Source: an uncultured virus (IMG/VR IMGVR_UViG_3300032323_003315) (taxonomy: Duplodnaviria > Heunggongvirae > Uroviricota > Caudoviricetes). From it: a stretch of 64,000 nt of DNA. This document shows, one piece after another, positions 1 through 64,000 of the stretch (position 1 is its first letter; the number at the start of each line of letters is the position of its first letter). Made by a program: the position numbers and the translations under genes. Under the pieces are notes generated by a model. It saw nothing but the letters and a program-made list of their open reading frames with translations, had not been told where the DNA came from and made no database searches. The stretch lies in IMG/VR virus record IMGVR_UViG_3300032323_003315; one strand, given 5' to 3'.

Positions 1-445
1 CAACTATTTCCAAAAATGGTTGTGAATTAAACATACCATCTCCTCTTTCGCCATCATAACTTTTCTTTTGTTCTTTGATAAAACCTACTATGCGTTTACT
101 ATGCTGATAAGGGTTTCGTATATTTAAAAAATAATGTTTTACTAAACCATTTCCGCTTTTGTAAATATCCGCTACATACGGATTGGAAGTAAAATAAAAG
201 CCCTTATTGGTGTTTTCCCAACCATAAGTATCTCTAAACTTAAAAACATTGAAATCATTAGGGCTTCCATGGTACACTACCAAAGGCTCTCCATTTTCGT
301 CCACAACCTTTGAAGCATTGGCAGGGTCTTTCTCCCAATCGCCGAACCATGCCTTAAAAGCACGGGTGCGGACAAGTTTGTACTGCTTGGGGGATAGGTT
401 GCTCGGTTTTCCGTTGGGAGCAAGTAGCTTATTTATCTTGGGCAT
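1..445 (-). CDS. ADP-ribosyltransferase-like protein of polyvalent-protein type (ART-PolyVal-like), 3' end runs off window
   Basis: Not in ORF track. Manual translation from ATG at 445: MPKINKLLAPNGKPSNLSPKQYKLVRTRAFKAWFGDWEKDPANASKVVDENGEPLVVYHGS...GFYFTSN...FLNIRNP...YDG. Open to the window edge; same motif order as the C-terminal domain of 51486..53885. Confidence 0.75.
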   Translation of the reverse strand, partial: MPKINKLLAPNGKPSNLSPKQYKLVRTRAFKAWFGDWEKDPANASKVVDENGEPLVVYHGSPNDFNVFKFRDTYGWENTNKGFYFTSNPYVADIYKSGNGLVKHYFLNIRNPYQHSKRIVGFIKEQKKSYDGERGDGMFNSQPFLEIV

Positions 446-449
446 GACA

Positions 450-457
450 CAAAAATA
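450..457 (-). promoter_or_regulatory. Bacteroidota sigma70 -7 box (TATTTTTG)
   Basis: Matches TAnnTTTG, 4 nt upstream of the ATG at 445 (near-leaderless). Confidence 0.55.
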
Positions 458-544
458 AGACAACCCCGCCACTTTTACATGACGGGGCTGCCAAAATTGA
501 ACTTACATCTATTTAGATGAAACGGATATGCGAATATAAGGCAT

Positions 545-1303
545 TTAACCTACTTTGTTAATAGTGGCTATAATAGAAGGAATTTCGGGTATTCCAACAA
601 CGGGTATTGGGTCGTAATGCAATTCTATTAAAGCCAATGTAGAATACCAAGCTAATTCCACAAATTCGCCCGCAATAAGGGGTACAAAAAAATTCCAAGC
701 TGCAACAAATAAATCATTGTTGTTGGTTAGTGTTAGTACTGTTGTTGTATCGGCAACACTTGAACCATTCTTTTTTAGCCAAATGTAAATATTTCCTGCG
801 CCCCCTCCCCCTGCTCTTCTTTTTACTTGTGCGGAAAACGCTAAATTATAAATACCCGTATTGGCTGCCGTTATTTGGCTATTTGCAACTATTGAAAAAC
901 CCAAGGTGGCATTAGCAACGGTATTATTAAAAGTCATTATTTTTTGCTCGCTACCAACCGTGGTTTGGGTTTGTGTGCTGTAAAAAGAGCCATAATATGT
1001 TGGCGCGGCAATCTCTATATCATTAGCATTTTGAGTTATTAATACATTTGCACCCTGCGTTATAGTTCGCAGTTCTGCGGGGCTTGTACCCGAAGCATCA
1101 ACGTATATTTCTGCCCCTGTTCCAATATTATCTAATGTAACTGTTGGCGGTATGGGTAAATATGTACCCAATGGTGATATGTTACCATAAATATCTTTGA
1201 TGTATGCTTGGTTGGTAACGTAGTCTATATATAAATTAAGAGCGTTCCCGTCTTTGGGCGTAGATAGATTTTCGGGAAAAGACTTGCTGATTATATTTGT
1301 CAT
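545..1303 (-). CDS. Virion spike/receptor-binding protein with C1q/BclA-C-like C-terminal domain
   Basis: C-terminal YYGSFY...TFNNT...ITAANTGIYNLAFSAQV pattern; N-terminal ~45 aa resembles the N-terminus of fibre 18410..19780. Confidence 0.6.
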   Translation of the reverse strand: MTNIISKSFPENLSTPKDGNALNLYIDYVTNQAYIKDIYGNISPLGTYLPIPPTVTLDNIGTGAEIYVDASGTSPAELRTITQGANVLITQNANDIEIAAPTYYGSFYSTQTQTTVGSEQKIMTFNNTVANATLGFSIVANSQITAANTGIYNLAFSAQVKRRAGGGGAGNIYIWLKKNGSSVADTTTVLTLTNNNDLFVAAWNFFVPLIAGEFVELAWYSTLALIELHYDPIPVVGIPEIPSIIATINKVG

Positions 1304-1318
1304 AATGTAGATTTATAG

Positions 1319-1336
1319 CAAAATTATGTAATTTTG
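1319..1336. promoter_or_regulatory. Back-to-back divergent Bacteroidota -7 boxes (TAATTTTG on both strands)
   Basis: caaaatta 1319-1326 (minus) and taattttg 1329-1336 (plus), between divergent genes starting at 1303 and 1344. Confidence 0.65.
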
Positions 1337-1343
1337 TTTCATA

Positions 1344-2066
1344 ATGAGCAATTTAATTGGTTGGCTAAAAAAGAACTACATGTATGTGGTAGTTCCTGTT
1401 GGGGCAATTTCCCTGTATAAAATCGTTAATTACTTTTCGGGTGGCGGCACAAGCGACAAAAGTGTAAGCAAAGCTACGGGCTACACAAAATACATGAAAT
1501 ACCCCGAACTGATGAACGCTATTCTAAAGGGTGAGAGCAATAGCTATAATGACCACAACTACTATAATCCCAACTTGCAGGGATATGTTCAAGGCAGATG
1601 GGGGAGAAAATACCCCGCCTTTACAAAAAACCTATCTGATTATACCATTGGGGAAATAATAGCTTTCCAAAACCAAAGCCGAAGCGGTGGCGCGGGGCAG
1701 TTGTGGGCTGTTGGTAAATACCAAATTATTCCATCTACCCTTAAAGGCAGCTATGCGGTTTCGGGCTTAAAGCTATCCGATAAGTTTTCTCCCGAAAATC
1801 AAGATAAGATTGGTATGGCATTGCTTAAATTGAGGCCGAAGGCTTGGAACTATCTTACCAAAAAGGTTGGCGATACGCAGGACAATCTTAATTCAGCCGC
1901 TTTGGATATAGCTATGTCATGGAGCAGCGTAGGTGTTCCTTATGCTTTAAAAGGTTTTTGGGGCGTACCCGTAACAAAGAACGAAAGCTATTACAAGCCA
2001 TACGATAGGGCTACTACCGATACAACTTCTATACAGAAGTATCTTCGTACAAGCCGAAAGGGATAA
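1344..2066 (+). CDS. Membrane-anchored lysozyme-superfamily muramidase (probable virion entry enzyme)
   Basis: N-terminal hydrophobic anchor; ILKGES...Y, AVGKYQIIPSTL, FSPENQDKI motifs of lambda-like lysozymes. Confidence 0.7.
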   Translation: MSNLIGWLKKNYMYVVVPVGAISLYKIVNYFSGGGTSDKSVSKATGYTKYMKYPELMNAILKGESNSYNDHNYYNPNLQGYVQGRWGRKYPAFTKNLSDYTIGEIIAFQNQSRSGGAGQLWAVGKYQIIPSTLKGSYAVSGLKLSDKFSPENQDKIGMALLKLRPKAWNYLTKKVGDTQDNLNSAALDIAMSWSSVGVPYALKGFWGVPVTKNESYYKPYDRATTDTTSIQKYLRTSRKG

Positions 2067-2128
2067 TTTTTTTATTTAGCCTAAACCCTTATGGCTATTG
2101 GGTTTGAGCGTTGTTTCGGCCCTTCTTA

Positions 2129-2192
2129 TGTGGAAAACTTTTTATTTTCCGAAATAAAATGTTTGGAAGTTTGCTTTTTCGTTGTATCTTTG
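2129..2192 (+). promoter_or_regulatory. Early promoter: TGTGGAAAA box, TTTATTTT/AAATAAAA palindrome, -33 TTTG and -7 TATCTTTG
   Basis: TTTG 2162-2165, 19-nt spacer, TATCTTTG 2185-2192; similar architecture at 5388-5443 and 6844-6880. Confidence 0.7.
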
Positions 2193-2211
2193 TACTACAA
2201 ATCAAAACAAC

Positions 2212-2592
2212 ATGACAACTCAAAAAGCAATCATCACTTTTATGCCCAAGGGCGTTTACACAGGAAAGAACGGTCAAACCGTACACAGGACAAATTCATG
2301 GTGGCAAGTCCTTTATACCGCCAATGATTATACTCAAAACTATTTTACGGAAGCAGAGGCAATGGAAGTTGCTAATTATTACAAAGAAAACATTGTTAAT
2401 GTAACCCCCGAAGTTCAAAGACTTGCTAATGCTACCAAAACACATTGCTGTTGTGGAGGCCACAAAAAGGCAATGGTAAACGAAATGCTTGCGGAAAAGT
2501 ACAGAGAAGATATGATTGCCAAAGGACAGCCAATACCCCCAAAACATTTCCTGTTGGCAATCGGCAAGTTTAATGGCGAAGGGGCTGAATAA
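2212..2592 (+). CDS. Hypothetical early protein
   Basis: ORF; ATG 2212 preferred because it follows the promoter and an A-rich leader. Confidence 0.6.
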   Translation: MTTQKAIITFMPKGVYTGKNGQTVHRTNSWWQVLYTANDYTQNYFTEAEAMEVANYYKENIVNVTPEVQRLANATKTHCCCGGHKKAMVNEMLAEKYREDMIAKGQPIPPKHFLLAIGKFNGEGAE

Positions 2593-2620
2593 AAATTTAT
2601 AACTCAAAATATCAATATCC

Positions 2621-3040
2621 ATGAACAACAAGACTAACAGAGTGGTTGTAATCAACCCCGAAACAAAAAGCGTTTACGAAGCGCAAATCCCCGCCGAAAA
2701 TTCCCTGCAACATTGGTACAATACCATTGGTAACGGGTGCGAATTGGTGCAGGTGGTTTTATCAATCTTTGACCCATTTCGTCGCGTGGATAACGCGCTG
2801 CTTATGGACGAGGAAATCTTATTGCGCCCCGACGACATAAAAGGCGGGTTTGTCTTTGAAGGCCGCATTTATTACAATACGGCTATTTTTAGCGGTGCTG
2901 ACAACGAAGGCGAAACTTGCGATACTTCTATTGACGTTGACATGGTAAACAAGCATGTGCAGTTTATCAGCCGTGAAGATGCTGTTGCCTACGGGCAGGA
3001 AGTTATGGATAACTACGAACCTAAAATAATTTCAATATAA
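2621..3040 (+). CDS. Hypothetical protein (DUF3846-like)
   Basis: VVVINP...LQHWYNTIG...MDEE...SGADNEGET pattern recalled from phage early genes. Confidence 0.5.
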   Translation: MNNKTNRVVVINPETKSVYEAQIPAENSLQHWYNTIGNGCELVQVVLSIFDPFRRVDNALLMDEEILLRPDDIKGGFVFEGRIYYNTAIFSGADNEGETCDTSIDVDMVNKHVQFISREDAVAYGQEVMDNYEPKIISI

Positions 3041-3041
3041 T

Positions 3042-3506
3042 ATGAAAAAACTATTCTTAATCCTTACCCTTGGGCTAATTGGCAACGCCAAAGCCCAATG
3101 GGTAAACAAAGTATCTGACAACGGGTTTGATGACCCTTATCGCTATGCTGTTGCATACACCGACGACGGCCAAAACTTTGTAAAACTTGAAAAGCTAACC
3201 GACACAAGCATGATAGTCGTTCTTTGGGATGGTTATGTTTGCGAGGAAAGACCCCTATTGGAGTTTTCCTTCAAAGTTGGAAACGACAACGACAAGTATG
3301 AAGTTTATGCTGTGCGAAGCACCGACAAGAAAAAGGCTATGACATCTGCGGTTGTAAATAAAGGTGATTTTGTGCGCTCTTTCAGATTGGCTACCATCAT
3401 GCGTATTCGCTTAAACGACGAAAGCTGCGGTATGACAATCTTTTCTTTTAATATGGCCAACAGTTCCTCTGCTATAACTTGGGTTATGGGAGATAGAATT
3501 AGGTAA
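3042..3506 (+). CDS. Secreted/periplasmic protein with Bacteroidota-type signal peptide
   Basis: MKKLFLILTLGLIGNAKA-QW (signal peptide then Gln, typical of Bacteroidota). Confidence 0.65.
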   Translation: MKKLFLILTLGLIGNAKAQWVNKVSDNGFDDPYRYAVAYTDDGQNFVKLEKLTDTSMIVVLWDGYVCEERPLLEFSFKVGNDNDKYEVYAVRSTDKKKAMTSAVVNKGDFVRSFRLATIMRIRLNDESCGMTIFSFNMANSSSAITWVMGDRIR

Positions 3507-3526
3507 TAGTGTTTTGATTTCCTCTT

Positions 3527-3556
3527 GCCCCGTAGCCGTCAATGGCACGGGGTTTT
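3527..3556 (+). terminator. Rho-independent terminator
   Basis: CCCCGTAGCC...GGCACGGGG stem followed by TTTT. Confidence 0.6.
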
Positions 3557-3607
3557 GAGGTGCAAGACGAACAACATAATACAAAAACCATTTAATTTGT
3601 AATCGCC

Positions 3608-4000
3608 ATGATACTATCACTAAACCACACGTTCAAAGAAATCCTGCGCGACAAGGACTTAAACGTAATGAGAATTATTCAAGTACCCGAAAAACGCTCT
3701 GAAATTGAGGGCATGGGGCGTTATTATGCTTCCGAGCATGAAGACTTGGACGTGCATGCCTTTGGAGTTAATTATGTGCGCGACAACATAAAATTGGACA
3801 AAATGTATTTGCTCTTTGCACAGGTCATGCCCGACGAACTGAAAGAATATATGGAAGACGCGGATACCTACATTTGCCTCAAGCCAAACGATTTCTTTTT
3901 AGAGGCCAAATCAGACAAGATACACTACATTTGCAAGGTTACATCCGAAAATGTGGACGAAATAGTACACCTTATAAAAAACACTAAAAACCATGAATAA
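3608..4000 (+). CDS. Hypothetical protein
   Basis: 130-aa ORF in the + strand block. Confidence 0.6.
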   Translation: MILSLNHTFKEILRDKDLNVMRIIQVPEKRSEIEGMGRYYASEHEDLDVHAFGVNYVRDNIKLDKMYLLFAQVMPDELKEYMEDADTYICLKPNDFFLEAKSDKIHYICKVTSENVDEIVHLIKNTKNHE

Positions 4001-4232
4001 CACGAACCCAAACCCCCAACAGGAAAAAAGACCATTACAGGTAGCTGAAGAGTTGTATGCCGAGTGCATGATAATTTCTGTTGAAGCACCAAACGAAGAA
4101 GAGAAACAGACAAAAATGCGCCGCACCATGGCTGCCGCTACCGCCTACCTTGACTACCAAGTGGACTATTGGTTACAGGTACGCGCTGAATGGCAGAACC
4201 TAAAAAATATGGGTAAGCATGAGAATGATTGA
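3993..4232 (+). CDS. Hypothetical protein
   Basis: Overlaps the previous stop; helical. Confidence 0.55.
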   Translation: MNNTNPNPQQEKRPLQVAEELYAECMIISVEAPNEEEKQTKMRRTMAAATAYLDYQVDYWLQVRAEWQNLKNMGKHEND

Positions 4233-4251
4233 TTTCATGCGTGCTTTTGTT

Positions 4252-4259
4252 TACTTTTG
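4252..4259 (+). promoter_or_regulatory. Bacteroidota -7 box (TACTTTTG)
   Basis: Upstream of 4332; a hairpin at about 4291-4316 lies in the leader. Confidence 0.5.
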
Positions 4260-4331
4260 TATTGGGATTGATTAATAGGGTGTTTTGTACAATGGCTCTC
4301 CTAACGGGGGGCTATTGTTTTCTAAAATCCA

Positions 4332-5387
4332 ATGGCAAATAAAAAATTACAGAAATGGGAGCGCAAGCGAAATGCCAAATTGCGCTTGTATGCCAAGGTT
4401 GTTAAGGCGACAAGGAAAGAACTTGCCGCATCGGGCATAGATTATAAGTACAATGAAGCCCGCAAATTCACTTCCGAATTTATTTATGGGCAATTCAAAA
4501 ACCAACCGCCAAGCAAGGTAAAGGTTAAGGATATTCGCGATTATGCCAAAAAGGTAATTGACGAACAGAAGCAAAAACAGCCGCCTGCTCCCATAGAGCA
4601 ATTTATTGACCCGCGAGTTATTTCCGAAATTGATGTTGCCAACATTGATTATTGGGATATGGATGATTTTCTTTCGGGCGCGGGAGATTTCAATATTTAC
4701 CAAAGCCGTGCGCTGCAAGGTGCTAATATGGGTAAAAACCTGCGCTTTGAAGTTATCATAAGCGAAACAGACAGGACAGGCGAACTTACCCTGCTACAAT
4801 ATGATGGTATGGCATCGGGTGTGCGTGAACTTATAGAAAAGGTACGCGAAATCACCAACAATTCGTCGGGTGCTTATTTCATGGGTGTAGTTGGCCGCCG
4901 TGAGGGAATGAAAGACGATAGCGACCCAAACAGCTACATCTTACAGTTTATCCTGTATGTAAATGACGAACCCGTTGTTCCGCCCGACGAGCAAGTAACC
5001 CCAATACCAAGGCGCGATATGACTGCCGAGGAAATTGAGGAATTTCAGAAATTAAGGCGCGAACAGATAAGCGAAAAAGAGGAAGCAGAGGAAAAGAAAA
5101 AACGTGCTGAAAAGCAAAAGGCAAGGCGGCAAGCCAAAAGGCCAACCAAAAAAGTAAAAACTAAAGAACCACCACCGCCACCTGCTCCCAAAGAACCAAA
5201 GAAAAAAACTACCCGTGGCGATAGGGTGCTTGCGCTGAATGAGCAGAAACTAAAGGAACTTGAAATGCTACGCAAAGATTTAGACGACGGGATTATAAAC
5301 AAACGCGAATACAAAAAAGAAAGAACCCGCATACAAGACCAATACGAGCAAGCCCTTAACAAGTTGAAGCGGGGCGGGGTTGTATAA
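4332..5387 (+). CDS. Basic/coiled-coil protein ending in LKRGGVV (candidate DNA-binding core protein)
   Basis: K/R-rich termini, Pro-rich linker, terminal xxGG motif shared with 40-54 kb proteins. Confidence 0.6.
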   Translation: MANKKLQKWERKRNAKLRLYAKVVKATRKELAASGIDYKYNEARKFTSEFIYGQFKNQPPSKVKVKDIRDYAKKVIDEQKQKQPPAPIEQFIDPRVISEIDVANIDYWDMDDFLSGAGDFNIYQSRALQGANMGKNLRFEVIISETDRTGELTLLQYDGMASGVRELIEKVREITNNSSGAYFMGVVGRREGMKDDSDPNSYILQFILYVNDEPVVPPDEQVTPIPRRDMTAEEIEEFQKLRREQISEKEEAEEKKKRAEKQKARRQAKRPTKKVKTKEPPPPPAPKEPKKKTTRGDRVLALNEQKLKELEMLRKDLDDGIINKREYKKERTRIQDQYEQALNKLKRGGVV

Positions 5388-5443
5388 TGTGGAAAACTAA
5401 ACACTTTCTTTATTTTGCAAAATAAAATGTTTTGTTAATTTTG
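5388..5443 (+). promoter_or_regulatory. Early promoter with TGTGGAAAA box, palindrome and -7 TAATTTTG
   Basis: TGTGGAAAA 5388-5396; TTTATTTTGCAAAATAAAA 5409-5427; TAATTTTG 5436-5443. Confidence 0.7.
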
Positions 5444-5458
5444 TAATAGGATAACCGC

Positions 5459-5695
5459 ATGACAAACAGCAGATTTCCAAAACTATCCAAAAAGCAGGTG
5501 TACTACTACATCGCTATGTTCCCCATGCAGTCGGCCATTGTTACCAATAAGGTAAGGGGCATACTGAACCCCATGGCAGAGAATAGCTTTGACTTTTCAG
5601 TATTTATGAATAAACTGTTTTGGAGCAAGGATATACATGTGCGGGCAGGTTATTTCCATATCAAAACCTTACTTGAAAAAAACAACATATTATGA
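5459..5695 (+). CDS. Hypothetical protein
   Basis: Follows promoter; ATGA-coupled to next gene. Confidence 0.55.
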   Translation: MTNSRFPKLSKKQVYYYIAMFPMQSAIVTNKVRGILNPMAENSFDFSVFMNKLFWSKDIHVRAGYFHIKTLLEKNNIL

Positions 5696-6093
5696 GCAAA
5701 AGACCAATCTACGACATGGTAAAAGAGATTTTATCATCCAAGCCCGAAGCGAGAGATAACGACATGTATTTGTGCGCTATCGTATGGTATCGGCAATCAG
5801 CAAGCAAGTACAACATCAATGCGCTTTCCCTTACTGATTTCTTTCACCTAATGCGTAACTACAAAAACAATGGTTTGCTTTCCTTTGAAACCATAAGCCG
5901 CCAAAGGCGATTGGTGCAGGAAGCATGCCCCGAACTACGCGGTGAGGAATATGAAAAACGCCATAAGAAACAGGCAGAGGTTAAGCAGGATTTAAAGGAA
6001 ATTAAGTCCACCGCTTTTTTTGGCGACGACAGTAAGCCAAACGAAGAGTTGCTGAATGGACAGATGCCCCTATTTGGACAAGGCCATGGGTAA
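5692..6093 (+). CDS. Conserved phage hypothetical protein
   Basis: PEARDND...ETISRQRRLVQE..PELRG motif recalled from Bacteroidota phages. Confidence 0.65.
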   Translation: MSKRPIYDMVKEILSSKPEARDNDMYLCAIVWYRQSASKYNINALSLTDFFHLMRNYKNNGLLSFETISRQRRLVQEACPELRGEEYEKRHKKQAEVKQDLKEIKSTAFFGDDSKPNEELLNGQMPLFGQGHG

Positions 6094-6841
6094 AAAGGAA
6101 GATTTCAATTTGGTACAATCGCGGGTAAAGTATTCACGCAACCCCGAAACGATTATTAAGATGCTTGAACGCAACAAAAGGTCGTTCTACCTTCGCGAAA
6201 CTTCCTTTTTAACCACCCTTATTTACGATAACACGGAAATTTCGTTTACCAAAAAGAACGGAATGTTCCCACCCAATCAGTTATGGATATTCAATATCGT
6301 AAAAAAGCATGCAGAAAACTTTGCTTCGCAAATAGAGCGCGGAGAGAAAGAGTTTATTATGCCCGAAAAACTGCCAACCAACCTTACCAATTTTGATTAC
6401 GACGATAGCATAGGGCAGATTACAGGAACAGACATAAACAGCGCATATTGGACAATAGCGCATCGCCTTGGCATAATAAACGATGAGGTGTATAACAGAG
6501 TGAGCGCAGACGAGTTCAAAGTTGTACGCCTTGCCGCACTTGCTATCCTTGGCCGTGATTTGGTTTACCGAGAGTTTAAAGACGGAACGGTGGCAAGCCA
6601 AAAGAAAGTTGTAAGTGGTAGCAAAATGCTAAAAGAGTTTTACAAGGCCATACGCTACACTTGCTATCAGCACATGCACACCTTATCTCAAATGCTTGGT
6701 AACGAGTTTGATGCTTACCGAACCGATTGCATATACTATCGCAACACACCCGAAAACATTAAATTAGTACATGACTACCTTGACGAGCATGGGTTTTACT
6801 ACAAACAATTAGTGTTTGACGAACAGGGTGTAGAATTATAA
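6086..6841 (+). CDS. Minimal family-B DNA polymerase-like palm-domain protein
   Basis: TDINSAYW (motif A DxxSxY), KVVRLAALAILG (degenerate motif B), AYRTDCIYY (motif C-like); about 250 aa, no exonuclease domain. Confidence 0.55.
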   Translation: MGKKEDFNLVQSRVKYSRNPETIIKMLERNKRSFYLRETSFLTTLIYDNTEISFTKKNGMFPPNQLWIFNIVKKHAENFASQIERGEKEFIMPEKLPTNLTNFDYDDSIGQITGTDINSAYWTIAHRLGIINDEVYNRVSADEFKVVRLAALAILGRDLVYREFKDGTVASQKKVVSGSKMLKEFYKAIRYTCYQHMHTLSQMLGNEFDAYRTDCIYYRNTPENIKLVHDYLDEHGFYYKQLVFDEQGVEL

Positions 6842-6843
6842 CA

Positions 6844-6880
6844 TTTTATTTTTGAAAATAAAATATTTGTTTTATATTTG
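6844..6880 (+). promoter_or_regulatory. Early promoter with palindrome and -7 TATATTTG
   Basis: TTTTATTTTTGAAAATAAAA 6844-6863, TATATTTG 6873-6880, ATG at 6886. Confidence 0.7.
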
Positions 6881-6885
6881 CAGGT

Positions 6886-7302
6886 ATGAACACTAACATA
6901 AAACTTGACCTTACTTCGCTCAATGTTCACGAACTACTTGACCAACCAACTCTTGTATCTTATCTTGGTGGCGAGGTGAATGAAATACTTGACCGCAACA
7001 GGCCATTTTACGATAGCAGCACAGAGTTGTGCGTGAATGGGGTGTATTTTGCCCTAACGTCCTTTACAGAACTTGGTACTGAATTTAACGTGCTTTCTCT
7101 TTACAAAAAATCACCCCGTTCCAAAAAGACTTACAGATACGCTTTTGGAGCATACGATACCGATAAGAACGAATTGGTATGGTTCTTTAACGCGCAACCC
7201 ATTGCTGAAAATAGGGAAATTGCCGTAAAAACTTTTGCGCCCCTAAAAACTTGGTGCGCCAAAAACTACCCAAACATGATACCTTTTGCTTATAAGAAAT
7301 AA
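6886..7302 (+). CDS. Hypothetical protein
   Basis: ORF directly after promoter. Confidence 0.6.
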   Translation: MNTNIKLDLTSLNVHELLDQPTLVSYLGGEVNEILDRNRPFYDSSTELCVNGVYFALTSFTELGTEFNVLSLYKKSPRSKKTYRYAFGAYDTDKNELVWFFNAQPIAENREIAVKTFAPLKTWCAKNYPNMIPFAYKK

Positions 7303-7306
7303 AGCC

Positions 7307-7624
7307 ATGAGCCAAAAATATTTTACTTACGAGTTTTCCTACAACCAAAATGAATATGTTGTCCATTACAACATGGATGCTGATACTTATAGCATATTAG
7401 AATATTCGGACGCGGAAGAGCCATTAGAGGTTATGACAGGCAAAGATTTTCAAGAGTGGGTTAGTGATAACAATTACCTTGAAATGAATGGTATGTCAAT
7501 AAGCCCAACGGACGGAACGTGGGATGAAGATACATATTACATAACCATGGATATGTTTTTACAGGACTACTCCCTTGTAAGGGATGCGTTTTATGATTTG
7601 TACACCAATAATTTCAATATATGA
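7307..7624 (+). CDS. Acidic, aromatic-rich hypothetical protein (possible DNA mimic)
   Basis: D/E/Y-rich; start taken at ATG 7307. Confidence 0.55.
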   Translation: MSQKYFTYEFSYNQNEYVVHYNMDADTYSILEYSDAEEPLEVMTGKDFQEWVSDNNYLEMNGMSISPTDGTWDEDTYYITMDMFLQDYSLVRDAFYDLYTNNFNI

Positions 7625-8193
7625 TAACTGCTTTGCAAAAAAATAAGGGCAGCCACGACATTGGCTACCCCTATTTGAACAACACGACCAACGCTTGCAC
7701 AAAGCAAAGGTTTGGACGAACCAAATTTAAAGAACAAATGCAAGATATTTATATATCGTTACTTGACGATGTGGCGTTTATACGCAACGCCCTGTACAAT
7801 CCCCGCAATCTCCCAAAGGATATGCCCGCATTGATAAAATTGGTTGAGTTGCTTAAACGCAAATACGACGATTTTGCCAAAAGCCCTTATGGGGATGTTG
7901 CCCTGTTTCACATCAATAATTTAGAAGAAGAGTTAGCAGACATGCGTATTAAATTTTACAAATATTACTTCCGCGACAAGGAAAAGCCCGTAACCATTGA
8001 AGCATTGAACAAGCAGGCCGCAAACTTTGCCATGGAGCAACTTATGCCCCAACTTGAACCCAAGGGATACAAAATTCAGAACATTGTTGATGTTCGTGTT
8101 GAAGAGCCTATTGCGGGCGTATCTACCAAAAAGCACCAAGGCAAGGATTTTATATGGACAAGCGAAGGTTGGATAGAAAAGAGAGAGGAATGA
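7621..8193 (+). CDS. Hypothetical protein
   Basis: ATGA-coupled on both sides. Confidence 0.6.
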   Translation: MITALQKNKGSHDIGYPYLNNTTNACTKQRFGRTKFKEQMQDIYISLLDDVAFIRNALYNPRNLPKDMPALIKLVELLKRKYDDFAKSPYGDVALFHINNLEEELADMRIKFYKYYFRDKEKPVTIEALNKQAANFAMEQLMPQLEPKGYKIQNIVDVRVEEPIAGVSTKKHQGKDFIWTSEGWIEKREE

Positions 8194-8981
8194 AACCTAT
8201 AAAAATTAGCCAATCGCTTATGAAAGCATTAAGCGAGTATGTGCAGGGTTACGAGTGCGGTATTGCTTTTAGGGAATTGTATATCAACAAAACGATTTCC
8301 AAAACCCCGTCGGATGCCATGAAACTTGGGATTTATTTTGAGTACATGGCCACGGGGGCATTGCCCCGAAGCGGGGAAGCCCCTCAAGCCGAATATGTTT
8401 ACAAAGGGAAGCCCAACGAGCGTATGGCTACCGATTATGAAAGAGCCACCGCGAGCGCAGAATACTTCAAAAGCCTTGTTAAGTTTTGGGATATTAAAAT
8501 ACTGCATACCAACTTTACCATGGAAACCGAAACCATGAAAGGTATAGCCGACTTGGTTGTGGAGTGGAATGGTAAGCCCGCTATCATAGATTTAAAGTAC
8601 ACAGGGCTTATTGACGACAAATGGAGCGAAATGGGTTGGCATAAAGACTTTGTGCAGGAAAAGGACAATCTTATGGTACAGGGAGTTATGTATAAGATGC
8701 TTGCCAAAGAAGTATTAGGCATAGACGATATTGACTTTTACTTTTGGGTGTTTGATAGCCGAAACCCGCTAAATGTTCGCATAATCCATGAGAACGTGGA
8801 GCAAGGCCGCTTTATTACCCATAAGGAAGCCGTGGATAGCGCAGAAAAGTATTTGGCTTATCATATAAAGCAAAACGATTGGACACCGCGCCCCGAACTA
8901 TTACGCTGCGCTAATTGCCCGCTAAAACCAAATTGTGAGCATGCAGTAGATTACCCAAGCATAGAGGAAGTTTACTATTGA
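8190..8981 (+). CDS. PD-(D/E)xK exonuclease (RecE/Cas4-like), partner of RecT
   Basis: GIADLV...IIDLKY, Q..MY, C-terminal CxxC-x5-C; near recT. Confidence 0.8.
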   Translation: MKPIKISQSLMKALSEYVQGYECGIAFRELYINKTISKTPSDAMKLGIYFEYMATGALPRSGEAPQAEYVYKGKPNERMATDYERATASAEYFKSLVKFWDIKILHTNFTMETETMKGIADLVVEWNGKPAIIDLKYTGLIDDKWSEMGWHKDFVQEKDNLMVQGVMYKMLAKEVLGIDDIDFYFWVFDSRNPLNVRIIHENVEQGRFITHKEAVDSAEKYLAYHIKQNDWTPRPELLRCANCPLKPNCEHAVDYPSIEEVYY

Positions 8982-8982
8982 T

Positions 8983-9201
8983 ATGGACGAGCAAAGATAC
9001 GCCGATAAATTGGTAAGGGAATTTTTTTATGCCCTGCCTCATAATGGGCTTTTAAACCATGGAATAAATTGTATTGATGATAGGTGGAGCGAAGCAAATA
9101 AATGTGCTTTGATTGCCTTGCAGCATATCCGCAAAGCCGCAGCAGACAATCCCAAATACGATTACGACAAAGTAGAAGAAGAAATTAACAAACTGAAATG
9201 A
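8983..9201 (+). CDS. Hypothetical protein
   Basis: ANKCALIA...VEEEINKL pattern of small Bacteroidota phage proteins. Confidence 0.6.
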   Translation: MDEQRYADKLVREFFYALPHNGLLNHGINCIDDRWSEANKCALIALQHIRKAAADNPKYDYDKVEEEINKLK

Positions 9202-9386
9202 CACCACAGGAAAAAGCCCTTGCATGGGAGAATGAAGTTGGCAAAACGCAAGCCATCATAGATTGCAAACGCGCCATAGATAAACTTGATACGTACATGG
9301 ACAAGCATGGCTTTACGCCAAACGACCTTGCAGCCATGAGGGAGTATAAAGAAATACTCAAACACCTACAAAATAAAACAACATAA
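9198..9386 (+). CDS. Hypothetical protein
   Basis: ATGA-coupled; MTPQEKA start. Confidence 0.55.
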   Translation: MTPQEKALAWENEVGKTQAIIDCKRAIDKLDTYMDKHGFTPNDLAAMREYKEILKHLQNKTT

Positions 9387-9388
9387 CC

Positions 9389-10252
9389 ATGGACAATAAA
9401 AACATTATCGCCAAATTTCAAAGCACACTATCTCTTTACGAGGGCAAAGTGCTTTCCGAACTGCTTGCACAACACGGCATGCGCCCCGCACAATTTACCC
9501 AAATCGTGCTGACTGAAATCAAAAAATCGCCCCAAATGCTTGAGGCGTTCCAAAACAACCCGTCTTCGCTATTTGCAAGTATCCTGCATTGTGCTGAAAT
9601 CGGTTTGTCGCCAAGTGCCGAGGTAGGAGAATTTTTCTTTATCCCTTTCAAGGGAAGTATAAAACCCATGGTTGGCTACAAGGGCTTATGCAATCTTATT
9701 ATGCGTAACAGCAATGTGCGCTTTATACATGCTGAAACCGTGCATCGCGGCGACGACTTTGATTGGGAACTTGGTTTGCACCCTAAATTGGTACACCGCC
9801 CCAAAAACCTTGTACGCAACAGCACAACCCTTACCCATGTGTATGCAATCGCCAAACTAAACAACGGGGAGAACATATTTAAGGTAATGAGCGTACAGGA
9901 GATACGTTCTATTATGGCCACAATGAAAAAAGTGAACGAACTTTACTTTGACGACCAAAAAGACCCTATGATGTGGATGCCAAAGAAAACCTGCATTAAG
10001 CAACTTGCCAAACTGCTTCCCAAAGACTATTACCAAAGCCGCGCATTGGCCGTGGACGATAACATGGAGGGTGGAGCAATTTTAACGCTTGACGAAGACA
10101 ATAGACCCGTTATAGTACAAAGCACAAAAGCCCCTGTAAGGGCTAAAAAGGCAAATTTGTACACCGCATTGAGTAATTTAACTCAAGATAGTGTAGATTT
10201 GCAGCACGCGGACACCGAAGTAAGTGATGAACTTACCCAAGAGGCGCAATAA
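9389..10252 (+). CDS. recT: RecT single-strand annealing protein
   Basis: SLFASILHCAEIGLSP..GEFFFIPF...GYKGL...V..GDDF.WELG...M..KT.IKQLAKLLP. Confidence 0.9.
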   Translation: MDNKNIIAKFQSTLSLYEGKVLSELLAQHGMRPAQFTQIVLTEIKKSPQMLEAFQNNPSSLFASILHCAEIGLSPSAEVGEFFFIPFKGSIKPMVGYKGLCNLIMRNSNVRFIHAETVHRGDDFDWELGLHPKLVHRPKNLVRNSTTLTHVYAIAKLNNGENIFKVMSVQEIRSIMATMKKVNELYFDDQKDPMMWMPKKTCIKQLAKLLPKDYYQSRALAVDDNMEGGAILTLDEDNRPVIVQSTKAPVRAKKANLYTALSNLTQDSVDLQHADTEVSDELTQEAQ

Positions 10253-10293
10253 TTTGTTTTCCATACAAAAGCGACTGCTCGCACAGATTTACC

Positions 10294-10321
10294 AAAAAGG
10301 CGGAATTAACCGCCTTTTTTT
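10294..10321. terminator. Bidirectional terminator between convergent blocks
   Basis: AAAAAGGCGG-aattaa-CCGCCTTTTT. Confidence 0.85.
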
Positions 10322-11120
10322 ATTGCAACTTGCCGAAAAACTTTTTGAAGTGTTCTATCCTGTCGTTTAGGCCGTTATAACCACCATTCACCCTGCGGGT
10401 TACTTCTCCTACAACAGCATCAGTATTGCCCTTATCGCAAATAACCCACAAAGAATTTACATGGAAAAACCATGCAGCACTCATAAGTGGATATTTGGTG
10501 GCTACCAAATCGGGATTGGAAATAATGTCTTCATCTACAAAAGCATCAAATGCCTTGTAATTGTTTTTGCCCGTAAGTTGAATATAACCCCTTCCACGGA
10601 AAGTGTATCCTTCTTTTGTGGCCTCTGCACCATTACCCATCCTGTTACCATAAACCCTTGAAGCAATCAGTTCGGGTTTCCATGAATATGTATCAGCAAG
10701 CGACTTTGAAGGAAAATAACTTGGGAAAACGCGGAGTAGCCCTGCGCTGTCATAGTTTAAATTTTCCATGGTCAATCGGAAATTACCGCTTTCATGGGAG
10801 CATTGAGCAAGGAAGTGGGCCAAACGCAAAGGCGTTGTTATATTGAATTTCTTTGCCACATCGGGTATCTGCAACAAAACGCTATCGGGAATAGCCCCGC
10901 GCAGGTTTGCAAGTTTGAATGGGCTGTCGGGAATTGCTATGGGAAACATTTTAGACCATGTTGCATCGCCAATAATTCCATCGTCAAGCAATCCATTGTC
11001 TTTTTGCCATTTCTTTACGGCTAATTCGGTATTGTTGCCGAAATCGCCATCGGGGTCAAGCCCAAGTAACTTCTGTACTTGCTTAACCGCTTCTCCGTTT
11101 GAACCTTTTTTTAATAGCAT
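10320..11120 (-). CDS. Endolysin: peptidoglycan-binding domain plus GH19 catalytic domain
   Basis: LKKGSNGEAVKQVQ..DGDFG..T..AVKKWQ..DGIIG; AHFLAQCSHESG, FRGRGYIQLTGKNNY, VTRRVNGG.NGL.DR. Confidence 0.92.
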   Translation of the reverse strand: MLLKKGSNGEAVKQVQKLLGLDPDGDFGNNTELAVKKWQKDNGLLDDGIIGDATWSKMFPIAIPDSPFKLANLRGAIPDSVLLQIPDVAKKFNITTPLRLAHFLAQCSHESGNFRLTMENLNYDSAGLLRVFPSYFPSKSLADTYSWKPELIASRVYGNRMGNGAEATKEGYTFRGRGYIQLTGKNNYKAFDAFVDEDIISNPDLVATKYPLMSAAWFFHVNSLWVICDKGNTDAVVGEVTRRVNGGYNGLNDRIEHFKKFFGKLQ

Positions 11121-11122
11121 GA

Positions 11123-11392
11123 TTATTCTGTTGGGGTCGTTTCTTCTTTATTATTTCTACTCTTGCCCCAAATCTTATCTACTGAAGCAAGACCAAGGCA
11201 TCCAAAAGCCAATAAAGCCACGCTTTCAACCAAAATAGTTGACGGGGCTATGGTTTCGGGGCTGAAAGAATTGTGATACATGGTAAGACAAAGTGTTATG
11301 GCACATATTATCCCTACTATGCGTTTGCTTGATGGTGTTCCGTTTTCGTCTTTAAAAACGCCACCGAGGAATGAAAATAATTTATTGAACAT
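11123..11392 (-). CDS. Holin-like two-TM protein
   Basis: DENGTPSSKR plus two hydrophobic segments; directly upstream of endolysin. Confidence 0.65.
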   Translation of the reverse strand: MFNKLFSFLGGVFKDENGTPSSKRIVGIICAITLCLTMYHNSFSPETIAPSTILVESVALLAFGCLGLASVDKIWGKSRNNKEETTPTE

Positions 11393-11747
11393 GGTTTGAA
11401 GTATCTTTAATGTTGATTGTATCTTTATTTGTACCCAATATTTTCTGTATTAGGGTTCTTTTCTTAATGAGTTTTTTGGTTGCTACCAAACTATCTTTTG
11501 TGGCTTTCAGTTCTACCTTTAATTCTTTGTTTTCTTTCACAAGCGCATCCCTTTCTACCATTTTATGCTCTATGGCTAAAATAGATGTATCGCTTATCCT
11601 TAACTGTTCGTCAACTTTATCATTATAGGTAATTATGGTATCGGGAGTGCTACTCTCTGTTTGTACCATTTCATGTACTTCATCACTATTGCATGATAAC
11701 AGCAAGGCAGCAATAACTATGGCATAAATTAGGATTTGTGTTTTCAT
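11382..11747 (-). CDS. Lipoprotein with coiled coil (o-spanin-like)
   Basis: Lipobox LLLS-C; lysis-cassette position. Confidence 0.55.
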   Translation of the reverse strand: MKTQILIYAIVIAALLLSCNSDEVHEMVQTESSTPDTIITYNDKVDEQLRISDTSILAIEHKMVERDALVKENKELKVELKATKDSLVATKKLIKKRTLIQKILGTNKDTINIKDTSNHVQ

Positions 11748-11998
11748 TTTCCCATTTCGTTTATAAGTTCAAGTTTGGCTGCCGCCCTTGCGAGCGTACT
11801 ATCGCTTTTGCGTAACCTCTCCTCTAACACCTCTATCTTGTTTTGCAACACATTTACTTTGCTGTCGCATTTTTCTATTTGAGATGTGTAATTCATACGG
11901 TTATCAACATACAAATAAGCTACTGCTGATAAAACCAAAAAAAGCAACCCCTTTACAGGGTCTTTTGAAAATTGTTTAAAATCTATGGGTAATTTCAT
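11744..11998 (-). CDS. TM plus coiled-coil protein (i-spanin-like); paralog of 36580..36861
   Basis: MKLPIDFKQFSKDPVKGLLFLVLSAVAYLY then heptads; start taken at ATG 11998. Confidence 0.55.
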   Translation of the reverse strand: MKLPIDFKQFSKDPVKGLLFLVLSAVAYLYVDNRMNYTSQIEKCDSKVNVLQNKIEVLEERLRKSDSTLARAAAKLELINEMGK

Positions 11999-11999
11999 A

Positions 12000-12872
12000 T
12001 TATAAAGTTCCTTGGTAATTGAAATCGCCAAACTCTAATGTGTCGTTGGTCGTTGTTAATGTTGGGCCACCATTATCTGTAACCCAAAACAAGCCTAAAG
12101 CCGTTTGAGCGTTTAAGGCATTGGCCCATGATTGAACTGTATTGAAAATTCCAAAAAGTTCCACGGTCTGAAATGTCGGCGCACCTGTTTTTTTGTATTG
12201 TAACGTAAAACTCGTAATGCTATAAGGTTCGGGGGTAAATGTTGACCATTGCCATAAATTAGATGCGTTTGCGCTTTGAGCGTAAGTATCGGGTGCGCCT
12301 CCAAGCAAAGATACTTTTATGGGGAAGTTCTGCGAGAATATGGTGCTTCTATTGTCAACTGCTACCTGTACATAAATATCCCTTTGTGTTCCACTACCCG
12401 CGTCTTTATCGGGGAAATCAGCAAGAAAATCGTAATATTCTAATCTTTCAAAGTTTGTCGGGGATGGTATAAGGTTATTCATGCTTTGCTCTTGTAGCGA
12501 AAACACAAAATAGACTTTCTCTCCTGCCAATATCTCTATTACAAAGTTTTGAAGACCATTAAAAGTTAAACTTTCTTGCTGTTGGTGGTCAACCACATCG
12601 GATGTTATTGCGCTTAATAACTGATATGGGTCAACTGTGGGTATAAACTGCTTTTGCTCAAATATTCCCCTGCGATTGTTTTTTTCAAGGGTTACATTCT
12701 GCAAAAGCTGTTGAACGCCATTAGCTTTCATATATAGGCCATTAACACCAAACTGATACCCCTGTCCTATGGATTGCTGAATGGTATCATAGGAAATTTG
12801 GCCGCCCGATTGTATGCTAATCCATGGCGAACCATCTCCTGTGTTTGTTAGTGTGGCGTTAATTATGCCCAT
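12000..12872 (-). CDS. Capsid-protein paralog (minor capsid/penton candidate) with extra C-terminal beta domain
   Basis: Shares LTNTG, xYxx(I/M), QxL, KxF(I/V)PTVDPYQ with 31880..32581. Confidence 0.6.
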   Translation of the reverse strand: MGIINATLTNTGDGSPWISIQSGGQISYDTIQQSIGQGYQFGVNGLYMKANGVQQLLQNVTLEKNNRRGIFEQKQFIPTVDPYQLLSAITSDVVDHQQQESLTFNGLQNFVIEILAGEKVYFVFSLQEQSMNNLIPSPTNFERLEYYDFLADFPDKDAGSGTQRDIYVQVAVDNRSTIFSQNFPIKVSLLGGAPDTYAQSANASNLWQWSTFTPEPYSITSFTLQYKKTGAPTFQTVELFGIFNTVQSWANALNAQTALGLFWVTDNGGPTLTTTNDTLEFGDFNYQGTL

Positions 12873-13190
12873 TTACTTTGCGTATAGTATTTCTTTTCCT
12901 GTGCTGTCTTTGGCTACATAATAATTGTCCTTCTTGTAAATTCGCAAACCATACGTCTGTCCAAGTTGGGAATTTAGTTGTTGTAAACCACGATTGTTTT
13001 CGCCATTCTCTACCGCCGTCATAAAAGCATCAAGCGCAATACGCGCATTTTCTTTTTGAGTTACCTCTGATTTGTCTGCCGTGTCGGGCTTCGGTATAGC
13101 GTTCTTTTTCATTTTAGGTAAAGTCATACCCAATACTACAATAGTAATACCCGCCACAATAAGGGCTTCCTTAACTTGTGTTGTAAGCAT
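12873..13190 (-). CDS. Small N-anchored membrane protein
   Basis: ALIVAGITIVVLGMTL. Confidence 0.65.
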   Translation of the reverse strand: MLTTQVKEALIVAGITIVVLGMTLPKMKKNAIPKPDTADKSEVTQKENARIALDAFMTAVENGENNRGLQQLNSQLGQTYGLRIYKKDNYYVAKDSTGKEILYAK

Positions 13191-13191
13191 A

Positions 13192-13572
13192 TTATTTTTT
13201 AGTTACAAAATAAATGATTGTTCCCAAAACAGCAATACCCGCAACGCCCAAACCAACATATAATGCCGTGTTGTTTGTTTTTTCGGGAGATTTACTACCA
13301 CCTGCCGCTTGAGCAATAGCATTAAGTTTTGCTAATTCATATTGCTGCGCTTGGGATTTTTCAGCTAAACCAAGTTCAGCTTGCAACTTTTGTTGGTTAA
13401 AAGAATAATCCATTTGACGGCGTTTTGAAGCATCTATAATTTCTACGCCAATCTTTCCAAAAGTTTCAATGCCTTTTGAAATAGGGTCAAAATTAAATCC
13501 CTTGCCTGCGCCTGTGGCAGTTTTAGCCGCCCCTGCTGCTGCGCCGCCTGTATTTAGATATACTGATTTCAT
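13192..13572 (-). CDS. C-anchored membrane protein
   Basis: Ends ALYVGLGVAGIAVLGTIIYFVTKK. Confidence 0.7.
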   Translation of the reverse strand: MKSVYLNTGGAAAGAAKTATGAGKGFNFDPISKGIETFGKIGVEIIDASKRRQMDYSFNQQKLQAELGLAEKSQAQQYELAKLNAIAQAAGGSKSPEKTNNTALYVGLGVAGIAVLGTIIYFVTKK

Positions 13573-13952
13573 TTTTTTACTATTGAATATGTTATTAAAC
13601 CAATAGCACCCATTCCAAGGGTTGCTATGATTATTGTTTGTGCTTGTTTTTCTTTGGCTACTTGTTTTGCTGCTTCTGCTTCCCTTTGCTTCCTTACGTT
13701 TAATGCCGCTTGCACCGCAAAAAGTTGCAAAGTCTTTTTTCTTTTTTCGGCTAATTCTGTTTCTGCTGCTGCAATAGCCTGTGCTTCCTCATTTAGTCTT
13801 TGGGCATAATATTGTTGACGGGCAACAGACTTCTCATGCGCGGCCTTTGTAACCGCACCAACCGCCATGGCAATACCGATACTTAATGTTATTGGGTCTA
13901 TGGTATTATCCTCCAAAATATTTATTGGCGAGCCATTCGCCATATAGAACAT
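13569..13952 (-). CDS. Two-TM coiled-coil membrane protein (start uncertain)
   Basis: Hydrophobic near the N-terminus and at the C-terminus (...LITYSIVKK); listed start overlaps the SGNH gene. Confidence 0.6.
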   Translation of the reverse strand: MFYMANGSPINILEDNTIDPITLSIGIAMAVGAVTKAAHEKSVARQQYYAQRLNEEAQAIAAAETELAEKRKKTLQLFAVQAALNVRKQREAEAAKQVAKEKQAQTIIIATLGMGAIGLITYSIVKK

Positions 13953-14589
13953 AACTTGGCATTGTCAAGTGTAAACCATCTGTGCTATTTGCCCTTGTAA
14001 AACCCTCATAAGGGGGAACAACTTTGGCATAGTCTTTTAATTTTTTGGGCATGCTGTCAATTAAAGCAACCCACCTATCTCTACCCTGCAACAAAGCAGT
14101 TTCGCTCATGTTAAAGCCCCTGCTGAAATTATAACTAACCTTTTTTGGGTTGTAGCCCGTTACAAAAATAATTTTGCTGCCTTTGCTGTTGGCAGCATTA
14201 ATCATCGCCTGTAAATTAGCGATAATATTACTTTGAGATACATTTGCATAAGCATCGTTTGCGCCTCCGTAAACTATAATATAATCGGGCTTGTTAGTAG
14301 CCAAATAATTTTTTATTTGCCCCAACATCCAAGTAGTATTTTCTCCGTTAAGTGCTTTTTTGGCGTATGATTTAAAACCTGCTTTTCTTACAAGTGCCTC
14401 TACCCAACCATTATTAGGAAAGGTATGGCTATCGCCAACAAAAAGGGCTGTTTTGCCCTTGCTCGGAAATTTTCTTAAAGTTAAGTACTTGAAACTGCCG
14501 TCATTGGCTATTGCTTTAATGCTAACCAATCCAACTGCTATTGCAGGTATCCATAGCCAATCTATAATTTTGTTTTTATCTATCGCCAT
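13906..14589 (-). CDS. Membrane-anchored SGNH/GDSL hydrolase (esterase/deacetylase)
   Basis: FVGDSHT, G, GGAND, DGLH blocks; N-terminal TM. Confidence 0.85.
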   Translation of the reverse strand: MAIDKNKIIDWLWIPAIAVGLVSIKAIANDGSFKYLTLRKFPSKGKTALFVGDSHTFPNNGWVEALVRKAGFKSYAKKALNGENTTWMLGQIKNYLATNKPDYIIVYGGANDAYANVSQSNIIANLQAMINAANSKGSKIIFVTGYNPKKVSYNFSRGFNMSETALLQGRDRWVALIDSMPKKLKDYAKVVPPYEGFTRANSTDGLHLTMPSYVLYGEWLANKYFGG

Positions 14590-14603
14590 GGTCTTTGGGG
14601 GTG

Positions 14604-15005
14604 TTATTCCGAGAACAACTCCGCCAAAGTGCAAATTTTGATGTGTTCAGTTCCGTTATGTAGGGCGCAACAAATCGTTTTGTGGCGTTCAAACAAAAAT
14701 GCGGAAAACTTGCTTGCGTCAGCGTTGTGCTTGGAAATCTGTTTGAGCAGAAGTTCGTAAATGTGGGGGGATAAAATGTTTTCTTTCCCAAAAACGTCAA
14801 TCTGCATGTGCATGACCTCTTTGAAACTACACTTTGGTACGATACAATTCCATTGGTTATGGATAGCGTATGATAAACCTTCTTCATCATCTAATTTTAT
14901 CCTTATTTGTATGTCCTCTTTGTTTGCTTTGTGCGCCTGCGCGTGCTTTCCAATGGCTTTGATAAAGTCGGCCTTTATCATATCCAAAAAAATATCGTTC
15001 AGCAT
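14604..15005 (-). CDS. Hypothetical protein
   Basis: Has its own -7 box TATATTTG at 15025-15032 (minus). Confidence 0.6.
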   Translation of the reverse strand: MLNDIFLDMIKADFIKAIGKHAQAHKANKEDIQIRIKLDDEEGLSYAIHNQWNCIVPKCSFKEVMHMQIDVFGKENILSPHIYELLLKQISKHNADASKFSAFLFERHKTICCALHNGTEHIKICTLAELFSE

Positions 15006-15043
15006 AATAGTCGTGTTGTTATGGCAAATATAGCAATTATATG

Positions 15044-15487
15044 TTATTTTTTCATTTTTACATATTTATACCATGCTCTCTCATGCAAAAAATATAGCAA
15101 TGGCTTAACACACAACTCTGTTGCACCAAGGGTTGAAGCTACTGAAATGCTGCCTGTAAACATATAGGAAAGGCTAAACGTAGTCAAAGTTCCCAACGCC
15201 CTATAAGATATGGTTTTTAAAATGTGTCTTTGTATAGATTTACTATTTTCGTGTGCCGTTGGTTCTGTTGTTATAAAAGCTATGTCGCCCAATATCTCGC
15301 AATCTCCCTTGTAGCTTACATGGTATTTAATTTCATTTGCATTGCTATCATATATGGCATAGGTACACTTAACACCATTGATATAAATATCGCTTACAAG
15401 CGTTTCCTTTTGGTTATGAATTAACCTCCACTTGTCGGCTTTGCTCTCGCTTTTTGTATTATATCGGATATGATACATTTTGCTCAC
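15044..15487 (-). CDS. DUF2061-like membrane domain protein
   Basis: RHILKTISYR...YFLHERAW; family often found beside cysC. Confidence 0.75.
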   Translation of the reverse strand: MSKMYHIRYNTKSESKADKWRLIHNQKETLVSDIYINGVKCTYAIYDSNANEIKYHVSYKGDCEILGDIAFITTEPTAHENSKSIQRHILKTISYRALGTLTTFSLSYMFTGSISVASTLGATELCVKPLLYFLHERAWYKYVKMKK

Positions 15488-15924
15488 AACTTGCCTTCCT
15501 TTCGCATTTGCTCCCTTATTTTGGTTGCTGATATGTTGCCAATTTCCATGGGTGGAACATGCTCAATAATATCATACCCAACTCCTCTGCCAAACTCCAC
15601 GCTGCATATATCGGGAATGATGATAACTTTCACCTTGCCCTCTATAATCTGTTGGTCGTAAAACAGGGTTATGTTTTGCTTTACCAACTCTGCGCTGTAT
15701 GGGTTCTTTTCGTCGGGTTCTATATCTCTGATAGCAATACAAACATTTTTGCCCGCTTTCAAAGCCCTGTTAAAAAGTTCCATGTGTCCTTTGTGTAGCG
15801 GTTGCCACCTACCAATAAACAGCGCATATTGGCCGTCCTTGGGTTCAAGAGATGATTTTACATGGGTTATTTTGCCCCAACGGGGTTTTTGGTTGCCCAA
15901 GTCTGTACTATTGTCATTATACAT
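15484..15924 (-). CDS. HIGH-motif nucleotidyltransferase (cytidylyltransferase-like)
   Basis: FIGRWQPLHKGH, NPYS, ISATKIR. Confidence 0.85.
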   Translation of the reverse strand: MYNDNSTDLGNQKPRWGKITHVKSSLEPKDGQYALFIGRWQPLHKGHMELFNRALKAGKNVCIAIRDIEPDEKNPYSAELVKQNITLFYDQQIIEGKVKVIIIPDICSVEFGRGVGYDIIEHVPPMEIGNISATKIREQMRKEGKL

Positions 15925-16328
15925 TGGTCTATTGTTAGTTGTTCTGTGTTCAAATGTAATGCTTCCTGTTGGGATGGTATCTCAAAGTCTTCAACATGAT
16001 AATGTTCTCGCCCTCTTGGACTTGTGTAATGCAAATACACAAACAAGGCGTTTGGTATCATTTCCCGCAAGTAGTCGCGTGTTTCTTTGTAAGGAAAATT
16101 CATAGAATACACAAGATTGCTGCATAATCCTGTTGATAAAGCATAATAACCTACATCTACCGCTTTATTTAGGTTTCTCAATCTGCCCTCTTTTGAATAA
16201 TCGGTATTGCGAAATATCTGCCTAAACTCATCCCCATCTATGTTGTGGGTATTCATAAATCTTTTCTCCAACCCCATCGCAAGGGTGCTTTTGCCCGAAT
16301 TAGGCTGTCCAAATAAAACTATTATCAT
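15867..16328 (-). CDS. cysC: Adenylylsulfate (APS) kinase-like protein
   Basis: GQPNSGKST P-loop, IDGDEFR, DYSKEGR..N, FE.P. Confidence 0.75.
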   Translation of the reverse strand: MIIVLFGQPNSGKSTLAMGLEKRFMNTHNIDGDEFRQIFRNTDYSKEGRLRNLNKAVDVGYYALSTGLCSNLVYSMNFPYKETRDYLREMIPNALFVYLHYTSPRGREHYHVEDFEIPSQQEALHLNTEQLTIDQCIMTIVQTWATKNPVGAK

Positions 16329-17143
16329 TTTTTGTATCCAAAGTATTTGTAAAACCAATTATAATTGTTGTATATCCAATCGCAAACATCTTGCCCTAAT
16401 ATCGTTTTTGCTTGAGATTGTAATGGTTCTAATTTTTGTCTAATTGCATGGTCGCCAAACGCGCCATACACTTCATCGTCTTCTTTTGTTATCTGCTCTA
16501 TGTTGTCAAAGTCATGCTCAAAATACGGAAGTTCAAGGTAGCTATATATTTTTGTCATTTCCCTTTCGGGGTACATGCACAATTCCTCATACTTTACAAA
16601 AAGCATGTGAACATCTGTTTTCAAACGAATAATCTCTGTAAGCCTTTCTATGGCCAATCCAACAGGAACACCATTTGCCCACAAATCAATTCTTTTGGGT
16701 ACAGTAGTGCCTTGCATTTTTGACCAATCAACCAACGGGCTTGCCTTTTCGGGTGTTTTACGAAAGTTCTTTTCCATGGAACAAAACACATCCCTCAAAT
16801 CTCTCACCATGCAAATTATTTTTGGTTTTGCATAAATAGTATTGAGAAAATCGTAGTGAATACCCCAACCGCGCGACTTGTCTATAATATATGGCTTGTC
16901 TGTTATAGCTTCATAAAAACCTTTCATGCCCTCTTTACAAAAAGCCAAAAAGCCGTTTTTCATAAGTTCGCCATCCTGTGCTTTAAACTCTGCGCTATTG
17001 GTATAATTAGCCCTTGCTGCAAATAATAGTTCAAGCACGCCCGAAGTAGGCGTTGCGTATATATCGGGATTTTGAGCAAGTATGTTTTGCAACAAGGTGC
17101 TTCCTGCTCTTGGCAAGGAAGATTGATAAAAAATCTTTTCCAT
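16325..17143 (-). CDS. Sulfotransferase
   Basis: SSLPRAGSTLL (5'-PSB), IDKSRGW, MVRDLRDVFCS (3'-PB), VKYEEL. Confidence 0.88.
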   Translation of the reverse strand: MEKIFYQSSLPRAGSTLLQNILAQNPDIYATPTSGVLELLFAARANYTNSAEFKAQDGELMKNGFLAFCKEGMKGFYEAITDKPYIIDKSRGWGIHYDFLNTIYAKPKIICMVRDLRDVFCSMEKNFRKTPEKASPLVDWSKMQGTTVPKRIDLWANGVPVGLAIERLTEIIRLKTDVHMLFVKYEELCMYPEREMTKIYSYLELPYFEHDFDNIEQITKEDDEVYGAFGDHAIRQKLEPLQSQAKTILGQDVCDWIYNNYNWFYKYFGYKK

Positions 17144-17146
17144 GAT

Positions 17147-18037
17147 TTACAGAACTGTAAGCGTGGGCGTTTCTTTTATGGCCGTTATTACAACATCAGA
17201 ATTGAATATTTCGGCCTCGCTTTCGTAAGGAAACTCCATCAAATCGCCCTGTATGTTAAACTTGTGTAGAAAAGAATTTCTCAATTCGGGCTTTACGGTA
17301 AACGGGTTAGATACAATGTTGTTATGGATTTCATACCCAAACACTTCGGGCTTGTTTGCTATCCAACAAACCACCGAAGGTAAATTAAAGGCTGCGGCTA
17401 CATGTTGAGCAAAGCTATCTATAAGCAAACGCTTTTGACTAATGGCTATCAGAACACACAACTGCCTTATATTAGCATGTATAGGCTGTGCGCCCCTGTA
17501 TTTTGCTTGGTCTTCACGACAAATATGCAGTATGTTATAGTCTTGCATAAATTCGTCAACTATTTTTTGCACCAAATCATAAGGTAAATCTCTTGCCCAT
17601 GAATATTTTATTTCGGCAGGAGAACCGCCATTTGATTGTAGCAATAAAATAGGTTTTTCGGATGCGAACATCACTCCAAAATATTTTTGCTCCCTTGGGG
17701 TAAGATATATCTGTGGCTTTTCTCCGTTGTAGGGTATATCAAACATTTCACACCATGTCTTAATCAGATGCTCATTTTGATTAACGTGGGCTGTTGTTAG
17801 GTATGGGTCGTTTGCAAAAACCAAAACATTTTTGTTCTGTAAGTATTCCTCATAGAAATAACTTAAACGCCCATGCTCATACGCTCTATCAACATGTGGG
17901 TTGTTTAAAAAAACATCAGCATATCCCGAAACCACTATTAGCTTTGATTTCGGATATTTTTTTTTGATAGCTGCACAAACGGCAGTAGCCATTACGCATT
18001 TGCCAATGCCACCATGGATGGAAAAAATAATATTCAT
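17147..18037 (-). CDS. GT9-like (heptosyltransferase-fold) glycosyltransferase
   Basis: GGIGKCVMAT, FLNNPHV, IDSFAQHVAAAFNLPSVVCW. Confidence 0.8.
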   Translation of the reverse strand: MNIIFSIHGGIGKCVMATAVCAAIKKKYPKSKLIVVSGYADVFLNNPHVDRAYEHGRLSYFYEEYLQNKNVLVFANDPYLTTAHVNQNEHLIKTWCEMFDIPYNGEKPQIYLTPREQKYFGVMFASEKPILLLQSNGGSPAEIKYSWARDLPYDLVQKIVDEFMQDYNILHICREDQAKYRGAQPIHANIRQLCVLIAISQKRLLIDSFAQHVAAAFNLPSVVCWIANKPEVFGYEIHNNIVSNPFTVKPELRNSFLHKFNIQGDLMEFPYESEAEIFNSDVVITAIKETPTLTVL

Positions 18038-18066
18038 GTCCGTAATTATGTCGTGTTGTTCTTGTT

Positions 18067-18378
18067 TTAAGCTAATAGTTCTGCTACGAGAGCATTGATA
18101 GCTTTTGCATCAATGTCCTTGTATTTAACCCTAAAGCCCTTAACCCTTGGTTGCCCCTCAACGCCTTTTGGTTGAAAATCAGCAAACATATCCGAAAAAA
18201 TATTAATTGCGTGGTAATCTTCCAAGCCCGCGTAGTCTGCGGGTTTAAGTGCGTAAATTTTATCCACTACCGCTTTTACTTTGGTGAGGTCGGAATATTT
18301 TTTTGTTACGCTATTTTCTTTGGAAATGAGTTGAACATCTCCAAAGCCGAAGATGTGAATAGTATTAAAGTCTGCCAT
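18067..18378 (-). CDS. Hypothetical protein (fibre-associated)
   Basis: ORF between fibre and GT9 genes. Confidence 0.6.
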   Translation of the reverse strand: MADFNTIHIFGFGDVQLISKENSVTKKYSDLTKVKAVVDKIYALKPADYAGLEDYHAINIFSDMFADFQPKGVEGQPRVKGFRVKYKDIDAKAINALVAELLA

Positions 18379-18409
18379 TGTTATATTTATTTTTCAAATT
18401 GAATGTATT

Positions 18410-19780
18410 TTATGGTACGATGTTAAGTACATTTCCGTTTCGCCATACAGAACCCGAAGGCAAACCCGCAGCCGCAGTTGGTATATTCTTTATAGATAGA
18501 TTGTTTACAAAGGTGGCACAAACTCTGTCGGTGGTTATGTTTGAGCCTACTATATATGATTTGCAACACGAAGCCACGTTAGAAGTACCACCTAAAATGC
18601 CCGAAGCATAACCACTTGCGGTATTACTAATACCACTACCCGTGAAAGCATAACGACCACTTGATGTGTTAATCAAACCACTACCAACGAAAGAATAAAA
18701 ATTACTTGATATATTATATTGACCGCTTACTGTTACCGCTTGTTGACCACTTGTTGTGTTACAAAACCCACTACCCGTGAAAGCACCATTACCGCTTGTT
18801 AGGTTAAGAGCGCCACTACCCGTGAAACCATAATTAAAGTTTGTTGTGTTGCAACACCCATTACCTGTAAAAGCATAAAATCCGCTTGTTGTGTTACACA
18901 GCCCACTTCCCGTGAAAGCGTAATTGCACTCTGTCAAGTTGTTTTGACCACTTCCCGTGAAAGCACCAAAACCGCTTGTTGTGCTACAAAGCCCACTACC
19001 CGTGAAAGAAAAACAACCACTTGATGTGTTACACAAACCCGTACCAATGAAAGAATAAAAATTACTTGATATATTATATTGACCACTTACTGTTACCGAT
19101 TGCTGACCACTTGTGGCATTTAAAAAACCACTACCCGTAAAAGCACCATTACCGCTTGTCGTGTTAGAAACCCCATTACCCGTAAAAGCGTAATAATTGC
19201 TTGTCGTGTTACAAAACCCACTTCCCGTGAAAGCGGTTTGAACGCTTGTGTTGTTGCAACAGCCACTTCCCGTGAAAGCGTAGAAACCGCTTGTTGTGTT
19301 ATACCTACCACTTCCCGTGAAAGCGTAATCACCGCTTGTTGTGTTCTCCGTACCACTTCCCGTAAAAGCGTGATAACCGCTTGTTAGGTTACAAGAACCA
19401 CTTCCCGTAAAACCATAAAACCCACTTGTAGTATTACTGCAACCACTACCCACAAAACCTACTTTTGCCGTTACTTGATTGCCATAACCACCTACTACAA
19501 TTCCATAACAAGCACCCCCATCAATAGAGTTTGAACAACCACCTAAAGCTGCACTACAAGGTGCTTGTGCTACGTTATTCACACCGCATCTTATTGTTGA
19601 GTTTGCTCCCCCGCCTTCAATAATTATTCCGCCACCGCCTGTATAGGCAGAAACGGTACTTACGTTCCCATTTACGTCTTTTATTTTCAGCGTATTGTCT
19701 GCAATGTCTATAAACACCGCTAAACCATTACCTGTATATGGTGCGGATATGGTTGATTTATTACTTTTAGTTAGTGCCAT
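18410..19780 (-). CDS. Cys-containing Gly/Ser/Thr repeat fibre (beta-roll-like)
   Basis: More than 20 copies of a 15-aa FTGSGxxNxTSGxxA unit; C-terminal PTAAAGLPSGSVW motif. Confidence 0.75.
   Translation of the reverse strand: MALTKSNKSTISAPYTGNGLAVFIDIADNTLKIKDVNGNVSTVSAYTGGGGIIIEGGGANSTIRCGVNNVAQAPCSAALGGCSNSIDGGACYGIVVGGYGNQVTAKVGFVGSGCSNTTSGFYGFTGSGSCNLTSGYHAFTGSGTENTTSGDYAFTGSGRYNTTSGFYAFTGSGCCNNTSVQTAFTGSGFCNTTSNYYAFTGNGVSNTTSGNGAFTGSGFLNATSGQQSVTVSGQYNISSNFYSFIGTGLCNTSSGCFSFTGSGLCSTTSGFGAFTGSGQNNLTECNYAFTGSGLCNTTSGFYAFTGNGCCNTTNFNYGFTGSGALNLTSGNGAFTGSGFCNTTSGQQAVTVSGQYNISSNFYSFVGSGLINTSSGRYAFTGSGISNTASGYASGILGGTSNVASCCKSYIVGSNITTDRVCATFVNNLSIKNIPTAAAGLPSGSVWRNGNVLNIVP
18600..19560 (-). 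repeat. 45-bp degenerate coding tandem repeat, including a higher-order duplication 360 bp apart
   Basis: ccact(t/a)cccgtgaaagc recurs every 45 nt; 18650-18800 is nearly identical to 19010-19160. Confidence 0.85.
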
Positions 19781-19783
19781 TTT

Positions 19784-19981
19784 TTATTTTTTATCATTTT
19801 TTTCCTCTCCTTCTGCTTTTGTTTCTTCTATTTTTTCGCTTGGGTGTATTGCTCTCAATGTGTTTATTGCAAAAGCAATGTTTACCACATCTTGAATTGT
19901 AAATACACCGCTTTTGTTAGCAAATTCTAAAGCTGAAACAAGCAGGTCAAGGGCTTGGCTTGGTGTTGTCGTGTTGTCCAT
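19784..19981 (-). CDS. Small hypothetical protein
   Basis: QALDLLVSALEFANKSGVFTIQD; start ATG 19981. Confidence 0.6.
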   Translation of the reverse strand: MDNTTTPSQALDLLVSALEFANKSGVFTIQDVVNIAFAINTLRAIHPSEKIEETKAEGEEKNDKK

Positions 19982-19986
19982 ATATT

Positions 19987-20298
19987 TTATGCTTCTAATG
20001 TTACAATATTGCAAGTGCCTGTACCTGTTACCTCTTCAATAGCGGTGATGCACTTGTTGTGAATTAAAGTAGCCAAATCATTGCCCCAAAATTCGGCTGC
20101 CGTAAGTTCGGCATTAACCAAAGAAGGCAAGTTTGGTACATTTACGGGTGAGCCACCCGCTTCAAAGGTCGCTTTGTCTTTGTAGTAAGTAATTAAAGCC
20201 CTTGAAAAAGGCTGATAAAGTTGTATATCAAGAAAGCCGAAAGGCTTAACCGTAAAACCATCCGAGGTGGTTACATTGGTTGTTATTTGAAGAGCCAT
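19987..20298 (-). CDS. Hypothetical fibre-accessory protein
   Basis: MALQITT start typical of genes following fibres; -7 box near 20318. Confidence 0.6.
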   Translation of the reverse strand: MALQITTNVTTSDGFTVKPFGFLDIQLYQPFSRALITYYKDKATFEAGGSPVNVPNLPSLVNAELTAAEFWGNDLATLIHNKCITAIEEVTGTGTCNIVTLEA

Positions 20299-20328
20299 AT
20301 TATTTGTATTATTGTTTCAAATATAAGG

Positions 20329-22569
20329 TTAATATTTTATTTGTGTACCACGGAAAGTAGCTACTACACGAATGACCGTATCTGCTGCTGCCGTTGGAGG
20401 TGGCGTGAATAGTATTCTTAAACTTTCGTTTGTGTCGTTAGCATTGATTGTGAACGCTACTGCTGCCATACTTGTATTAGCATTGATAGAGCCAATCTCT
20501 TGAACCGTACCTACAAGGGAAGTATTTGTATTAAGGCGTTTAATAGTCGCTTTATAGCTTGTTGCTGCTACATCGCCAACTACTGTTGTTCCCGCACCCG
20601 CAACTGTGCAAATAGAAGTAATGTCAATTATTCCGTGCCATACGCTATTTGTACTTGGAAGTATTGCTGCTACACTTGCACCATCCAAGAAAAGTTCGGT
20701 TTGAGCCGTTCCTGTAATTTCTCTACGCCAAATAAGTTCGTGTGCTTGTGCATCACCATTTGCACTAAATCTACCTGAAGCGTATGATTGTTGTCCATAT
20801 AGATTTGCTACGGAATTTGCACCTCCTAAAATAGCAGAAAAAGCAGCATTAGCAGCATTTGTAGAACCCCCAACAACACTACTTCCACTTGCGTTTGCAA
20901 CATTGTTATTTCCCGCACCTATGAAGTTACGACCACTAAAAGAACCTGCTGTATTCTGAAAACCACCAACAATAAAAGCGTTACCATTACAAGTGTTTTC
21001 TTGTCCTCCACCAATAAAACATTGTTCACTTGTTCCTAAACTATTAAGGTATCCACCCGCTATTGAACTTCTTATATCTCCACCACCTATACTATTAGCA
21101 TTTCCTCCAAGTATTGCACACATTCTATTATTGCCTATACTATTTCCATCACCACCACCAATAAACCCACCATTTCTATCACCACAAGAATTGTTTATAC
21201 CCCCCACAACAGATGAATAGAGATTTGTGGCTCTATTATTTATACCACCACCAACAAATGTATAAGTATTTGATGCTAAATTTTGAGTTCCCCCCACTAC
21301 CACACTCCAATCACCACTTGCTACGTTTCTATTTGCTGCTGTTCCCGCATTTCCTCCTCCACCTATGAAAGAGTAAGAACCCGTTGCTTGGTTATTACCT
21401 CCTCCTACTACTACTCCGTGTGGTGTAAAGAAAGAAAGAGTATTAGTTCCGCTTGCGGTTGCATTTTGAGAAAGCGTAAGCGAAGTTCCGCTTATCGCTG
21501 CAACATAAGTATCTGCTGCAATTCCTGTTCCTGTTATATATTGTCCTACTTTAATACTTGCATTAGATGCTGCTAAAGTTGCTGCCGTAGTTCCACTTGT
21601 AGTTGTAGTGCTTTGGGTTGTTACGGCTGCGTTAGCAGTTCCACTATTAGTGAACCCCCCACATATTACGTTGTAATAACCCCCTGCGGTGTTTGATTTT
21701 CCACCACCTACTCTTGACCACAATCCACTTGCCGTATTAGTCTGTCCACCGCCTACAAAACTATGAGCAGCACTTGCTGTATTAGATTGACCACCTCCAA
21801 CAGTTGTATGTGTTGCAGATGCCGTGTTTGATTGTCCACCGCCTATTGTTGAAGAAGCACCACTTGCAGTATTATTCTGCCCTCCCGATATGGTAGCACC
21901 TCCTGAACTCGTATTATTAGTAAATCCACCACCAATAGTTTGATAGTATTGAGGTGCAGAGTTTGTGTCGTTAAATCTACCTCCTCCAATAACTGAAAAA
22001 CCACTTCTTAATTGGTTATCAAGTCCACCGCCAATTACGCAGTTACCTTCGTTATTATCGTTTAATATTTGGTTTCCGCTACCTCCACTTATAACGTGGT
22101 TTCCATTTACAGCAGATACCAAGTTGTTATCTCCACCACTAATTGTTGAATAAGTAGTAAATTGACCCGTTATCCTATTTCTATAACCACCACCAATAAC
22201 AGAATAACTTGAACTTGCAACTTGGTTTGATGCGGTTCGTTGCATTTGTAAATCTACAACATAAATACCTCTTGCATCCCCACCCGTAGTAGTTCCATCG
22301 GGAATAGCAGCCACAATAGCCCCGTTTCCCTTTGGTACAATCGCTGCGTTTACATTGGTTGCTGCGTTATTTGGTATCCACCTACTTGTCGCTTGTGTTG
22401 CCGAACTAAAACTCTCCGACCAATTAGAAACGCCAACGGCTGTCCTAAAATTGCTTATCGTAATTTTTTTTGTTTCGCTTGCGGTATCATCCCAAATGGG
22501 TAATAAATCGGCATTATCAACATTCGCTGCCAATAATTCCGTGAGTTGTGCTATGGTTAATTCAGCCAT
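20329..22569 (-). CDS. Long Gly-rich repeat fibre/adhesin
   Basis: Many GGGxxNxASGxxSxV 15-aa units; N-terminal TIAQLTEL..DLLPIWD..ETKKITI anchor. Confidence 0.8.
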   Translation of the reverse strand: MAELTIAQLTELLAANVDNADLLPIWDDTASETKKITISNFRTAVGVSNWSESFSSATQATSRWIPNNAATNVNAAIVPKGNGAIVAAIPDGTTTGGDARGIYVVDLQMQRTASNQVASSSYSVIGGGYRNRITGQFTTYSTISGGDNNLVSAVNGNHVISGGSGNQILNDNNEGNCVIGGGLDNQLRSGFSVIGGGRFNDTNSAPQYYQTIGGGFTNNTSSGGATISGGQNNTASGASSTIGGGQSNTASATHTTVGGGQSNTASAAHSFVGGGQTNTASGLWSRVGGGKSNTAGGYYNVICGGFTNSGTANAAVTTQSTTTTSGTTAATLAASNASIKVGQYITGTGIAADTYVAAISGTSLTLSQNATASGTNTLSFFTPHGVVVGGGNNQATGSYSFIGGGGNAGTAANRNVASGDWSVVVGGTQNLASNTYTFVGGGINNRATNLYSSVVGGINNSCGDRNGGFIGGGDGNSIGNNRMCAILGGNANSIGGGDIRSSIAGGYLNSLGTSEQCFIGGGQENTCNGNAFIVGGFQNTAGSFSGRNFIGAGNNNVANASGSSVVGGSTNAANAAFSAILGGANSVANLYGQQSYASGRFSANGDAQAHELIWRREITGTAQTELFLDGASVAAILPSTNSVWHGIIDITSICTVAGAGTTVVGDVAATSYKATIKRLNTNTSLVGTVQEIGSINANTSMAAVAFTINANDTNESLRILFTPPPTAAADTVIRVVATFRGTQIKY

Positions 22570-22582
22570 TTCGTTTTAATAT

Positions 22583-22747
22583 TTAAGGTGTTGGTGCTTT
22601 CCAAACTAATCTGTCGTTGTCGCCCGTTTTTACTAAAATACGATTACTTTTACCTGTTTTCCAAAGCAAAAAATCTTTTTGAACATCGGGGGCTGCTCCG
22701 CCACCCGAAACCGTGTTACCAATTATATTTCGTAGCCCTAATTTCAT
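22583..22747 (-). CDS. 54-aa spike adaptor-like protein
   Basis: Below ORF-track cutoff; MKLGLRNIIGNTVSGGGAAP...; start overlaps the upstream stop. Confidence 0.6.
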   Translation of the reverse strand: MKLGLRNIIGNTVSGGGAAPDVQKDFLLWKTGKSNRILVKTGDNDRLVWKAPTP

Positions 22748-23013
22748 TAGTAAAGAGCCAAAATATCACTTGCATCAGTATCGGTTGCCCATACCTTTTG
22801 CACTTGAATTGGCATAAATGTACCATCAACAACATTATGAAATGTTACTTTTTGGCCTCCAAGCATCGTAACGGTAATTTTTCCTCCCGTACCAATATAC
22901 AAGCAAGCACCATTATTTGAAGCCGCAGTAATAGTTCCGCCTGATAGCGTGATATTTGAATTGTTATTGGGTGTTACTATTTCAGCATTAAATGCTTGTT
23001 CTAAATATGTCAT
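22747..23013 (-). CDS. Vertex spike-base protein (RcGTA Rcc01079-like)
   Basis: LYIGTGG.I.V.M.GG..VTF.NV..GTF.PIQV..V.AT.T.AS.I.ALY. Confidence 0.7.
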   Translation of the reverse strand: MTYLEQAFNAEIVTPNNNSNITLSGGTITAASNNGACLYIGTGGKITVTMLGGQKVTFHNVVDGTFMPIQVQKVWATDTDASDILALY

Positions 23014-23015
23014 TT

Positions 23016-23516
23016 TTAATAGTATTGTTTATACAACGAATATAGTTCTTTGCCCGTATTTGAGAAGCGAATTGGTATCTTAACCCAACCTACGGGCGTT
23101 TGTAATTTCATGTTGCCAATAAAGTCAAGTTCAATGTCTTGTTTTGCAATTAGCTGTGCTGCTATGGTGCGCCAATTATTGAACACGTCTTCGGGGCGAA
23201 CATCTATTGTGATAAAGATTTTGGTTATACCATCGGGCTGTACGGTATAAATACCTTTTTGATATATTTTGGATAGTTCTTTGCCTTGTGTAAATACTTT
23301 CAAATCAATATCCTTAATATTTGCTTTAAAAGCACTCTTGTTGGTTATCGTAAAGTGCATGTTGCCCTTCAACCTTGGGGTAACGCTGATAAGTTTAAAA
23401 TCATCTACGCTATAATCCCATTGTTGGGCAAGCATTACGTTTTTATACAAATAGCGCAATAGGGTTGCTCCCGCTAACCCTACGCCCGAATATAACAAAA
23501 CCTTTTTTGTATTCAT
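23016..23516 (-). CDS. N-anchored LEA_2/WHy-like domain protein
   Basis: TM then beta-sandwich pattern (FTITNKSAF.ANIKDIDLKV). Confidence 0.6.
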   Translation of the reverse strand: MNTKKVLLYSGVGLAGATLLRYLYKNVMLAQQWDYSVDDFKLISVTPRLKGNMHFTITNKSAFKANIKDIDLKVFTQGKELSKIYQKGIYTVQPDGITKIFITIDVRPEDVFNNWRTIAAQLIAKQDIELDFIGNMKLQTPVGWVKIPIRFSNTGKELYSLYKQYY

Positions 23517-23518
23517 GT

Positions 23519-24301
23519 TTATCTCGTATAACGATAAATCGCAAATAATAGACCACCTACTAACAAAGCAGGAATAGCGTAATTCATAGCCTTTTTCTTA
23601 TCCAAGGGCTGAAGGCCGCTTTCTCCACTTGTGGTAGTGTTTACTTGCTCCATGGATGGAATTGGCGATAATGCGCCGCCCGCAACACCGCCGCCTACTA
23701 CTTGTCCTGTTGGGCGACCTCCTGTTGTAGTGCTACCGCCCGTAGTCGTAGTGGTAGTTGTGGTAGTGCTACTTGCAGCATCTTTTAATTCCCTGTCAAA
23801 CGCCTTGTCGTATGCTTTAACAACATCGGCACGATAGTCGTTTATAACCTGCATCATACCACGAACATCTTGTAATTGTGCTATCCACTCTCTGTTCGGA
23901 CTTACACTAAACTGTTTTAGGTTTTCTGCTATGCGCTTTACTAAACCTTGTCTTTCGTTTTCGTAGTATTCATAATCCTTTGTCAAGCTATCAATAATAG
24001 CTGCTAAAGTTTCAGAGGGCATTTTGTCGTTGAAAGGATATTTTGGGCCTATGATGTCCTTTTTGTAATGCTCCATCTTGCTCCTTTGTGGATTGGATGG
24101 ACTGCCCATAACCTCCTGCGCTCTTTTTTTCGCGCTTGGCACTAACAACAAAAATACTGCCGAAGGAGGAAACGCTACCGCTAATGCCGTAAATGTTCTT
24201 CTTGTTCTTGTTCTTGTATTAGTACCTCCTGCGTTAGCATAACCCATTTCGGTGTAGTAATCGCTTGTTTGTGGTATTCCAAGTTCTCTATTTAAGTGCA
24301 T
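23519..24301 (-). CDS. Membrane protein with YANAGG motif, Thr/Gly linker and C-terminal TM
   Basis: Poly-Thr tract; ends ALLVGGLLFAIYRYTR. Confidence 0.7.
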   Translation of the reverse strand: MHLNRELGIPQTSDYYTEMGYANAGGTNTRTRTRRTFTALAVAFPPSAVFLLLVPSAKKRAQEVMGSPSNPQRSKMEHYKKDIIGPKYPFNDKMPSETLAAIIDSLTKDYEYYENERQGLVKRIAENLKQFSVSPNREWIAQLQDVRGMMQVINDYRADVVKAYDKAFDRELKDAASSTTTTTTTTTGGSTTTGGRPTGQVVGGGVAGGALSPIPSMEQVNTTTSGESGLQPLDKKKAMNYAIPALLVGGLLFAIYRYTR

Positions 24302-24305
24302 GTCT

Positions 24306-24866
24306 TTATTTATTAGCTTTTTTTATTATTACAAATATAGTGGTAAGCGCAACAAGGCCGCCCAAACCAAACAGCAACATCTTTTGGGTATTACTGCTTT
24401 TGGGTGGTGTTGAAGTTGCCCCTGCTTGTGGTTGTGTGATTTGCTGCAAAGTGCTGATAAACGACTGCTCTTCTTGTGCTTTTTGCCTAATGTCGCATTT
24501 TAGCTTCCTTGCGTGCGCCTCAAGTTCAGCAATACGACCACCTACAAGCGAATTATAATCATTCAACACACGCTTTTCACCACGCCCTGTTTTGGGGTTG
24601 GATATTTTAATGTTGTTGTTGTTTATATCTGCTTTGGCTTTGGCAATCAAATTAGCAAGTTCCTCGCAATCATCGCTGATAGGGAAAGCCCTGTTAACTT
24701 GACTACGGCGGTCTGTACCCGCTTCTTCAGCAGCCCTCTGTCGGGCTTCTCTTTTTCTTTTACGACTACCAAAAAGGTTATTATACTCACCATTTTGGCC
24801 AAACGCTATACGGCCATCCATTCCGAATGACATATCGCCGTCTTGAAAAAAACTATCTATATCCAT
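24306..24866 (-). CDS. C-anchored coiled-coil membrane protein
   Basis: Ends LLFGLGGLVALTTIFVIIKKANK. Confidence 0.7.
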   Translation of the reverse strand: MDIDSFFQDGDMSFGMDGRIAFGQNGEYNNLFGSRKRKREARQRAAEEAGTDRRSQVNRAFPISDDCEELANLIAKAKADINNNNIKISNPKTGRGEKRVLNDYNSLVGGRIAELEAHARKLKCDIRQKAQEEQSFISTLQQITQPQAGATSTPPKSSNTQKMLLFGLGGLVALTTIFVIIKKANK

Positions 24867-24878
24867 TTTTTTTATTAT

Positions 24879-25367
24879 TTATAATTTAATTACGTCCTCC
24901 CGAACCCATATCCTGTTTGGATTGGGGATTGCTTTAAATACGTCTTTGTCGTACCACGACCTACGGCCTTGAATATCGTCATAAAGGGTTTTATCCATGT
25001 TAATAGACAACCAATTATATTCTTTGCCCGTAACGGGGTTTTTTGTTTTTGTCTGTTGAACAACCTTTACGACCTTACCTACAAGGGTATCGGTATTCAG
25101 CACAACGCCATATATATTGTTGGTTACTCCATCGTTTACTGCGGGAGAAGTTCTTATTTTCATGTCGCTTACACGGCTAAAAACATTTTTACCAATAATG
25201 GTTTTATTGGCAATGGCTTTCGTTACGCTTGTGTTTGGCTTGTCCTGTTCGGGTGTAGTGTCCTCTTCTGTTTTATTGGCTTTTTTGCCTTTTACAGTAC
25301 CAATTAATAGATAAACAAGTGCCGAAACACCAAGGCCAACGCTGATATATACTAATCCTTTTTTCAT
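24879..25367 (-). CDS. N-anchored protein with SH3b-like domain
   Basis: TM; MKIRTSP...W...WVREDVI pattern. Confidence 0.55.
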   Translation of the reverse strand: MKKGLVYISVGLGVSALVYLLIGTVKGKKANKTEEDTTPEQDKPNTSVTKAIANKTIIGKNVFSRVSDMKIRTSPAVNDGVTNNIYGVVLNTDTLVGKVVKVVQQTKTKNPVTGKEYNWLSINMDKTLYDDIQGRRSWYDKDVFKAIPNPNRIWVREDVIKL

Positions 25368-25543
25368 TTTGGCGCACTATCTATTCTTTTGAGTAACTCT
25401 TCCATTTCTTTATCCTGTTTGGCAAGTGCCGCAATACGGTTTCTCTTACCCGCAGTTGCGCGATACAAAATGCCACCCACAAGTAAACCACCAAAAACGA
25501 CACCGCCCCAAATTAATATCTTTTTCTTATTTGTCTGCAACAT
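25364..25543 (-). CDS. 59-aa membrane protein
   Basis: Not in track; MLQTNKKKILIWGGVVFGGLLVGGILYR...; coupled to both neighbours. Confidence 0.7.
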   Translation of the reverse strand: MLQTNKKKILIWGGVVFGGLLVGGILYRATAGKRNRIAALAKQDKEMEELLKRIDSAPK

Positions 25544-26013
25544 TATGAAATACCCTTTCCTAAATTATTGGGGTTTTTAAGATTTTTGTATGCTTTTGCT
25601 CCAAAATATATACCCGCACCAACAAGTGCAATGGGTACTGCTATCTTTAAAATCTTACCTGCATTTCCTAAACCTTTGGCAAAATTGCTTATGGTATCAC
25701 CTATGCTATCCACTACATCTAAAACACCGCCCGAAACATTCAATATTGGCGACAAAATACCTGCACTATCATAAGTGCTTAATTTGTTTTTGCTAACATA
25801 CGTTCTGAACTCTGTATTAAACGTGCGGCAATCATAGTGGCTTGCGCCCATAGTTCCTTTTTGATAAGCATACTCCCAAATGTATTTGGCTTTTTCTGCT
25901 CCAAAATGTTCTTTCAATAGGGTATGCCATCTTGCCCAATCAGCACAAGACCATGCGGTATCTCTACCCCATTCATCATAATTCGGTGTGCTATTCCATG
26001 AGGTTACTGCCAT
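25543..26013 (-). CDS. C-anchored membrane protein, Trp-rich N-domain
   Basis: IAVPIALVGAGIYFGAK. Confidence 0.7.
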   Translation of the reverse strand: MAVTSWNSTPNYDEWGRDTAWSCADWARWHTLLKEHFGAEKAKYIWEYAYQKGTMGASHYDCRTFNTEFRTYVSKNKLSTYDSAGILSPILNVSGGVLDVVDSIGDTISNFAKGLGNAGKILKIAVPIALVGAGIYFGAKAYKNLKNPNNLGKGIS

Positions 26014-26017
26014 ATCT

Positions 26018-26353
26018 TTATCTTTTTGCGCTACCGCCTTTGGTGAAAAAGGTTTTGCCGTTTACGCTGAATGTAGGTGTGGGATTGCCTTTCTCGGTTT
26101 CCCATACTGCTTTGTACCATTCTTTTGCATAGTTATCGCCTAAACCATCCCAAAACTCAAGGAAATCCTTGATGGTGTCCTTGGTATATGGTGTGTTCAA
26201 GCCTTCGCTGCTCATACCAACAAACTTGCCCATGGCCTTTTTGGTGGTGAATAAACCAACGCCGCTTTTGCGATTTTTTACGATTTGATTGGCAAGGGCT
26301 ATCAATGATATTGCCCCAACTCCGTATAACGCTATTTCAATTCCTTTTTTCAT
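26018..26353 (-). CDS. N-anchored membrane protein
   Basis: IALYGVGAISLIALA. Confidence 0.65.
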   Translation of the reverse strand: MKKGIEIALYGVGAISLIALANQIVKNRKSGVGLFTTKKAMGKFVGMSSEGLNTPYTKDTIKDFLEFWDGLGDNYAKEWYKAVWETEKGNPTPTFSVNGKTFFTKGGSAKR

Positions 26354-27132
26354 TATTGTATTACCATGTTTATTTTTTCAAAGTCGTTTATGAATTTGTT
26401 TATTACATCATAACGCTCTTTGTTCTGTTCGCTCGGTACGCCCTTGAATGTTTCAAGGAACGCTTGATATGCTTCAATACGGGGATAGCCAAGGCCAAGA
26501 TAAATCAGCAAGCCATTTAAGTCTGCTTCTATCTCGTCGTCCATAGTTTCGTTTAGATAGAAATGCGAAAATTCGTGCATAAGGATAGCAATACGCATCG
26601 GGATAGTCATGCTATCAAACGCTTTTTTACTTACCTGTATAACGCCCGTTCTCTTGCTTATTCTCGCAGGGGTGTTTAACTCTTGACCATTTTTGCCCGT
26701 GATTGTAGGCATTAAATTGATATAAAAGTTCCTGTCCGCGCTTGTATAGATATTTGGCTCAAGTTCGTCTATGTTGAAAGCGAACCTTTGTGCAAACTCA
26801 ACAAAGCTACGGATGTTGCCGTTGGATATATCGCCAACGTCAATTCTTCGCTCCAATGGCAGTTTCTCAACTGAAACGATTTTGAAATGTTCCTTCTCGC
26901 CTTTTTTAATAATCCCCTTGTCGCTGATAACTTCAACGATAGCCTTATTGGGGCTTAATGGCATACGCACAAACAAATTCTCATCGCCATTTATGGTTTT
27001 ATAGCGATTGGTGAATACGCGTTTAGGATTTTCCTCGTCATAAACCTTTAGACGCACTTTTTGGGGGCTATCCGTGTGAATAGCCACCTTCAAGTTTACG
27101 GGCGCATGGCTTGTAGTTATTCTGTATTTCAT
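26353..27132 (-). CDS. HExxH zinc metalloprotease (gluzincin-like), candidate maturation protease
   Basis: AILMHEFSHF...EIEADLNG...GY; soluble protein embedded in the membrane-protein block. Confidence 0.75.
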   Translation of the reverse strand: MKYRITTSHAPVNLKVAIHTDSPQKVRLKVYDEENPKRVFTNRYKTINGDENLFVRMPLSPNKAIVEVISDKGIIKKGEKEHFKIVSVEKLPLERRIDVGDISNGNIRSFVEFAQRFAFNIDELEPNIYTSADRNFYINLMPTITGKNGQELNTPARISKRTGVIQVSKKAFDSMTIPMRIAILMHEFSHFYLNETMDDEIEADLNGLLIYLGLGYPRIEAYQAFLETFKGVPSEQNKERYDVINKFINDFEKINMVIQ

Positions 27133-27347
27133 TTGCCTATTGCGTTTATGGTTTCCGTTGGCGTATCATTAACCTTAACTCCACCGCTTGTAAGTTTGTC
27201 CAAAGCGCGACTTATACTATCGGGCTTGATATTATTGGGGTCAATACCGCTTTGCAAAGGTTTTGCGTTTGTAGCTTGAATTACTTTCCAAAGCACAAAC
27301 AGCGCAGCACCGCCTACAACGATTAGTTTTAGTTTCTGATTACTCAT
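27129..27347 (-). CDS. Small N-anchored membrane protein
   Basis: MSNQKLKLIVVGGAALFVLW; start ATG 27347. Confidence 0.65.
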   Translation of the reverse strand: MSNQKLKLIVVGGAALFVLWKVIQATNAKPLQSGIDPNNIKPDSISRALDKLTSGGVKVNDTPTETINAIGK

Positions 27348-27621
27348 GTTTCTTTTTAGTAAACACCCGATAAGCAAATACTCCCAACACAACAATAGTT
27401 AGCCCAAAGGCCACATTGCGTATCAAAATTTTCCTTTTATCGGGTTCATTTTGTTTTTTGTTTTCGTCCTCGCCTAATAAACTCAACATTTCAGCATTGG
27501 CAGCGACATTAGGGATGTGAACCCCTTTTGTCTTTTCTCTTTCAATCCAATCTTTGAACGAAAGAGTAGTGCCGCTTTCCTTGTAAAGTTGATTTGCGCT
27601 TTTGTCAATTATGTTGTTCAT
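27340..27621 (-). CDS. Small C-anchored membrane protein
   Basis: VAFGLTIVVLGVFAYRVFTKKK. Confidence 0.7.
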   Translation of the reverse strand: MNNIIDKSANQLYKESGTTLSFKDWIEREKTKGVHIPNVAANAEMLSLLGEDENKKQNEPDKRKILIRNVAFGLTIVVLGVFAYRVFTKKKHE

Positions 27622-27634
27622 GTTGTTTTCAAAT

Positions 27635-28207
27635 TTAGTGCAAAATATTCTCTATTGTTAGAGGCATTTTGCCGCTAAAACCAACAGCAACCACACCGCC
27701 GCCGCCCGTTGTAGGTAATTTTATCTCACAACCTGCCGCTTTGCCGTTGCTATCTAATTTAAGCGTACCACCACCGCAATAGGGTGAAAGTTTGCAGGAA
27801 TTTGTAGCAGGGTCATAAGTACCGCCATAGCCATTAGATTTGCAAGGGTCATAAGCCGACAAACCCCCACCTGTCTGCGCTTGCTTCATAGCGTCTTTAG
27901 CGGTTTGCTCTGCGGGCTTGTCCAAAGGAATTGGCTCACATTTTCTTGTGGCAGGATTATACCTTTCACCTGTTTTGCAAGTTGGCCATGTATTTGTTTG
28001 AGGTGCGGGCGCGGGCGCAGGCGCAGGCGCAGGTGTTGGTATAAACACAGGAAACGCTCCACCACCGCCACCACTACCGCCGCCACTTTCGCCGCTTTCA
28101 ACAGCGTATGCTTTGGGTTTGCGAGTTTTCCAAATATAAAAAACTACGCCCGCTACGAGCAGTAGCCCTAATAGCGAATTTCTTTGGTCTTTCTTATTTT
28201 TTTCCAT
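27635..28207 (-). CDS. N-anchored protein with Gly and Pro-Ala linkers and Cys-paired mini-domains
   Basis: CKTGERYNPATRKC and CKSNG..YDPATNSC repeats. Confidence 0.7.
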   Translation of the reverse strand: MEKNKKDQRNSLLGLLLVAGVVFYIWKTRKPKAYAVESGESGGGSGGGGGAFPVFIPTPAPAPAPAPAPQTNTWPTCKTGERYNPATRKCEPIPLDKPAEQTAKDAMKQAQTGGGLSAYDPCKSNGYGGTYDPATNSCKLSPYCGGGTLKLDSNGKAAGCEIKLPTTGGGGVVAVGFSGKMPLTIENILH

Positions 28208-28211
28208 GTGG

Positions 28212-28712
28212 TTATATCTTAAATCCTGTTAAAGTTTTGGTCAGTTCTTTGGCTCTCTGTTGGTTTTCAAGATACTTTAGCAATCTTTGTCTTGGAGAAG
28301 CACCTATTCTCATAGTGCCGATATAGTAATCTACGTTTGCAGGGCTTACTTTTCCTTTACCTAACTTTTTCAAATTAGGGTATCCGTTTGAGTAGGCTTT
28401 TTCCTTGTCATATTCACATAGAATATCACAGAACCAATAGTCAAGCATGCCATTGGTTTGCTTTCCCGCATCGCCATCTACGCCACATTGTTCGCCATCA
28501 GCATACAAAAGCCCTTGCAGGGTTTTTACTTTGTCTGAATAAGCGGGTGTCGGAGGTGTAGTACCACCCGAACCGTTATCTTTTTTTTCGTCGGTTGGCG
28601 TTTCATCTATGCCACCTTCACGCTTTGCATCAGCGCGTCTTTTTGCACCCAAGGCCAATGCTGTACCAAGCAGACCAAAAGAGGCTAATGTTATGATTAG
28701 TTTTTTATTCAT
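28212..28712 (-). CDS. N-anchored protein with peptidoglycan-binding-like motif
   Basis: VKTLQGLL...GVDGDAGKQT. Confidence 0.6.
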   Translation of the reverse strand: MNKKLIITLASFGLLGTALALGAKRRADAKREGGIDETPTDEKKDNGSGGTTPPTPAYSDKVKTLQGLLYADGEQCGVDGDAGKQTNGMLDYWFCDILCEYDKEKAYSNGYPNLKKLGKGKVSPANVDYYIGTMRIGASPRQRLLKYLENQQRAKELTKTLTGFKI

Positions 28713-28722
28713 TTCTTATTTG

Positions 28723-29046
28723 TTATACCCATAAAACCTGTTTAGGCGTTTGCCCTTTTATTTCTCCCGCATAGATACGTTGTTTTTCATCTTTAACCAA
28801 CTTATCTAATTGTTTCTCTTCCTCTACCTTAAGGTTATCTATTACCTTATTCATTACAAGGTCAATAATTACCCCTGTCAAAAAACCTATCGCAACCACT
28901 TGCAACAAGGCTTTACCTTCGGGAAAATGTATTTTAAACTTTTTTCCCTTGCTTGCAGCAATAGAATACATAGCTACGTCGCCAACAAAACCTATCAGCG
29001 TGGATGTTCCTATAATTACGGCTTGATTTCTTTGTTGTGGTGTCAT
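28723..29046 (-). CDS. Two-TM membrane protein
   Basis: Two hydrophobic segments. Confidence 0.65.
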   Translation of the reverse strand: MTPQQRNQAVIIGTSTLIGFVGDVAMYSIAASKGKKFKIHFPEGKALLQVVAIGFLTGVIIDLVMNKVIDNLKVEEEKQLDKLVKDEKQRIYAGEIKGQTPKQVLWV

Positions 29047-29282
29047 GATGCTTTGTAAGTTCCCTTGTTTCTGCGATAGAACGGACGGCTTTTTACTGTA
29101 ATTCCCACGGGGTCTTTAAAGTATTGTCCAAATGGGTAATTGTTTTCAGCAAGCAGTATCTCGTTGTTGCCGCTAAAATTGGTGTTTTCGTCTTCGTTTT
29201 TCCTTATGGTTCGCCATATTCTGTAACCGCCATATAGCAATGCAAGACCAACTACTCCTTGTATGATAGCTTTTGTTTTCAT
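29043..29282 (-). CDS. Small N-anchored membrane protein
   Basis: IIQGVVGLALLYGGY. Confidence 0.65.
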   Translation of the reverse strand: MKTKAIIQGVVGLALLYGGYRIWRTIRKNEDENTNFSGNNEILLAENNYPFGQYFKDPVGITVKSRPFYRRNKGTYKAS

Positions 29283-29509
29283 TTTTTGGTTAAATCATTA
29301 AGTGTCAAACAACCTTTGCCGCTTGCATTAGGAAAATCTTTTTCGTTCACTTCAAGCATCATATAAGGGTCGGGATTAACGCCATCTGCGCTTGCTGTAC
29401 CCTCGCCTGTTTTGGCTTTTTTCTTAAACCAATCAAAATCGCTTGTCATAAACAACCCTACACCGAGCAGGATTGCGCTTGAAATTATTACTTTTTGTGC
29501 CGTTGTCAT
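29279..29509 (-). CDS. Small N-anchored membrane protein with FPNASG motif
   Basis: TM plus motif. Confidence 0.65.
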   Translation of the reverse strand: MTTAQKVIISSAILLGVGLFMTSDFDWFKKKAKTGEGTASADGVNPDPYMMLEVNEKDFPNASGKGCLTLNDLTKK

Positions 29510-29829
29510 TTCAGTTTTATTTTTTTAGCAGGACTAACATCAAATTTGCTGTACTTTTTGAATGTTGGATAGTTTTTCATGCGCTCACGGCTTGTTAAAT
29601 CAGCCAAGTGTAAGTGGGGATTTGTAGTTACGTTGTTATCACCCTCAATTTCAAAAAAATTATCATCACCCACCCATGAATTAAACCCATGGTCGGTGTT
29701 GGCTTCAATTTTTAGTGCTTTTGCCGCCTCTGCCTTTTTGATGCGTTTTTTAATATACTCAACAACAAGAGGCGCAGCAACGCCTACCGTCAAACCTGTA
29801 ATAAGAATTTTGATTGCAGCCTTATTCAT
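29506..29829 (-). CDS. Small N-anchored membrane protein
   Basis: ILITGLTVGVAAPLVV. Confidence 0.65.
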   Translation of the reverse strand: MNKAAIKILITGLTVGVAAPLVVEYIKKRIKKAEAAKALKIEANTDHGFNSWVGDDNFFEIEGDNNVTTNPHLHLADLTSRERMKNYPTFKKYSKFDVSPAKKIKLK

Positions 29830-29832
29830 AGC

Positions 29833-30177
29833 TTACTTCTTTTTAAATAGAATTGCTTTTTTAGCATTACCGCTTGCGTTTGCAAAGTTTGGCTCGTCAG
29901 TAGCCACAGGGATTTGATGCCCCGAAGCATTGGCAAACTCAATCGGCTTGCTTCCACCAAGCATCATAAATTCGTCGCTTGCGGTAAAGCCCATAAAGCC
30001 CTCGTCAACGTAATTAGAATACGCATCCATGCCCATAGCCGCCGATGCGGCTTTAGCTTCTTCCTCGCGCTTCATTTCTGCGCTTTCATGTTTTAGCCAT
30101 TTGGCTATCTTGGGCAACAAATAAACGGCTGCTGCGCCGCCTGCTACCAATAAAATTGTTTTTGTATTTTTTGTCAT
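29833..30177 (-). CDS. N-anchored membrane protein with two FANASG motifs
   Basis: TM plus IEFANASG and PNFANASG. Confidence 0.7.
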   Translation of the reverse strand: MTKNTKTILLVAGGAAAVYLLPKIAKWLKHESAEMKREEEAKAASAAMGMDAYSNYVDEGFMGFTASDEFMMLGGSKPIEFANASGHQIPVATDEPNFANASGNAKKAILFKKK

Positions 30178-30181
30178 TGTA

Positions 30182-30535
30182 TTATTTTTTCTTGTACATT
30201 AAAGCAAAACTGATTAAACCAATTACAGCTATTCCAAGCACAATGTATTTTACACTTGTGTCTTTTTTGGGTGTATTAACAATGCCTTGTGTTGTTGTTG
30301 GAGAGCTTGGAGGGAAAAAAATGCCACTACTTGTATATTGCCAATAGCCATTAGGTATTTTTACGGTTATCCTCGCTCCGCTATCTAATCCCGTGTTGTT
30401 TGGGGCTAATTTAAAAGCATCTACATAGTTGCCTCCAAGCGGAACAGTTACCTCATAAACTTCACCCACCTTAAAATTGTGTGTAACGCCATTTTGAGTA
30501 GTCGTATAATCCCGTGTTATCTGTACTAATGTCAT
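30182..30535 (-). CDS. C-anchored membrane protein
   Basis: Ends YIVLGIAVIGLISFALMYKKK. Confidence 0.7.
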   Translation of the reverse strand: MTLVQITRDYTTTQNGVTHNFKVGEVYEVTVPLGGNYVDAFKLAPNNTGLDSGARITVKIPNGYWQYTSSGIFFPPSSPTTTQGIVNTPKKDTSVKYIVLGIAVIGLISFALMYKKK

Positions 30536-30536
30536 T

Positions 30537-30767
30537 TTATACTTCGCTTTCCATTAAAATATAATTGATACCACCGCCAACAAGCGTGCCTATTAGGGCG
30601 TAAACGTAAAGATTTTGTTTATAGTACCAACCCACCATTAGGCCACCCACCAAGCCAACAAAAGAACCTTTTGCAGTTTTGGTCAGTTTTTTAACGTATT
30701 GTTCTTTTGGGTCGGAACTTTTGATGTTCCTTACGTTATCTATCGCGTTGGCGAAAATGTTTTCCAT
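30537..30767 (-). CDS. Two-TM glycine-zipper membrane protein
   Basis: GSFVGLVGGLMVG...GTLVGGGI; N-terminal FANAID. Confidence 0.7.
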   Translation of the reverse strand: MENIFANAIDNVRNIKSSDPKEQYVKKLTKTAKGSFVGLVGGLMVGWYYKQNLYVYALIGTLVGGGINYILMESEV

Positions 30768-30769
30768 TA

Positions 30770-31435
30770 TTATGCTTTACCGCTTTTGTTTACGATTACC
30801 AATAATCCACCGATAAGAGCCAAAGCACCAACAGAAATAAGAACGATAGTTCCTACGCCCATGCCTTCTTTTTTATCTTCGGATTTTTGGTCGCTGCCTC
30901 CACCTACGGGAGCAGGCACGCCTCCACCTACGGTTGCGCTATTAAGCAAGCTATCTTGTCCTACTGTGCCACCTGTTTTCTTGTAAGCCCACACACCAAG
31001 CCCTGTATTAATAAGGTTCTTGATGCTATCGTTTGAAAGAATTTGCCCTACGCGGGTTTCGTCAAAAGATTTTTGGGTGTTAGTAGTGGTGCTTGAAGTA
31101 CCTCTAACATTAACACCGCCCCTTGGCTTTAACAAATCGTCGCTTGTGGTTGTAATACCTCTGCCCGTTAAACTCATGTAATCGTTACCCGACATTGCTA
31201 ATTCGCCTGCGGTCATATTCTTTGCTATATCAGTAGCAAGCACGGAGAAATCATTTCTGAAACCACGGCTGCGTGGAACTAATGAAATAAACGCTTTATT
31301 GATTTTATCATCACTATCGCTTACGTTCACATCCATGCCATACTTTTTAAGCAGGGCAACAACTTCGGGCTTCTTGGCTTTTATCGTCTTTTCAGAGATA
31401 ATTGCGATGCTTTTTTTGCTTATTTTTCTTTTCAT
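30770..31435 (-). CDS. C-anchored membrane protein
   Basis: Ends GTIVLISVGALALIGGLLVIVNKSGKA. Confidence 0.7.
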   Translation of the reverse strand: MKRKISKKSIAIISEKTIKAKKPEVVALLKKYGMDVNVSDSDDKINKAFISLVPRSRGFRNDFSVLATDIAKNMTAGELAMSGNDYMSLTGRGITTTSDDLLKPRGGVNVRGTSSTTTNTQKSFDETRVGQILSNDSIKNLINTGLGVWAYKKTGGTVGQDSLLNSATVGGGVPAPVGGGSDQKSEDKKEGMGVGTIVLISVGALALIGGLLVIVNKSGKA

Positions 31436-31436
31436 A

Positions 31437-31805
31437 TTAATTTTTGATGATTAACGAACCCAAAATCAAAACCGTAGATACTATAAGGAATGTTTTTGTA
31501 AGTTCAGACTGCTTTTGTGCTTCGGTAATAGTACCTGCGGCATTGTAAAAATGTGCATCCATATTGCTATGGCCATCCTTACACTTGCAATCTTCTTTCT
31601 TTTCCTCCTTTTGATAGCACTCCAAAATCAAATCCTTGTCGGGGTGTATATCTACAATAGAACGTAAAGCGGGTTCTCCCTCTGCGCTTACGAGCATACG
31701 CAACGCATTAGGCAGGTTGTTTGTACGAATTTCGTATCCGTAACTTTTTATTACGTTCCTCGCCCCTTGTGGGTTGGCTAACGCTACTCTTTGGTATAAA
31801 TTCAT
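31437..31805 (-). CDS. C-anchored membrane protein with FYNAAG motif
   Basis: HPDKDLIL, FYNAAG, terminal TM. Confidence 0.7.
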   Translation of the reverse strand: MNLYQRVALANPQGARNVIKSYGYEIRTNNLPNALRMLVSAEGEPALRSIVDIHPDKDLILECYQKEEKKEDCKCKDGHSNMDAHFYNAAGTITEAQKQSELTKTFLIVSTVLILGSLIIKN

Positions 31806-31822
31806 TGTTTTATTGGGTTAAT

Positions 31823-31860
31823 TAAAAAAAAAGGGCGGGGCAAATAGCCCGCCCCTTTTT
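31823..31860 (-). terminator. Strong Rho-independent terminator after candidate capsid gene
   Basis: Perfect stem AAAAAGGGCGGGGC / GCCCCGCCCTTTTT with long U tract on the minus strand. Confidence 0.9.
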
Positions 31861-31879
31861 GTTATCGTAAGAATGGCGA

Positions 31880-32581
31880 TTAGCCGATTACTTTTACGCT
31901 TTGAGCCTTTACAATGCCTGGGCTTCCGAACTCGCGGCTAACAGGACGACCTGCCAATCCACGGGCAAGGTTGATGTTGTCAGCAGGGTAGAAGTACAGT
32001 TTCACGGTAGCGTTGGCCAAAACTGAAGCGATAATCAGTTTGGTGTAACCATCAATCCTGTAACCATATTTCATGGCGATGATTGTTGATTGGAACTGAT
32101 ATGGGTCAACAGTAGGCACAAACACTTTCTGCGCGATGTTACCATTGGCATCTTTAGTGTTTACGCTGATTGTTTCAAGCACTTGGTTAGCAGTAGCACT
32201 CTGAATGTAGGTCAGTCCTGTGCTGTAAGGGCTAATCATGAACTGATACAGCATTTGCTGATAAGTTACGTTAGGGATAGCACTTGAAATGGTGATTGAA
32301 CCAATGGTCAAAGAACCACTTGAGAAACCTGCGTTGTTCAAGTATTCGTAAGAACCCAATACTTCAAAGTTGTTTACAGCAGCACCTGTGTTGGTGATGG
32401 TGATGATGTAAGGCTGTGAGGTAGGAGCAGAAGGTGCGCCCATTGAGGGAGAACCGCCTTCAGCGTTGAAAAAATCTTCGCCTGCGGTGAATGACAAATC
32501 GTCGTCAAAGAAACCGTCAGCGTTAGCGAAACTTTCGTGAGCGCGATTTTGCGCGTCGGAGAGATAATTCTTGATATTCAT
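31880..32581 (-). CDS. Candidate major capsid protein (single jelly-roll-like)
   Basis: Beta-rich core, no TM, near the packaging ATPase, strong terminator, C-ending codon bias (AAC/TTC/ATC/TAC) suggesting high expression; fold is inferred. Confidence 0.65.
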   Translation of the reverse strand: MNIKNYLSDAQNRAHESFANADGFFDDDLSFTAGEDFFNAEGGSPSMGAPSAPTSQPYIITITNTGAAVNNFEVLGSYEYLNNAGFSSGSLTIGSITISSAIPNVTYQQMLYQFMISPYSTGLTYIQSATANQVLETISVNTKDANGNIAQKVFVPTVDPYQFQSTIIAMKYGYRIDGYTKLIIASVLANATVKLYFYPADNINLARGLAGRPVSREFGSPGIVKAQSVKVIG

Positions 32582-32617
32582 TTTCTTGTTGTGTTAATTG
32601 TTATTGTTTTTTTGTTT

Positions 32618-32743
32618 TTACGCTTCCTTTGGTTTGAGCAGTTTACTCTTGTCCAACATGCGTTGAACTTGATTGGCTACTAAAACGCCCGCAGTAATAA
32701 TGGCTACTTGCCCAATTATTGCTTTAACTTGTTCCCAATTCAT
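32618..32743 (-). CDS. 41-aa membrane peptide upstream of candidate capsid gene
   Basis: MNWEQVKAIIGQVAIITAGVLVANQV...; downstream of a -7 box. Confidence 0.65.
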   Translation of the reverse strand: MNWEQVKAIIGQVAIITAGVLVANQVQRMLDKSKLLKPKEA

Positions 32744-32782
32744 GCTATGTTCGCCAAGCAAATACAGATTTACATGACTTTT

Positions 32783-32790
32783 CAAAATTA
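32783..32790 (-). promoter_or_regulatory. -7 box TAATTTTG for the capsid operon
   Basis: caaaatta on + strand, intergenic. Confidence 0.55.
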
Positions 32791-32857
32791 TTTTTATATT
32801 TCTGCCAATAAAAACTATATGCCTTAATAGCAGCAACGCATAGGGTGTGCGATAAAT

Positions 32858-32882
32858 AAAAAAGCCCCATAAATAGGGCTTC
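32858..32882 (-). terminator. Terminator after packaging ATPase
   Basis: AAGCCC...GGGCTT stem with A tract on + strand (U tract on minus). Confidence 0.6.
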
Positions 32883-32904
32883 TTAAATGTGTTACTAATC
32901 GTGT

Positions 32905-33723
32905 TTATTTGGAAGTTGTGTAGTCGGTTAACAGCCGCTTTTTTACCATATTAACAGCCTCGTCAACAGTATATAGTGGTTTATTCTTATTGTTTCTCAT
33001 ACGCATGAACGGCGCAATCAGTTTTCTTTGGTTCATCATGACGTATTCATTCACTACTGCATCTAACTTTTTCTTATCTACAAAACCCATCATCTGCATT
33101 TCGTCAAGGTTCACATATTGGTAAAATCTTTTGTTTCCCGAATTATACTCATTGTTCACAAGCATCTCAACCAATTTCAAAAATTCATGCTTGTCCTCAA
33201 ACTTTTGAGCATGCCTGTCCACACTATCCAAGTTTTTATGAAAGCGCATCCAATTACAGTTCTGCCAAATCTTTGTGGTTATCCTACCAATAGACTGAAA
33301 GTGCATTACAATATCCAAATCAACGTGTCGGTTGGTACAAATCGCACCTTCAATATCTTTAGGCAGGTGGTCTGAAACGTATCTGTTAATATCCTCAATA
33401 AGCAATAGGCCGTTTCGGTATTGTTCCAATATAATAAAAAGCGTTTCAGCAATCTTATCCAAAGTCATGCGCCGTCCGTCGGGCATGAATGGCCTTATTC
33501 TCCTTGCTTCAATTTGAGGATGTACGCTGAACCTTACAATATCTTTGAGCGATATAGCTTTTATATGGGCGAACTCGTCGTTAACATCCAATATCAAAGC
33601 CCTACGTCCATATACGCCCTTCGCAGGGTTTCCTTGAACATAGTTCTGTATCATAAGGTTGGTGGTATAAGATTTACCAACACCCTTTTTACCTACCGCT
33701 ACACCTAATTGTGGCTCTCTCAT
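32905..33723 (-). CDS. A32/P9-like (FtsK-HerA superfamily) genome packaging ATPase
   Basis: N-terminal Walker A GKKGVGKS, ILDVNDEF, Walker B LLLIED, NRHVDLDIVMHFQS (RH...hhhhQ motif); 272 aa. Confidence 0.85.
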   Translation of the reverse strand: MREPQLGVAVGKKGVGKSYTTNLMIQNYVQGNPAKGVYGRRALILDVNDEFAHIKAISLKDIVRFSVHPQIEARRIRPFMPDGRRMTLDKIAETLFIILEQYRNGLLLIEDINRYVSDHLPKDIEGAICTNRHVDLDIVMHFQSIGRITTKIWQNCNWMRFHKNLDSVDRHAQKFEDKHEFLKLVEMLVNNEYNSGNKRFYQYVNLDEMQMMGFVDKKKLDAVVNEYVMMNQRKLIAPFMRMRNNKNKPLYTVDEAVNMVKKRLLTDYTTSK

Positions 33724-34793
33724 TTTCTCTTTCTTCTACCTTTTGGTGTCGTGCTTGATTTTGCTTCCTGTCTTGCTATCTGCTCCATGTGGGCTAAAAT
33801 ATCTGCATCAGCACCAAATTCGGGTACTGCGCTACTTTTTACTACTCTGCTTTTTCTTTTCTTAACAGCCGTAGTGTCGGGCTGCAAATCGTCTAATATT
33901 TCAACTTGGGTGTATTCGGGTTCTCTTTTCTTTGGTTTCTCACGAACTACCACCTCTTCGGGTTCGTAATATTCTGCCTGTGATGTTGGCTGTGGCGTTG
34001 GTTCGGGTTCGGGTTCGGGCTTTGTTTTTCTCTCCGCTTGTTCTGCCGCTTGATTTACGGTTGCATGCCTCATTCCTGCGTTACCTTCGGACATTTCTTT
34101 CAGTTGGGCTATCAGTTGTGAATTTTGGCTTCTCAAAGCAAATATTTGCGCTCCCGTAGTAATAATATCCATACCAAAGTAATACGCAAGTAATTGCTCG
34201 TCTGTCATGCCAATGCCGCGTTTCATCAATACGCGCAACAATACAGGACTTACCTTTTCCTTAAACTCCTCCGACATTCCAATAGTGTCGGCGGTTTCGG
34301 AATTGTACATTTCCACATACTGCATCAAAGGCACGTTTTGTCCGCCACCAATCGGTATAGCTATGTTGCCATCAATCTCTCCGTCATTGATAGCTTTTTT
34401 GATTTTACTTGGGTTAAGTTTAATCAGATTGTTTGACCATTTCTTTACCCCGCCGTAAGCGTCAAGTATCGCATCCACCATGGCTTTTGAGGCCATTTTC
34501 TGCTCCTTTTTGTCAAGGTTCTCCACATACGGGTTTGCGCTGCTTGTTTCGCTTTCTGCTCCCCATACTGTACGAGGGTCTGCGCTACCGCTTGGGTCTT
34601 CCTCTCCAAGTTGGCTTCTAAAGTTGTTGTCCAAATCCTCAAAAGAGGGCGTTGCAATTACAGGCTCATCAATAGGGCTAATATCCTCTATTTGAACTTT
34701 GGGGCGTGTATAATCACGCTGTACCACGTTTTCCTCAAGCGGGCTAAATGCGCTTGTAAAACCTGTTTCGTTGTTTATGTTTTCGTTTTCCAT
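33720..34793 (-). CDS. Acidic protein coupled to the ATPase (packaging accessory candidate)
   Basis: ATGA overlap with the ATPase; one weakly hydrophobic segment; basic tail. Confidence 0.6.
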   Translation of the reverse strand: MENENINNETGFTSAFSPLEENVVQRDYTRPKVQIEDISPIDEPVIATPSFEDLDNNFRSQLGEEDPSGSADPRTVWGAESETSSANPYVENLDKKEQKMASKAMVDAILDAYGGVKKWSNNLIKLNPSKIKKAINDGEIDGNIAIPIGGGQNVPLMQYVEMYNSETADTIGMSEEFKEKVSPVLLRVLMKRGIGMTDEQLLAYYFGMDIITTGAQIFALRSQNSQLIAQLKEMSEGNAGMRHATVNQAAEQAERKTKPEPEPEPTPQPTSQAEYYEPEEVVVREKPKKREPEYTQVEILDDLQPDTTAVKKRKSRVVKSSAVPEFGADADILAHMEQIARQEAKSSTTPKGRRKRK

Positions 34794-35248
34794 TAGTCGG
34801 GTTGTTCCTTTTTGATTACTAACATTTTTTCTCTGCAAAGATTATACTTTCCAATAATCATTTGGTCAAATCGGTTATCGCCTTTCAGCAATTTGCGTTC
34901 CATATCGTTTTTTATCCTTGAAAGATAGCTTCTATCCTTGTTTAAGTGCCGCCCTATTTCGGCAACCGTATATCCAAGTTGGCTTGTGCTTATGTATATC
35001 AATATGCCAAACGCATATTTGCGAGGATATTTCTTTTGTGTTCCATTCAGCAAATCGCTTTTGCTCATTTCAAAAACAGTACACACGGCTTTAACGCAAT
35101 CTTGAAATCTGTCATAATCTTGATGCTTGTTTTGCCTGCTATTGTTTAAAGCGGTTATGGTATTAGCGTAGCCAATATCATCTACCGTGTGCGCAAGCGC
35201 ATTAAACAATTTATACAATAGTCTGTGCGTGTTCGTCTTTTTGGTCAT
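34793..35248 (-). CDS. DnaA domain IV/TrpR-like HTH DNA-binding protein
   Basis: VCTVFEMSKSDLL...R...YI...LGYTVAEIGRHLNKDRSYL. Confidence 0.65.
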   Translation of the reverse strand: MTKKTNTHRLLYKLFNALAHTVDDIGYANTITALNNSRQNKHQDYDRFQDCVKAVCTVFEMSKSDLLNGTQKKYPRKYAFGILIYISTSQLGYTVAEIGRHLNKDRSYLSRIKNDMERKLLKGDNRFDQMIIGKYNLCREKMLVIKKEQPD

Positions 35249-35642
35249 TGTCGTTGTTGTTCAAAATAATTACAGAACCCTCTTCACCCCAAACCTTTTT
35301 CATACCACCATAGGTATGCACAAAGCTGTCGTTTTCGCAAAGAGCGTCCTTAAATGCTTTTATCAGATTGTCTAAATCGGGCTTGCTTGTGTGAGGTTCT
35401 CCGCACATGCGTTCTCTCTTTTTGCCCGACCACGATTTAGGCATTGACATGACAAAAATAAGGGAAAGGGGCGTTGTTACAAAATATCTATCCCGAAGCG
35501 CAAAAGTTTTTAACGCATCAGCATATTGGCGGTAAGCCGATACAGGTTTGCGTGGTGGTTTTAGCCATACATCGCGTCTTGTCATACGCGGTTTGGCCAC
35601 AGGTTCAATCTCCCATTTTAAATATTGTATTTGGTCGTCCAT
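35211..35642 (-). CDS. rusA: RusA-like Holliday junction resolvase
   Basis: PVAKPR...MPKSWS.KKR...KPDLDNLIKAFKDAL..NDS. Confidence 0.85.
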   Translation of the reverse strand: MDDQIQYLKWEIEPVAKPRMTRRDVWLKPPRKPVSAYRQYADALKTFALRDRYFVTTPLSLIFVMSMPKSWSGKKRERMCGEPHTSKPDLDNLIKAFKDALCENDSFVHTYGGMKKVWGEEGSVIILNNNDNDQKDEHAQTIV

Positions 35643-36268
35643 TCTTTACTTGTGGTCAAAATTTGTGCAAAGGTTTTGGCGTTGTCAATATCGCTTGGAT
35701 AGTGTACGCCATAAAATAGTCGCTGTTCGTTTACATCAAGCACCAATTTATTCATGTCGTTATGTACTTTGGGGTTTATGCTTGATATTGTGTTTGCTAT
35801 AATCTGCGCTTGAAAACTATGCCCCGAAGGAAACGAAGGGCTTAATGCGCTTGAAGTTATTATAGGGAATACAGATTGTTTAAATTCGTAGGCAAGTTGA
35901 TATGGCCTTGGTCTTTGATATTTGTATTTCAGTTTAAGCAACAGGGGTTTTGTACTTTCCATGATGTCTTCTACCAAATCTGTAATATCCCACCGCCATA
36001 AATTATAAACGTAATTTATAATAGACTTGTCTAATTCGCTATCGTACTTGGAATACCTTTTTTTAACCGCTTCGGGTAGGTAGTTGTATTCCTTTTGATA
36101 TTCTACGAGGGCTTTTAATTCGTCTTGAGTGAGCGTAGATACGTTGCTTGGGCATGTTATTTGGAACATTTCGGGCAACAGACTATCGTACTCGCTTTTT
36201 TTCTGCAAGTATTCTAATTGGTCGCGGGTAGGGTTTCCGTAAATAATCTCCTCAAGAGAGTGTTTCAT
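35618..36268 (-). CDS. PAP2/haloperoxidase-superfamily phosphatase
   Basis: KYKYQRPRP, PSFPSGHS, QRLFYGVHYPSD: all three motifs present. Confidence 0.85.
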   Translation of the reverse strand: MKHSLEEIIYGNPTRDQLEYLQKKSEYDSLLPEMFQITCPSNVSTLTQDELKALVEYQKEYNYLPEAVKKRYSKYDSELDKSIINYVYNLWRWDITDLVEDIMESTKPLLLKLKYKYQRPRPYQLAYEFKQSVFPIITSSALSPSFPSGHSFQAQIIANTISSINPKVHNDMNKLVLDVNEQRLFYGVHYPSDIDNAKTFAQILTTSKEWTTKYNI

Positions 36269-36578
36269 ACTTGTCTTTTCTCAATGCGCGTACATTGGTT
36301 TCAAGTTCTTTTATCTTCTTGTCGGTGTTTTTGTTTTCAGCACCTAACAAACTGATAGATTTCCTGTAAAATACAGCCTTGTAAACAAGGGCTATCATAG
36401 TTAAAGAAAATATCCCAATCGCCACCCATTGTATTTTATCGTTGTCCACCATGCCTCCGCTTTCCATCTTTGGTGTTTCTGCGGCTGCGGGCGCGGTTTC
36501 GGGTGCTGCGGGAGCAGCAGGTGTAGCAGGTGCGCTTGGTGTTGCGGTTGCTGCCGCTTCTATTGGAGCATTTGTCAT
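36252..36578 (-). CDS. Membrane protein with Ala/Pro leader and MESGGMV motif
   Basis: Low-complexity N-terminus, motif, TM, coiled coil. Confidence 0.7.
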   Translation of the reverse strand: MTNAPIEAAATATPSAPATPAAPAAPETAPAAAETPKMESGGMVDNDKIQWVAIGIFSLTMIALVYKAVFYRKSISLLGAENKNTDKKIKELETNVRALRKDKYETLS

Positions 36579-36579
36579 A

Positions 36580-36861
36580 TTATTTATTGTTTTGTAGTTC
36601 TTTGCGTACCAAAAGTTCAGATTTCATTGCACCATTCTCTTCTTTGAGTTTTTGGATTTCCACATAGGCTTGTCTTACTTCTAATTCAAGTGCCAAGATA
36701 CGCTCCTCTTGTCTTTTGCTCATTTGTTTCGTATCCCACATCAAATACCCTATTGCCAAAATACATATAAAGAGCATGCCCGTAACAGGGTTCTTTACGA
36801 ATTGGGTAAAGGTAATCGGGGCTGAAATCATATTTTCTTTAACTTCCTTGGTGGCTTCCAT
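36580..36861 (-). CDS. TM plus coiled-coil protein, paralog of 11744..11998
   Basis: PITFTQFVKNPVTGMLFICILAIGYL. Confidence 0.7.
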   Translation of the reverse strand: MEATKEVKENMISAPITFTQFVKNPVTGMLFICILAIGYLMWDTKQMSKRQEERILALELEVRQAYVEIQKLKEENGAMKSELLVRKELQNNK

Positions 36862-37426
36862 TTTCTAAAGCTAATTGTGTTTCTTCTGTTTTAGTTTTTG
36901 TTGGTCGTCCACGCCCTTTTTTTACGATTGCAGCATCTTCATTAGTTGTGTTGTTAGCCATGTTCAGAATTTCTTGCACCTCTTTGGGTATAGAAAGGGG
37001 CTGAAAATCATCTGTTCCTTCTACCTCGCCTACTTCCACCTGTGTTGGGAAATCACTTTCCTTTCTGTCCTCTATGACTGCGTTTGTTATGGCTTCATCA
37101 TCTTTTTTTTTTACGATTGCCTCCTCGTTCTCCAATGGTTCGGGAACAAAGTTGTTTAATTCGTCTTTGAGTGCTTTGTCGGCTTTACGCTTTTCCATGG
37201 CCTTTTTCTCATTGATAAAGAAATTAGCCCCGTTGTAAAGGATTGTGCAGATACCTACACCAATCAAAGACCATTTTACAAAAGCATTTAGATTTTTGCC
37301 CTTAATGCCTGCATAAATCATTACAGGCCCAACATAGATTACGTCCAATAATCTTACAGGTTGTGGGTCATAGAGGAAATACACTTGGTCTGCTTTGTGC
37401 AGGTTTTCATCTTCTTGGTTTGTCAT
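36839..37426 (-). CDS. Two-TM protein with acidic tail and AT-hook-like KGRGRP
   Basis: QPVRLLDVIYVGPVMIYAG...LIGVG.CTILYNG.NF. Confidence 0.7.
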   Translation of the reverse strand: MTNQEDENLHKADQVYFLYDPQPVRLLDVIYVGPVMIYAGIKGKNLNAFVKWSLIGVGICTILYNGANFFINEKKAMEKRKADKALKDELNNFVPEPLENEEAIVKKKDDEAITNAVIEDRKESDFPTQVEVGEVEGTDDFQPLSIPKEVQEILNMANNTTNEDAAIVKKGRGRPTKTKTEETQLALENGSHQGS

Positions 37427-37815
37427 GTTGTTTCAAATTTTGGTAAGTTTTTTAAATGTTGTTTGAGTAAAGCCCCGAACACCGCGCCACCACCTACAAG
37501 CATTGCTGCAAGTTTGGCTTTTTGTTCAAAATTGCCCTTGCTAAAATGGACAATAGCAAACACCAAAGCCCACCATGTAGGCAGGGCATACGAATAGGCT
37601 TGGCCTATCTGCTGTTCAAGTTCCTTTTGCGTAATTTTACCTTCGTCTTTTCGCTTCTGCAAAACGCGCATACGATAGTAAGCCCACCCTGTCGCGGGAG
37701 TAGGCAAAATGTCGCTTATCAATGCACCTGCTAATGCAGAGTACAATAATGCGCTTTGGTAATTTCCGCCCGCAAGGTTCTTGAACTCTTCAGCTATCTT
37801 TTGGGCTTGCTTCAT
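37423..37815 (-). CDS. Multi-pass membrane protein
   Basis: Three hydrophobic segments. Confidence 0.7.
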   Translation of the reverse strand: MKQAQKIAEEFKNLAGGNYQSALLYSALAGALISDILPTPATGWAYYRMRVLQKRKDEGKITQKELEQQIGQAYSYALPTWWALVFAIVHFSKGNFEQKAKLAAMLVGGGAVFGALLKQHLKNLPKFETT

Positions 37816-37821
37816 TATATA

Positions 37822-37923
37822 TTACTTATCGCTTGAGTGCCATGCTTTACCTGCAACCCATACGGTTACAAAAAGTCCTGCAAGACCAAGTACATAAGCC
37901 ATGATTTTTTTTCCGTCTTTCAT
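37822..37923 (-). CDS. 33-aa membrane peptide
   Basis: Not in track; MKDGKKIMAYVLGLAGLFVTVWVAGKAWHSSDK; -7 box about 20 nt upstream. Confidence 0.65.
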   Translation of the reverse strand: MKDGKKIMAYVLGLAGLFVTVWVAGKAWHSSDK

Positions 37924-37967
37924 ATCTGTTTTAATTTAGGTTTTACAAAAATAGGCATTTGAATATT

Positions 37968-38813
37968 TTATACAACAAATTTTTTGTTCTTAATCAATTC
38001 AAGATACCCGCCAATACCTGCCAATCGCTTAACATACGCTTTTGTTACTGCGGGTACGCCCGCTTGGTTCAGCCATACATCGGGAGAATAGTTCTTTTGG
38101 CTTGCGCTCATCCATGGGTTGAAACGGCTAAAATAACCACCATTGTACCCATTGATAACCCAATCTACGCGGATATAATCAGTATCGCCTTCTTTTACGA
38201 TTGATTTTGTTATCAGTTCGTACAAGTACATACAACCTATGTGTACGCCAAATTCGGGCTGTTGTATCATTTTAAGATTATATGCGTTTGTAGGCTTATT
38301 ATATCCTCCGCCTGTGCTTAAAATGTGGGTTGGGTTTGCATAAGTAAGAACACTACCGACTGATTGAGCCATGATTTTAGCCCTACGCAACACCTCGGCT
38401 TGTATTTCTTCCATACTGCCAAGTTTTATTTCCGTCCAATTTAAGGGCGGCAATTCTACGTTTGGTTTTACTCTGAAAGCAGATTTACAAGCATAATAAA
38501 TATACTTGAACTCTTCAATCGTCATGTTATACTTAAATGCGGATTTTATAACCCCGTCAAGAGTGGCTGCGTTAGTCTGCATCATGCCATAAGAAACGCC
38601 GTCTGCCGACCTTACTGCTCTACCACCTGTTTCAATACAAGTAAACGCTAATGCAAAGTATTGGGGAATAGAATGTATATCTGCTATCTTACTTAAAATA
38701 GCACCTGCTCTTTGTTTGGTAAGCGACAATTCGTTTAACGCTTGCGCTTCGGTTCTATCACTACGATAGTTACCCAAAGGGGCTTTAATTTTAACTTCTG
38801 ATAGTTCTCCCAT
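37968..38813 (-). CDS. Lytic transglycosylase (SLT-like) with insertion
   Basis: ALAFTCIETGG, SYGMMQ, IGCMYL, GYNGG, TKAYVKR. Confidence 0.8.
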   Translation of the reverse strand: MGELSEVKIKAPLGNYRSDRTEAQALNELSLTKQRAGAILSKIADIHSIPQYFALAFTCIETGGRAVRSADGVSYGMMQTNAATLDGVIKSAFKYNMTIEEFKYIYYACKSAFRVKPNVELPPLNWTEIKLGSMEEIQAEVLRRAKIMAQSVGSVLTYANPTHILSTGGGYNKPTNAYNLKMIQQPEFGVHIGCMYLYELITKSIVKEGDTDYIRVDWVINGYNGGYFSRFNPWMSASQKNYSPDVWLNQAGVPAVTKAYVKRLAGIGGYLELIKNKKFVV

Positions 38814-38974
38814 TACTCTAATTCTGCATCCTTGATTTTGTCTTTGACTTCGGGATTATATGGCTTTTTGATTTCCTTAACGCGGGGTACAACGTAAAAA
38901 AGTACGAAAGCACCTCCGATAGAAAGTGCTAATGCTAATAGTGTTATACCTATCTGTTTTTTAGAAATTACCAT
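38813..38974 (-). CDS. 53-aa membrane protein
   Basis: Not in track; MVISKKQIGITLLALALSIGGAFVLFYVVPR...; coupled to the SLT gene. Confidence 0.7.
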   Translation of the reverse strand: MVISKKQIGITLLALALSIGGAFVLFYVVPRVKEIKKPYNPEVKDKIKDAELE

Positions 38975-39249
38975 AATATTTTATCCGCAAAATAACCCGC
39001 CGAACCTCTTTTATGCCTATCCTTTTCGTGTCGGCTTTTGTATGCTTTGCGCCGCTTATTTGCAAATTCTATACCCTTGGTCTGCTTGAACGTGGGATAA
39101 TCACCCATGCCCAATGCGCCAATGCTTGCAAGTTTATCGCCCTGTTTGTTGAACACATCAATTTTTTTGCCCTTTACTCTTGAGGGCTTGATGCTAACAC
39201 CAAGTCTTTTAGCTTGCGCGTACGAATGTGCTTTTATGCGGTACGGCAT
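38968..39249 (-). CDS. Small basic protein (DUF5754-like)
   Basis: KKIDVF...SIGALGMGDY...RRKAYKSRH...SAGYFADKILW. Confidence 0.7.
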   Translation of the reverse strand: MPYRIKAHSYAQAKRLGVSIKPSRVKGKKIDVFNKQGDKLASIGALGMGDYPTFKQTKGIEFANKRRKAYKSRHEKDRHKRGSAGYFADKILW

Positions 39250-39255
39250 AAATAT

Positions 39256-39573
39256 TTATTTTTTCCTTTTTGCTTTCTTACTGCTAATAGCACTTGATTT
39301 AGTTGCTTTCTTTTTAGCTTGAATGGGCTTACTTTTAATTGGTTTAGCTTTTTTCAAAGGCGTTTTTTTGGTTTTTGTAGTTTTTGCTGATTTTGCGTTT
39401 GTAGTTGAAATTTTATTCCACCTCTTTACACCATTACTTGCTACCACTACCTTCCAAAGATTTCCGTCTTGCCCCTTCTGCGTATGCCCCGATGAAAATA
39501 ATGTAGCACTTTCTTTTGGAGAAGGTCTTACACCCCTATCATTAAGGTTTCCACCGCTTTTAAAAAACAACAT
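39256..39573 (-). CDS. Basic protein with RPSP.ESAT...KG.DGN.W...NGVKRW module and Lys-rich tail
   Basis: Motif recalled from giant-virus proteins; N-terminal FKSGG. Confidence 0.65.
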   Translation of the reverse strand: MLFFKSGGNLNDRGVRPSPKESATLFSSGHTQKGQDGNLWKVVVASNGVKRWNKISTTNAKSAKTTKTKKTPLKKAKPIKSKPIQAKKKATKSSAISSKKAKRKK

Positions 39574-39584
39574 AATCTTTAGGA

Positions 39585-39776
39585 TTATTTCTGTTTAGGA
39601 TGCTTTCTTGCGGCCTTTTTTCGTTTAGGAGCGTAGGCTTTTTCATGTCCTTCTTTGCTCGCATACATGCGGTCAAGTTTCCATGATGCGCCCGTGTTCA
39701 CGCTTTTCTTTTTTGATTTTTTACTCTTTTTGGGAGTTAACGCTTTTGTGATTTTCTTTAAAATTGAGGTTGCCAT
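39585..39776 (-). CDS. Very basic small protein
   Basis: Lys-rich; candidate DNA-condensing protein. Confidence 0.65.
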   Translation of the reverse strand: MATSILKKITKALTPKKSKKSKKKSVNTGASWKLDRMYASKEGHEKAYAPKRKKAARKHPKQK

Positions 39777-39782
39777 GTTTTT

Positions 39783-40223
39783 TTATTTATTGTTTGACAT
39801 TGTGTTTACTGCTCCGAGAGTTAGCACTAACACTACGCCACCAATAATCCATCCGAGAGCCGCACCCGATTTTTTGGGTTTTGGGTTGTTGTCAGAAGTT
39901 GAACCTGCAACGGGGGCTGCGCCACCTTGAGGTTGAGGTTGAGGTTCGGGTTTTTTGTTGTCGTCGTCGTCAGACTTAACTTGCAATGCCTCAATTTTCT
40001 CTAAAATTTCAGCGTTCAGTTCTTTGCTAACTTCTTCTGATTTTAAAATTGTTGCACGCATTTCTTCCCTTACTTCATCGTCTTCTTCTGTTTTCAGCTC
40101 TTCTTTGGTTTCATCAATGGTTTCGTGAAGTTCTGCCAAATATGAGATTTTGTTTCTCAAGGATTTGGGTAACTCTTCAAATGTCAAACCTTTGGCTTCA
40201 AATGCTTTTTTAATATTGTTCAT
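39783..40223 (-). CDS. Acidic coiled-coil protein with C-terminal TM
   Basis: Ends ALGWIIGGVVLVLTLGAV. Confidence 0.7.
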   Translation of the reverse strand: MNNIKKAFEAKGLTFEELPKSLRNKISYLAELHETIDETKEELKTEEDDEVREEMRATILKSEEVSKELNAEILEKIEALQVKSDDDDNKKPEPQPQPQGGAAPVAGSTSDNNPKPKKSGAALGWIIGGVVLVLTLGAVNTMSNNK

Positions 40224-40276
40224 GTGTTCGTTAAGATATTTGGGTGCTAAATTAAGGCATTTATTCTAAAAAACAA

Positions 40277-40672
40277 TTATTTCCTATATTTTTTCACTTT
40301 CTGCGATATGGCTTTTGGCTGTGCAACGTATTGTTTACCCTTCTTTGTGCCAACTTTTTTAGCCCTTGTCGTAGCAGCGTATTCGCGAGGTGTTAATGCT
40401 TTAATTGCTTTTTCGGGCAAGTATCTTTCTCCCGTTTGTCCGCTTGGTTTACCCGATTTAGTGCGCCACTTTTGCTTGCTCCATTTAACAAGGGAATTAT
40501 CCGCGCTCTTTTTGCCCTTGTAACCGCCTCCTGCATCTTTGTAAAGTTTAACAGCCAACTGCGCTTTGCGTGCAGACCATTCGCCTTTATTGCCTCCCTT
40601 TGAACCTGCTTTAACGCGGGATACTATTCGTTTCCAAAGTGCGGGGTTTGTTTTTACTGCGGTTTCAGCCAT
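40277..40672 (-). CDS. Basic protein (DUF5872-like)
   Basis: GEWSARKAQL..K.YK..GGGY.G...L.KW..QKW.T..GERYLP..A. Confidence 0.75.
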   Translation of the reverse strand: MAETAVKTNPALWKRIVSRVKAGSKGGNKGEWSARKAQLAVKLYKDAGGGYKGKKSADNSLVKWSKQKWRTKSGKPSGQTGERYLPEKAIKALTPREYAATTRAKKVGTKKGKQYVAQPKAISQKVKKYRK

Positions 40673-40688
40673 ATTACTTTTTAGTAAG

Positions 40689-41633
40689 TTATCTTTTTGT
40701 TATATCCTCAATTACCTTGTAGATTTTATCATCTGTGGTCGTAACCATTTCAATGATGTAAAACCTGTCTTTGTTGCCTGTGGCGTTTTGCACAAAGTCC
40801 ATCGCATCGTCTAAACTTTGGGTTAGAAATGCAGTTACCTCTTTGAAGCTACCGCTAAACGCTACACGGGTGTAAGGAACTATTTTAACGCGGCCACCCT
40901 TGGAAAACTTTGGTCTGCCCATAACGCTTGTAGCAACTGCATATCCAACTTGCTTGGCTTCACCCTCGTCATAGGTTTTGCCATACTTGCTTTGATATTT
41001 GGGCTTAACTGATTTACCCTCGTAATGAGCAGCAACCTTTTTAACCAATCGCTCGTATGATGCTTTGCTGCCTTTTTTCTTACGCATGATGCCACCTTTT
41101 TTGTAGCTGCGGAAATAGTACCCGTCAAAATCACGATAGTCGTAAGCTAAATCGCGGCCAAAACTTTCATAGTCAAAGTACCTTTCAAGCGTACCCATAC
41201 CCAAAAGTTCTAAACCACCCATCATATTTATGTAGCCCTCGGCCAATTCGGTATCACTATCATATTGACCTTCGTACCTTTCGTCTATCCATTCGCCCAC
41301 ATCGTCGGGAGCGTATTCTCTGATAATATCTGCAACAACATCCATAGGGATATTTTTTTCCTCTGAAACCTTGTAAGCATTGATAAGTTTATCAAAACCT
41401 GCCGCGTTCATACCTTCGTCGTAAAGGCTGTCGGGTATGTTTTCATGGTCGGGGAACATAAGTTCGTCCATCTGCATGCCATACTTCTTTTCCCACATGC
41501 GTATTTTTTTACGGAAATAGGAAATAACCGCTTCCCCGTCTTCAAACTGCGACAAGTCTATCCATTCTCCGTCAAGATTGCCGTTGTTATATAGTTCGTA
41601 TGTTGTTAAATATATCCTTGGTGTATCTGCCAT
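40689..41633 (-). CDS. ardA: ArdA antirestriction domain fused via xKGG linkers to two further small domains
   Basis: RIYLTTYELYNNGNLDGEWIDL...YEGQYDS...YFDYESFGRDL; acidic domain ends at RSYKKGG. Confidence 0.8.
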   Translation of the reverse strand: MADTPRIYLTTYELYNNGNLDGEWIDLSQFEDGEAVISYFRKKIRMWEKKYGMQMDELMFPDHENIPDSLYDEGMNAAGFDKLINAYKVSEEKNIPMDVVADIIREYAPDDVGEWIDERYEGQYDSDTELAEGYINMMGGLELLGMGTLERYFDYESFGRDLAYDYRDFDGYYFRSYKKGGIMRKKKGSKASYERLVKKVAAHYEGKSVKPKYQSKYGKTYDEGEAKQVGYAVATSVMGRPKFSKGGRVKIVPYTRVAFSGSFKEVTAFLTQSLDDAMDFVQNATGNKDRFYIIEMVTTTDDKIYKVIEDITKR

Positions 41634-41675
41634 TTTTTTATTTTTTTGCTAATTGTTGTCTGTAAACCTTTGCGG

Positions 41676-43058
41676 CTACTTTTTCTTAAAAGGGTTTGAA
41701 GCTATTTTACCGCCTTTGGCAAATTTCTCGGTTTTAATAGAATAGTAAAACGCTTCTTTTGGGCTTTTTTCAAATAAGCTATACATGTGCTTTTTAGCTT
41801 CATTTTCTGTTGCAAAACCACCTTTCACAACTTTACCATTTCTGTTATCCATAATAGAATAATTTACAACACCGCCTTTGGAAAATTCCTCATATCCTTT
41901 CAAATCGTTCAAATCTGTACCTATTGGCCTTAAGCCATAAGCCTCTCCGCTTAAACCATAATCAAAAGTATATCCTTCGGCTTCCATTTGTTTAAGGACT
42001 TTTTCTAATTCGGCATAATCTCCATCCATGAAGACATCTTGGTTATTATCATAAATGCGCCTCAATTTAGGAGGCATATTGTCATAATCCTCAAACAAGT
42101 CTTTCATTCCCCCATCACCGAATAAGTCTTTTTTTTTTAAAGTTCCACCTTTGGCGAATTTGTTACGCATGCTATAAAGACGGTTATATTCAGCACCATT
42201 GTCTTTGCTAAAATTGTTTTCCGCTTCATTCAGAGCCTTATAGTAGTTTGCCCTATTTTCAGAAATAAGTGCTAAAAGACGATTGTATTCAGCACCGTTG
42301 TCTTTGCTAAAGTTATTTTCCGCTTCGTTCAACTGTGCATATAAATCAGCAGGGTCATGAATTTTACCGCCTTTGGCAAAATTTCCTGCGCCATGAAGCA
42401 TGCCGCCAAGTTTCAGATATGGGTATCCTTTCCTGTTTCTGTCTGTTCTGTTCTCGCGGTACTCGTAATATGTTTTGCCCGACTTTTTAGCGGTACGCTT
42501 TCCAATAGGAAGTGCTTTACGCGGTGCGTCGCGCTCAATATCAGTAGCACCTTTTTTGATGGGGTGTTTAGCCAAAAACGCTTGTAGCTTTTTGTACTGC
42601 TTGTTAGCGTTCTTTACAGCACTTTTCTTTTCCTCTTGTAATATTTTGTTGGCGCGTTTAATAGCTTCTTGCCACGTTTCCTCGCCCTTCTTATATATTT
42701 TTTGTGCCAACAACATTTTATCAGCACGCTTGGTAGGTTTTGCAGATGCTGTGCTTTTGCCTTTCTTTGGCTGCACGATACTTGCTTGCGCTACCTTTTT
42801 AGCAATCGCTTTTGGCGTTTTGGGTTCGGGTGCTTTAGCTACCTTGCTTTTAATGCTTTCGGGGTACTTTTCAGCAATGTTTGAGTACAGCCTTTCCATA
42901 CTGTTCTCTGCTGCTTTGTACGCTTCTTTGCTATCAGCATCGGTAGCGTTTTTCAGTTTGCTGTCATTCAGATAGCCTGCTATCTCTTTTACTTTCTCTA
43001 CCGCCTTTTCGGGTAGTTTGGACAAATCAATGTCTTTGTATTTTTCTATTGGTGTCAT
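41676..43058 (-). CDS. Modular basic protein with six xxGG motifs
   Basis: LKLGG, FAKGG x3, FGDGG, FSKGG; G+TYYEYRENR.D module; internal 19-aa duplication. Confidence 0.75.
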   Translation of the reverse strand: MTPIEKYKDIDLSKLPEKAVEKVKEIAGYLNDSKLKNATDADSKEAYKAAENSMERLYSNIAEKYPESIKSKVAKAPEPKTPKAIAKKVAQASIVQPKKGKSTASAKPTKRADKMLLAQKIYKKGEETWQEAIKRANKILQEEKKSAVKNANKQYKKLQAFLAKHPIKKGATDIERDAPRKALPIGKRTAKKSGKTYYEYRENRTDRNRKGYPYLKLGGMLHGAGNFAKGGKIHDPADLYAQLNEAENNFSKDNGAEYNRLLALISENRANYYKALNEAENNFSKDNGAEYNRLYSMRNKFAKGGTLKKKDLFGDGGMKDLFEDYDNMPPKLRRIYDNNQDVFMDGDYAELEKVLKQMEAEGYTFDYGLSGEAYGLRPIGTDLNDLKGYEEFSKGGVVNYSIMDNRNGKVVKGGFATENEAKKHMYSLFEKSPKEAFYYSIKTEKFAKGGKIASNPFKKK

Positions 43059-43071
43059 ATTTTTTTACAAA

Positions 43072-46000
43072 TTAAATATCGTCAAGGTCAAGTTCGTCAA
43101 GTTTATTTTTTATTGAGGCCGCTTTTGTAGGCTTTGGTTGTTTGGGTTCTTTAGTTGTTGTGGTTTTAGGTTTCGTAGTTTTTGTCTTCGGAGGTTCGGG
43201 TGCAGGTGGTGCAGGCGGTGTGGGAGGAGTAGCAGGAGGCGTTGTTCCCGCGCCACGATACAACAGCAAATCAACAATGTCTAAATAATCGTCTGCGTCA
43301 AAAAACCACAAATCGTCAAACTCAAATTGATAGTTATTGACCGCATCAGTAAATTCATTACCATAATTATCATGTAAAGCAAGAACATCAATTTTATTCG
43401 CGTATTTTGCAAGTTTGAGTTTCAGTTCTTTGTATTCTTTTCCTGCCCCCGCATTTGCAAAACCTACTATAAAAAATTCTTTTTGGGGGTCTGTAACAGT
43501 TGGATAGCCTGCTCTAAACGATGCCGTTACAATTTGTCCGTCTGCACTTCCGCCATAATATTCAATAAACGACTTCAAATAGCTCTCCCGTAGAAAATTA
43601 TTCCATGGGTTGTCCACCCATTTAAAGTTTGAAGTTGGTGCAGGCGGTGTGGGTGTTTGTGCATATTTATCAATGAACTTTTGCCTAAATTCTTCTGCAT
43701 TATCAAATGGAACTATTACGGTATAATCATATTCTCCTCCTTGCGCTATTTCGGTTAATGGCTTATACAAAGAATACAAGGGCGCAGTTTTGTATTTAGT
43801 TTCCTCGTCTTGCACTTCCTGTAAATATGCTTCATATTCTTTGTTTGGTGGCATATTTGGCGGGTAATACGCGATAATATAATATTCTTTTATACCTGTT
43901 GGCGTTTTAATGCCAAACAATCTATTTTTAATCGTAAAATCACTTACGGTAATTCCCAAAGATTGTTTTATAGCCTCTATGTCTGCTAAATTGATTGTAT
44001 CCCAATCACTTCTCCATTCAAACGGCTCGTTTTGCGTTGTAGTCGGCGTTGTAGAAACAGGCAAAATAGGGAACATAAACATTTGCTCAAACTCCTGCAA
44101 CCTGTCTTTTGGAACAAATATGGTATGGTCATAATTAGGGTCAATACTGAAATAATCTAATTCCACATATTCGTTTGCTAAATCTTTTGTCTTATATACA
44201 TATTTCTCTGTTTGTGCTGTTTTGTTTACAAAATCCATATATTTAGCACTTCTACCAAGTTTATAGATTGCAGGCGTAAACGCTAAAGCTATATATTCAT
44301 TGCTTTGCCCGTTTTTTAGTATTTTAAATGTTCTGTATTGTATATTGAAATCGGGATATACTATATCAAACCCTTGCTTAAATTCATTACGCATCTGTTC
44401 AGTACCCCAATCCAATAAACCCGAAGTCCATTCAAAACCTTCCCCTTTAGTTGGCGGTGTTGGCAAAACCTTTGGCTGCCTTTTCTTTGTGGTTTTTGTA
44501 GCAGGAATTACCATATTCTGCATATATGGTGCATCTGTGTTCCCCCACTCAATAGGTAACGATTTAAAATAGTCTATGAAACTCTTTTTGCCTTCCTCGG
44601 TGTAAAAATAATTGGTTACGTTGCTATTATTTCTACCAAGAATATCATGAAAATAATCCATCTTATCCTCATAGCTTAAAACTTTGCTTGTACTTTTGCT
44701 GACAAACATATTTTTTAAAGGATTTTTTTTGATAATTTCGTATGTGGTAATTTCTTGCTCAAATATTTTTACTTTTATGTTTTCGTATGCTTGTTCGGGT
44801 GTTTGAAATATGCCGAAAAAGTTAGCGTACTTTAATTGACCTATTGCAACATTAGTGAGAACAATAGGCAATATCTGTTTTTCTTTTAAAGAGGGAAAAG
44901 TTTTACTGTAAGGCTGTATTTGATTGTTACATAAATGTACTCTCCATAGATTATACATAATAGCATCGCCTATCAATCCATGAAAGTAATCTTTATCATC
45001 GCTTATTTGTATTCTTGTACTACCTTTTTCATTTCTTGTAAACCTAAAACTACCACTTGCGCTGTATTCGTTAGTTAGCCTTATATCATAGTCATAATCG
45101 CTTGAATATTTGTTCATCAAAACAATAGGCGGCTCTAAATTATGCTGATAGCGAAAGAAAAACCATAAATTTTCAATATTTCTGCTTCCACCATCACCCA
45201 TAAGGGTTCGCATAATATCTTTTTCTTCGCCTAACTCAAAACTTGGTGCGGGTGCGACACCATCATACATAAACGCGCTTTTATACCACAAAGCAACATC
45301 TGTTGGTAAATTATGATTTACCACATAATTACTTATTGTATTAACTATATTATTATAAAATTCTTTTTTTGTAGTTTCCCAAGTAAACATGGTCTTACGC
45401 ACGTTTGCATCGCTTTTACCGCTTTGAGCAGCAGGTTGTACGCCTCTTTCAATCAGATAGTTTACATAGCTTAATTTTACGATTTCTTTGATAGGCTCTA
45501 TTATGCTTGGGTCTTTTTTCTGCAAATCGCTTATCCTGCCCCAATCCAATTTGTTAACAGCCGACAAAAATGTATCGTCATACTCCTCTCCCAAAATTGA
45601 CCTTAATTCGTCAAATTGGTTTGTTTTGCTTGAAGCTGCACTTGTGCTACTACCCGACAAATAAAACTCCTTGATGATTTTTCTCTCATTGAAGTACCCG
45701 TCATGCACCTCTACTTGGTCATATAAATATTGTTTAGTAACCTTATAGATATTAAAAACTACTGTGTTTCCATTCACGAAACTTTCCAATTCTTTATATC
45801 TTAAAAGACTATAACAAACTATGGGATTGCCCTTTTTGTCATAAGCTATATAGCTATCATATATAAGAAAAAGTATATCACTAAATTTGAACTTTAAAAC
45901 ATCCCCTACACCAAACTTGTCCTTTTCGTCATATTGGTCGTGCTTCTGCAAACAATTAAAATTTCCTGCTCCGTAATACGCAATAGGCGGCAACGTAAAA

Positions 46001-47166
46001 AATTGTGTCTTTTTCGGCACTAACCTCTGAATGTGAGGCGTTTCTGACATGCCGAAAGCGGTCAAATTATTAGCAGGCTCATTTGTTGTAACAATTTTAG
46101 AATATTCTGCATAATCCAACTCCTTGCCGCAATTCATGTGCAATTTCACATAAGAAATCATATCTCCTTCCTTTAGAACCCTTTTATCAGTTCTAATAGC
46201 AAGATATTGTATAGCTGAATAATCAGAAAAGAAACCGCCATTCGCATATTGCCCTTCTTCGTCATTTGCATTTACCAAACATATTTTATCAAAAAAAATA
46301 TTACCTGTATTTTGTAACAACGGATAGTTTAAAGGTTGATAATTTATATCTGAAAAAGTATTGTAATTTGGTTTTTCGGGAAGATTGTTATTAGTCTTTA
46401 TTAAATCAAACAAATCATCCGATACCCCTTGATGCTGTGTTAGCATGGCATACGCATCCTGCTTTTCACCCGCAGCTATCGTAGATACTTTTGTAAAAGT
46501 AGTAGGTGGTGCTATTGCTTTTGGTTTTTCCTGCTTTGTATAAGCTATCCCTGCTATCTTGGGCATATCTATGCTCCAATATGCTAATTCAGCATTGCTG
46601 ACAACCATGTTTGACATGGTGTTGCCTGCTGTATCTCCAACTACATCACCCGAAGGTGTGCTTTTTAAAATAGACTTGACACCATCCCTTGAATTTGCTA
46701 CCATAGCAGCATAGTCCATCACATCTTTTAGATTTACGCCATAGGGGTAATATCTTATGGCTTTGGGCGCATTGGCTTTTACAGCATCGGTAGATACCTC
46801 TCGGCTGAAAAAACCCAAAACCATGTAGTCCTTATTCTTTTTCCCGTCATAGTAACTATCCCCAACACCAAGTTTCATTTTATCCGAGGGAACGTAGGTG
46901 CTTATTAAATCTTCGTCTTTTATTTGGATATACTGAAAAAATATAAGCCCTTTGCTTTTGATATATTCATTTGCCTTTTTGGTGTTATTTATAGTGCTTA
47001 CTGTTGAAGCATCATAGCCATTTATGATGTATTGATTGTTACCAATAACAGTATTTGGTAGCGTAGCTATGCTTAACACCAACGCTTTTCCATCCAAATC
47101 CTTTTCAGTCAATGGAACAAAATATTCACTTCTGTTTTTCAGTATATATAGAGAGCCTTTTTTCAT
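43072..47166 (-). CDS. Large multidomain protein (1364 aa) with three repeated C-terminal domains
   Basis: Long ORF; F(E/K)W-initiated ~130-aa units separated by Pro/Thr linkers. Confidence 0.8.
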   Translation of the reverse strand: MKKGSLYILKNRSEYFVPLTEKDLDGKALVLSIATLPNTVIGNNQYIINGYDASTVSTINNTKKANEYIKSKGLIFFQYIQIKDEDLISTYVPSDKMKLGVGDSYYDGKKNKDYMVLGFFSREVSTDAVKANAPKAIRYYPYGVNLKDVMDYAAMVANSRDGVKSILKSTPSGDVVGDTAGNTMSNMVVSNAELAYWSIDMPKIAGIAYTKQEKPKAIAPPTTFTKVSTIAAGEKQDAYAMLTQHQGVSDDLFDLIKTNNNLPEKPNYNTFSDINYQPLNYPLLQNTGNIFFDKICLVNANDEEGQYANGGFFSDYSAIQYLAIRTDKRVLKEGDMISYVKLHMNCGKELDYAEYSKIVTTNEPANNLTAFGMSETPHIQRLVPKKTQFFTLPPIAYYGAGNFNCLQKHDQYDEKDKFGVGDVLKFKFSDILFLIYDSYIAYDKKGNPIVCYSLLRYKELESFVNGNTVVFNIYKVTKQYLYDQVEVHDGYFNERKIIKEFYLSGSSTSAASSKTNQFDELRSILGEEYDDTFLSAVNKLDWGRISDLQKKDPSIIEPIKEIVKLSYVNYLIERGVQPAAQSGKSDANVRKTMFTWETTKKEFYNNIVNTISNYVVNHNLPTDVALWYKSAFMYDGVAPAPSFELGEEKDIMRTLMGDGGSRNIENLWFFFRYQHNLEPPIVLMNKYSSDYDYDIRLTNEYSASGSFRFTRNEKGSTRIQISDDKDYFHGLIGDAIMYNLWRVHLCNNQIQPYSKTFPSLKEKQILPIVLTNVAIGQLKYANFFGIFQTPEQAYENIKVKIFEQEITTYEIIKKNPLKNMFVSKSTSKVLSYEDKMDYFHDILGRNNSNVTNYFYTEEGKKSFIDYFKSLPIEWGNTDAPYMQNMVIPATKTTKKRQPKVLPTPPTKGEGFEWTSGLLDWGTEQMRNEFKQGFDIVYPDFNIQYRTFKILKNGQSNEYIALAFTPAIYKLGRSAKYMDFVNKTAQTEKYVYKTKDLANEYVELDYFSIDPNYDHTIFVPKDRLQEFEQMFMFPILPVSTTPTTTQNEPFEWRSDWDTINLADIEAIKQSLGITVSDFTIKNRLFGIKTPTGIKEYYIIAYYPPNMPPNKEYEAYLQEVQDEETKYKTAPLYSLYKPLTEIAQGGEYDYTVIVPFDNAEEFRQKFIDKYAQTPTPPAPTSNFKWVDNPWNNFLRESYLKSFIEYYGGSADGQIVTASFRAGYPTVTDPQKEFFIVGFANAGAGKEYKELKLKLAKYANKIDVLALHDNYGNEFTDAVNNYQFEFDDLWFFDADDYLDIVDLLLYRGAGTTPPATPPTPPAPPAPEPPKTKTTKPKTTTTKEPKQPKPTKAASIKNKLDELDLDDI

Positions 47167-47462
47167 TCGTATGTTTTTATCAATTCTAATGTTGAGATAT
47201 ATTTTAACCTCTCATTCAAAAAACCTATGGCATTTGCCAAAGGCGTAACTTTTCCTTTTTTGTCAATTATGCTGATGCCAAACTCATTCAGCATGTGGTT
47301 TATGTTTGTCGTGGTAAATTCAGAAACCAACAGGATGCTGTCCTTTTCCTTGTCGTAATATAGCTTGTGCGGCTTGCATGTAAAAGCCATATTAGCCCTG
47401 TGCTTGGTGAAGCTATCCACTATATCCTTTATGGTATCTTGCTGCTTTTTTGTTAGGTTCAT
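47163..47462 (-). CDS. Hypothetical protein
   Basis: ATGA-coupled on both sides. Confidence 0.6.
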   Translation of the reverse strand: MNLTKKQQDTIKDIVDSFTKHRANMAFTCKPHKLYYDKEKDSILLVSEFTTTNINHMLNEFGISIIDKKGKVTPLANAIGFLNERLKYISTLELIKTYE

Positions 47463-48946
47463 ATCATTATCCTGTTAATTGTTTCGGTAATTTCCGATAA
47501 CCGCTTGGCGGCTTTGTCAACATCCTCTTTGCTATCAGCATAAGGCTTTTCTGCGTCGGGCAAGTTGTTATTAAAAGGTACAGTAAGAAACGCATCGCCA
47601 ATTATTTCCGCCAACCTATCGCGTATATCTGTATCGGTTTGCCCCGCATCTCTTTCACGTTTAATAATTCTACGCAAAGATTTTTCGGGCTTTGTAGCAA
47701 GCACTAATTCTGCCATGTCGCTAATACGATTAAATTCCTGTTTTATAGCATTTTCATTACTGCTCCAATCGTTTTGCGGGTTAGGCAATCCTCCGACAAT
47801 AAACAATTCCTTATTTTTTACTTTGGTTTTGTTTACGCCCTTGGTTTTTTGTTCCATCAAATAGTTTTTGTATAGCGTAAAACCCCGTTCATAATCTCTT
47901 TTCTTGTAAAGAGTAGAACCATAACCCGTTCTTTCCTTACCATATCTTTTACGAGAAATGCCTTCCGAATTTTGCCACATGGCATATCTGAAAAACCTTG
48001 GGTCTGCGATAGCGGTAGAAATAGCCTGCAAGTCTATGGGTGCGCCATATTCCTTGGCTACCCAAGAATAATAAACTTGGTCGCCACTAACAGAATATCC
48101 ACGCAATCCATAAATCCTTACTTTTGAACCTGCTTGTTCAAGTTGCTGTGCGAGCATAATAATAGGCGTTACTTTTGCCATCATGCCCATGCTGTTTAAT
48201 TCGCCCAAACCACCCGCAATTACAAATATGTCCACATACTGCGGTTCACCTCCTTTGTTGGGGCGTTTCAGATAAATCTTTTTGGTTCTCGTTCCAAAGT
48301 ACAATCTGTACTCTTTACCATCCCTACCAATGCCTTTATTTTGACTTGCCGCAAAAAAGTTGTCGCCAACGGATTTCAAAAACACATTTGGAACATTTTT
48401 AAGCATGTCAAAAGTACCCTTTTGCTGCCTGCGAACCTTGAATGTTTTAGGGTTAGGATTGCTTGCAGAGGCGATTTCTTTATAATAGAAGTTTTTATTG
48501 GTTTCAGAAACGCTGCCCTTTTCCATGTCGGCAAGCACATCTAATTCCTCAATATACCATTCAACTACCCTATAAAGCGTAGGTGCTGCAAGTCCAAAAC
48601 TGAAAATACCCGTTGCATCTTCTGTGGCTTTGAGCCTATCCTTTTGCAAATTACCACCCAAGTCAAGTTTGGCTTGCATACTCTCTTTGGTGTCTTTGTA
48701 ATTAGTAAGGGCTTGTTGGTTTACATATTTACTTATCCTGTTAATATCCAACTGCTCGTCCAACGGCTGCGAAGTATCAACCTCGTACCATTCCGCATTG
48801 CTTGAAACGTCGCTTAACTTGTAATCTGAACTATCAACATAATTTACGGTATTTGTAGAGTTTCCATTTCTATCAAGGCGCAATCCTTCTTGACCCTCTC
48901 GGATAAAGTCGTTAATGCTATCCCACATTCCAAATAAATACGCCAT
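47459..48946 (-). CDS. Divergent vWA-like partner of MoxR ATPase
   Basis: Directly downstream of the AAA gene; YVDIFV...LEQAG.KVRIY...VAKEY..P.D...FFR pattern; MIDAS not canonical. Confidence 0.5.
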   Translation of the reverse strand: MAYLFGMWDSINDFIREGQEGLRLDRNGNSTNTVNYVDSSDYKLSDVSSNAEWYEVDTSQPLDEQLDINRISKYVNQQALTNYKDTKESMQAKLDLGGNLQKDRLKATEDATGIFSFGLAAPTLYRVVEWYIEELDVLADMEKGSVSETNKNFYYKEIASASNPNPKTFKVRRQQKGTFDMLKNVPNVFLKSVGDNFFAASQNKGIGRDGKEYRLYFGTRTKKIYLKRPNKGGEPQYVDIFVIAGGLGELNSMGMMAKVTPIIMLAQQLEQAGSKVRIYGLRGYSVSGDQVYYSWVAKEYGAPIDLQAISTAIADPRFFRYAMWQNSEGISRKRYGKERTGYGSTLYKKRDYERGFTLYKNYLMEQKTKGVNKTKVKNKELFIVGGLPNPQNDWSSNENAIKQEFNRISDMAELVLATKPEKSLRRIIKRERDAGQTDTDIRDRLAEIIGDAFLTVPFNNNLPDAEKPYADSKEDVDKAAKRLSEITETINRIMI

Positions 48947-48959
48947 GGGGATTTACCGA

Positions 48960-50375
48960 TTAGAATATCTTGTTACCGTAAGTAGTGTACCAATTTTTTA
49001 TGATTTCCTCGGCTCTTTCTATATCCTCTTTTGAAGACAAAGCCTCCAATGGTCTTGTATTTACTTCGGGTATAGTTACTTCCAAAAATTCCTGTATCTC
49101 TTGGGGCATAATATTTGTCCTTTGAGTGGGGGTAAATAAGTTCATAAAACTTTCAATACCATCCTGCAAGGTTTTTGGGCGTTTGTTTTGCTCATCCAAT
49201 GGCAACATGGCGTTTAAGCGATACTGAATGTATGTATCACGCAAATTGGTCATAATACGCATGGAGATAAACGCTTCGTTGGTGTAATTATTGGTTTCAA
49301 TGCTCTCTCTCAAATCAATTAAGAAATTGAACAGGAAAGCCATATTGATACCTGTAATAGTTCTGCCACCAACTTCAATGGTTATGTTACTCAATACCTG
49401 CTTGTATTCAAGTTCGTAATCGTAGAACACGCGATAGGTACTACCCGCAAAACGGTCTTGAAGCGAAGCATCCTGCGCGAAGTTTGCCGTATAATTAGGG
49501 TCGGGGCGCAACAATAATGTGTTGCCCGTACCAATAATCATAAGCCTTGGTTTGCCATTGTCATAGCTTGCAAGCGGTATTCTTTCGTTTCTGCCGTTCT
49601 TAATTTCCCTTGGCAACATTCTACCCGTTTGTGGATTGAAAATTGGCTTATCTTTCAAAGACGAAAGCGCATCGTTCATCAAACCCGCAGTATTTGGGTC
49701 AAGTTTTGGTAATTCGTCAATTAGCAGGATAGCCCCCTCGTAAGGCTTATTGTTTTCGGGGTTAATGCCGAGATTAAGATTTCCCCATGCTTCAATAAGC
49801 GTTCCCTCTTGATAGCCGTCAATAGTCTGACCGCCAATAATTTCAATCGGAGAAGTATATTGGTTACAGTTGATTGTAAGAACCTTGTAATTGATAGCCC
49901 TACCCATGTATTTTGCCATGGCGGTTTTACCTGTACCCGCAGGCCCGTAGAGATATACGTTGTTACCCGCTTGCCAATCGGACATAAGAACATAAAACAA
50001 AGCACGCTCACCCACTACGGTAGCAATAGGCGATGTAGCTACTTGACCACCCGACATAACACTTGCCATTTGAATAGTAAGTGCTTTGGTTTTGTCAATG
50101 TAGTCCATAACGTCGGGAGCAAGTTGCGATAGAACAATTTGGCTACCTACAAAAACCCTTTCAGCTATGCGCTCTACTTCATCTTGGCTTAAACCTGCTT
50201 CGGTTATAAGTTTTTGGTTTAATTCCTGCAAATAATCAACAAGAAGCCCTGTTGATGTGCTTGAAGTTCCTTTTAATCTATCAAGTTGGTTCTGTAACAG
50301 CGTTACTTGATAAGGCTCAAGACCCCCTGCTGCCAAAAGGTCTTCTATCTTTTTTATATCGTCTTGATTAGTCAT
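48960..50375 (-). CDS. MoxR/CbbQ/CobS-like AAA+ ATPase
   Basis: YLYGPAGTGKT, LLIDELPKLDPN, GTGNT, QDASLQDRF, ISMR. Confidence 0.9.
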   Translation of the reverse strand: MTNQDDIKKIEDLLAAGGLEPYQVTLLQNQLDRLKGTSSTSTGLLVDYLQELNQKLITEAGLSQDEVERIAERVFVGSQIVLSQLAPDVMDYIDKTKALTIQMASVMSGGQVATSPIATVVGERALFYVLMSDWQAGNNVYLYGPAGTGKTAMAKYMGRAINYKVLTINCNQYTSPIEIIGGQTIDGYQEGTLIEAWGNLNLGINPENNKPYEGAILLIDELPKLDPNTAGLMNDALSSLKDKPIFNPQTGRMLPREIKNGRNERIPLASYDNGKPRLMIIGTGNTLLLRPDPNYTANFAQDASLQDRFAGSTYRVFYDYELEYKQVLSNITIEVGGRTITGINMAFLFNFLIDLRESIETNNYTNEAFISMRIMTNLRDTYIQYRLNAMLPLDEQNKRPKTLQDGIESFMNLFTPTQRTNIMPQEIQEFLEVTIPEVNTRPLEALSSKEDIERAEEIIKNWYTTYGNKIF

Positions 50376-51456
50376 TGTACAATGTTCTTAATGCTGTATC
50401 TATGGTTTTTAATATTTGTGATTTATTTCCTGTGTAACCGAATTTTTCCCCGATAGCACGAATTTCAGCCTCGTTAAAAAGGTCGCGCATCATAGTGTTT
50501 ACTGTTTGTCGTGCAGCAAACTTTTCTTTTAGACCACCCCTTGTAACTTTTAGCGCGTCTTCCACTTGCTCAACTATATTTTGCGGATTAGGCGGCGTTA
50601 TTGGTTGCGCGACAGGTACTTTTACATGCTCTTGAGGCTTTTTATGCCGTTGTGGCTTTCCGTGGTCTTGAGGTTTGCCGTGTTCCTGTGGTTTGCCATG
50701 GTCTTGAGGTTTGCCGTGGTCGTCGGGTTTACCATGGTCTTGAGGTTTGCCGTGGTCGTCGGGTTTACCATGGTCTTGTGGCTTGCCATGGTCGTCGGGC
50801 TTTTTATGGTCGTCTTTATGACCACCATTACCGCCATCGTCGGGCTTGTTAGAAGTAATCTCATAACCCTCCATACCCTCACCATCAAACATAGGGTTGC
50901 GTTTTAACGTACCCTCGTCCTGCGTGCTATTCAGCGTGCCAAAAAAACTACCATCCGCATTTCGTGTCTGAACATTGAAAATATCATCGCTCATGTATTG
51001 CGCGGTTTTTGCTTTTGTGTCATACTCATACATCGCCAAAGTCAAAGTAGTATTATTGTCTTTGCGAAGACGGAAAAAATATTTCTTTTCGTCTTGTGGT
51101 GGCGGTGGCGGAGGAGGAGGTGGTTGCTGATGCGGGTCTGTTGGTGGTGGTGGCGGCGGTGGCGGTGGATTGTCTTTGAACTCCTGCTTATCGCTCAACT
51201 CTTGGAAATATTGTGTTGCTTCCAAAGTGCCTTGCGTATCGGGGCTAAAAACTTTCTCTTCGCTCATGGTATCGCCGTCCATCTTGCCAACAAGGATATA
51301 TGCAAATCCTTTATCGTCCAATATGTATTCAAGGAAAGCAATTACGCCGCTTTTTGGAAAAAAGTTTTCCCAACGAATACCCTGCCCATTGTTAGTTGGC
51401 ATCTTGGTAAACTTTGGTTTTTCGTAATTACTTTGTGAAGGATTTATGTCAATCAT
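50368..51456 (-). CDS. Protein with polyproline tracts and (D/Q)DHGKP repeats
   Basis: Two poly-Pro runs and about 11 hexapeptide repeats. Confidence 0.75.
   Translation of the reverse strand: MIDINPSQSNYEKPKFTKMPTNNGQGIRWENFFPKSGVIAFLEYILDDKGFAYILVGKMDGDTMSEEKVFSPDTQGTLEATQYFQELSDKQEFKDNPPPPPPPPPTDPHQQPPPPPPPPPQDEKKYFFRLRKDNNTTLTLAMYEYDTKAKTAQYMSDDIFNVQTRNADGSFFGTLNSTQDEGTLKRNPMFDGEGMEGYEITSNKPDDGGNGGHKDDHKKPDDHGKPQDHGKPDDHGKPQDHGKPDDHGKPQDHGKPQEHGKPQDHGKPQRHKKPQEHVKVPVAQPITPPNPQNIVEQVEDALKVTRGGLKEKFAARQTVNTMMRDLFNEAEIRAIGEKFGYTGNKSQILKTIDTALRTLYND
50628..50820 (-). repeat. 18-bp coding tandem repeat (36-bp higher order)
   Basis: ccatggtcttgaggtttg / ccgtggtcgtcgggttta alternating. Confidence 0.9.
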
Positions 51457-51485
51457 AAATTATATGCAATCTTACTACTTTTATT

Positions 51486-53885
51486 CTACAAAACAAAGAA
51501 GTCGTCGTTGAATTTGTTGCTAACCTCTTTCAATATACCGCCCTTTGCAAAGCCCGCATTTTCTACTTGCGTATTGAAATGCTCCGCACTTGCCCATTTG
51601 ATTTGCTCTTGGCGCAATACCATATAGCTTCCTGTTACGTTTTTCTCCCCATTGATTATGTCCTGCGGGTTGTCTTCGTACATCAAAATACCATCGTAAA
51701 AGGTTTTTTCGCGCATGTAGTTAAGCAGGGCTGTATTGAATTTACGAATATAAACCCAAAACTGCATTGGGGTATCAAGGAAAGCGTTTAGTTGGTCTAT
51801 TCCCGCGCTTGCATACCTATCGTAATTTGGTAAAGCTATTTCACGGGGTATGTTATATTCATTCATAAGAACATCGCCAATGTTGCGTAATGGAACGGCA
51901 TCAATTCCAAAAGCCATTACGTCTATTGGGTTTTTAATGTCCAAAAACACTTGGTACATGAAGCCATCGCCATAAAGATTGGCAAACCATTGAGAGTAAG
52001 AACGATTGTCTGCAAAATAAGCAGCAGGGAAATCGCTAAAACGCCATGCCATAAAATCCGCACGCGAACCATGATAACAAACCAAAGGCTCTTTTGTGCG
52101 GGGATTTATTGCTTTGCTTACGCCGCCATAGTTTCCTGTTCTGTATGCCATTTGCCAATCTCCGAACCACGATATGAAATTGTCTGTGCGTACTTTGTGC
52201 CATTGCTTATTTGTAAGTTCAGTAGGCACGCCGTTAATGCTCATCAGCGAAGTATCGGGCGTTTCTGTTTCTAAACGCTCCTGTATAAATGTATTACCAA
52301 GTTTGTTAAGCAGTTCTAATCCTGTATCTGTTTCTAAAAGGTATTTATCCTTTGCTTCGCGCAGTTCGGCAAGTTTACGGTCAATCTGCACTTGTTTGTC
52401 GGCATTGGTTTTATCCACCAAGCCGCGCAAAATGCTGTATTTGCTAATCTCTGCTTCTGCCGCTTTGGAAAGCAATTCATATTTAACCTTATCGCGGGTG
52501 TCCTTTTTGCGTACTTTACGAATAGCCTTATCTAAATCGGTGATAGTTTCATTGACAAAACGATATTCGGGTTCGCCTTTGGTTATATGGCTGCGTAATA
52601 TCAAAGTATGACCATAAAATACACCTGTTTCATAATTTACATATACTTTACCATTATATTCAAAAATTATATTTTGATAATTATAATCGCCACCTATTTG
52701 TACTTTAATACCTAATAATTTAATACGCAATGTGTTACCACCATCAATAGATATATTTTTTGGTTCTATAATTCTATTTTCGTTGGCAATATAATCGTAA
52801 TATGTGTTTTCATTTCGCTCGTAAGATACAACTTCAAAAAAACGCTCTGACCCCTCAAATTCTATATCAGCACTATCGTTTACGCAAAAAGCATAAGGAA
52901 CATTAAAAGACTTACCTGTATTTATTCGCCTTACCCTTTCGCCATCATTATTTGGATATAAATATTCACATAAGTGAGTATTAGAAGGTTCATTTTTTCC
53001 ATCTTTGAACACTATACACATTTGCCCTATTTTATCCGCGTAGTTGATTACGTTAGGAATGTTTTGTGGATATACAATTTCTTGGCTTGTGCTAAAATCA
53101 GCAGGTAATTCAACCAATGGATTAGGCATTACAATTATTCTATCTGACGCACCATATTTAGTTGCGTCAAAAACAAAACTATTATATTCGTCATTTATAA
53201 TCCTTGAGAGTTTTATACCTATGACTGCTGTATTATTATTGTCATAAATAAAACCTTTTACTTGAAAGGGTATATAAAAATTGTAACCATATTTTGCTAT
53301 AACTTCATCGTAATAATTACCAACATCTGAAAACAAATCCCTATCAGAGTTTTCCTCGTAGTATGGTTTAACAAATACGAAGCTACCAATAAAAATACTT
53401 TCATCAAAAGCATAACTATCCGTAGTTGTAGTATTACGCGCCGTGCAATCTATGTATAACGTATTCTCCTTATTAGACGCGTTAATTGCTACATACACAG
53501 TAGTATCAACATCATCGCGAAAACTTGCAACAACTTGTTTACCTGCATAATAGGTTGCAAATGGCTTGTTGTCCTCTGTACCTCCCAAAAACCTGCCACC
53601 ATCACCAAATTTATGCTTGGAGATTTCTCCGCCCTCTTTGAAGGCTACGCCTCCATGGTCGCTGTTTAGCTTGCTCAAAATTTCTTTTGGTGTCATTTGC
53701 TTGCCCTCAAAAGTGTATTTCTGATTGCTTTCCACCGCAGGCTTTGTAATTACTACCTCTCCGCCCTCTACTTCTATGGGTTCATTGGTGTCAACATTGA
53801 TACCTTTTATACCACCCTCGCTATGGGGCTTTCCAACAAGATAACCGCCTTTTTTAGCGTCCTTGGTCTTTATTGCATTTTTCAT
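51486..53885 (-). CDS. Polyvalent protein with C-terminal ADP-ribosyltransferase-like (ART-PolyVal) domain
   Basis: VRTDNFISWFGDW...EPLVCYHGS...YFAD...VFLDIKNP...YDG...QIK; N-terminal GKPHSEGGI..IEVEGGE; four xxGG motifs. Confidence 0.75.
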   Translation of the reverse strand: MKNAIKTKDAKKGGYLVGKPHSEGGIKGINVDTNEPIEVEGGEVVITKPAVESNQKYTFEGKQMTPKEILSKLNSDHGGVAFKEGGEISKHKFGDGGRFLGGTEDNKPFATYYAGKQVVASFRDDVDTTVYVAINASNKENTLYIDCTARNTTTTDSYAFDESIFIGSFVFVKPYYEENSDRDLFSDVGNYYDEVIAKYGYNFYIPFQVKGFIYDNNNTAVIGIKLSRIINDEYNSFVFDATKYGASDRIIVMPNPLVELPADFSTSQEIVYPQNIPNVINYADKIGQMCIVFKDGKNEPSNTHLCEYLYPNNDGERVRRINTGKSFNVPYAFCVNDSADIEFEGSERFFEVVSYERNENTYYDYIANENRIIEPKNISIDGGNTLRIKLLGIKVQIGGDYNYQNIIFEYNGKVYVNYETGVFYGHTLILRSHITKGEPEYRFVNETITDLDKAIRKVRKKDTRDKVKYELLSKAAEAEISKYSILRGLVDKTNADKQVQIDRKLAELREAKDKYLLETDTGLELLNKLGNTFIQERLETETPDTSLMSINGVPTELTNKQWHKVRTDNFISWFGDWQMAYRTGNYGGVSKAINPRTKEPLVCYHGSRADFMAWRFSDFPAAYFADNRSYSQWFANLYGDGFMYQVFLDIKNPIDVMAFGIDAVPLRNIGDVLMNEYNIPREIALPNYDRYASAGIDQLNAFLDTPMQFWVYIRKFNTALLNYMREKTFYDGILMYEDNPQDIINGEKNVTGSYMVLRQEQIKWASAEHFNTQVENAGFAKGGILKEVSNKFNDDFFVL

Positions 53886-53886
53886 T

Positions 53887-54750
53887 TTAAATATCGTCTA
53901 ATGTTAAATTGGAATAATCGGGTGGGAATATACCACCCTTTTCATACTTGGCATCAATGTAAAACAAATCTCCCTCATACTCGTATCCTATCGCTTCCTG
54001 CCCCCATTCGTTTGCCCATGCAGCTATTTGCTTCATAAGTTTGGCTTTGTTTTCCTTGAAACTTTCGGGTGTGGCATACGAAACTACCCTTACTACTTTC
54101 TCGTTCACCAATTTGCCATTACTTGCCATATACCCACCGATATAATTTGCTGATGTATAACCACCAAACATATTTGCAAGCGTTCTTTTTACAATATCCA
54201 CCCTGCTATCCATTTCTTTTTGGGAAACCATTTCGCTTACGTTGGATGTGCTTGGAACATAAACGGCCATTTCTACGGGCAAGTGGAACATTTTGTTTTG
54301 CTTTGGCAAGCGTGGTACTCTACCGCCCGCAGCCATAACTTCCGCCATGCCGCCTTTTGCAAGGTTCAGTTGTTTGAGCCTGCTGTAATAATCAAGCGTT
54401 TCGTAAATATGGTCTTGTGCAATAGACATGGCGATAAGAATATCGTCCGTATGCTCAAGTTCGTGTTTCATGCCTTCTTCCAAAAAAGGTAATAGTTGTT
54501 CTTCGGTGATATTATGCTTATCCATAATCTCTCCGATAGTGTGTTTTCCTATCTTTCTTTTTGGTCTGATAAGGTCAGTATATGTGTTTTTATCATCCAT
54601 TTGGGTGTCTGTATTTTCGGAGGTAAGTAATATTTTGTGTGGTGTAAAATGATGATTTACCGTTGCATTGTAAGCGTCCTGCAAATCCATGTTTTGCCCA
54701 ATAGGATAGGCTTTTTGGTTGTTTTTATCGTCTATAAATAACGCTATCAT
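53887..54750 (-). CDS. Modular protein with DUF5661-like domain and xxGG motifs
   Basis: GMKHELEHTDD..IA..IAQDH..E..DYYSRL, then LAKGG, MAAGG, YEKGG. Confidence 0.7.
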   Translation of the reverse strand: MIALFIDDKNNQKAYPIGQNMDLQDAYNATVNHHFTPHKILLTSENTDTQMDDKNTYTDLIRPKRKIGKHTIGEIMDKHNITEEQLLPFLEEGMKHELEHTDDILIAMSIAQDHIYETLDYYSRLKQLNLAKGGMAEVMAAGGRVPRLPKQNKMFHLPVEMAVYVPSTSNVSEMVSQKEMDSRVDIVKRTLANMFGGYTSANYIGGYMASNGKLVNEKVVRVVSYATPESFKENKAKLMKQIAAWANEWGQEAIGYEYEGDLFYIDAKYEKGGIFPPDYSNLTLDDI

Positions 54751-54792
54751 ATTCGTTCAGCAACGCTTTGTAAATACGCAAAGTTGTTGCTC

Positions 54793-54814
54793 TATTTTTG
54801 TTATGTCAAATATA
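54793..54814. promoter_or_regulatory. Face-to-face -7 boxes (TATTTTTG plus; TATATTTG minus) serving divergent genes
   Basis: 54793-54800 (+) and 54807-54814 (-), between divergent starts at 54750 and 54822. Confidence 0.6.
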
Positions 54815-54821
54815 AGATAAA

Positions 54822-54929
54822 ATGAAAGAATTTTTCAACATCAACAGCGACAAGTGGTTGGGCGGCGTGAATGTTCACAACACCATCACTATTGCCTTGC
54901 TTGCTTACCTCGTTTACAAGAACCGTTAA
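54822..54929 (+). CDS. 35-aa membrane peptide, lone + strand gene
   Basis: MKEFFNINSDKWLGGVNVHNTITIALLAYLVYKNR; own promoter and terminator; C-ending codons. Confidence 0.7.
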   Translation: MKEFFNINSDKWLGGVNVHNTITIALLAYLVYKNR

Positions 54930-54976
54930 TCGGACTTGAAATGAAGTAAATCATGCCTGTGCAATGACTACGCGAG

Positions 54977-55013
54977 TAAGGCGATTAGCGGAATGTTAGT
55001 CGCCTTATTTTTT
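54977..55013. terminator. Terminator hairpin between convergent genes
   Basis: TAAGGCGATTAGC / GTTAGTCGCCTTA plus TTTTTT. Confidence 0.8.
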
Positions 55014-56268
55014 ATAGCAGTTCACTAAAAACAACTTTCCACGTTTCGGCTATCTTATCCCAATCGTATTCGCTCAATATCTGATTGTATAAGCCCTTAT
55101 CCACGCCAATGCCATTGTGCGCGTCCATGTACGCTTGTATCATTTGGTTGGCCGTTTCCTCTACGCTTGGTATATGCCGTATGTTCTCATAATCGGCTAT
55201 TTGGAAGTGGTTGTTTAATTCAGTTATTGGATAGCATGCTTTACCATCAAGGGTGATTTCTTTTAGACTTGTGTGCATAGGTGCAATAATTGGCAATCCT
55301 ACTGCCATAGCTTCTGTTACAGTTAATCCCCATCCTTCTGCGCCCGTTGTAGTAATGTAGCAATCCAAACAATTATATATCTCGTTCATTTCCTCAAGGG
55401 TATAAGCACCACCTTTGATATATTCCTCTTTTGTTGGATAGTGAACGTATTGTGTTATTTCAAGGGCTTCGCATGCACGATAAAGATTTATGCCCGTGCT
55501 ATCAGTAGGCGACATGTGCAGGTAAAGCGCAGGTGCTTTTATTTCGGGGTTGCTTCTTTTTTTGATGTGATACCATTCAACAAACATCCCAAACGCAAGC
55601 AAAGTGCCGCCAATGTTTTTACGGGAATTGTTTTTGTTTATGTTGCCAAATATGAATTTGTCTTTTGATAGTTTCCATTTGCTCCGTATTGCTTCCTTGT
55701 CAAAATTATCAATCGCATAAAAATCATTTCTGTTTGCGCCATGGGGTATGACGGTAACATTTTTTCTGTATGGCTCTAATTGTTCAGCACCATAATTAGT
55801 GTAAGTAACAAGAGTATGCCAAAAATCCAAATCATTCATAAATGTTGGATTTACAGGGCTGTCTATTGGAGCGTATAAAACCGCCTTAAATTTTTTCTGC
55901 TTGTTTTTTTCTTTATAGATATGCTTAATATCATGCAGTATATTCATGGTGGGAGAAAAAACAGGAATATCATTGATAGCCCAAAACAAATCCCAATTAC
56001 CCTCATTCAGCATTTTAAGCATGCCGTCGCGATACCAAAGGTCGTTCAAGTTTTTTGCATGGTCTTTTGCGGAGCGCACATAAGCCTTTCCGCCATTTTT
56101 GCCATTGTACCAAAAAGGCTTGCCCGTAAAGTTGGTAGCGCAAATATGTACGTTTACATTTTTCTCGTTAAACCATATAAGTAACCTGTCAAGGAGATTA
56201 TGGGCTACACTTGCAAATCCCGTATGCACGGAAAAATCCATGTAGCACAACATGTTTTTTGTTTCCAT
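55012..56268 (-). CDS. GT4 (GT-B) glycosyltransferase
   Basis: TGFASV, IPHG, NKNNSRKN, EGWGLTVTEAMAVGLPII. Confidence 0.9.
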   Translation of the reverse strand: METKNMLCYMDFSVHTGFASVAHNLLDRLLIWFNEKNVNVHICATNFTGKPFWYNGKNGGKAYVRSAKDHAKNLNDLWYRDGMLKMLNEGNWDLFWAINDIPVFSPTMNILHDIKHIYKEKNKQKKFKAVLYAPIDSPVNPTFMNDLDFWHTLVTYTNYGAEQLEPYRKNVTVIPHGANRNDFYAIDNFDKEAIRSKWKLSKDKFIFGNINKNNSRKNIGGTLLAFGMFVEWYHIKKRSNPEIKAPALYLHMSPTDSTGINLYRACEALEITQYVHYPTKEEYIKGGAYTLEEMNEIYNCLDCYITTTGAEGWGLTVTEAMAVGLPIIAPMHTSLKEITLDGKACYPITELNNHFQIADYENIRHIPSVEETANQMIQAYMDAHNGIGVDKGLYNQILSEYDWDKIAETWKVVFSELL

Positions 56269-56272
56269 AAAA

Positions 56273-56611
56273 TTACTTCAATACCTCTAATTTGCTTTTT
56301 GGCTTTGCATCTACGTTGCTTATCGCAAGTTTATTTGGTATGGCTTCGCAGGTTTGAAAATAGAAAATATCATCGCCACTTTTTACAAGTTGCGCGCGCG
56401 TGCAATGCGTAGAGCATATTTCGTACTCTTTTGCATATTGCCCTTCTATTGTACCTTGCACTATGGCGTGCTGTACTTTATGGCATTTGCAGGGAAACCC
56501 GTCTTTCACAAGGATTTTAACATTTTTCATTTCCCTTGCAGGATGTTCCATTAATTCGTACTGATGCAAATACTCAATGTTCTGTGCAGTTTTGTTTGCG
56601 TTGTCGTTCAT
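56273..56611 (-). CDS. Cys-containing hypothetical protein
   Basis: Start ATG 56611 just after the -7 box TAAATTTG. Confidence 0.55.
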   Translation of the reverse strand: MNDNANKTAQNIEYLHQYELMEHPAREMKNVKILVKDGFPCKCHKVQHAIVQGTIEGQYAKEYEICSTHCTRAQLVKSGDDIFYFQTCEAIPNKLAISNVDAKPKSKLEVLK

Positions 56612-56621
56612 GTTGGCAAAT

Positions 56622-56864
56622 TTAATTGTAATTGTCGTAACACCAAATAGGGGTTTTATCACCCATGTATGCTCCGCTTACATTATACTCAAAATACTCA
56701 AGAGCATCTTCCTCGCTCATATCTCAGCAAAGAATTGTGAGGCATTTGGATACTGAATAAATCAGTCTTTCAGATTTTGTATCTACCCCTATAATAGCTT
56801 CGTCAAAACCATCGGCGATTAAAAACTCCGTATCGGGGTGTGCTTCTATTATTGTTTCTAACAT
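56622..56864 (-). pseudogene. Conserved small phage gene interrupted by an in-frame TGA
   Basis: MLETIIEAHPDTEFLIADGFDEAIIG...SKCLTILC*DMSEEDALEYFEYNVSGAYMGDKTPIW; TGA at 56724-56726. Confidence 0.7.
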
Positions 56865-56865
56865 A

Positions 56866-57504
56866 TCAATCTATATCTGTTTCTCTTTTGGCAGGCGTAC
56901 CCATGACCTTGTAAGTCCATTCGTGGCTGCTTGCTTTTTTATGACTATGGCTATGCTCAATCATCCACTTTATCATTTCCCAATCATGTCCATAAAAATC
57001 ACCTTGGTCGGGAACACCCCTATAAAACTCCATGCTTATACATAATTCGCTATGGCCAATCAGTCCTGCGGTTGCTTGTGTATCTCGTAATGTTCCAAGC
57101 GCATTATTCCATGTATTGTAATAAACAAAGTCATGATTACTATTTTCTATTTCTGAAAGATAGTGTTCCAAATGGTTGATTTTTACAACGTCGTCATTGT
57201 CTATAAAGCAAATGTATGGTGCATCAGCAAGTTCTTTCATAAGGTTTCTTATGTAGTAACCATACCCACCATAATTTTTATCAAGGTTAAACGCTATCCA
57301 TTCATTGCCCTTGTCTTCCTCCTCTTTTATTATTTCCTGCACCCAACCTCTGTCAAGGTCGGCTTGCCATACATGGCAACCATCACCAATCAGATAAACT
57401 TGAAAGTTGTTTATGGTCTGTTTGCGTAAGCAGTCAATTAGTCTTGCTGTTCTTTGAGGGCGACCAAATATCGGTACACATACTGTTATTCTCGGCGTAT
57501 TCAT
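56866..57504 (-). CDS. GT2 (GT-A) glycosyltransferase
   Basis: ITVCVPIFGR, IGDG, YICFIDNDD, HDW. Confidence 0.88.
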   Translation of the reverse strand: MNTPRITVCVPIFGRPQRTARLIDCLRKQTINNFQVYLIGDGCHVWQADLDRGWVQEIIKEEEDKGNEWIAFNLDKNYGGYGYYIRNLMKELADAPYICFIDNDDVVKINHLEHYLSEIENSNHDFVYYNTWNNALGTLRDTQATAGLIGHSELCISMEFYRGVPDQGDFYGHDWEMIKWMIEHSHSHKKASSHEWTYKVMGTPAKRETDID

Positions 57505-58115
57505 TTCTTTGGGTAAATGTATATGATGCCTCTCTTAACTTCTGTTGCTGTTTCGTCCGTATTATAATGATAGTAGTAACCATCTGCGCCATAAATGCTA
57601 TCTAAATAGGGTTGCATCGTAGCAAAAGATATATCCACCCCCTCATAGGCATCATACCCAAGTTCGGGTTCGTTTGGAACTAAACAGTCATGCACAACAA
57701 TACATGGCTTCAAACCGCTTTCCTTTATGATTTCAAGTTCTTTGAGCAATGGTAAAGTTTGCCAATGGCTGTCTATGAAAATCAAAGTATCATCGCCGCA
57801 ACCTGACAACATAGTGTTCAATAGCGTTACGCTATCGCCTAAAAACGATACTATGTTTTTCAACCCCACGGCTCTCTGTAAGCCAATGTTGCGGAATTGT
57901 TCATTGATTTCAACCGTGATTACCTGTTCAAAGTTTTCAGCAAACCACTTTGTTGAGCCAAAAACACAACTGCCCAACTCTACAAGGGTAGAAATGTTAA
58001 ATTTGTCTTTCAGTTTTAAAAACTCTTTACAAGCAAACATGTCGCCGTTAAGGGGTAATGCTTGGTATGGCATTAAGATTGGTTCGTTTGGTAAAAGGCC
58101 GTCGTATTTTCCCAT
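57501..58115 (-). CDS. Class I SAM methyltransferase-like protein
   Basis: LVELGS, ITVEIN, GDS, IFIDSH, VVHD. Confidence 0.75.
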   Translation of the reverse strand: MGKYDGLLPNEPILMPYQALPLNGDMFACKEFLKLKDKFNISTLVELGSCVFGSTKWFAENFEQVITVEINEQFRNIGLQRAVGLKNIVSFLGDSVTLLNTMLSGCGDDTLIFIDSHWQTLPLLKELEIIKESGLKPCIVVHDCLVPNEPELGYDAYEGVDISFATMQPYLDSIYGADGYYYHYNTDETATEVKRGIIYIYPKK

Positions 58116-58125
58116 AATTGATATT

Positions 58126-58791
58126 TTATACTTCTACCCATTGTCCATGGGGATTGTGCGGATGATATTGGCAATGCTGAAAATTTAAAGCAATTTTCAT
58201 ATTTGGTTCTGCAAGCAAATCTTTTCTAACCATGTACAGGTTCAAAGCGTCATTCTGAAAGACTATACGATAGCCCAACATTTCTGCAAGTTTTAAACCC
58301 GCGCTAAAAGAGAAGCCGTAATAATCGTTGCTATTCCAAGTATGGTTTGGATTGTATGCTATCTTTTTGCTTATGCCTTCGGGTATTGTTCCATTGACTT
58401 CGCATACGATAAGCATAGGTTTGTAGTTTTGACAAATAGCATGAATAATATCAAAATCATTCCCATCTGTATCATAATTCAGCAACGTAAATTCCTTGGG
58501 GCAGCGATATTTTTTCAATATGCTACACGCGTTCTCTGCTGTTACCCATTCCTCTTTAACCTCTTGGTTGCCATGGTTGTTGCCGTCTATCAGCAATTTT
58601 TTGAAACCATGCTCCTCTATAAAGTAGCGGGTATTGCTTAAATGAAAACCATCCCAAGCACCTATATCCACAAGATACTTGTTTCCGTATCCTATGTTGT
58701 CCAAAATAAATTTGATATAGCCCTCTTCTCCTGTTTGGCTATATTTCTGAAAGCGATGATTGCCTATTTCGGCTATCCAAGTGTCATTCAT
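58126..58791 (-). CDS. FkbM-like methyltransferase
   Basis: YSQTGEEG, VDIGAWDG...SNT, DTDGND, ICEVN-like strand. Confidence 0.8.
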   Translation of the reverse strand: MNDTWIAEIGNHRFQKYSQTGEEGYIKFILDNIGYGNKYLVDIGAWDGFHLSNTRYFIEEHGFKKLLIDGNNHGNQEVKEEWVTAENACSILKKYRCPKEFTLLNYDTDGNDFDIIHAICQNYKPMLIVCEVNGTIPEGISKKIAYNPNHTWNSNDYYGFSFSAGLKLAEMLGYRIVFQNDALNLYMVRKDLLAEPNMKIALNFQHCQYHPHNPHGQWVEV

Positions 58792-59725
58792 ATTTGTGTA
58801 TTAAGTCTTTTAGATTGTTGGCAAAGTTATGCCATGTGTATTTTGTTCTTACCAAACTACATCCGTTTCCTGCTATAAATGTTCTTTCGTCCTCATGCTC
58901 AAGATAGTATTTTATTTTCTCTAACAACTCGTCTAATGTTTTCCATGTTGCTATTTCATTTCCAATATTAAAATCTGCTTGTATGTTGGTATAATGATGC
59001 GTAAGGCAAAACGCCCCCGAACCCATAATTCTTAACATTCTATCGGAAGTATAACGGCTATAATCAAAATGGGAAAGGTTTATAGCTATTTTACATGTAC
59101 GATATGCAACTGCTTCGTCCGCATATCTTGTCAAAATGCCATCTTTATTTGGCCAACCCGAACCATACAGACCAAAATCGCTATTAAACTCTTGTTTGAG
59201 AAGTTTTACCATATCACATCTGAATTTGCTTAAAGGGAAGTTTATGGTATCAAAATAGTTTGAGCCTAAAAACAGAATGGGTTGAAAATATTTATTTGTA
59301 CTGCCAACGGGGGTAAAATCCACATCATCAAAACCAACTTGCAGATAATCTGACATAATGCCTTGCGCTCTAATTTCAAGCACATCATTCATGTTGGTAA
59401 AAAGTGTTAAGTGTATTTGCTTTCCTGTTTCTATGTAATGTTGTGGTAATGGGTATCTAACATCCCCTGTCCAATTTATAACTTTTGTTTTTGACGACAA
59501 AATCTTTAATGTTTTGTCAGTAACCACATTTCCGCTTTGAATGTGAAGTAAAACATAATTAGGGTTAAAATTATCTGTGGCTTGGATTATATCGTCTTGT
59601 AAAGCGTCTGAATTAAAACCATAATCTGTCCAATCTATGCTCTTGCAATCAAACACATCACTTAACGCTTCCGTAAGGCGTGGGTTATGATTACCCATGC
59701 GTAAGTATAACAATCGTTTTTTCAT
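58784..59725 (-). CDS. CgeB-like GT-B glycosyltransferase
   Basis: WTGD, FLGS, YGSGW, KIAIN, SDRMLRIMGSGAFCLT. Confidence 0.85.
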   Translation of the reverse strand: MKKRLLYLRMGNHNPRLTEALSDVFDCKSIDWTDYGFNSDALQDDIIQATDNFNPNYVLLHIQSGNVVTDKTLKILSSKTKVINWTGDVRYPLPQHYIETGKQIHLTLFTNMNDVLEIRAQGIMSDYLQVGFDDVDFTPVGSTNKYFQPILFLGSNYFDTINFPLSKFRCDMVKLLKQEFNSDFGLYGSGWPNKDGILTRYADEAVAYRTCKIAINLSHFDYSRYTSDRMLRIMGSGAFCLTHHYTNIQADFNIGNEIATWKTLDELLEKIKYYLEHEDERTFIAGNGCSLVRTKYTWHNFANNLKDLIHKYE

Positions 59726-59726
59726 T

Positions 59727-60404
59727 TTATTGCGTTGGAGGTACTAACACATAAGGCGGTGGTACTCTCTGTATGTTTTCGCCGTTTATGTAATTGCGAA
59801 TATTGCTCAAGTGGATATGATAGGTTTTTATAGACAGGGATGGATTAACAAGCGAGTATCCTGCGCTTTCAAGCAAGTATGCTATTGAATTATCGCACCC
59901 TGCTATACCCATGGTGAAGTCTGCGCCCTCTACGTTTGGAACACCACCCTTGAAAATCCATGTATCTTGGCTGTCTGCTCTGTTAAATAACACGGCATTG
60001 CTTTGGTAGTTGGACATATCCGAAACATCCCACCTTGACAAAGCCAATGCTTTATTGCTTGTGGTAACGTATTGCTCTATAACTTCCATGGTGTCCTTGC
60101 AAATAACAATATCCGAATTGCAGATGATATTGATATTGTCGGGTTGATTAAAGTATCTTTCGGTAATGTCAAAATAGTCATTATAGGTCGGTCTTTCCTG
60201 CATCACTCTCCTGTGCAATATTTTATCCCTTTGAATGGTGCGAGAAATAATACCATCATATTTTTTGCTGTCTTCGCCGTTAATGATTACATAGCAACAG
60301 TTGAATTTCTCGTTGTTGAGATTTTGCTCAAAACAGAAATCTATCTCTTTTTGCCTTTCGGGGTTTTTGTCTGTATAGTAGTTTACAAACAGGTTGTATT
60401 TCAT
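59727..60404 (-). CDS. GT-A-like protein
   Basis: ICNSDI, ALSRWD, SQDTWIF, G.AGCDN, NPS..I...H.H; start ATG 60404. Confidence 0.6.
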   Translation of the reverse strand: MKYNLFVNYYTDKNPERQKEIDFCFEQNLNNEKFNCCYVIINGEDSKKYDGIISRTIQRDKILHRRVMQERPTYNDYFDITERYFNQPDNINIICNSDIVICKDTMEVIEQYVTTSNKALALSRWDVSDMSNYQSNAVLFNRADSQDTWIFKGGVPNVEGADFTMGIAGCDNSIAYLLESAGYSLVNPSLSIKTYHIHLSNIRNYINGENIQRVPPPYVLVPPTQ

Positions 60405-60409
60405 TGTGC

Positions 60410-61123
60410 TTATAAAAGTATTAAGGATATAATACCGCCCAACCCAAAACCAAACCACCACTTTTTATATATGGGCGTTTTGGGCTTAAACTGCGTGTTG
60501 TTCAATTTTGATATGTCCACGTTGGGGTTGTCGCTTACCACTTCAATTTTGTATTGGTCTGCTTTAAATATCCCTCCGCTTACTTTACCCGTAGTAATGG
60601 TTAATTCGTTTGGTATGCTCAAACTATCTATAACCACTCCGTCGGATTTTACTGTTCCTGCAATCTGAAAATATTTGTCGTTTTTTTCAAAAGGTAGCGG
60701 TGTCTTTACAAAAGTTTGTGGATTGTTAGGATTTGAACTATCAACATATTTTATTACTTCCACCTTGTAAGGCACTTGCACTTCTTTGATTTGCGTTATG
60801 GTCTGTACTTGCACCTGCCCCTGTATGCTCTTGAATTTGTTTATCGTTTTTACAAGGCGCATATTCTCTTTGGTTGCTTCCATAATTCTCTGCTCTTGCA
60901 GGGCTACTATTTTTCCATTATCGGTTCTGTATTTTTTAAACTCCTGTTCTTTGTCAGAAAGTTGTTTTACCAATTCCCGTGCTTGCCTGCGATTGTTTAG
61001 CACCCACGAAAAAAACAACAGCGCAAAAATTATGACGATTGCCCCATATAGGTACATTCTATATTTGGTTTTTTTATCGTTGCGCTCGTTTGCAACAAAG
61101 GGAATATTCTCAAAATCGCTCAT
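60410..61123 (-). CDS. TM/coiled-coil protein (spanin-like, Bacteroidota phage type)
   Basis: N-terminal TM, VSDNP, C-terminal KKWWFGFGLG. Confidence 0.55.
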   Translation of the reverse strand: MSDFENIPFVANERNDKKTKYRMYLYGAIVIIFALLFFSWVLNNRRQARELVKQLSDKEQEFKKYRTDNGKIVALQEQRIMEATKENMRLVKTINKFKSIQGQVQVQTITQIKEVQVPYKVEVIKYVDSSNPNNPQTFVKTPLPFEKNDKYFQIAGTVKSDGVVIDSLSIPNELTITTGKVSGGIFKADQYKIEVVSDNPNVDISKLNNTQFKPKTPIYKKWWFGFGLGGIISLILL

Positions 61124-61380
61124 GGTATGTTTTGTATTTGGTCAATTTCGTAAAAGCGCATGTTTAACTTGTTCAGTTTTGCAACAAGCAATGAAGCATC
61201 GGCAATATTATAGCGAGAGGCTAATATGGGGCTTTTGACTACTGTGTATTGACATGTGTAAATATCCACGTCGCAAAGATAGCCCTCAAGGTTTACGTTC
61301 CTTTCAAGCATATCAGCATGCACCGCAATATCAAAGGGATTTGATTGATGCTTTTTGATTACATAATTTTTATTGCTCAT
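61120..61380 (-). CDS. Hypothetical protein
   Basis: ATGA-coupled. Confidence 0.55.
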   Translation of the reverse strand: MSNKNYVIKKHQSNPFDIAVHADMLERNVNLEGYLCDVDIYTCQYTVVKSPILASRYNIADASLLVAKLNKLNMRFYEIDQIQNIP

Positions 61381-61595
61381 TGTTGTATGTATTTAAGATA
61401 GACGAACAGAATGACATAAAACGCGGTGGAAATCTTTATGTTTATTGGGGCTATTCTTTCCGTAAACACTTGCATTTCAGCCGTAGTCATAAACCTGCCT
61501 TCACGAACATAGGTTATTACATCCATGATAGTCAATGCTACATAATAAAAAGGCAGAGATGTGAAAAATAGGATTATTGCTAAAAGTCGCTGCAT
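61377..61595 (-). CDS. Small membrane protein
   Basis: Two hydrophobic segments. Confidence 0.6.
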   Translation of the reverse strand: MQRLLAIILFFTSLPFYYVALTIMDVITYVREGRFMTTAEMQVFTERIAPINIKISTAFYVILFVYLKYIQQ

Positions 61596-61597
61596 GA

Positions 61598-62233
61598 TTA
61601 TTGGTTAAAAGGTGTTGTATATGTTTCGTGTGTTGGTGCGCCACCCCATTTTTGCTCATAGTGTTTACGGCACTCAAAAACTTTGTCATAAAGAGATTTG
61701 TCTTTTTCTCCCGATTTGCTTGTCCTCAAAACTTCGGGCAAAATTATTTCGGTAGTAACAACATTGGCCTCTGCTAATTTCAAGCGATAGTTATAATCGG
61801 TATCCTCGTAATAAGCGGGATAATAGTTTTCGTCAAACTTGCCCATGGTCTGATAGGTTTTGAATGGTATGATAAAAGAACAATAAGAGCCGCAATGATA
61901 AAAGTCTGCGGGATTATGTTCAAGCCATGCTTCTATCTCTTGCGCCTTCCTGTGCAATACAACATCATCATTAAGAATAAGTATGTGGGTATATCCCAAT
62001 CCTGCCTGTCTTTCTATGATTGCGTTCCATGATGCCGCAACGCCCAAGTTAGTTCCTGCATTAAACACCTTTATCTGCGGAGGGTTTTCGGAAATTTCTT
62101 GATTTCCATTGTCTATAATGTAAATATGGCGATGCTTAAAGGTTTCTGCATATACCGCCAAGGCTTCCTCAAGTAAATCCTTGCGATTGATAGTGGGAAT
62201 ACCAAGGGCAAGTGTAGGTCGTATGTTGCTCAT
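61598..62233 (-). CDS. GT2 glycosyltransferase
   Basis: IPTINR, IIDNG, NLGVAASWN, LNDD, FDENYYPAYYEDTDY..R. Confidence 0.9.
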   Translation of the reverse strand: MSNIRPTLALGIPTINRKDLLEEALAVYAETFKHRHIYIIDNGNQEISENPPQIKVFNAGTNLGVAASWNAIIERQAGLGYTHILILNDDVVLHRKAQEIEAWLEHNPADFYHCGSYCSFIIPFKTYQTMGKFDENYYPAYYEDTDYNYRLKLAEANVVTTEIILPEVLRTSKSGEKDKSLYDKVFECRKHYEQKWGGAPTHETYTTPFNQ

Positions 62234-62562
62234 TCTATAATTTCTCCTGTTTCAAGGTCAATGGTGTCGTCATTATGGGTAAACAGATTAGTGAGTGCTG
62301 TTTCCATAAGTTCTATTTTCTCCACGCTTAAATTGGTGTAATACCTATCGTTGTGTTTGCGGCATACAGGAATAAACCATATACGCACCTTATCGCCCTC
62401 TTTGATTTCCTTACGGGTAACAAGCATGCGGAACGGTTCACCTTTGATTTCAAACACTACGGGCTGTATCATACCCTTAATTCGCTTGCGTATCATTATG
62501 CTACCAAAGTATTCGTTTTTGGCTGTAATCTGCGCTATTTTACCTTCGGTGCGGATAAGCAT
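62230..62562 (-). CDS. OB-fold/SSB-like protein
   Basis: EGKI...VVFE...GDKVRIWF....RYYTNL; acidic tail. Confidence 0.6.
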   Translation of the reverse strand: MLIRTEGKIAQITAKNEYFGSIMIRKRIKGMIQPVVFEIKGEPFRMLVTRKEIKEGDKVRIWFIPVCRKHNDRYYTNLSVEKIELMETALTNLFTHNDDTIDLETGEIIE

Positions 62563-62613
62563 ATTTTTATTTACAAAAATAATACTTTTTGTAATATGTT
62601 TTTACGTTTTTGT

Positions 62614-62853
62614 TCACATTAGCGGGTTATATTGTACCTTGCCCCTATATCTACGCTCAAAGAGTTCTTTGCCGCTCATGCCTTTCATGCCAAAACTTTT
62701 AAGTGCTTCGTTGTATGTGTCAGCCATGGCTTCAAGGTGTTCCTGTTCGGTTGGAAGCATATCGCGTAAAGCATGCAACATGTTCTCTTTGGTGATAACT
62801 TGATTGGGGTTTCTTTCAAGCATTTCTATTATGGCTTCTATGGGTGTTTTCAT
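62614..62853 (-). CDS. Hypothetical protein
   Basis: MKTPIE start; loosely similar to neighbours. Confidence 0.55.
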   Translation of the reverse strand: MKTPIEAIIEMLERNPNQVITKENMLHALRDMLPTEQEHLEAMADTYNEALKSFGMKGMSGKELFERRYRGKVQYNPLM

Positions 62854-62863
62854 TTGTCTGATT

Positions 62864-63088
62864 TTATATTTTAGGTTTTGGCTTTAAGTCGCCGTTATTG
62901 TCGTATTCGTAACAATTAGGGCAATAGTGATTATCGTTATCGTCTTTCTCCCAATCGCTATCCATCGCACATTGTTCTGCCCAACCTGCATCATCCCAAT
63001 AAGCGTGTCCGTCTATGGCTTCGGAAGCGCATATTGTACCGCATGTATCGCACTCAATGGCATAAAATGTTTTTTCTTTAAAACTCAT
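62864..63088 (-). CDS. Zn-finger protein
   Basis: CDTCG...W...HYCPNC. Confidence 0.65.
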   Translation of the reverse strand: MSFKEKTFYAIECDTCGTICASEAIDGHAYWDDAGWAEQCAMDSDWEKDDNDNHYCPNCYEYDNNGDLKPKPKI

Positions 63089-63090
63089 TT

Positions 63091-63438
63091 TTAACCTCCC
63101 AACCTTTCGTTAAAGTAATTTTCAAAGTTCAGTTTGTTTTCGGAAATCTTATGAAATTCCACGCCCATCAGTTCTGATATATCTTGATAAGCAGCAATGG
63201 CAAAATCAATCATATTTTGCTTCTGTATTGCTTTGGCCTTTTTGTATATATCCGCCCATTCAGCAGGTGTGTTTGCTCTTTTGTATTGGTCGTCCTTCAC
63301 TTGCTCTATAAGCCATTCTACCCCGCCTATTTCGCGATAGTTGTTATCGGGGCAACATGCCAAATATCTTTCTCCGTTTTTATTTAGGCCAAGCGGTTCG
63401 TCATTCAGCCGCCCACAGCCCGTACACATTTTTATCAT
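63091..63438 (-). CDS. Hypothetical protein (Cys N-terminus plus VEWL..AK family domain)
   Basis: CTGCG, CCPD, VEWLIEQ...KAKAIQK. Confidence 0.6.
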   Translation of the reverse strand: MIKMCTGCGRLNDEPLGLNKNGERYLACCPDNNYREIGGVEWLIEQVKDDQYKRANTPAEWADIYKKAKAIQKQNMIDFAIAAYQDISELMGVEFHKISENKLNFENYFNERLGG

Positions 63439-63680
63439 TTGTTACCTCCGTATTTGTCGTTGTAGTATTGTTCTGCCCAAGTTTTAGTTTCTTCTAAATT
63501 ATAGGCATCGCCATCACCTGCTTGATAAGCAGTTTCAATCTGTTGCTTTTCCATTTCTTTGGCTTGTTCTTTAATCTTATTCAGACGTTCACATTCTGAC
63601 CAAGAAAGGTTACTACTAAAACAAGCCCATACTTCATCATATAAAAAATCTACTGCTGTTTGCCGTTTCTCTTTGCTCAT
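63435..63680 (-). CDS. Hypothetical protein (QTAV..L...AKEMEKQQI family)
   Basis: Recurrent small Bacteroidota-phage family. Confidence 0.65.
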   Translation of the reverse strand: MSKEKRQTAVDFLYDEVWACFSSNLSWSECERLNKIKEQAKEMEKQQIETAYQAGDGDAYNLEETKTWAEQYYNDKYGGNK

Positions 63681-63859
63681 TTGTTACCTCCGTATGTTTC
63701 GTTGTCCATAAGCCATGTTAATAGTGGTGTATGTTTTTTGTGGTTTGCCCCTGTTAAAATCCAAATAGGGTTTAAGATAAGTAGAATAAAAAACCCATCC
63801 AACATGCTGCATGGTAAAAAAAACAGCACTTGGCAAAAGCGTATCAAAATGTTTCTCAT
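63677..63859 (-). CDS. Small hydrophobic protein
   Basis: Ends YGGNK like its neighbour; ATGA-coupled. Confidence 0.5.
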   Translation of the reverse strand: MRNILIRFCQVLFFLPCSMLDGFFILLILNPIWILTGANHKKHTPLLTWLMDNETYGGNK

Positions 63860-63862
63860 GCT

Positions 63863-64000
63863 TTATTTGTTTTCTCGGCCAAAGGTAATGTTGTTTTTAA
63901 CCCGTATGTCCTTATGGGTAAAAGACCATAGCTGCCCGTCGTTAAGTATTACGGTGTATATAGTATCCGTTTCATGCCCATAGTCGGTTACAAGCCAAAT
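63863..64000 (-). CDS. Conserved phage hypothetical protein, 5' truncated
   Basis: Manual translation: IWLVTDYGHETDTIYTVILNDGQLWSFTHKDIRVKNNITFGRENK*. Confidence 0.6.
   Translation of the reverse strand: MWLVTDYGHETDTIYTVILNDGQLWSFTHKDIRVKNNITFGRENK

Follow-up and report, generated by a model that had tools for sequence, protein, structure and literature searches.

Several predicted proteins of this uncultured virus, for which the 64,000-nucleotide stretch analysed here (the window) was taken from a 71 kb genome, carry short sites with a Gly-Gly pair, raising the question of what these sites do and which protein reads them. We found that the Gly-Gly tag is real and under selection at the protein level, since the 409 tags are encoded by 295 distinct 15-mers. 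The preliminary description had written the motif as [FYLM]xxGG and named 18 sites. All 18 were present in the ORFs named, and 17 fit that form, AKKGG being the exception; the strong site YANGG in ORF 43072-47166 was absent from the list. The loose pattern itself is unspecific: of its 53 matches in the genome many lie in Gly-rich fibres and membrane helices, shuffled sequences already average 21 (maximum 30), and Leu at position -3 was mostly background. The refined consensus spans seven residues, [FYM(L)]-[AEK]-[DKN]-G-G-x-[IVLMTF]. The predicted enrichment was borne out by a position matrix built solely from 396 sites of relatives, with which 17 sites scored at least 8 bits here against a null mean of 2.4 (maximum 6, 50 shuffles), and 12 scored at least 10 bits against 0.84 (maximum 3); FKSGG of ORF 39256 reached 7.7 bits only. 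At 10 bits or more, the shuffle maximum was exceeded in 22 of 22 genomes, some of which had contributed to the training set, and in G001 barely so (2 vs 1). No description of the tag, or of the GE module considered below, was found in the openly accessible literature searched.

Codon usage bears on whether recombination between cassettes left the tag behind as a harmless linker or turn that has no partner. Duplicated seams would be expected to over-use particular codons, and the pair GGC GGA is over-used at tags (16.6% vs 5.4%), some of which are tandem copies. The synonymous diversity of tag codons is nevertheless high, the Shine-Dalgarno-like pair GGA GGT is under-used (3.9% vs 14.2%), and the tag has also been conserved at a distance from the cluster, in proteins with a single domain and at the very C terminus, so that we consider a partnerless linker very improbable. 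Codon usage and synonymous diversity likewise led us to reject the tag as a Shine-Dalgarno element or fixed DNA repeat.

The proteins that carry tags are listed in Table 1. Their ArdA, ART-PolyVal and LPD11 content, together with the parallel to crAss001 gp45, suggests that they are virion proteins which would be packaged and injected. The virus is probably tailless with a bacterial host, no tail genes having been detected in it. A putative capsid protein (31880-32581), for which a single jelly-roll can only be conjectured, gave a predicted fold with a pLDDT of 35, too low to use, a blank Atlas search, and no tblastn match in 50,697 phage records. None of the 92 window proteins matched a Pfam family of an HK97-type head or of a prohead protease such as that of the T4-type system, in a scan of the genome up to its last 7 kb, and Terminase_6N was not found in five genomes.

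Table 1 Tag-bearing ORFs, the GE module and the stand-alone zincin in the window. Tags and domains are given by amino-acid position, with nucleotide positions of tags in brackets where a range is shown.
Feature	Coordinates	Strand	Length (aa)	Content
ORF	4332..5387	+	351	Replication block; tag at C-terminal end (5364-5384)
Zincin-like protein	26353..27132	-		Stand-alone, HExxH; rival candidate cutter
ORF	36252..36578	-	108	Pro/Ala-rich arm, tag (36447-36467), then hydrophobic helix
ORF	39256..39573	-	105	Very basic; weak N-terminal tag (39544-39564)
ORF	40689..41633	-	314	ArdA domain, tag 177 (41085-41105), conserved basic cassette 188-250, tag 243 (40887-40907)
ORF	41676..43058	-	460	Basic; six tags: 215, 227, 301, 313, 392, 446
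ORF	43072..47166	-	1364	Orphan; one strong tag YANGGFF, 307 (46228-46248)
ORF	51486..53885	-	799	GE module, uncharacterised middle, ART-PolyVal 599-770; tags 82, 93 (53589-53609), 779 (51531-51551)
GE module	53622..53858	-		aa 10-88 of ORF 51486-53885; candidate reader/cutter; flanked by AKKGGYL and FKEGGEI
ORF	53887..54750	-	287	DUF5661 (74-128), tags 130 and 139, phrog_3543 cassette (154-267), tag 269

The proposal that the motif marks domain boundaries was confirmed. Annotated domains end just before a tag (ArdA, matched at 4-175, DUF5661 and ART-PolyVal) or sit between two tags (phrog_3543; phrog_37263 at 314-378, between tags 313 and 392), and LPD11 (654-721, between tags 645 and 725) shows that a complete small domain fits the inter-tag space. 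Among 1,546 internal BLAST ends, 31.5% lay within 12 residues of a masked tag, whereas random positions gave 15.8% and dummy sites placed by shifting gave 9-10%. In relatives, chains of 1,200-2,800 residues contain 12-25 tags with shuffled cassettes in between, and a tag occurs at nearly every seam with a median non-tandem spacing of 82 residues. We found 70 cassette families that recur in changed order, a few of them as separate ORFs, and 190 of the 432 segments had no partner within the set compared. The N-terminal module of ORF 41676-43058 is conserved (a segment family in 16 genomes) and stands first in the long cassette chains that relatives have, while in three relatives the N-terminal domain of ORF 39256-39573 closes longer proteins as their final cassette. 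Such chains carry several unrelated conflict domains each (ART, ArdA, LPD), as phage polyvalent proteins do (Iyer et al. 2017, PMC5512222). For those proteins, delivery with the DNA and proteolytic release have been proposed, and the accessible text mentions no seam motif, whereas here a fixed tag stands at the seams.

A candidate for the protein that reads the tag lies within the same cluster. The GE module, about 75 residues long with a core of about 55-75, starts ORF 51486-53885; it sits inside the interval covered by the preliminary description, which did not name it. Seven residues are invariant in 54 sequences (G14, G18, H21, G25, E38, E43 and N74), and its structure was predicted with a pLDDT of 79.5. 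Of 31 relatives, 21 have exactly one copy, including all 13 that are at least 90% complete; in near-complete relatives it is always tag-flanked. Distant homologues are tag-flanked as well, their loci holding 106 tags against 6.4 in shuffles, and the module also occurs as stand-alone proteins of 68-77 residues. In marine tailed phages it adjoins terminase- and portal-sized genes and tag-rich basic proteins, the gene identities having been assigned by eye. Neither sequence nor fold searches matched it to the PDB, and tblastn with the window's copy found no match in 50,697 phage records.

The reading we prefer, with a probability of roughly 0.4, makes the GE module responsible for tag recognition, cargo loading and cleavage of the seams. 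Wherever a tag stands in a multi-cassette protein, be it at a seam, a start or an end, it would be recognised by the GE module of the same cluster. The module would gather the tagged proteins into the particle and would probably also cleave the seams, either C-terminal to GG or at the bond joining the hydrophobic residue to Ala, and the host would receive the effectors as separate proteins. Co-occurrence and flanking suggest that the module binds the tag, and its invariant His, Glu, Glu and Asn, with the parallel to lambda gpH, make it a candidate peptidase. A core of 55-75 residues is small for a peptidase, however, and matches no solved fold.

Nearly as likely is docking without cutting. Here the tag would be a handle to which the GE module, or some other component of the virion, binds; chains with several tags, together with many copies of the module, would build a multivalent core, and the polyvalent proteins would enter and leave the particle uncut. 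The tag of ORF 4332-5387 points in this direction: all 15 orthologues end two (14) or three (1) residues after GG, with the tag finishing at the last conserved position, an arrangement more fitting for a handle than for release by cutting. The last tag lies within 30 residues of the C terminus in 26 of 103 carriers, 103 of 486 inter-tag gaps are 25 residues or shorter, and tandem tags stand only 6-10 residues apart. The small membrane protein of ORF 36252-36578 bears another tag on its arm; the tag-like site there is kept in most orthologues and is degenerate or absent in G015-G018, G020 and G022. N4 vRNAP and ArdC are delivered uncut (PMC5512222). On the other hand, one or two tags would be enough for loading, yet almost all seams are tagged, and docking does not call for the invariant His and Glu residues or for the known cleavage at the module-bearing end of lambda gpH.

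The GE module also recurs near the end of tape-measure proteins. By profile, the module resembles tape-measure C-termini (phrog_3547, E 3.6e-8; HMM scores of 18-53 bits), a metagenomic homologue found those of isolated phages by tblastn with a best E of 6e-4, and the predicted fold matched BFVD phage proteins of 800-1,350 residues with a TM of 0.55-0.60, named tape-measure proteins ranking weaker. Only the last Glu is constant among the tape-measure homologues. The predicted correspondence extends to the arrangement tag, GE-type module, tag: lambda gpH has FATGG at 733-737, HRGE at 752-755 and YATGG at 778-782. About 14 kDa is removed from its C-terminal end (PMC12617516), and a hypothetical cut at FATGG would free 12.2 kDa. 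The link of the module to this cleaved region is weak and transitive: gpH scored 4.7 bits with the GE module HMM and exceeded all 300 shuffles only once six tape-measure stretches had been added; with the earlier profile lacking them, its score was reached by 59 shuffles. Unlike the siphophage tape-measure C-terminus, the GE module here heads a cargo chain, the tag is spread over many proteins, and tail genes were not detected. T5 pb2, moreover, is cleaved after R1127 (PMC10038345), which may count against cutting at the tag. A bolder reading, which seems doubtful, is that virus realms share a miniature peptidase so far overlooked, the GE module. It would cut at the tags the polyproteins injected by tailless viruses and by crAss-like phages, turning them into separate effectors, and its tape-measure copy would be the catalyst that converts lambda gpH to gpH*.

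The virion cargo protein C1/gp45 of crAss001 (Bayfield et al. 2023, PMC10172136; PDB 7qog chain M) offers a second comparison, although crAss001 is a tailed virus with a portal. It has repeated x-A-x-G-G sites, and its portal-bound domain contains a GE module-like stretch, G-S-H...G-I...V-E-x-G-E-V-V. The domain resolved in virions (425-552) starts with A-F-G-G-W; the GG-W bond is therefore intact there, which favours docking over cutting. In comparisons with the GE module HMM, the DAC17 homologue of gp45 scored above all 300 shuffles, and 4 of the 300 attained the score of gp45 proper; hhalign against 425-552 gave E 0.009 at a probability of 4% and gp45 was not among the fold matches. Shallow GE module profiles gave no significant hhalign result with gp45 or gpH, and an earlier GE module HMM picked neither. 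PF25725 (crAss_CARG1) had no match in this genome at E<=10; for this comparison the nearest named ESM Atlas cluster, at 0.88, is a lead only. The accessible text of PMC10172136 mentions neither a motif nor proteolysis for gp45, and an 'SGG motif' considered for crAss cargo occurs nowhere in it.

We consider it rather improbable that the tag is the cut site of another protease, be it the stand-alone zincin or an overlooked member of clan CE (Ulp1/adenain-like). Virion proteins are processed at Gly-Gly-X by adenovirus protease and by ASFV pS273R, sites that GG|X resembles, and T4 pairs a capsid-targeting sequence with gp21; as in these systems, a short consensus would mark virion proteins for loading, maturation or both. 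Hydrophobic-x-x-Gly-Gly sites also stand at putative product boundaries here, as in clan CE-type processing. The earlier proposal is supported in part: the tags do mark cassette boundaries of polyvalent-type proteins, and both functions it offered, cut site and packaging tag, stay plausible. Membership in the adenovirus/ASFV type is not supported. As had been remarked, no Ulp1-like protease is visible in the window, and Peptidase_C48, C5 and C57 (PF02902, PF00770, PF03290) had no match at E<=1 in five near-complete genomes, a search that a very remote member could escape. The tag further differs from those systems in its conserved hydrophobic residue two after GG and in being both internal and C-terminal. 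The zincin is present in 31 of 31 relatives, and zincins have been proposed to process polyvalent proteins (PMC5512222), about 36% of which contain an in-chain zincin MPTase. Here, by contrast, the zincin is a separate gene and the constant partner is a non-zincin module; a narrow HExxH pattern, which divergent in-chain copies could escape, matched only the stand-alone protein of 259-262 residues in each of 22 genomes. A single-sequence query, which remote zincins could escape, found none in five tailed-phage records with tags and GE module, two of them at least 90% complete. PDB sequence comparisons of the zincin and the ATPase gave nothing useful.

If large 'hypothetical' virion proteins are divided at the tag, hundreds of small candidate anti-defence cassettes result. 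The GE module is a named, testable candidate reader, and the range of the tag is extended to an apparently tailless virus group. The old question of the site and catalyst of lambda gpH cleavage becomes directly testable, and an alternative reading is offered for crAss001 gp45 parts in the head as well as the tail. A short portable load-and-release tag would also be a tool for bringing proteins into phage particles.

The tag carriers had been described as largely distinct from those of another motif, FxNAxG, among which the zincin is located. Consistent with this, one of 2,275 proteins carries both motifs (44 and 109 carriers, about two expected by chance); the two sets are thus separate but not demonstrably exclusive. 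In a comparison of N-termini, the two motifs share an A-[DE]-G core, which would suit a common protease.

Via the putative capsid gene, 45 related loci were collected; 31 of their records were searched, 21 of which were taken nearly whole. All 18 Gly-Gly sites named in the preliminary description are present, and 17 of them fit its pattern, [FYLM]-x-x-G-G, which gave 53 matches compared with 21 in shuffles. An unbiased tally of 1,974 GG sites in the relatives showed Y/M/F at position -3, Ala at -2 (4.0-fold), D/K at -1 and a hydrophobic residue at the second position past GG; we call the resulting seven-residue motif, [FYM(L)]-[AEK]-[DKN]-G-G-x-[IVLMTF], the tag. At >=8 bits, a position matrix trained on 396 sites from relatives found 17 sites in this genome, compared with 2.4 in the null; at >=10 bits the figures were 12 and 0.84. 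A DNA feature was ruled out, as 295 different 15-mers lie behind 409 tags and the codon pair GGA GGT is under-represented. In the putative capsid arm, the FxNAxG motif frequently takes the form F-F-[RNG]-A-[DE]-G-G, with the core A-[DE]-G common to the tag, and the two motifs may be related.

The tags were indeed located at domain edges. Five annotated domains of tag-bearing proteins (carriers) in the window stop 2-14 residues ahead of a tag. Among 1,546 internal alignment ends, obtained with tags masked, 31.5% lay within 12 aa of a tag; random positions gave 15.8% and shifted dummy sites 9-10%. Relatives go further, with chains of 2,781 aa (25 tags), 1,828 aa (21) and 2,836 aa (24). Of 486 inter-tag gaps in carriers with at least five tags, 271 spanned 50-150 aa and 103 were tandem (<=25 aa), and single gaps hold entire small domains. 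The 432 segments fell into 70 families and 190 singletons; families reappear in altered order, and a few are separate genes. The carriers are polyvalent proteins in the sense of PMC5512222. That the tag is an inert linker between such segments is the least probable reading considered, and tags also occur in other settings: a replication-block protein ends two residues past GG in 14 of 15 orthologues and three in the other, this end being the last conserved tag position in all 15, and in a membrane protein a Pro/Ala arm and a hydrophobic helix flank a tag, which is kept in most, not all, orthologues. The seven-mer therefore appears to be recognised on both sides of GG.

In T4, adenovirus and ASFV, virion cargo is loaded and matured by consensus tags, which the present tag resembles. 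Membership in the adenovirus/ASFV protease system, which the preliminary description had raised, was not supported: in the search for a Ulp1/adenain-like protease, clan CE profiles matched nothing in five genomes. Cutting by some other protease is unlikely. The stand-alone HExxH protein, present throughout the relatives, was not found in five tagged tailed-phage records.

The constant companion of the tag was a small module (GE module, aa 10-88 of its ORF). Each of the 13 relatives with at least 90% completeness has one copy, as do 21 of all 31, and a 50%-clustered library yielded 1,433 representatives at E<=0.001. Residues G14, G18, H21, G25, E38, E43 and N74 are invariant in 54 sequences, and the predicted structure is a confident small alpha/beta fold (pLDDT 79.5) that matched no solved structure. 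A limited literature search found no description of tag or module. Distant copies have a tag at the start and mostly also at the end, occur also as basic proteins of 68-77 aa, and adjoin tag-rich basic proteins in apparent head clusters of marine tailed phages; 28 such loci contained 106 tags compared with 6.4 expected, a count that takes in the modules' own flanking tags. Module-bearing chains of other viruses (P0028, P0029, P0041 and others) carry beta-clamp, N6-methylase, GNAT and NUDIX domains, and in some proteins the module occurs twice, with the His part missing from the second copy. The same module and tags were observed on a 132 kb MAG contig (L128) binned with Sediminibacterium, possibly a host hint or mis-binning.

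The most likely reading, at roughly 40%, is that the GE module would bind the tag, bring in tagged cargo during assembly, so that carriers would be packaged, and cut the seams, the tag-marked cassette boundaries. Comparisons with tape-measure proteins bear on this reading. By sequence comparison, the module is present near their C terminus: two metagenomic carriers of the module are tape-measure proteins by PHROG, a metagenomic copy matched 83 phage records at E<=1 (among the matches listed, all named ones were tape-measure), six tape-measure stretches scored 18-53 bits against a profile from which they had been left out, and BFVD matches agreed. Lambda gpH shows a tag-module-tag arrangement at 733-782; this stretch matched 1,214 phage records, one of which reached 21 bits on an independent module profile, and gpH itself exceeded all 300 shuffles only with an enlarged profile. 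According to PMC12617516, gpH loses ~14 kDa from its C-terminal end, with site and catalyst not known; a hypothetical cut at FATGG would give 80.1 and 12.2 kDa (computed).

Docking without cutting is a possible alternative close to the leading reading, and the crAss001 cargo protein gp45 is relevant to it. This protein has repeated A-x-G-G sites, and a module-like stretch (H450, E472, E475) lies in its portal-bound domain. The DAC17 homologue scored above all shuffles on the module profile; the crAss001 and Dulem41 proteins did not (4/300 and 1/300 shuffles reached their scores). The resolved domain (PMC10172136) begins at A425, and its AFGG-W is unbroken; this counts against cleavage after GG there and is compatible with cleavage before Ala.

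The virus record (71,007 bases, 96% complete by CheckV; window, bases 1-64,000) encodes RecT, RusA, ArdA and a GH19 endolysin, a bacterial-virus gene set. The virus is probably tailless, because it has a HerA-like ATPase and numerous small membrane-type proteins, Terminase_6N was absent from five near-complete genomes, no portal, tail or major capsid family was found among 65 proteins (PHROGs scan), and inverted terminal repeats are present in 3 of 31 relatives.

Features of the virus record and their observed properties
Position	Feature	Observation
4332-5387	replication-block protein	terminal tag
12000-12872	paralogue of the putative capsid protein	several shorter paralogues in relatives
15044-18037	sulfotransferase, APS kinase and cytidylyltransferase cluster	probable virion or DNA modification
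26353-27132	stand-alone HExxH protein	31/31 relatives
31880-32581	putative capsid protein	FxNAxG in arm, also in orthologues
32905-33723	HerA-like ATPase	weak Pfam match; also 150-aa match to PHROG labelled terminase large subunit
35618-36268	PAP2-family protein	core in 21/21 relatives; adjoins tagged membrane protein
36252-36578	membrane protein	internal tag
38968-39249	small basic protein, DUF5754-like	look-alikes fused to or adjoining tag-rich proteins in tailed marine phages (L194, L208)
39256	carrier	FKSGG, weak by matrix
40277-40672	small basic protein, phrog_14910	look-alikes as for 38968-39249
43072-47166	carrier	YANGG, extra site gained by matrix
47459-50375	MoxR/CobS-like AAA ATPase and adjoining 495 aa gene	within carrier cluster; both in 17/21 relatives; possible unfoldase or chaperone for cargo
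51486-53885 (-)	ORF with GE module	module flanked by AKKGGYL and FKEGGEI
55012-62233	glycosyltransferase cluster	probable virion or DNA modification
70191-70763 (full record G000, beyond window)	stand-alone copy of ART-PolyVal cassette	ends in FSAGGLI
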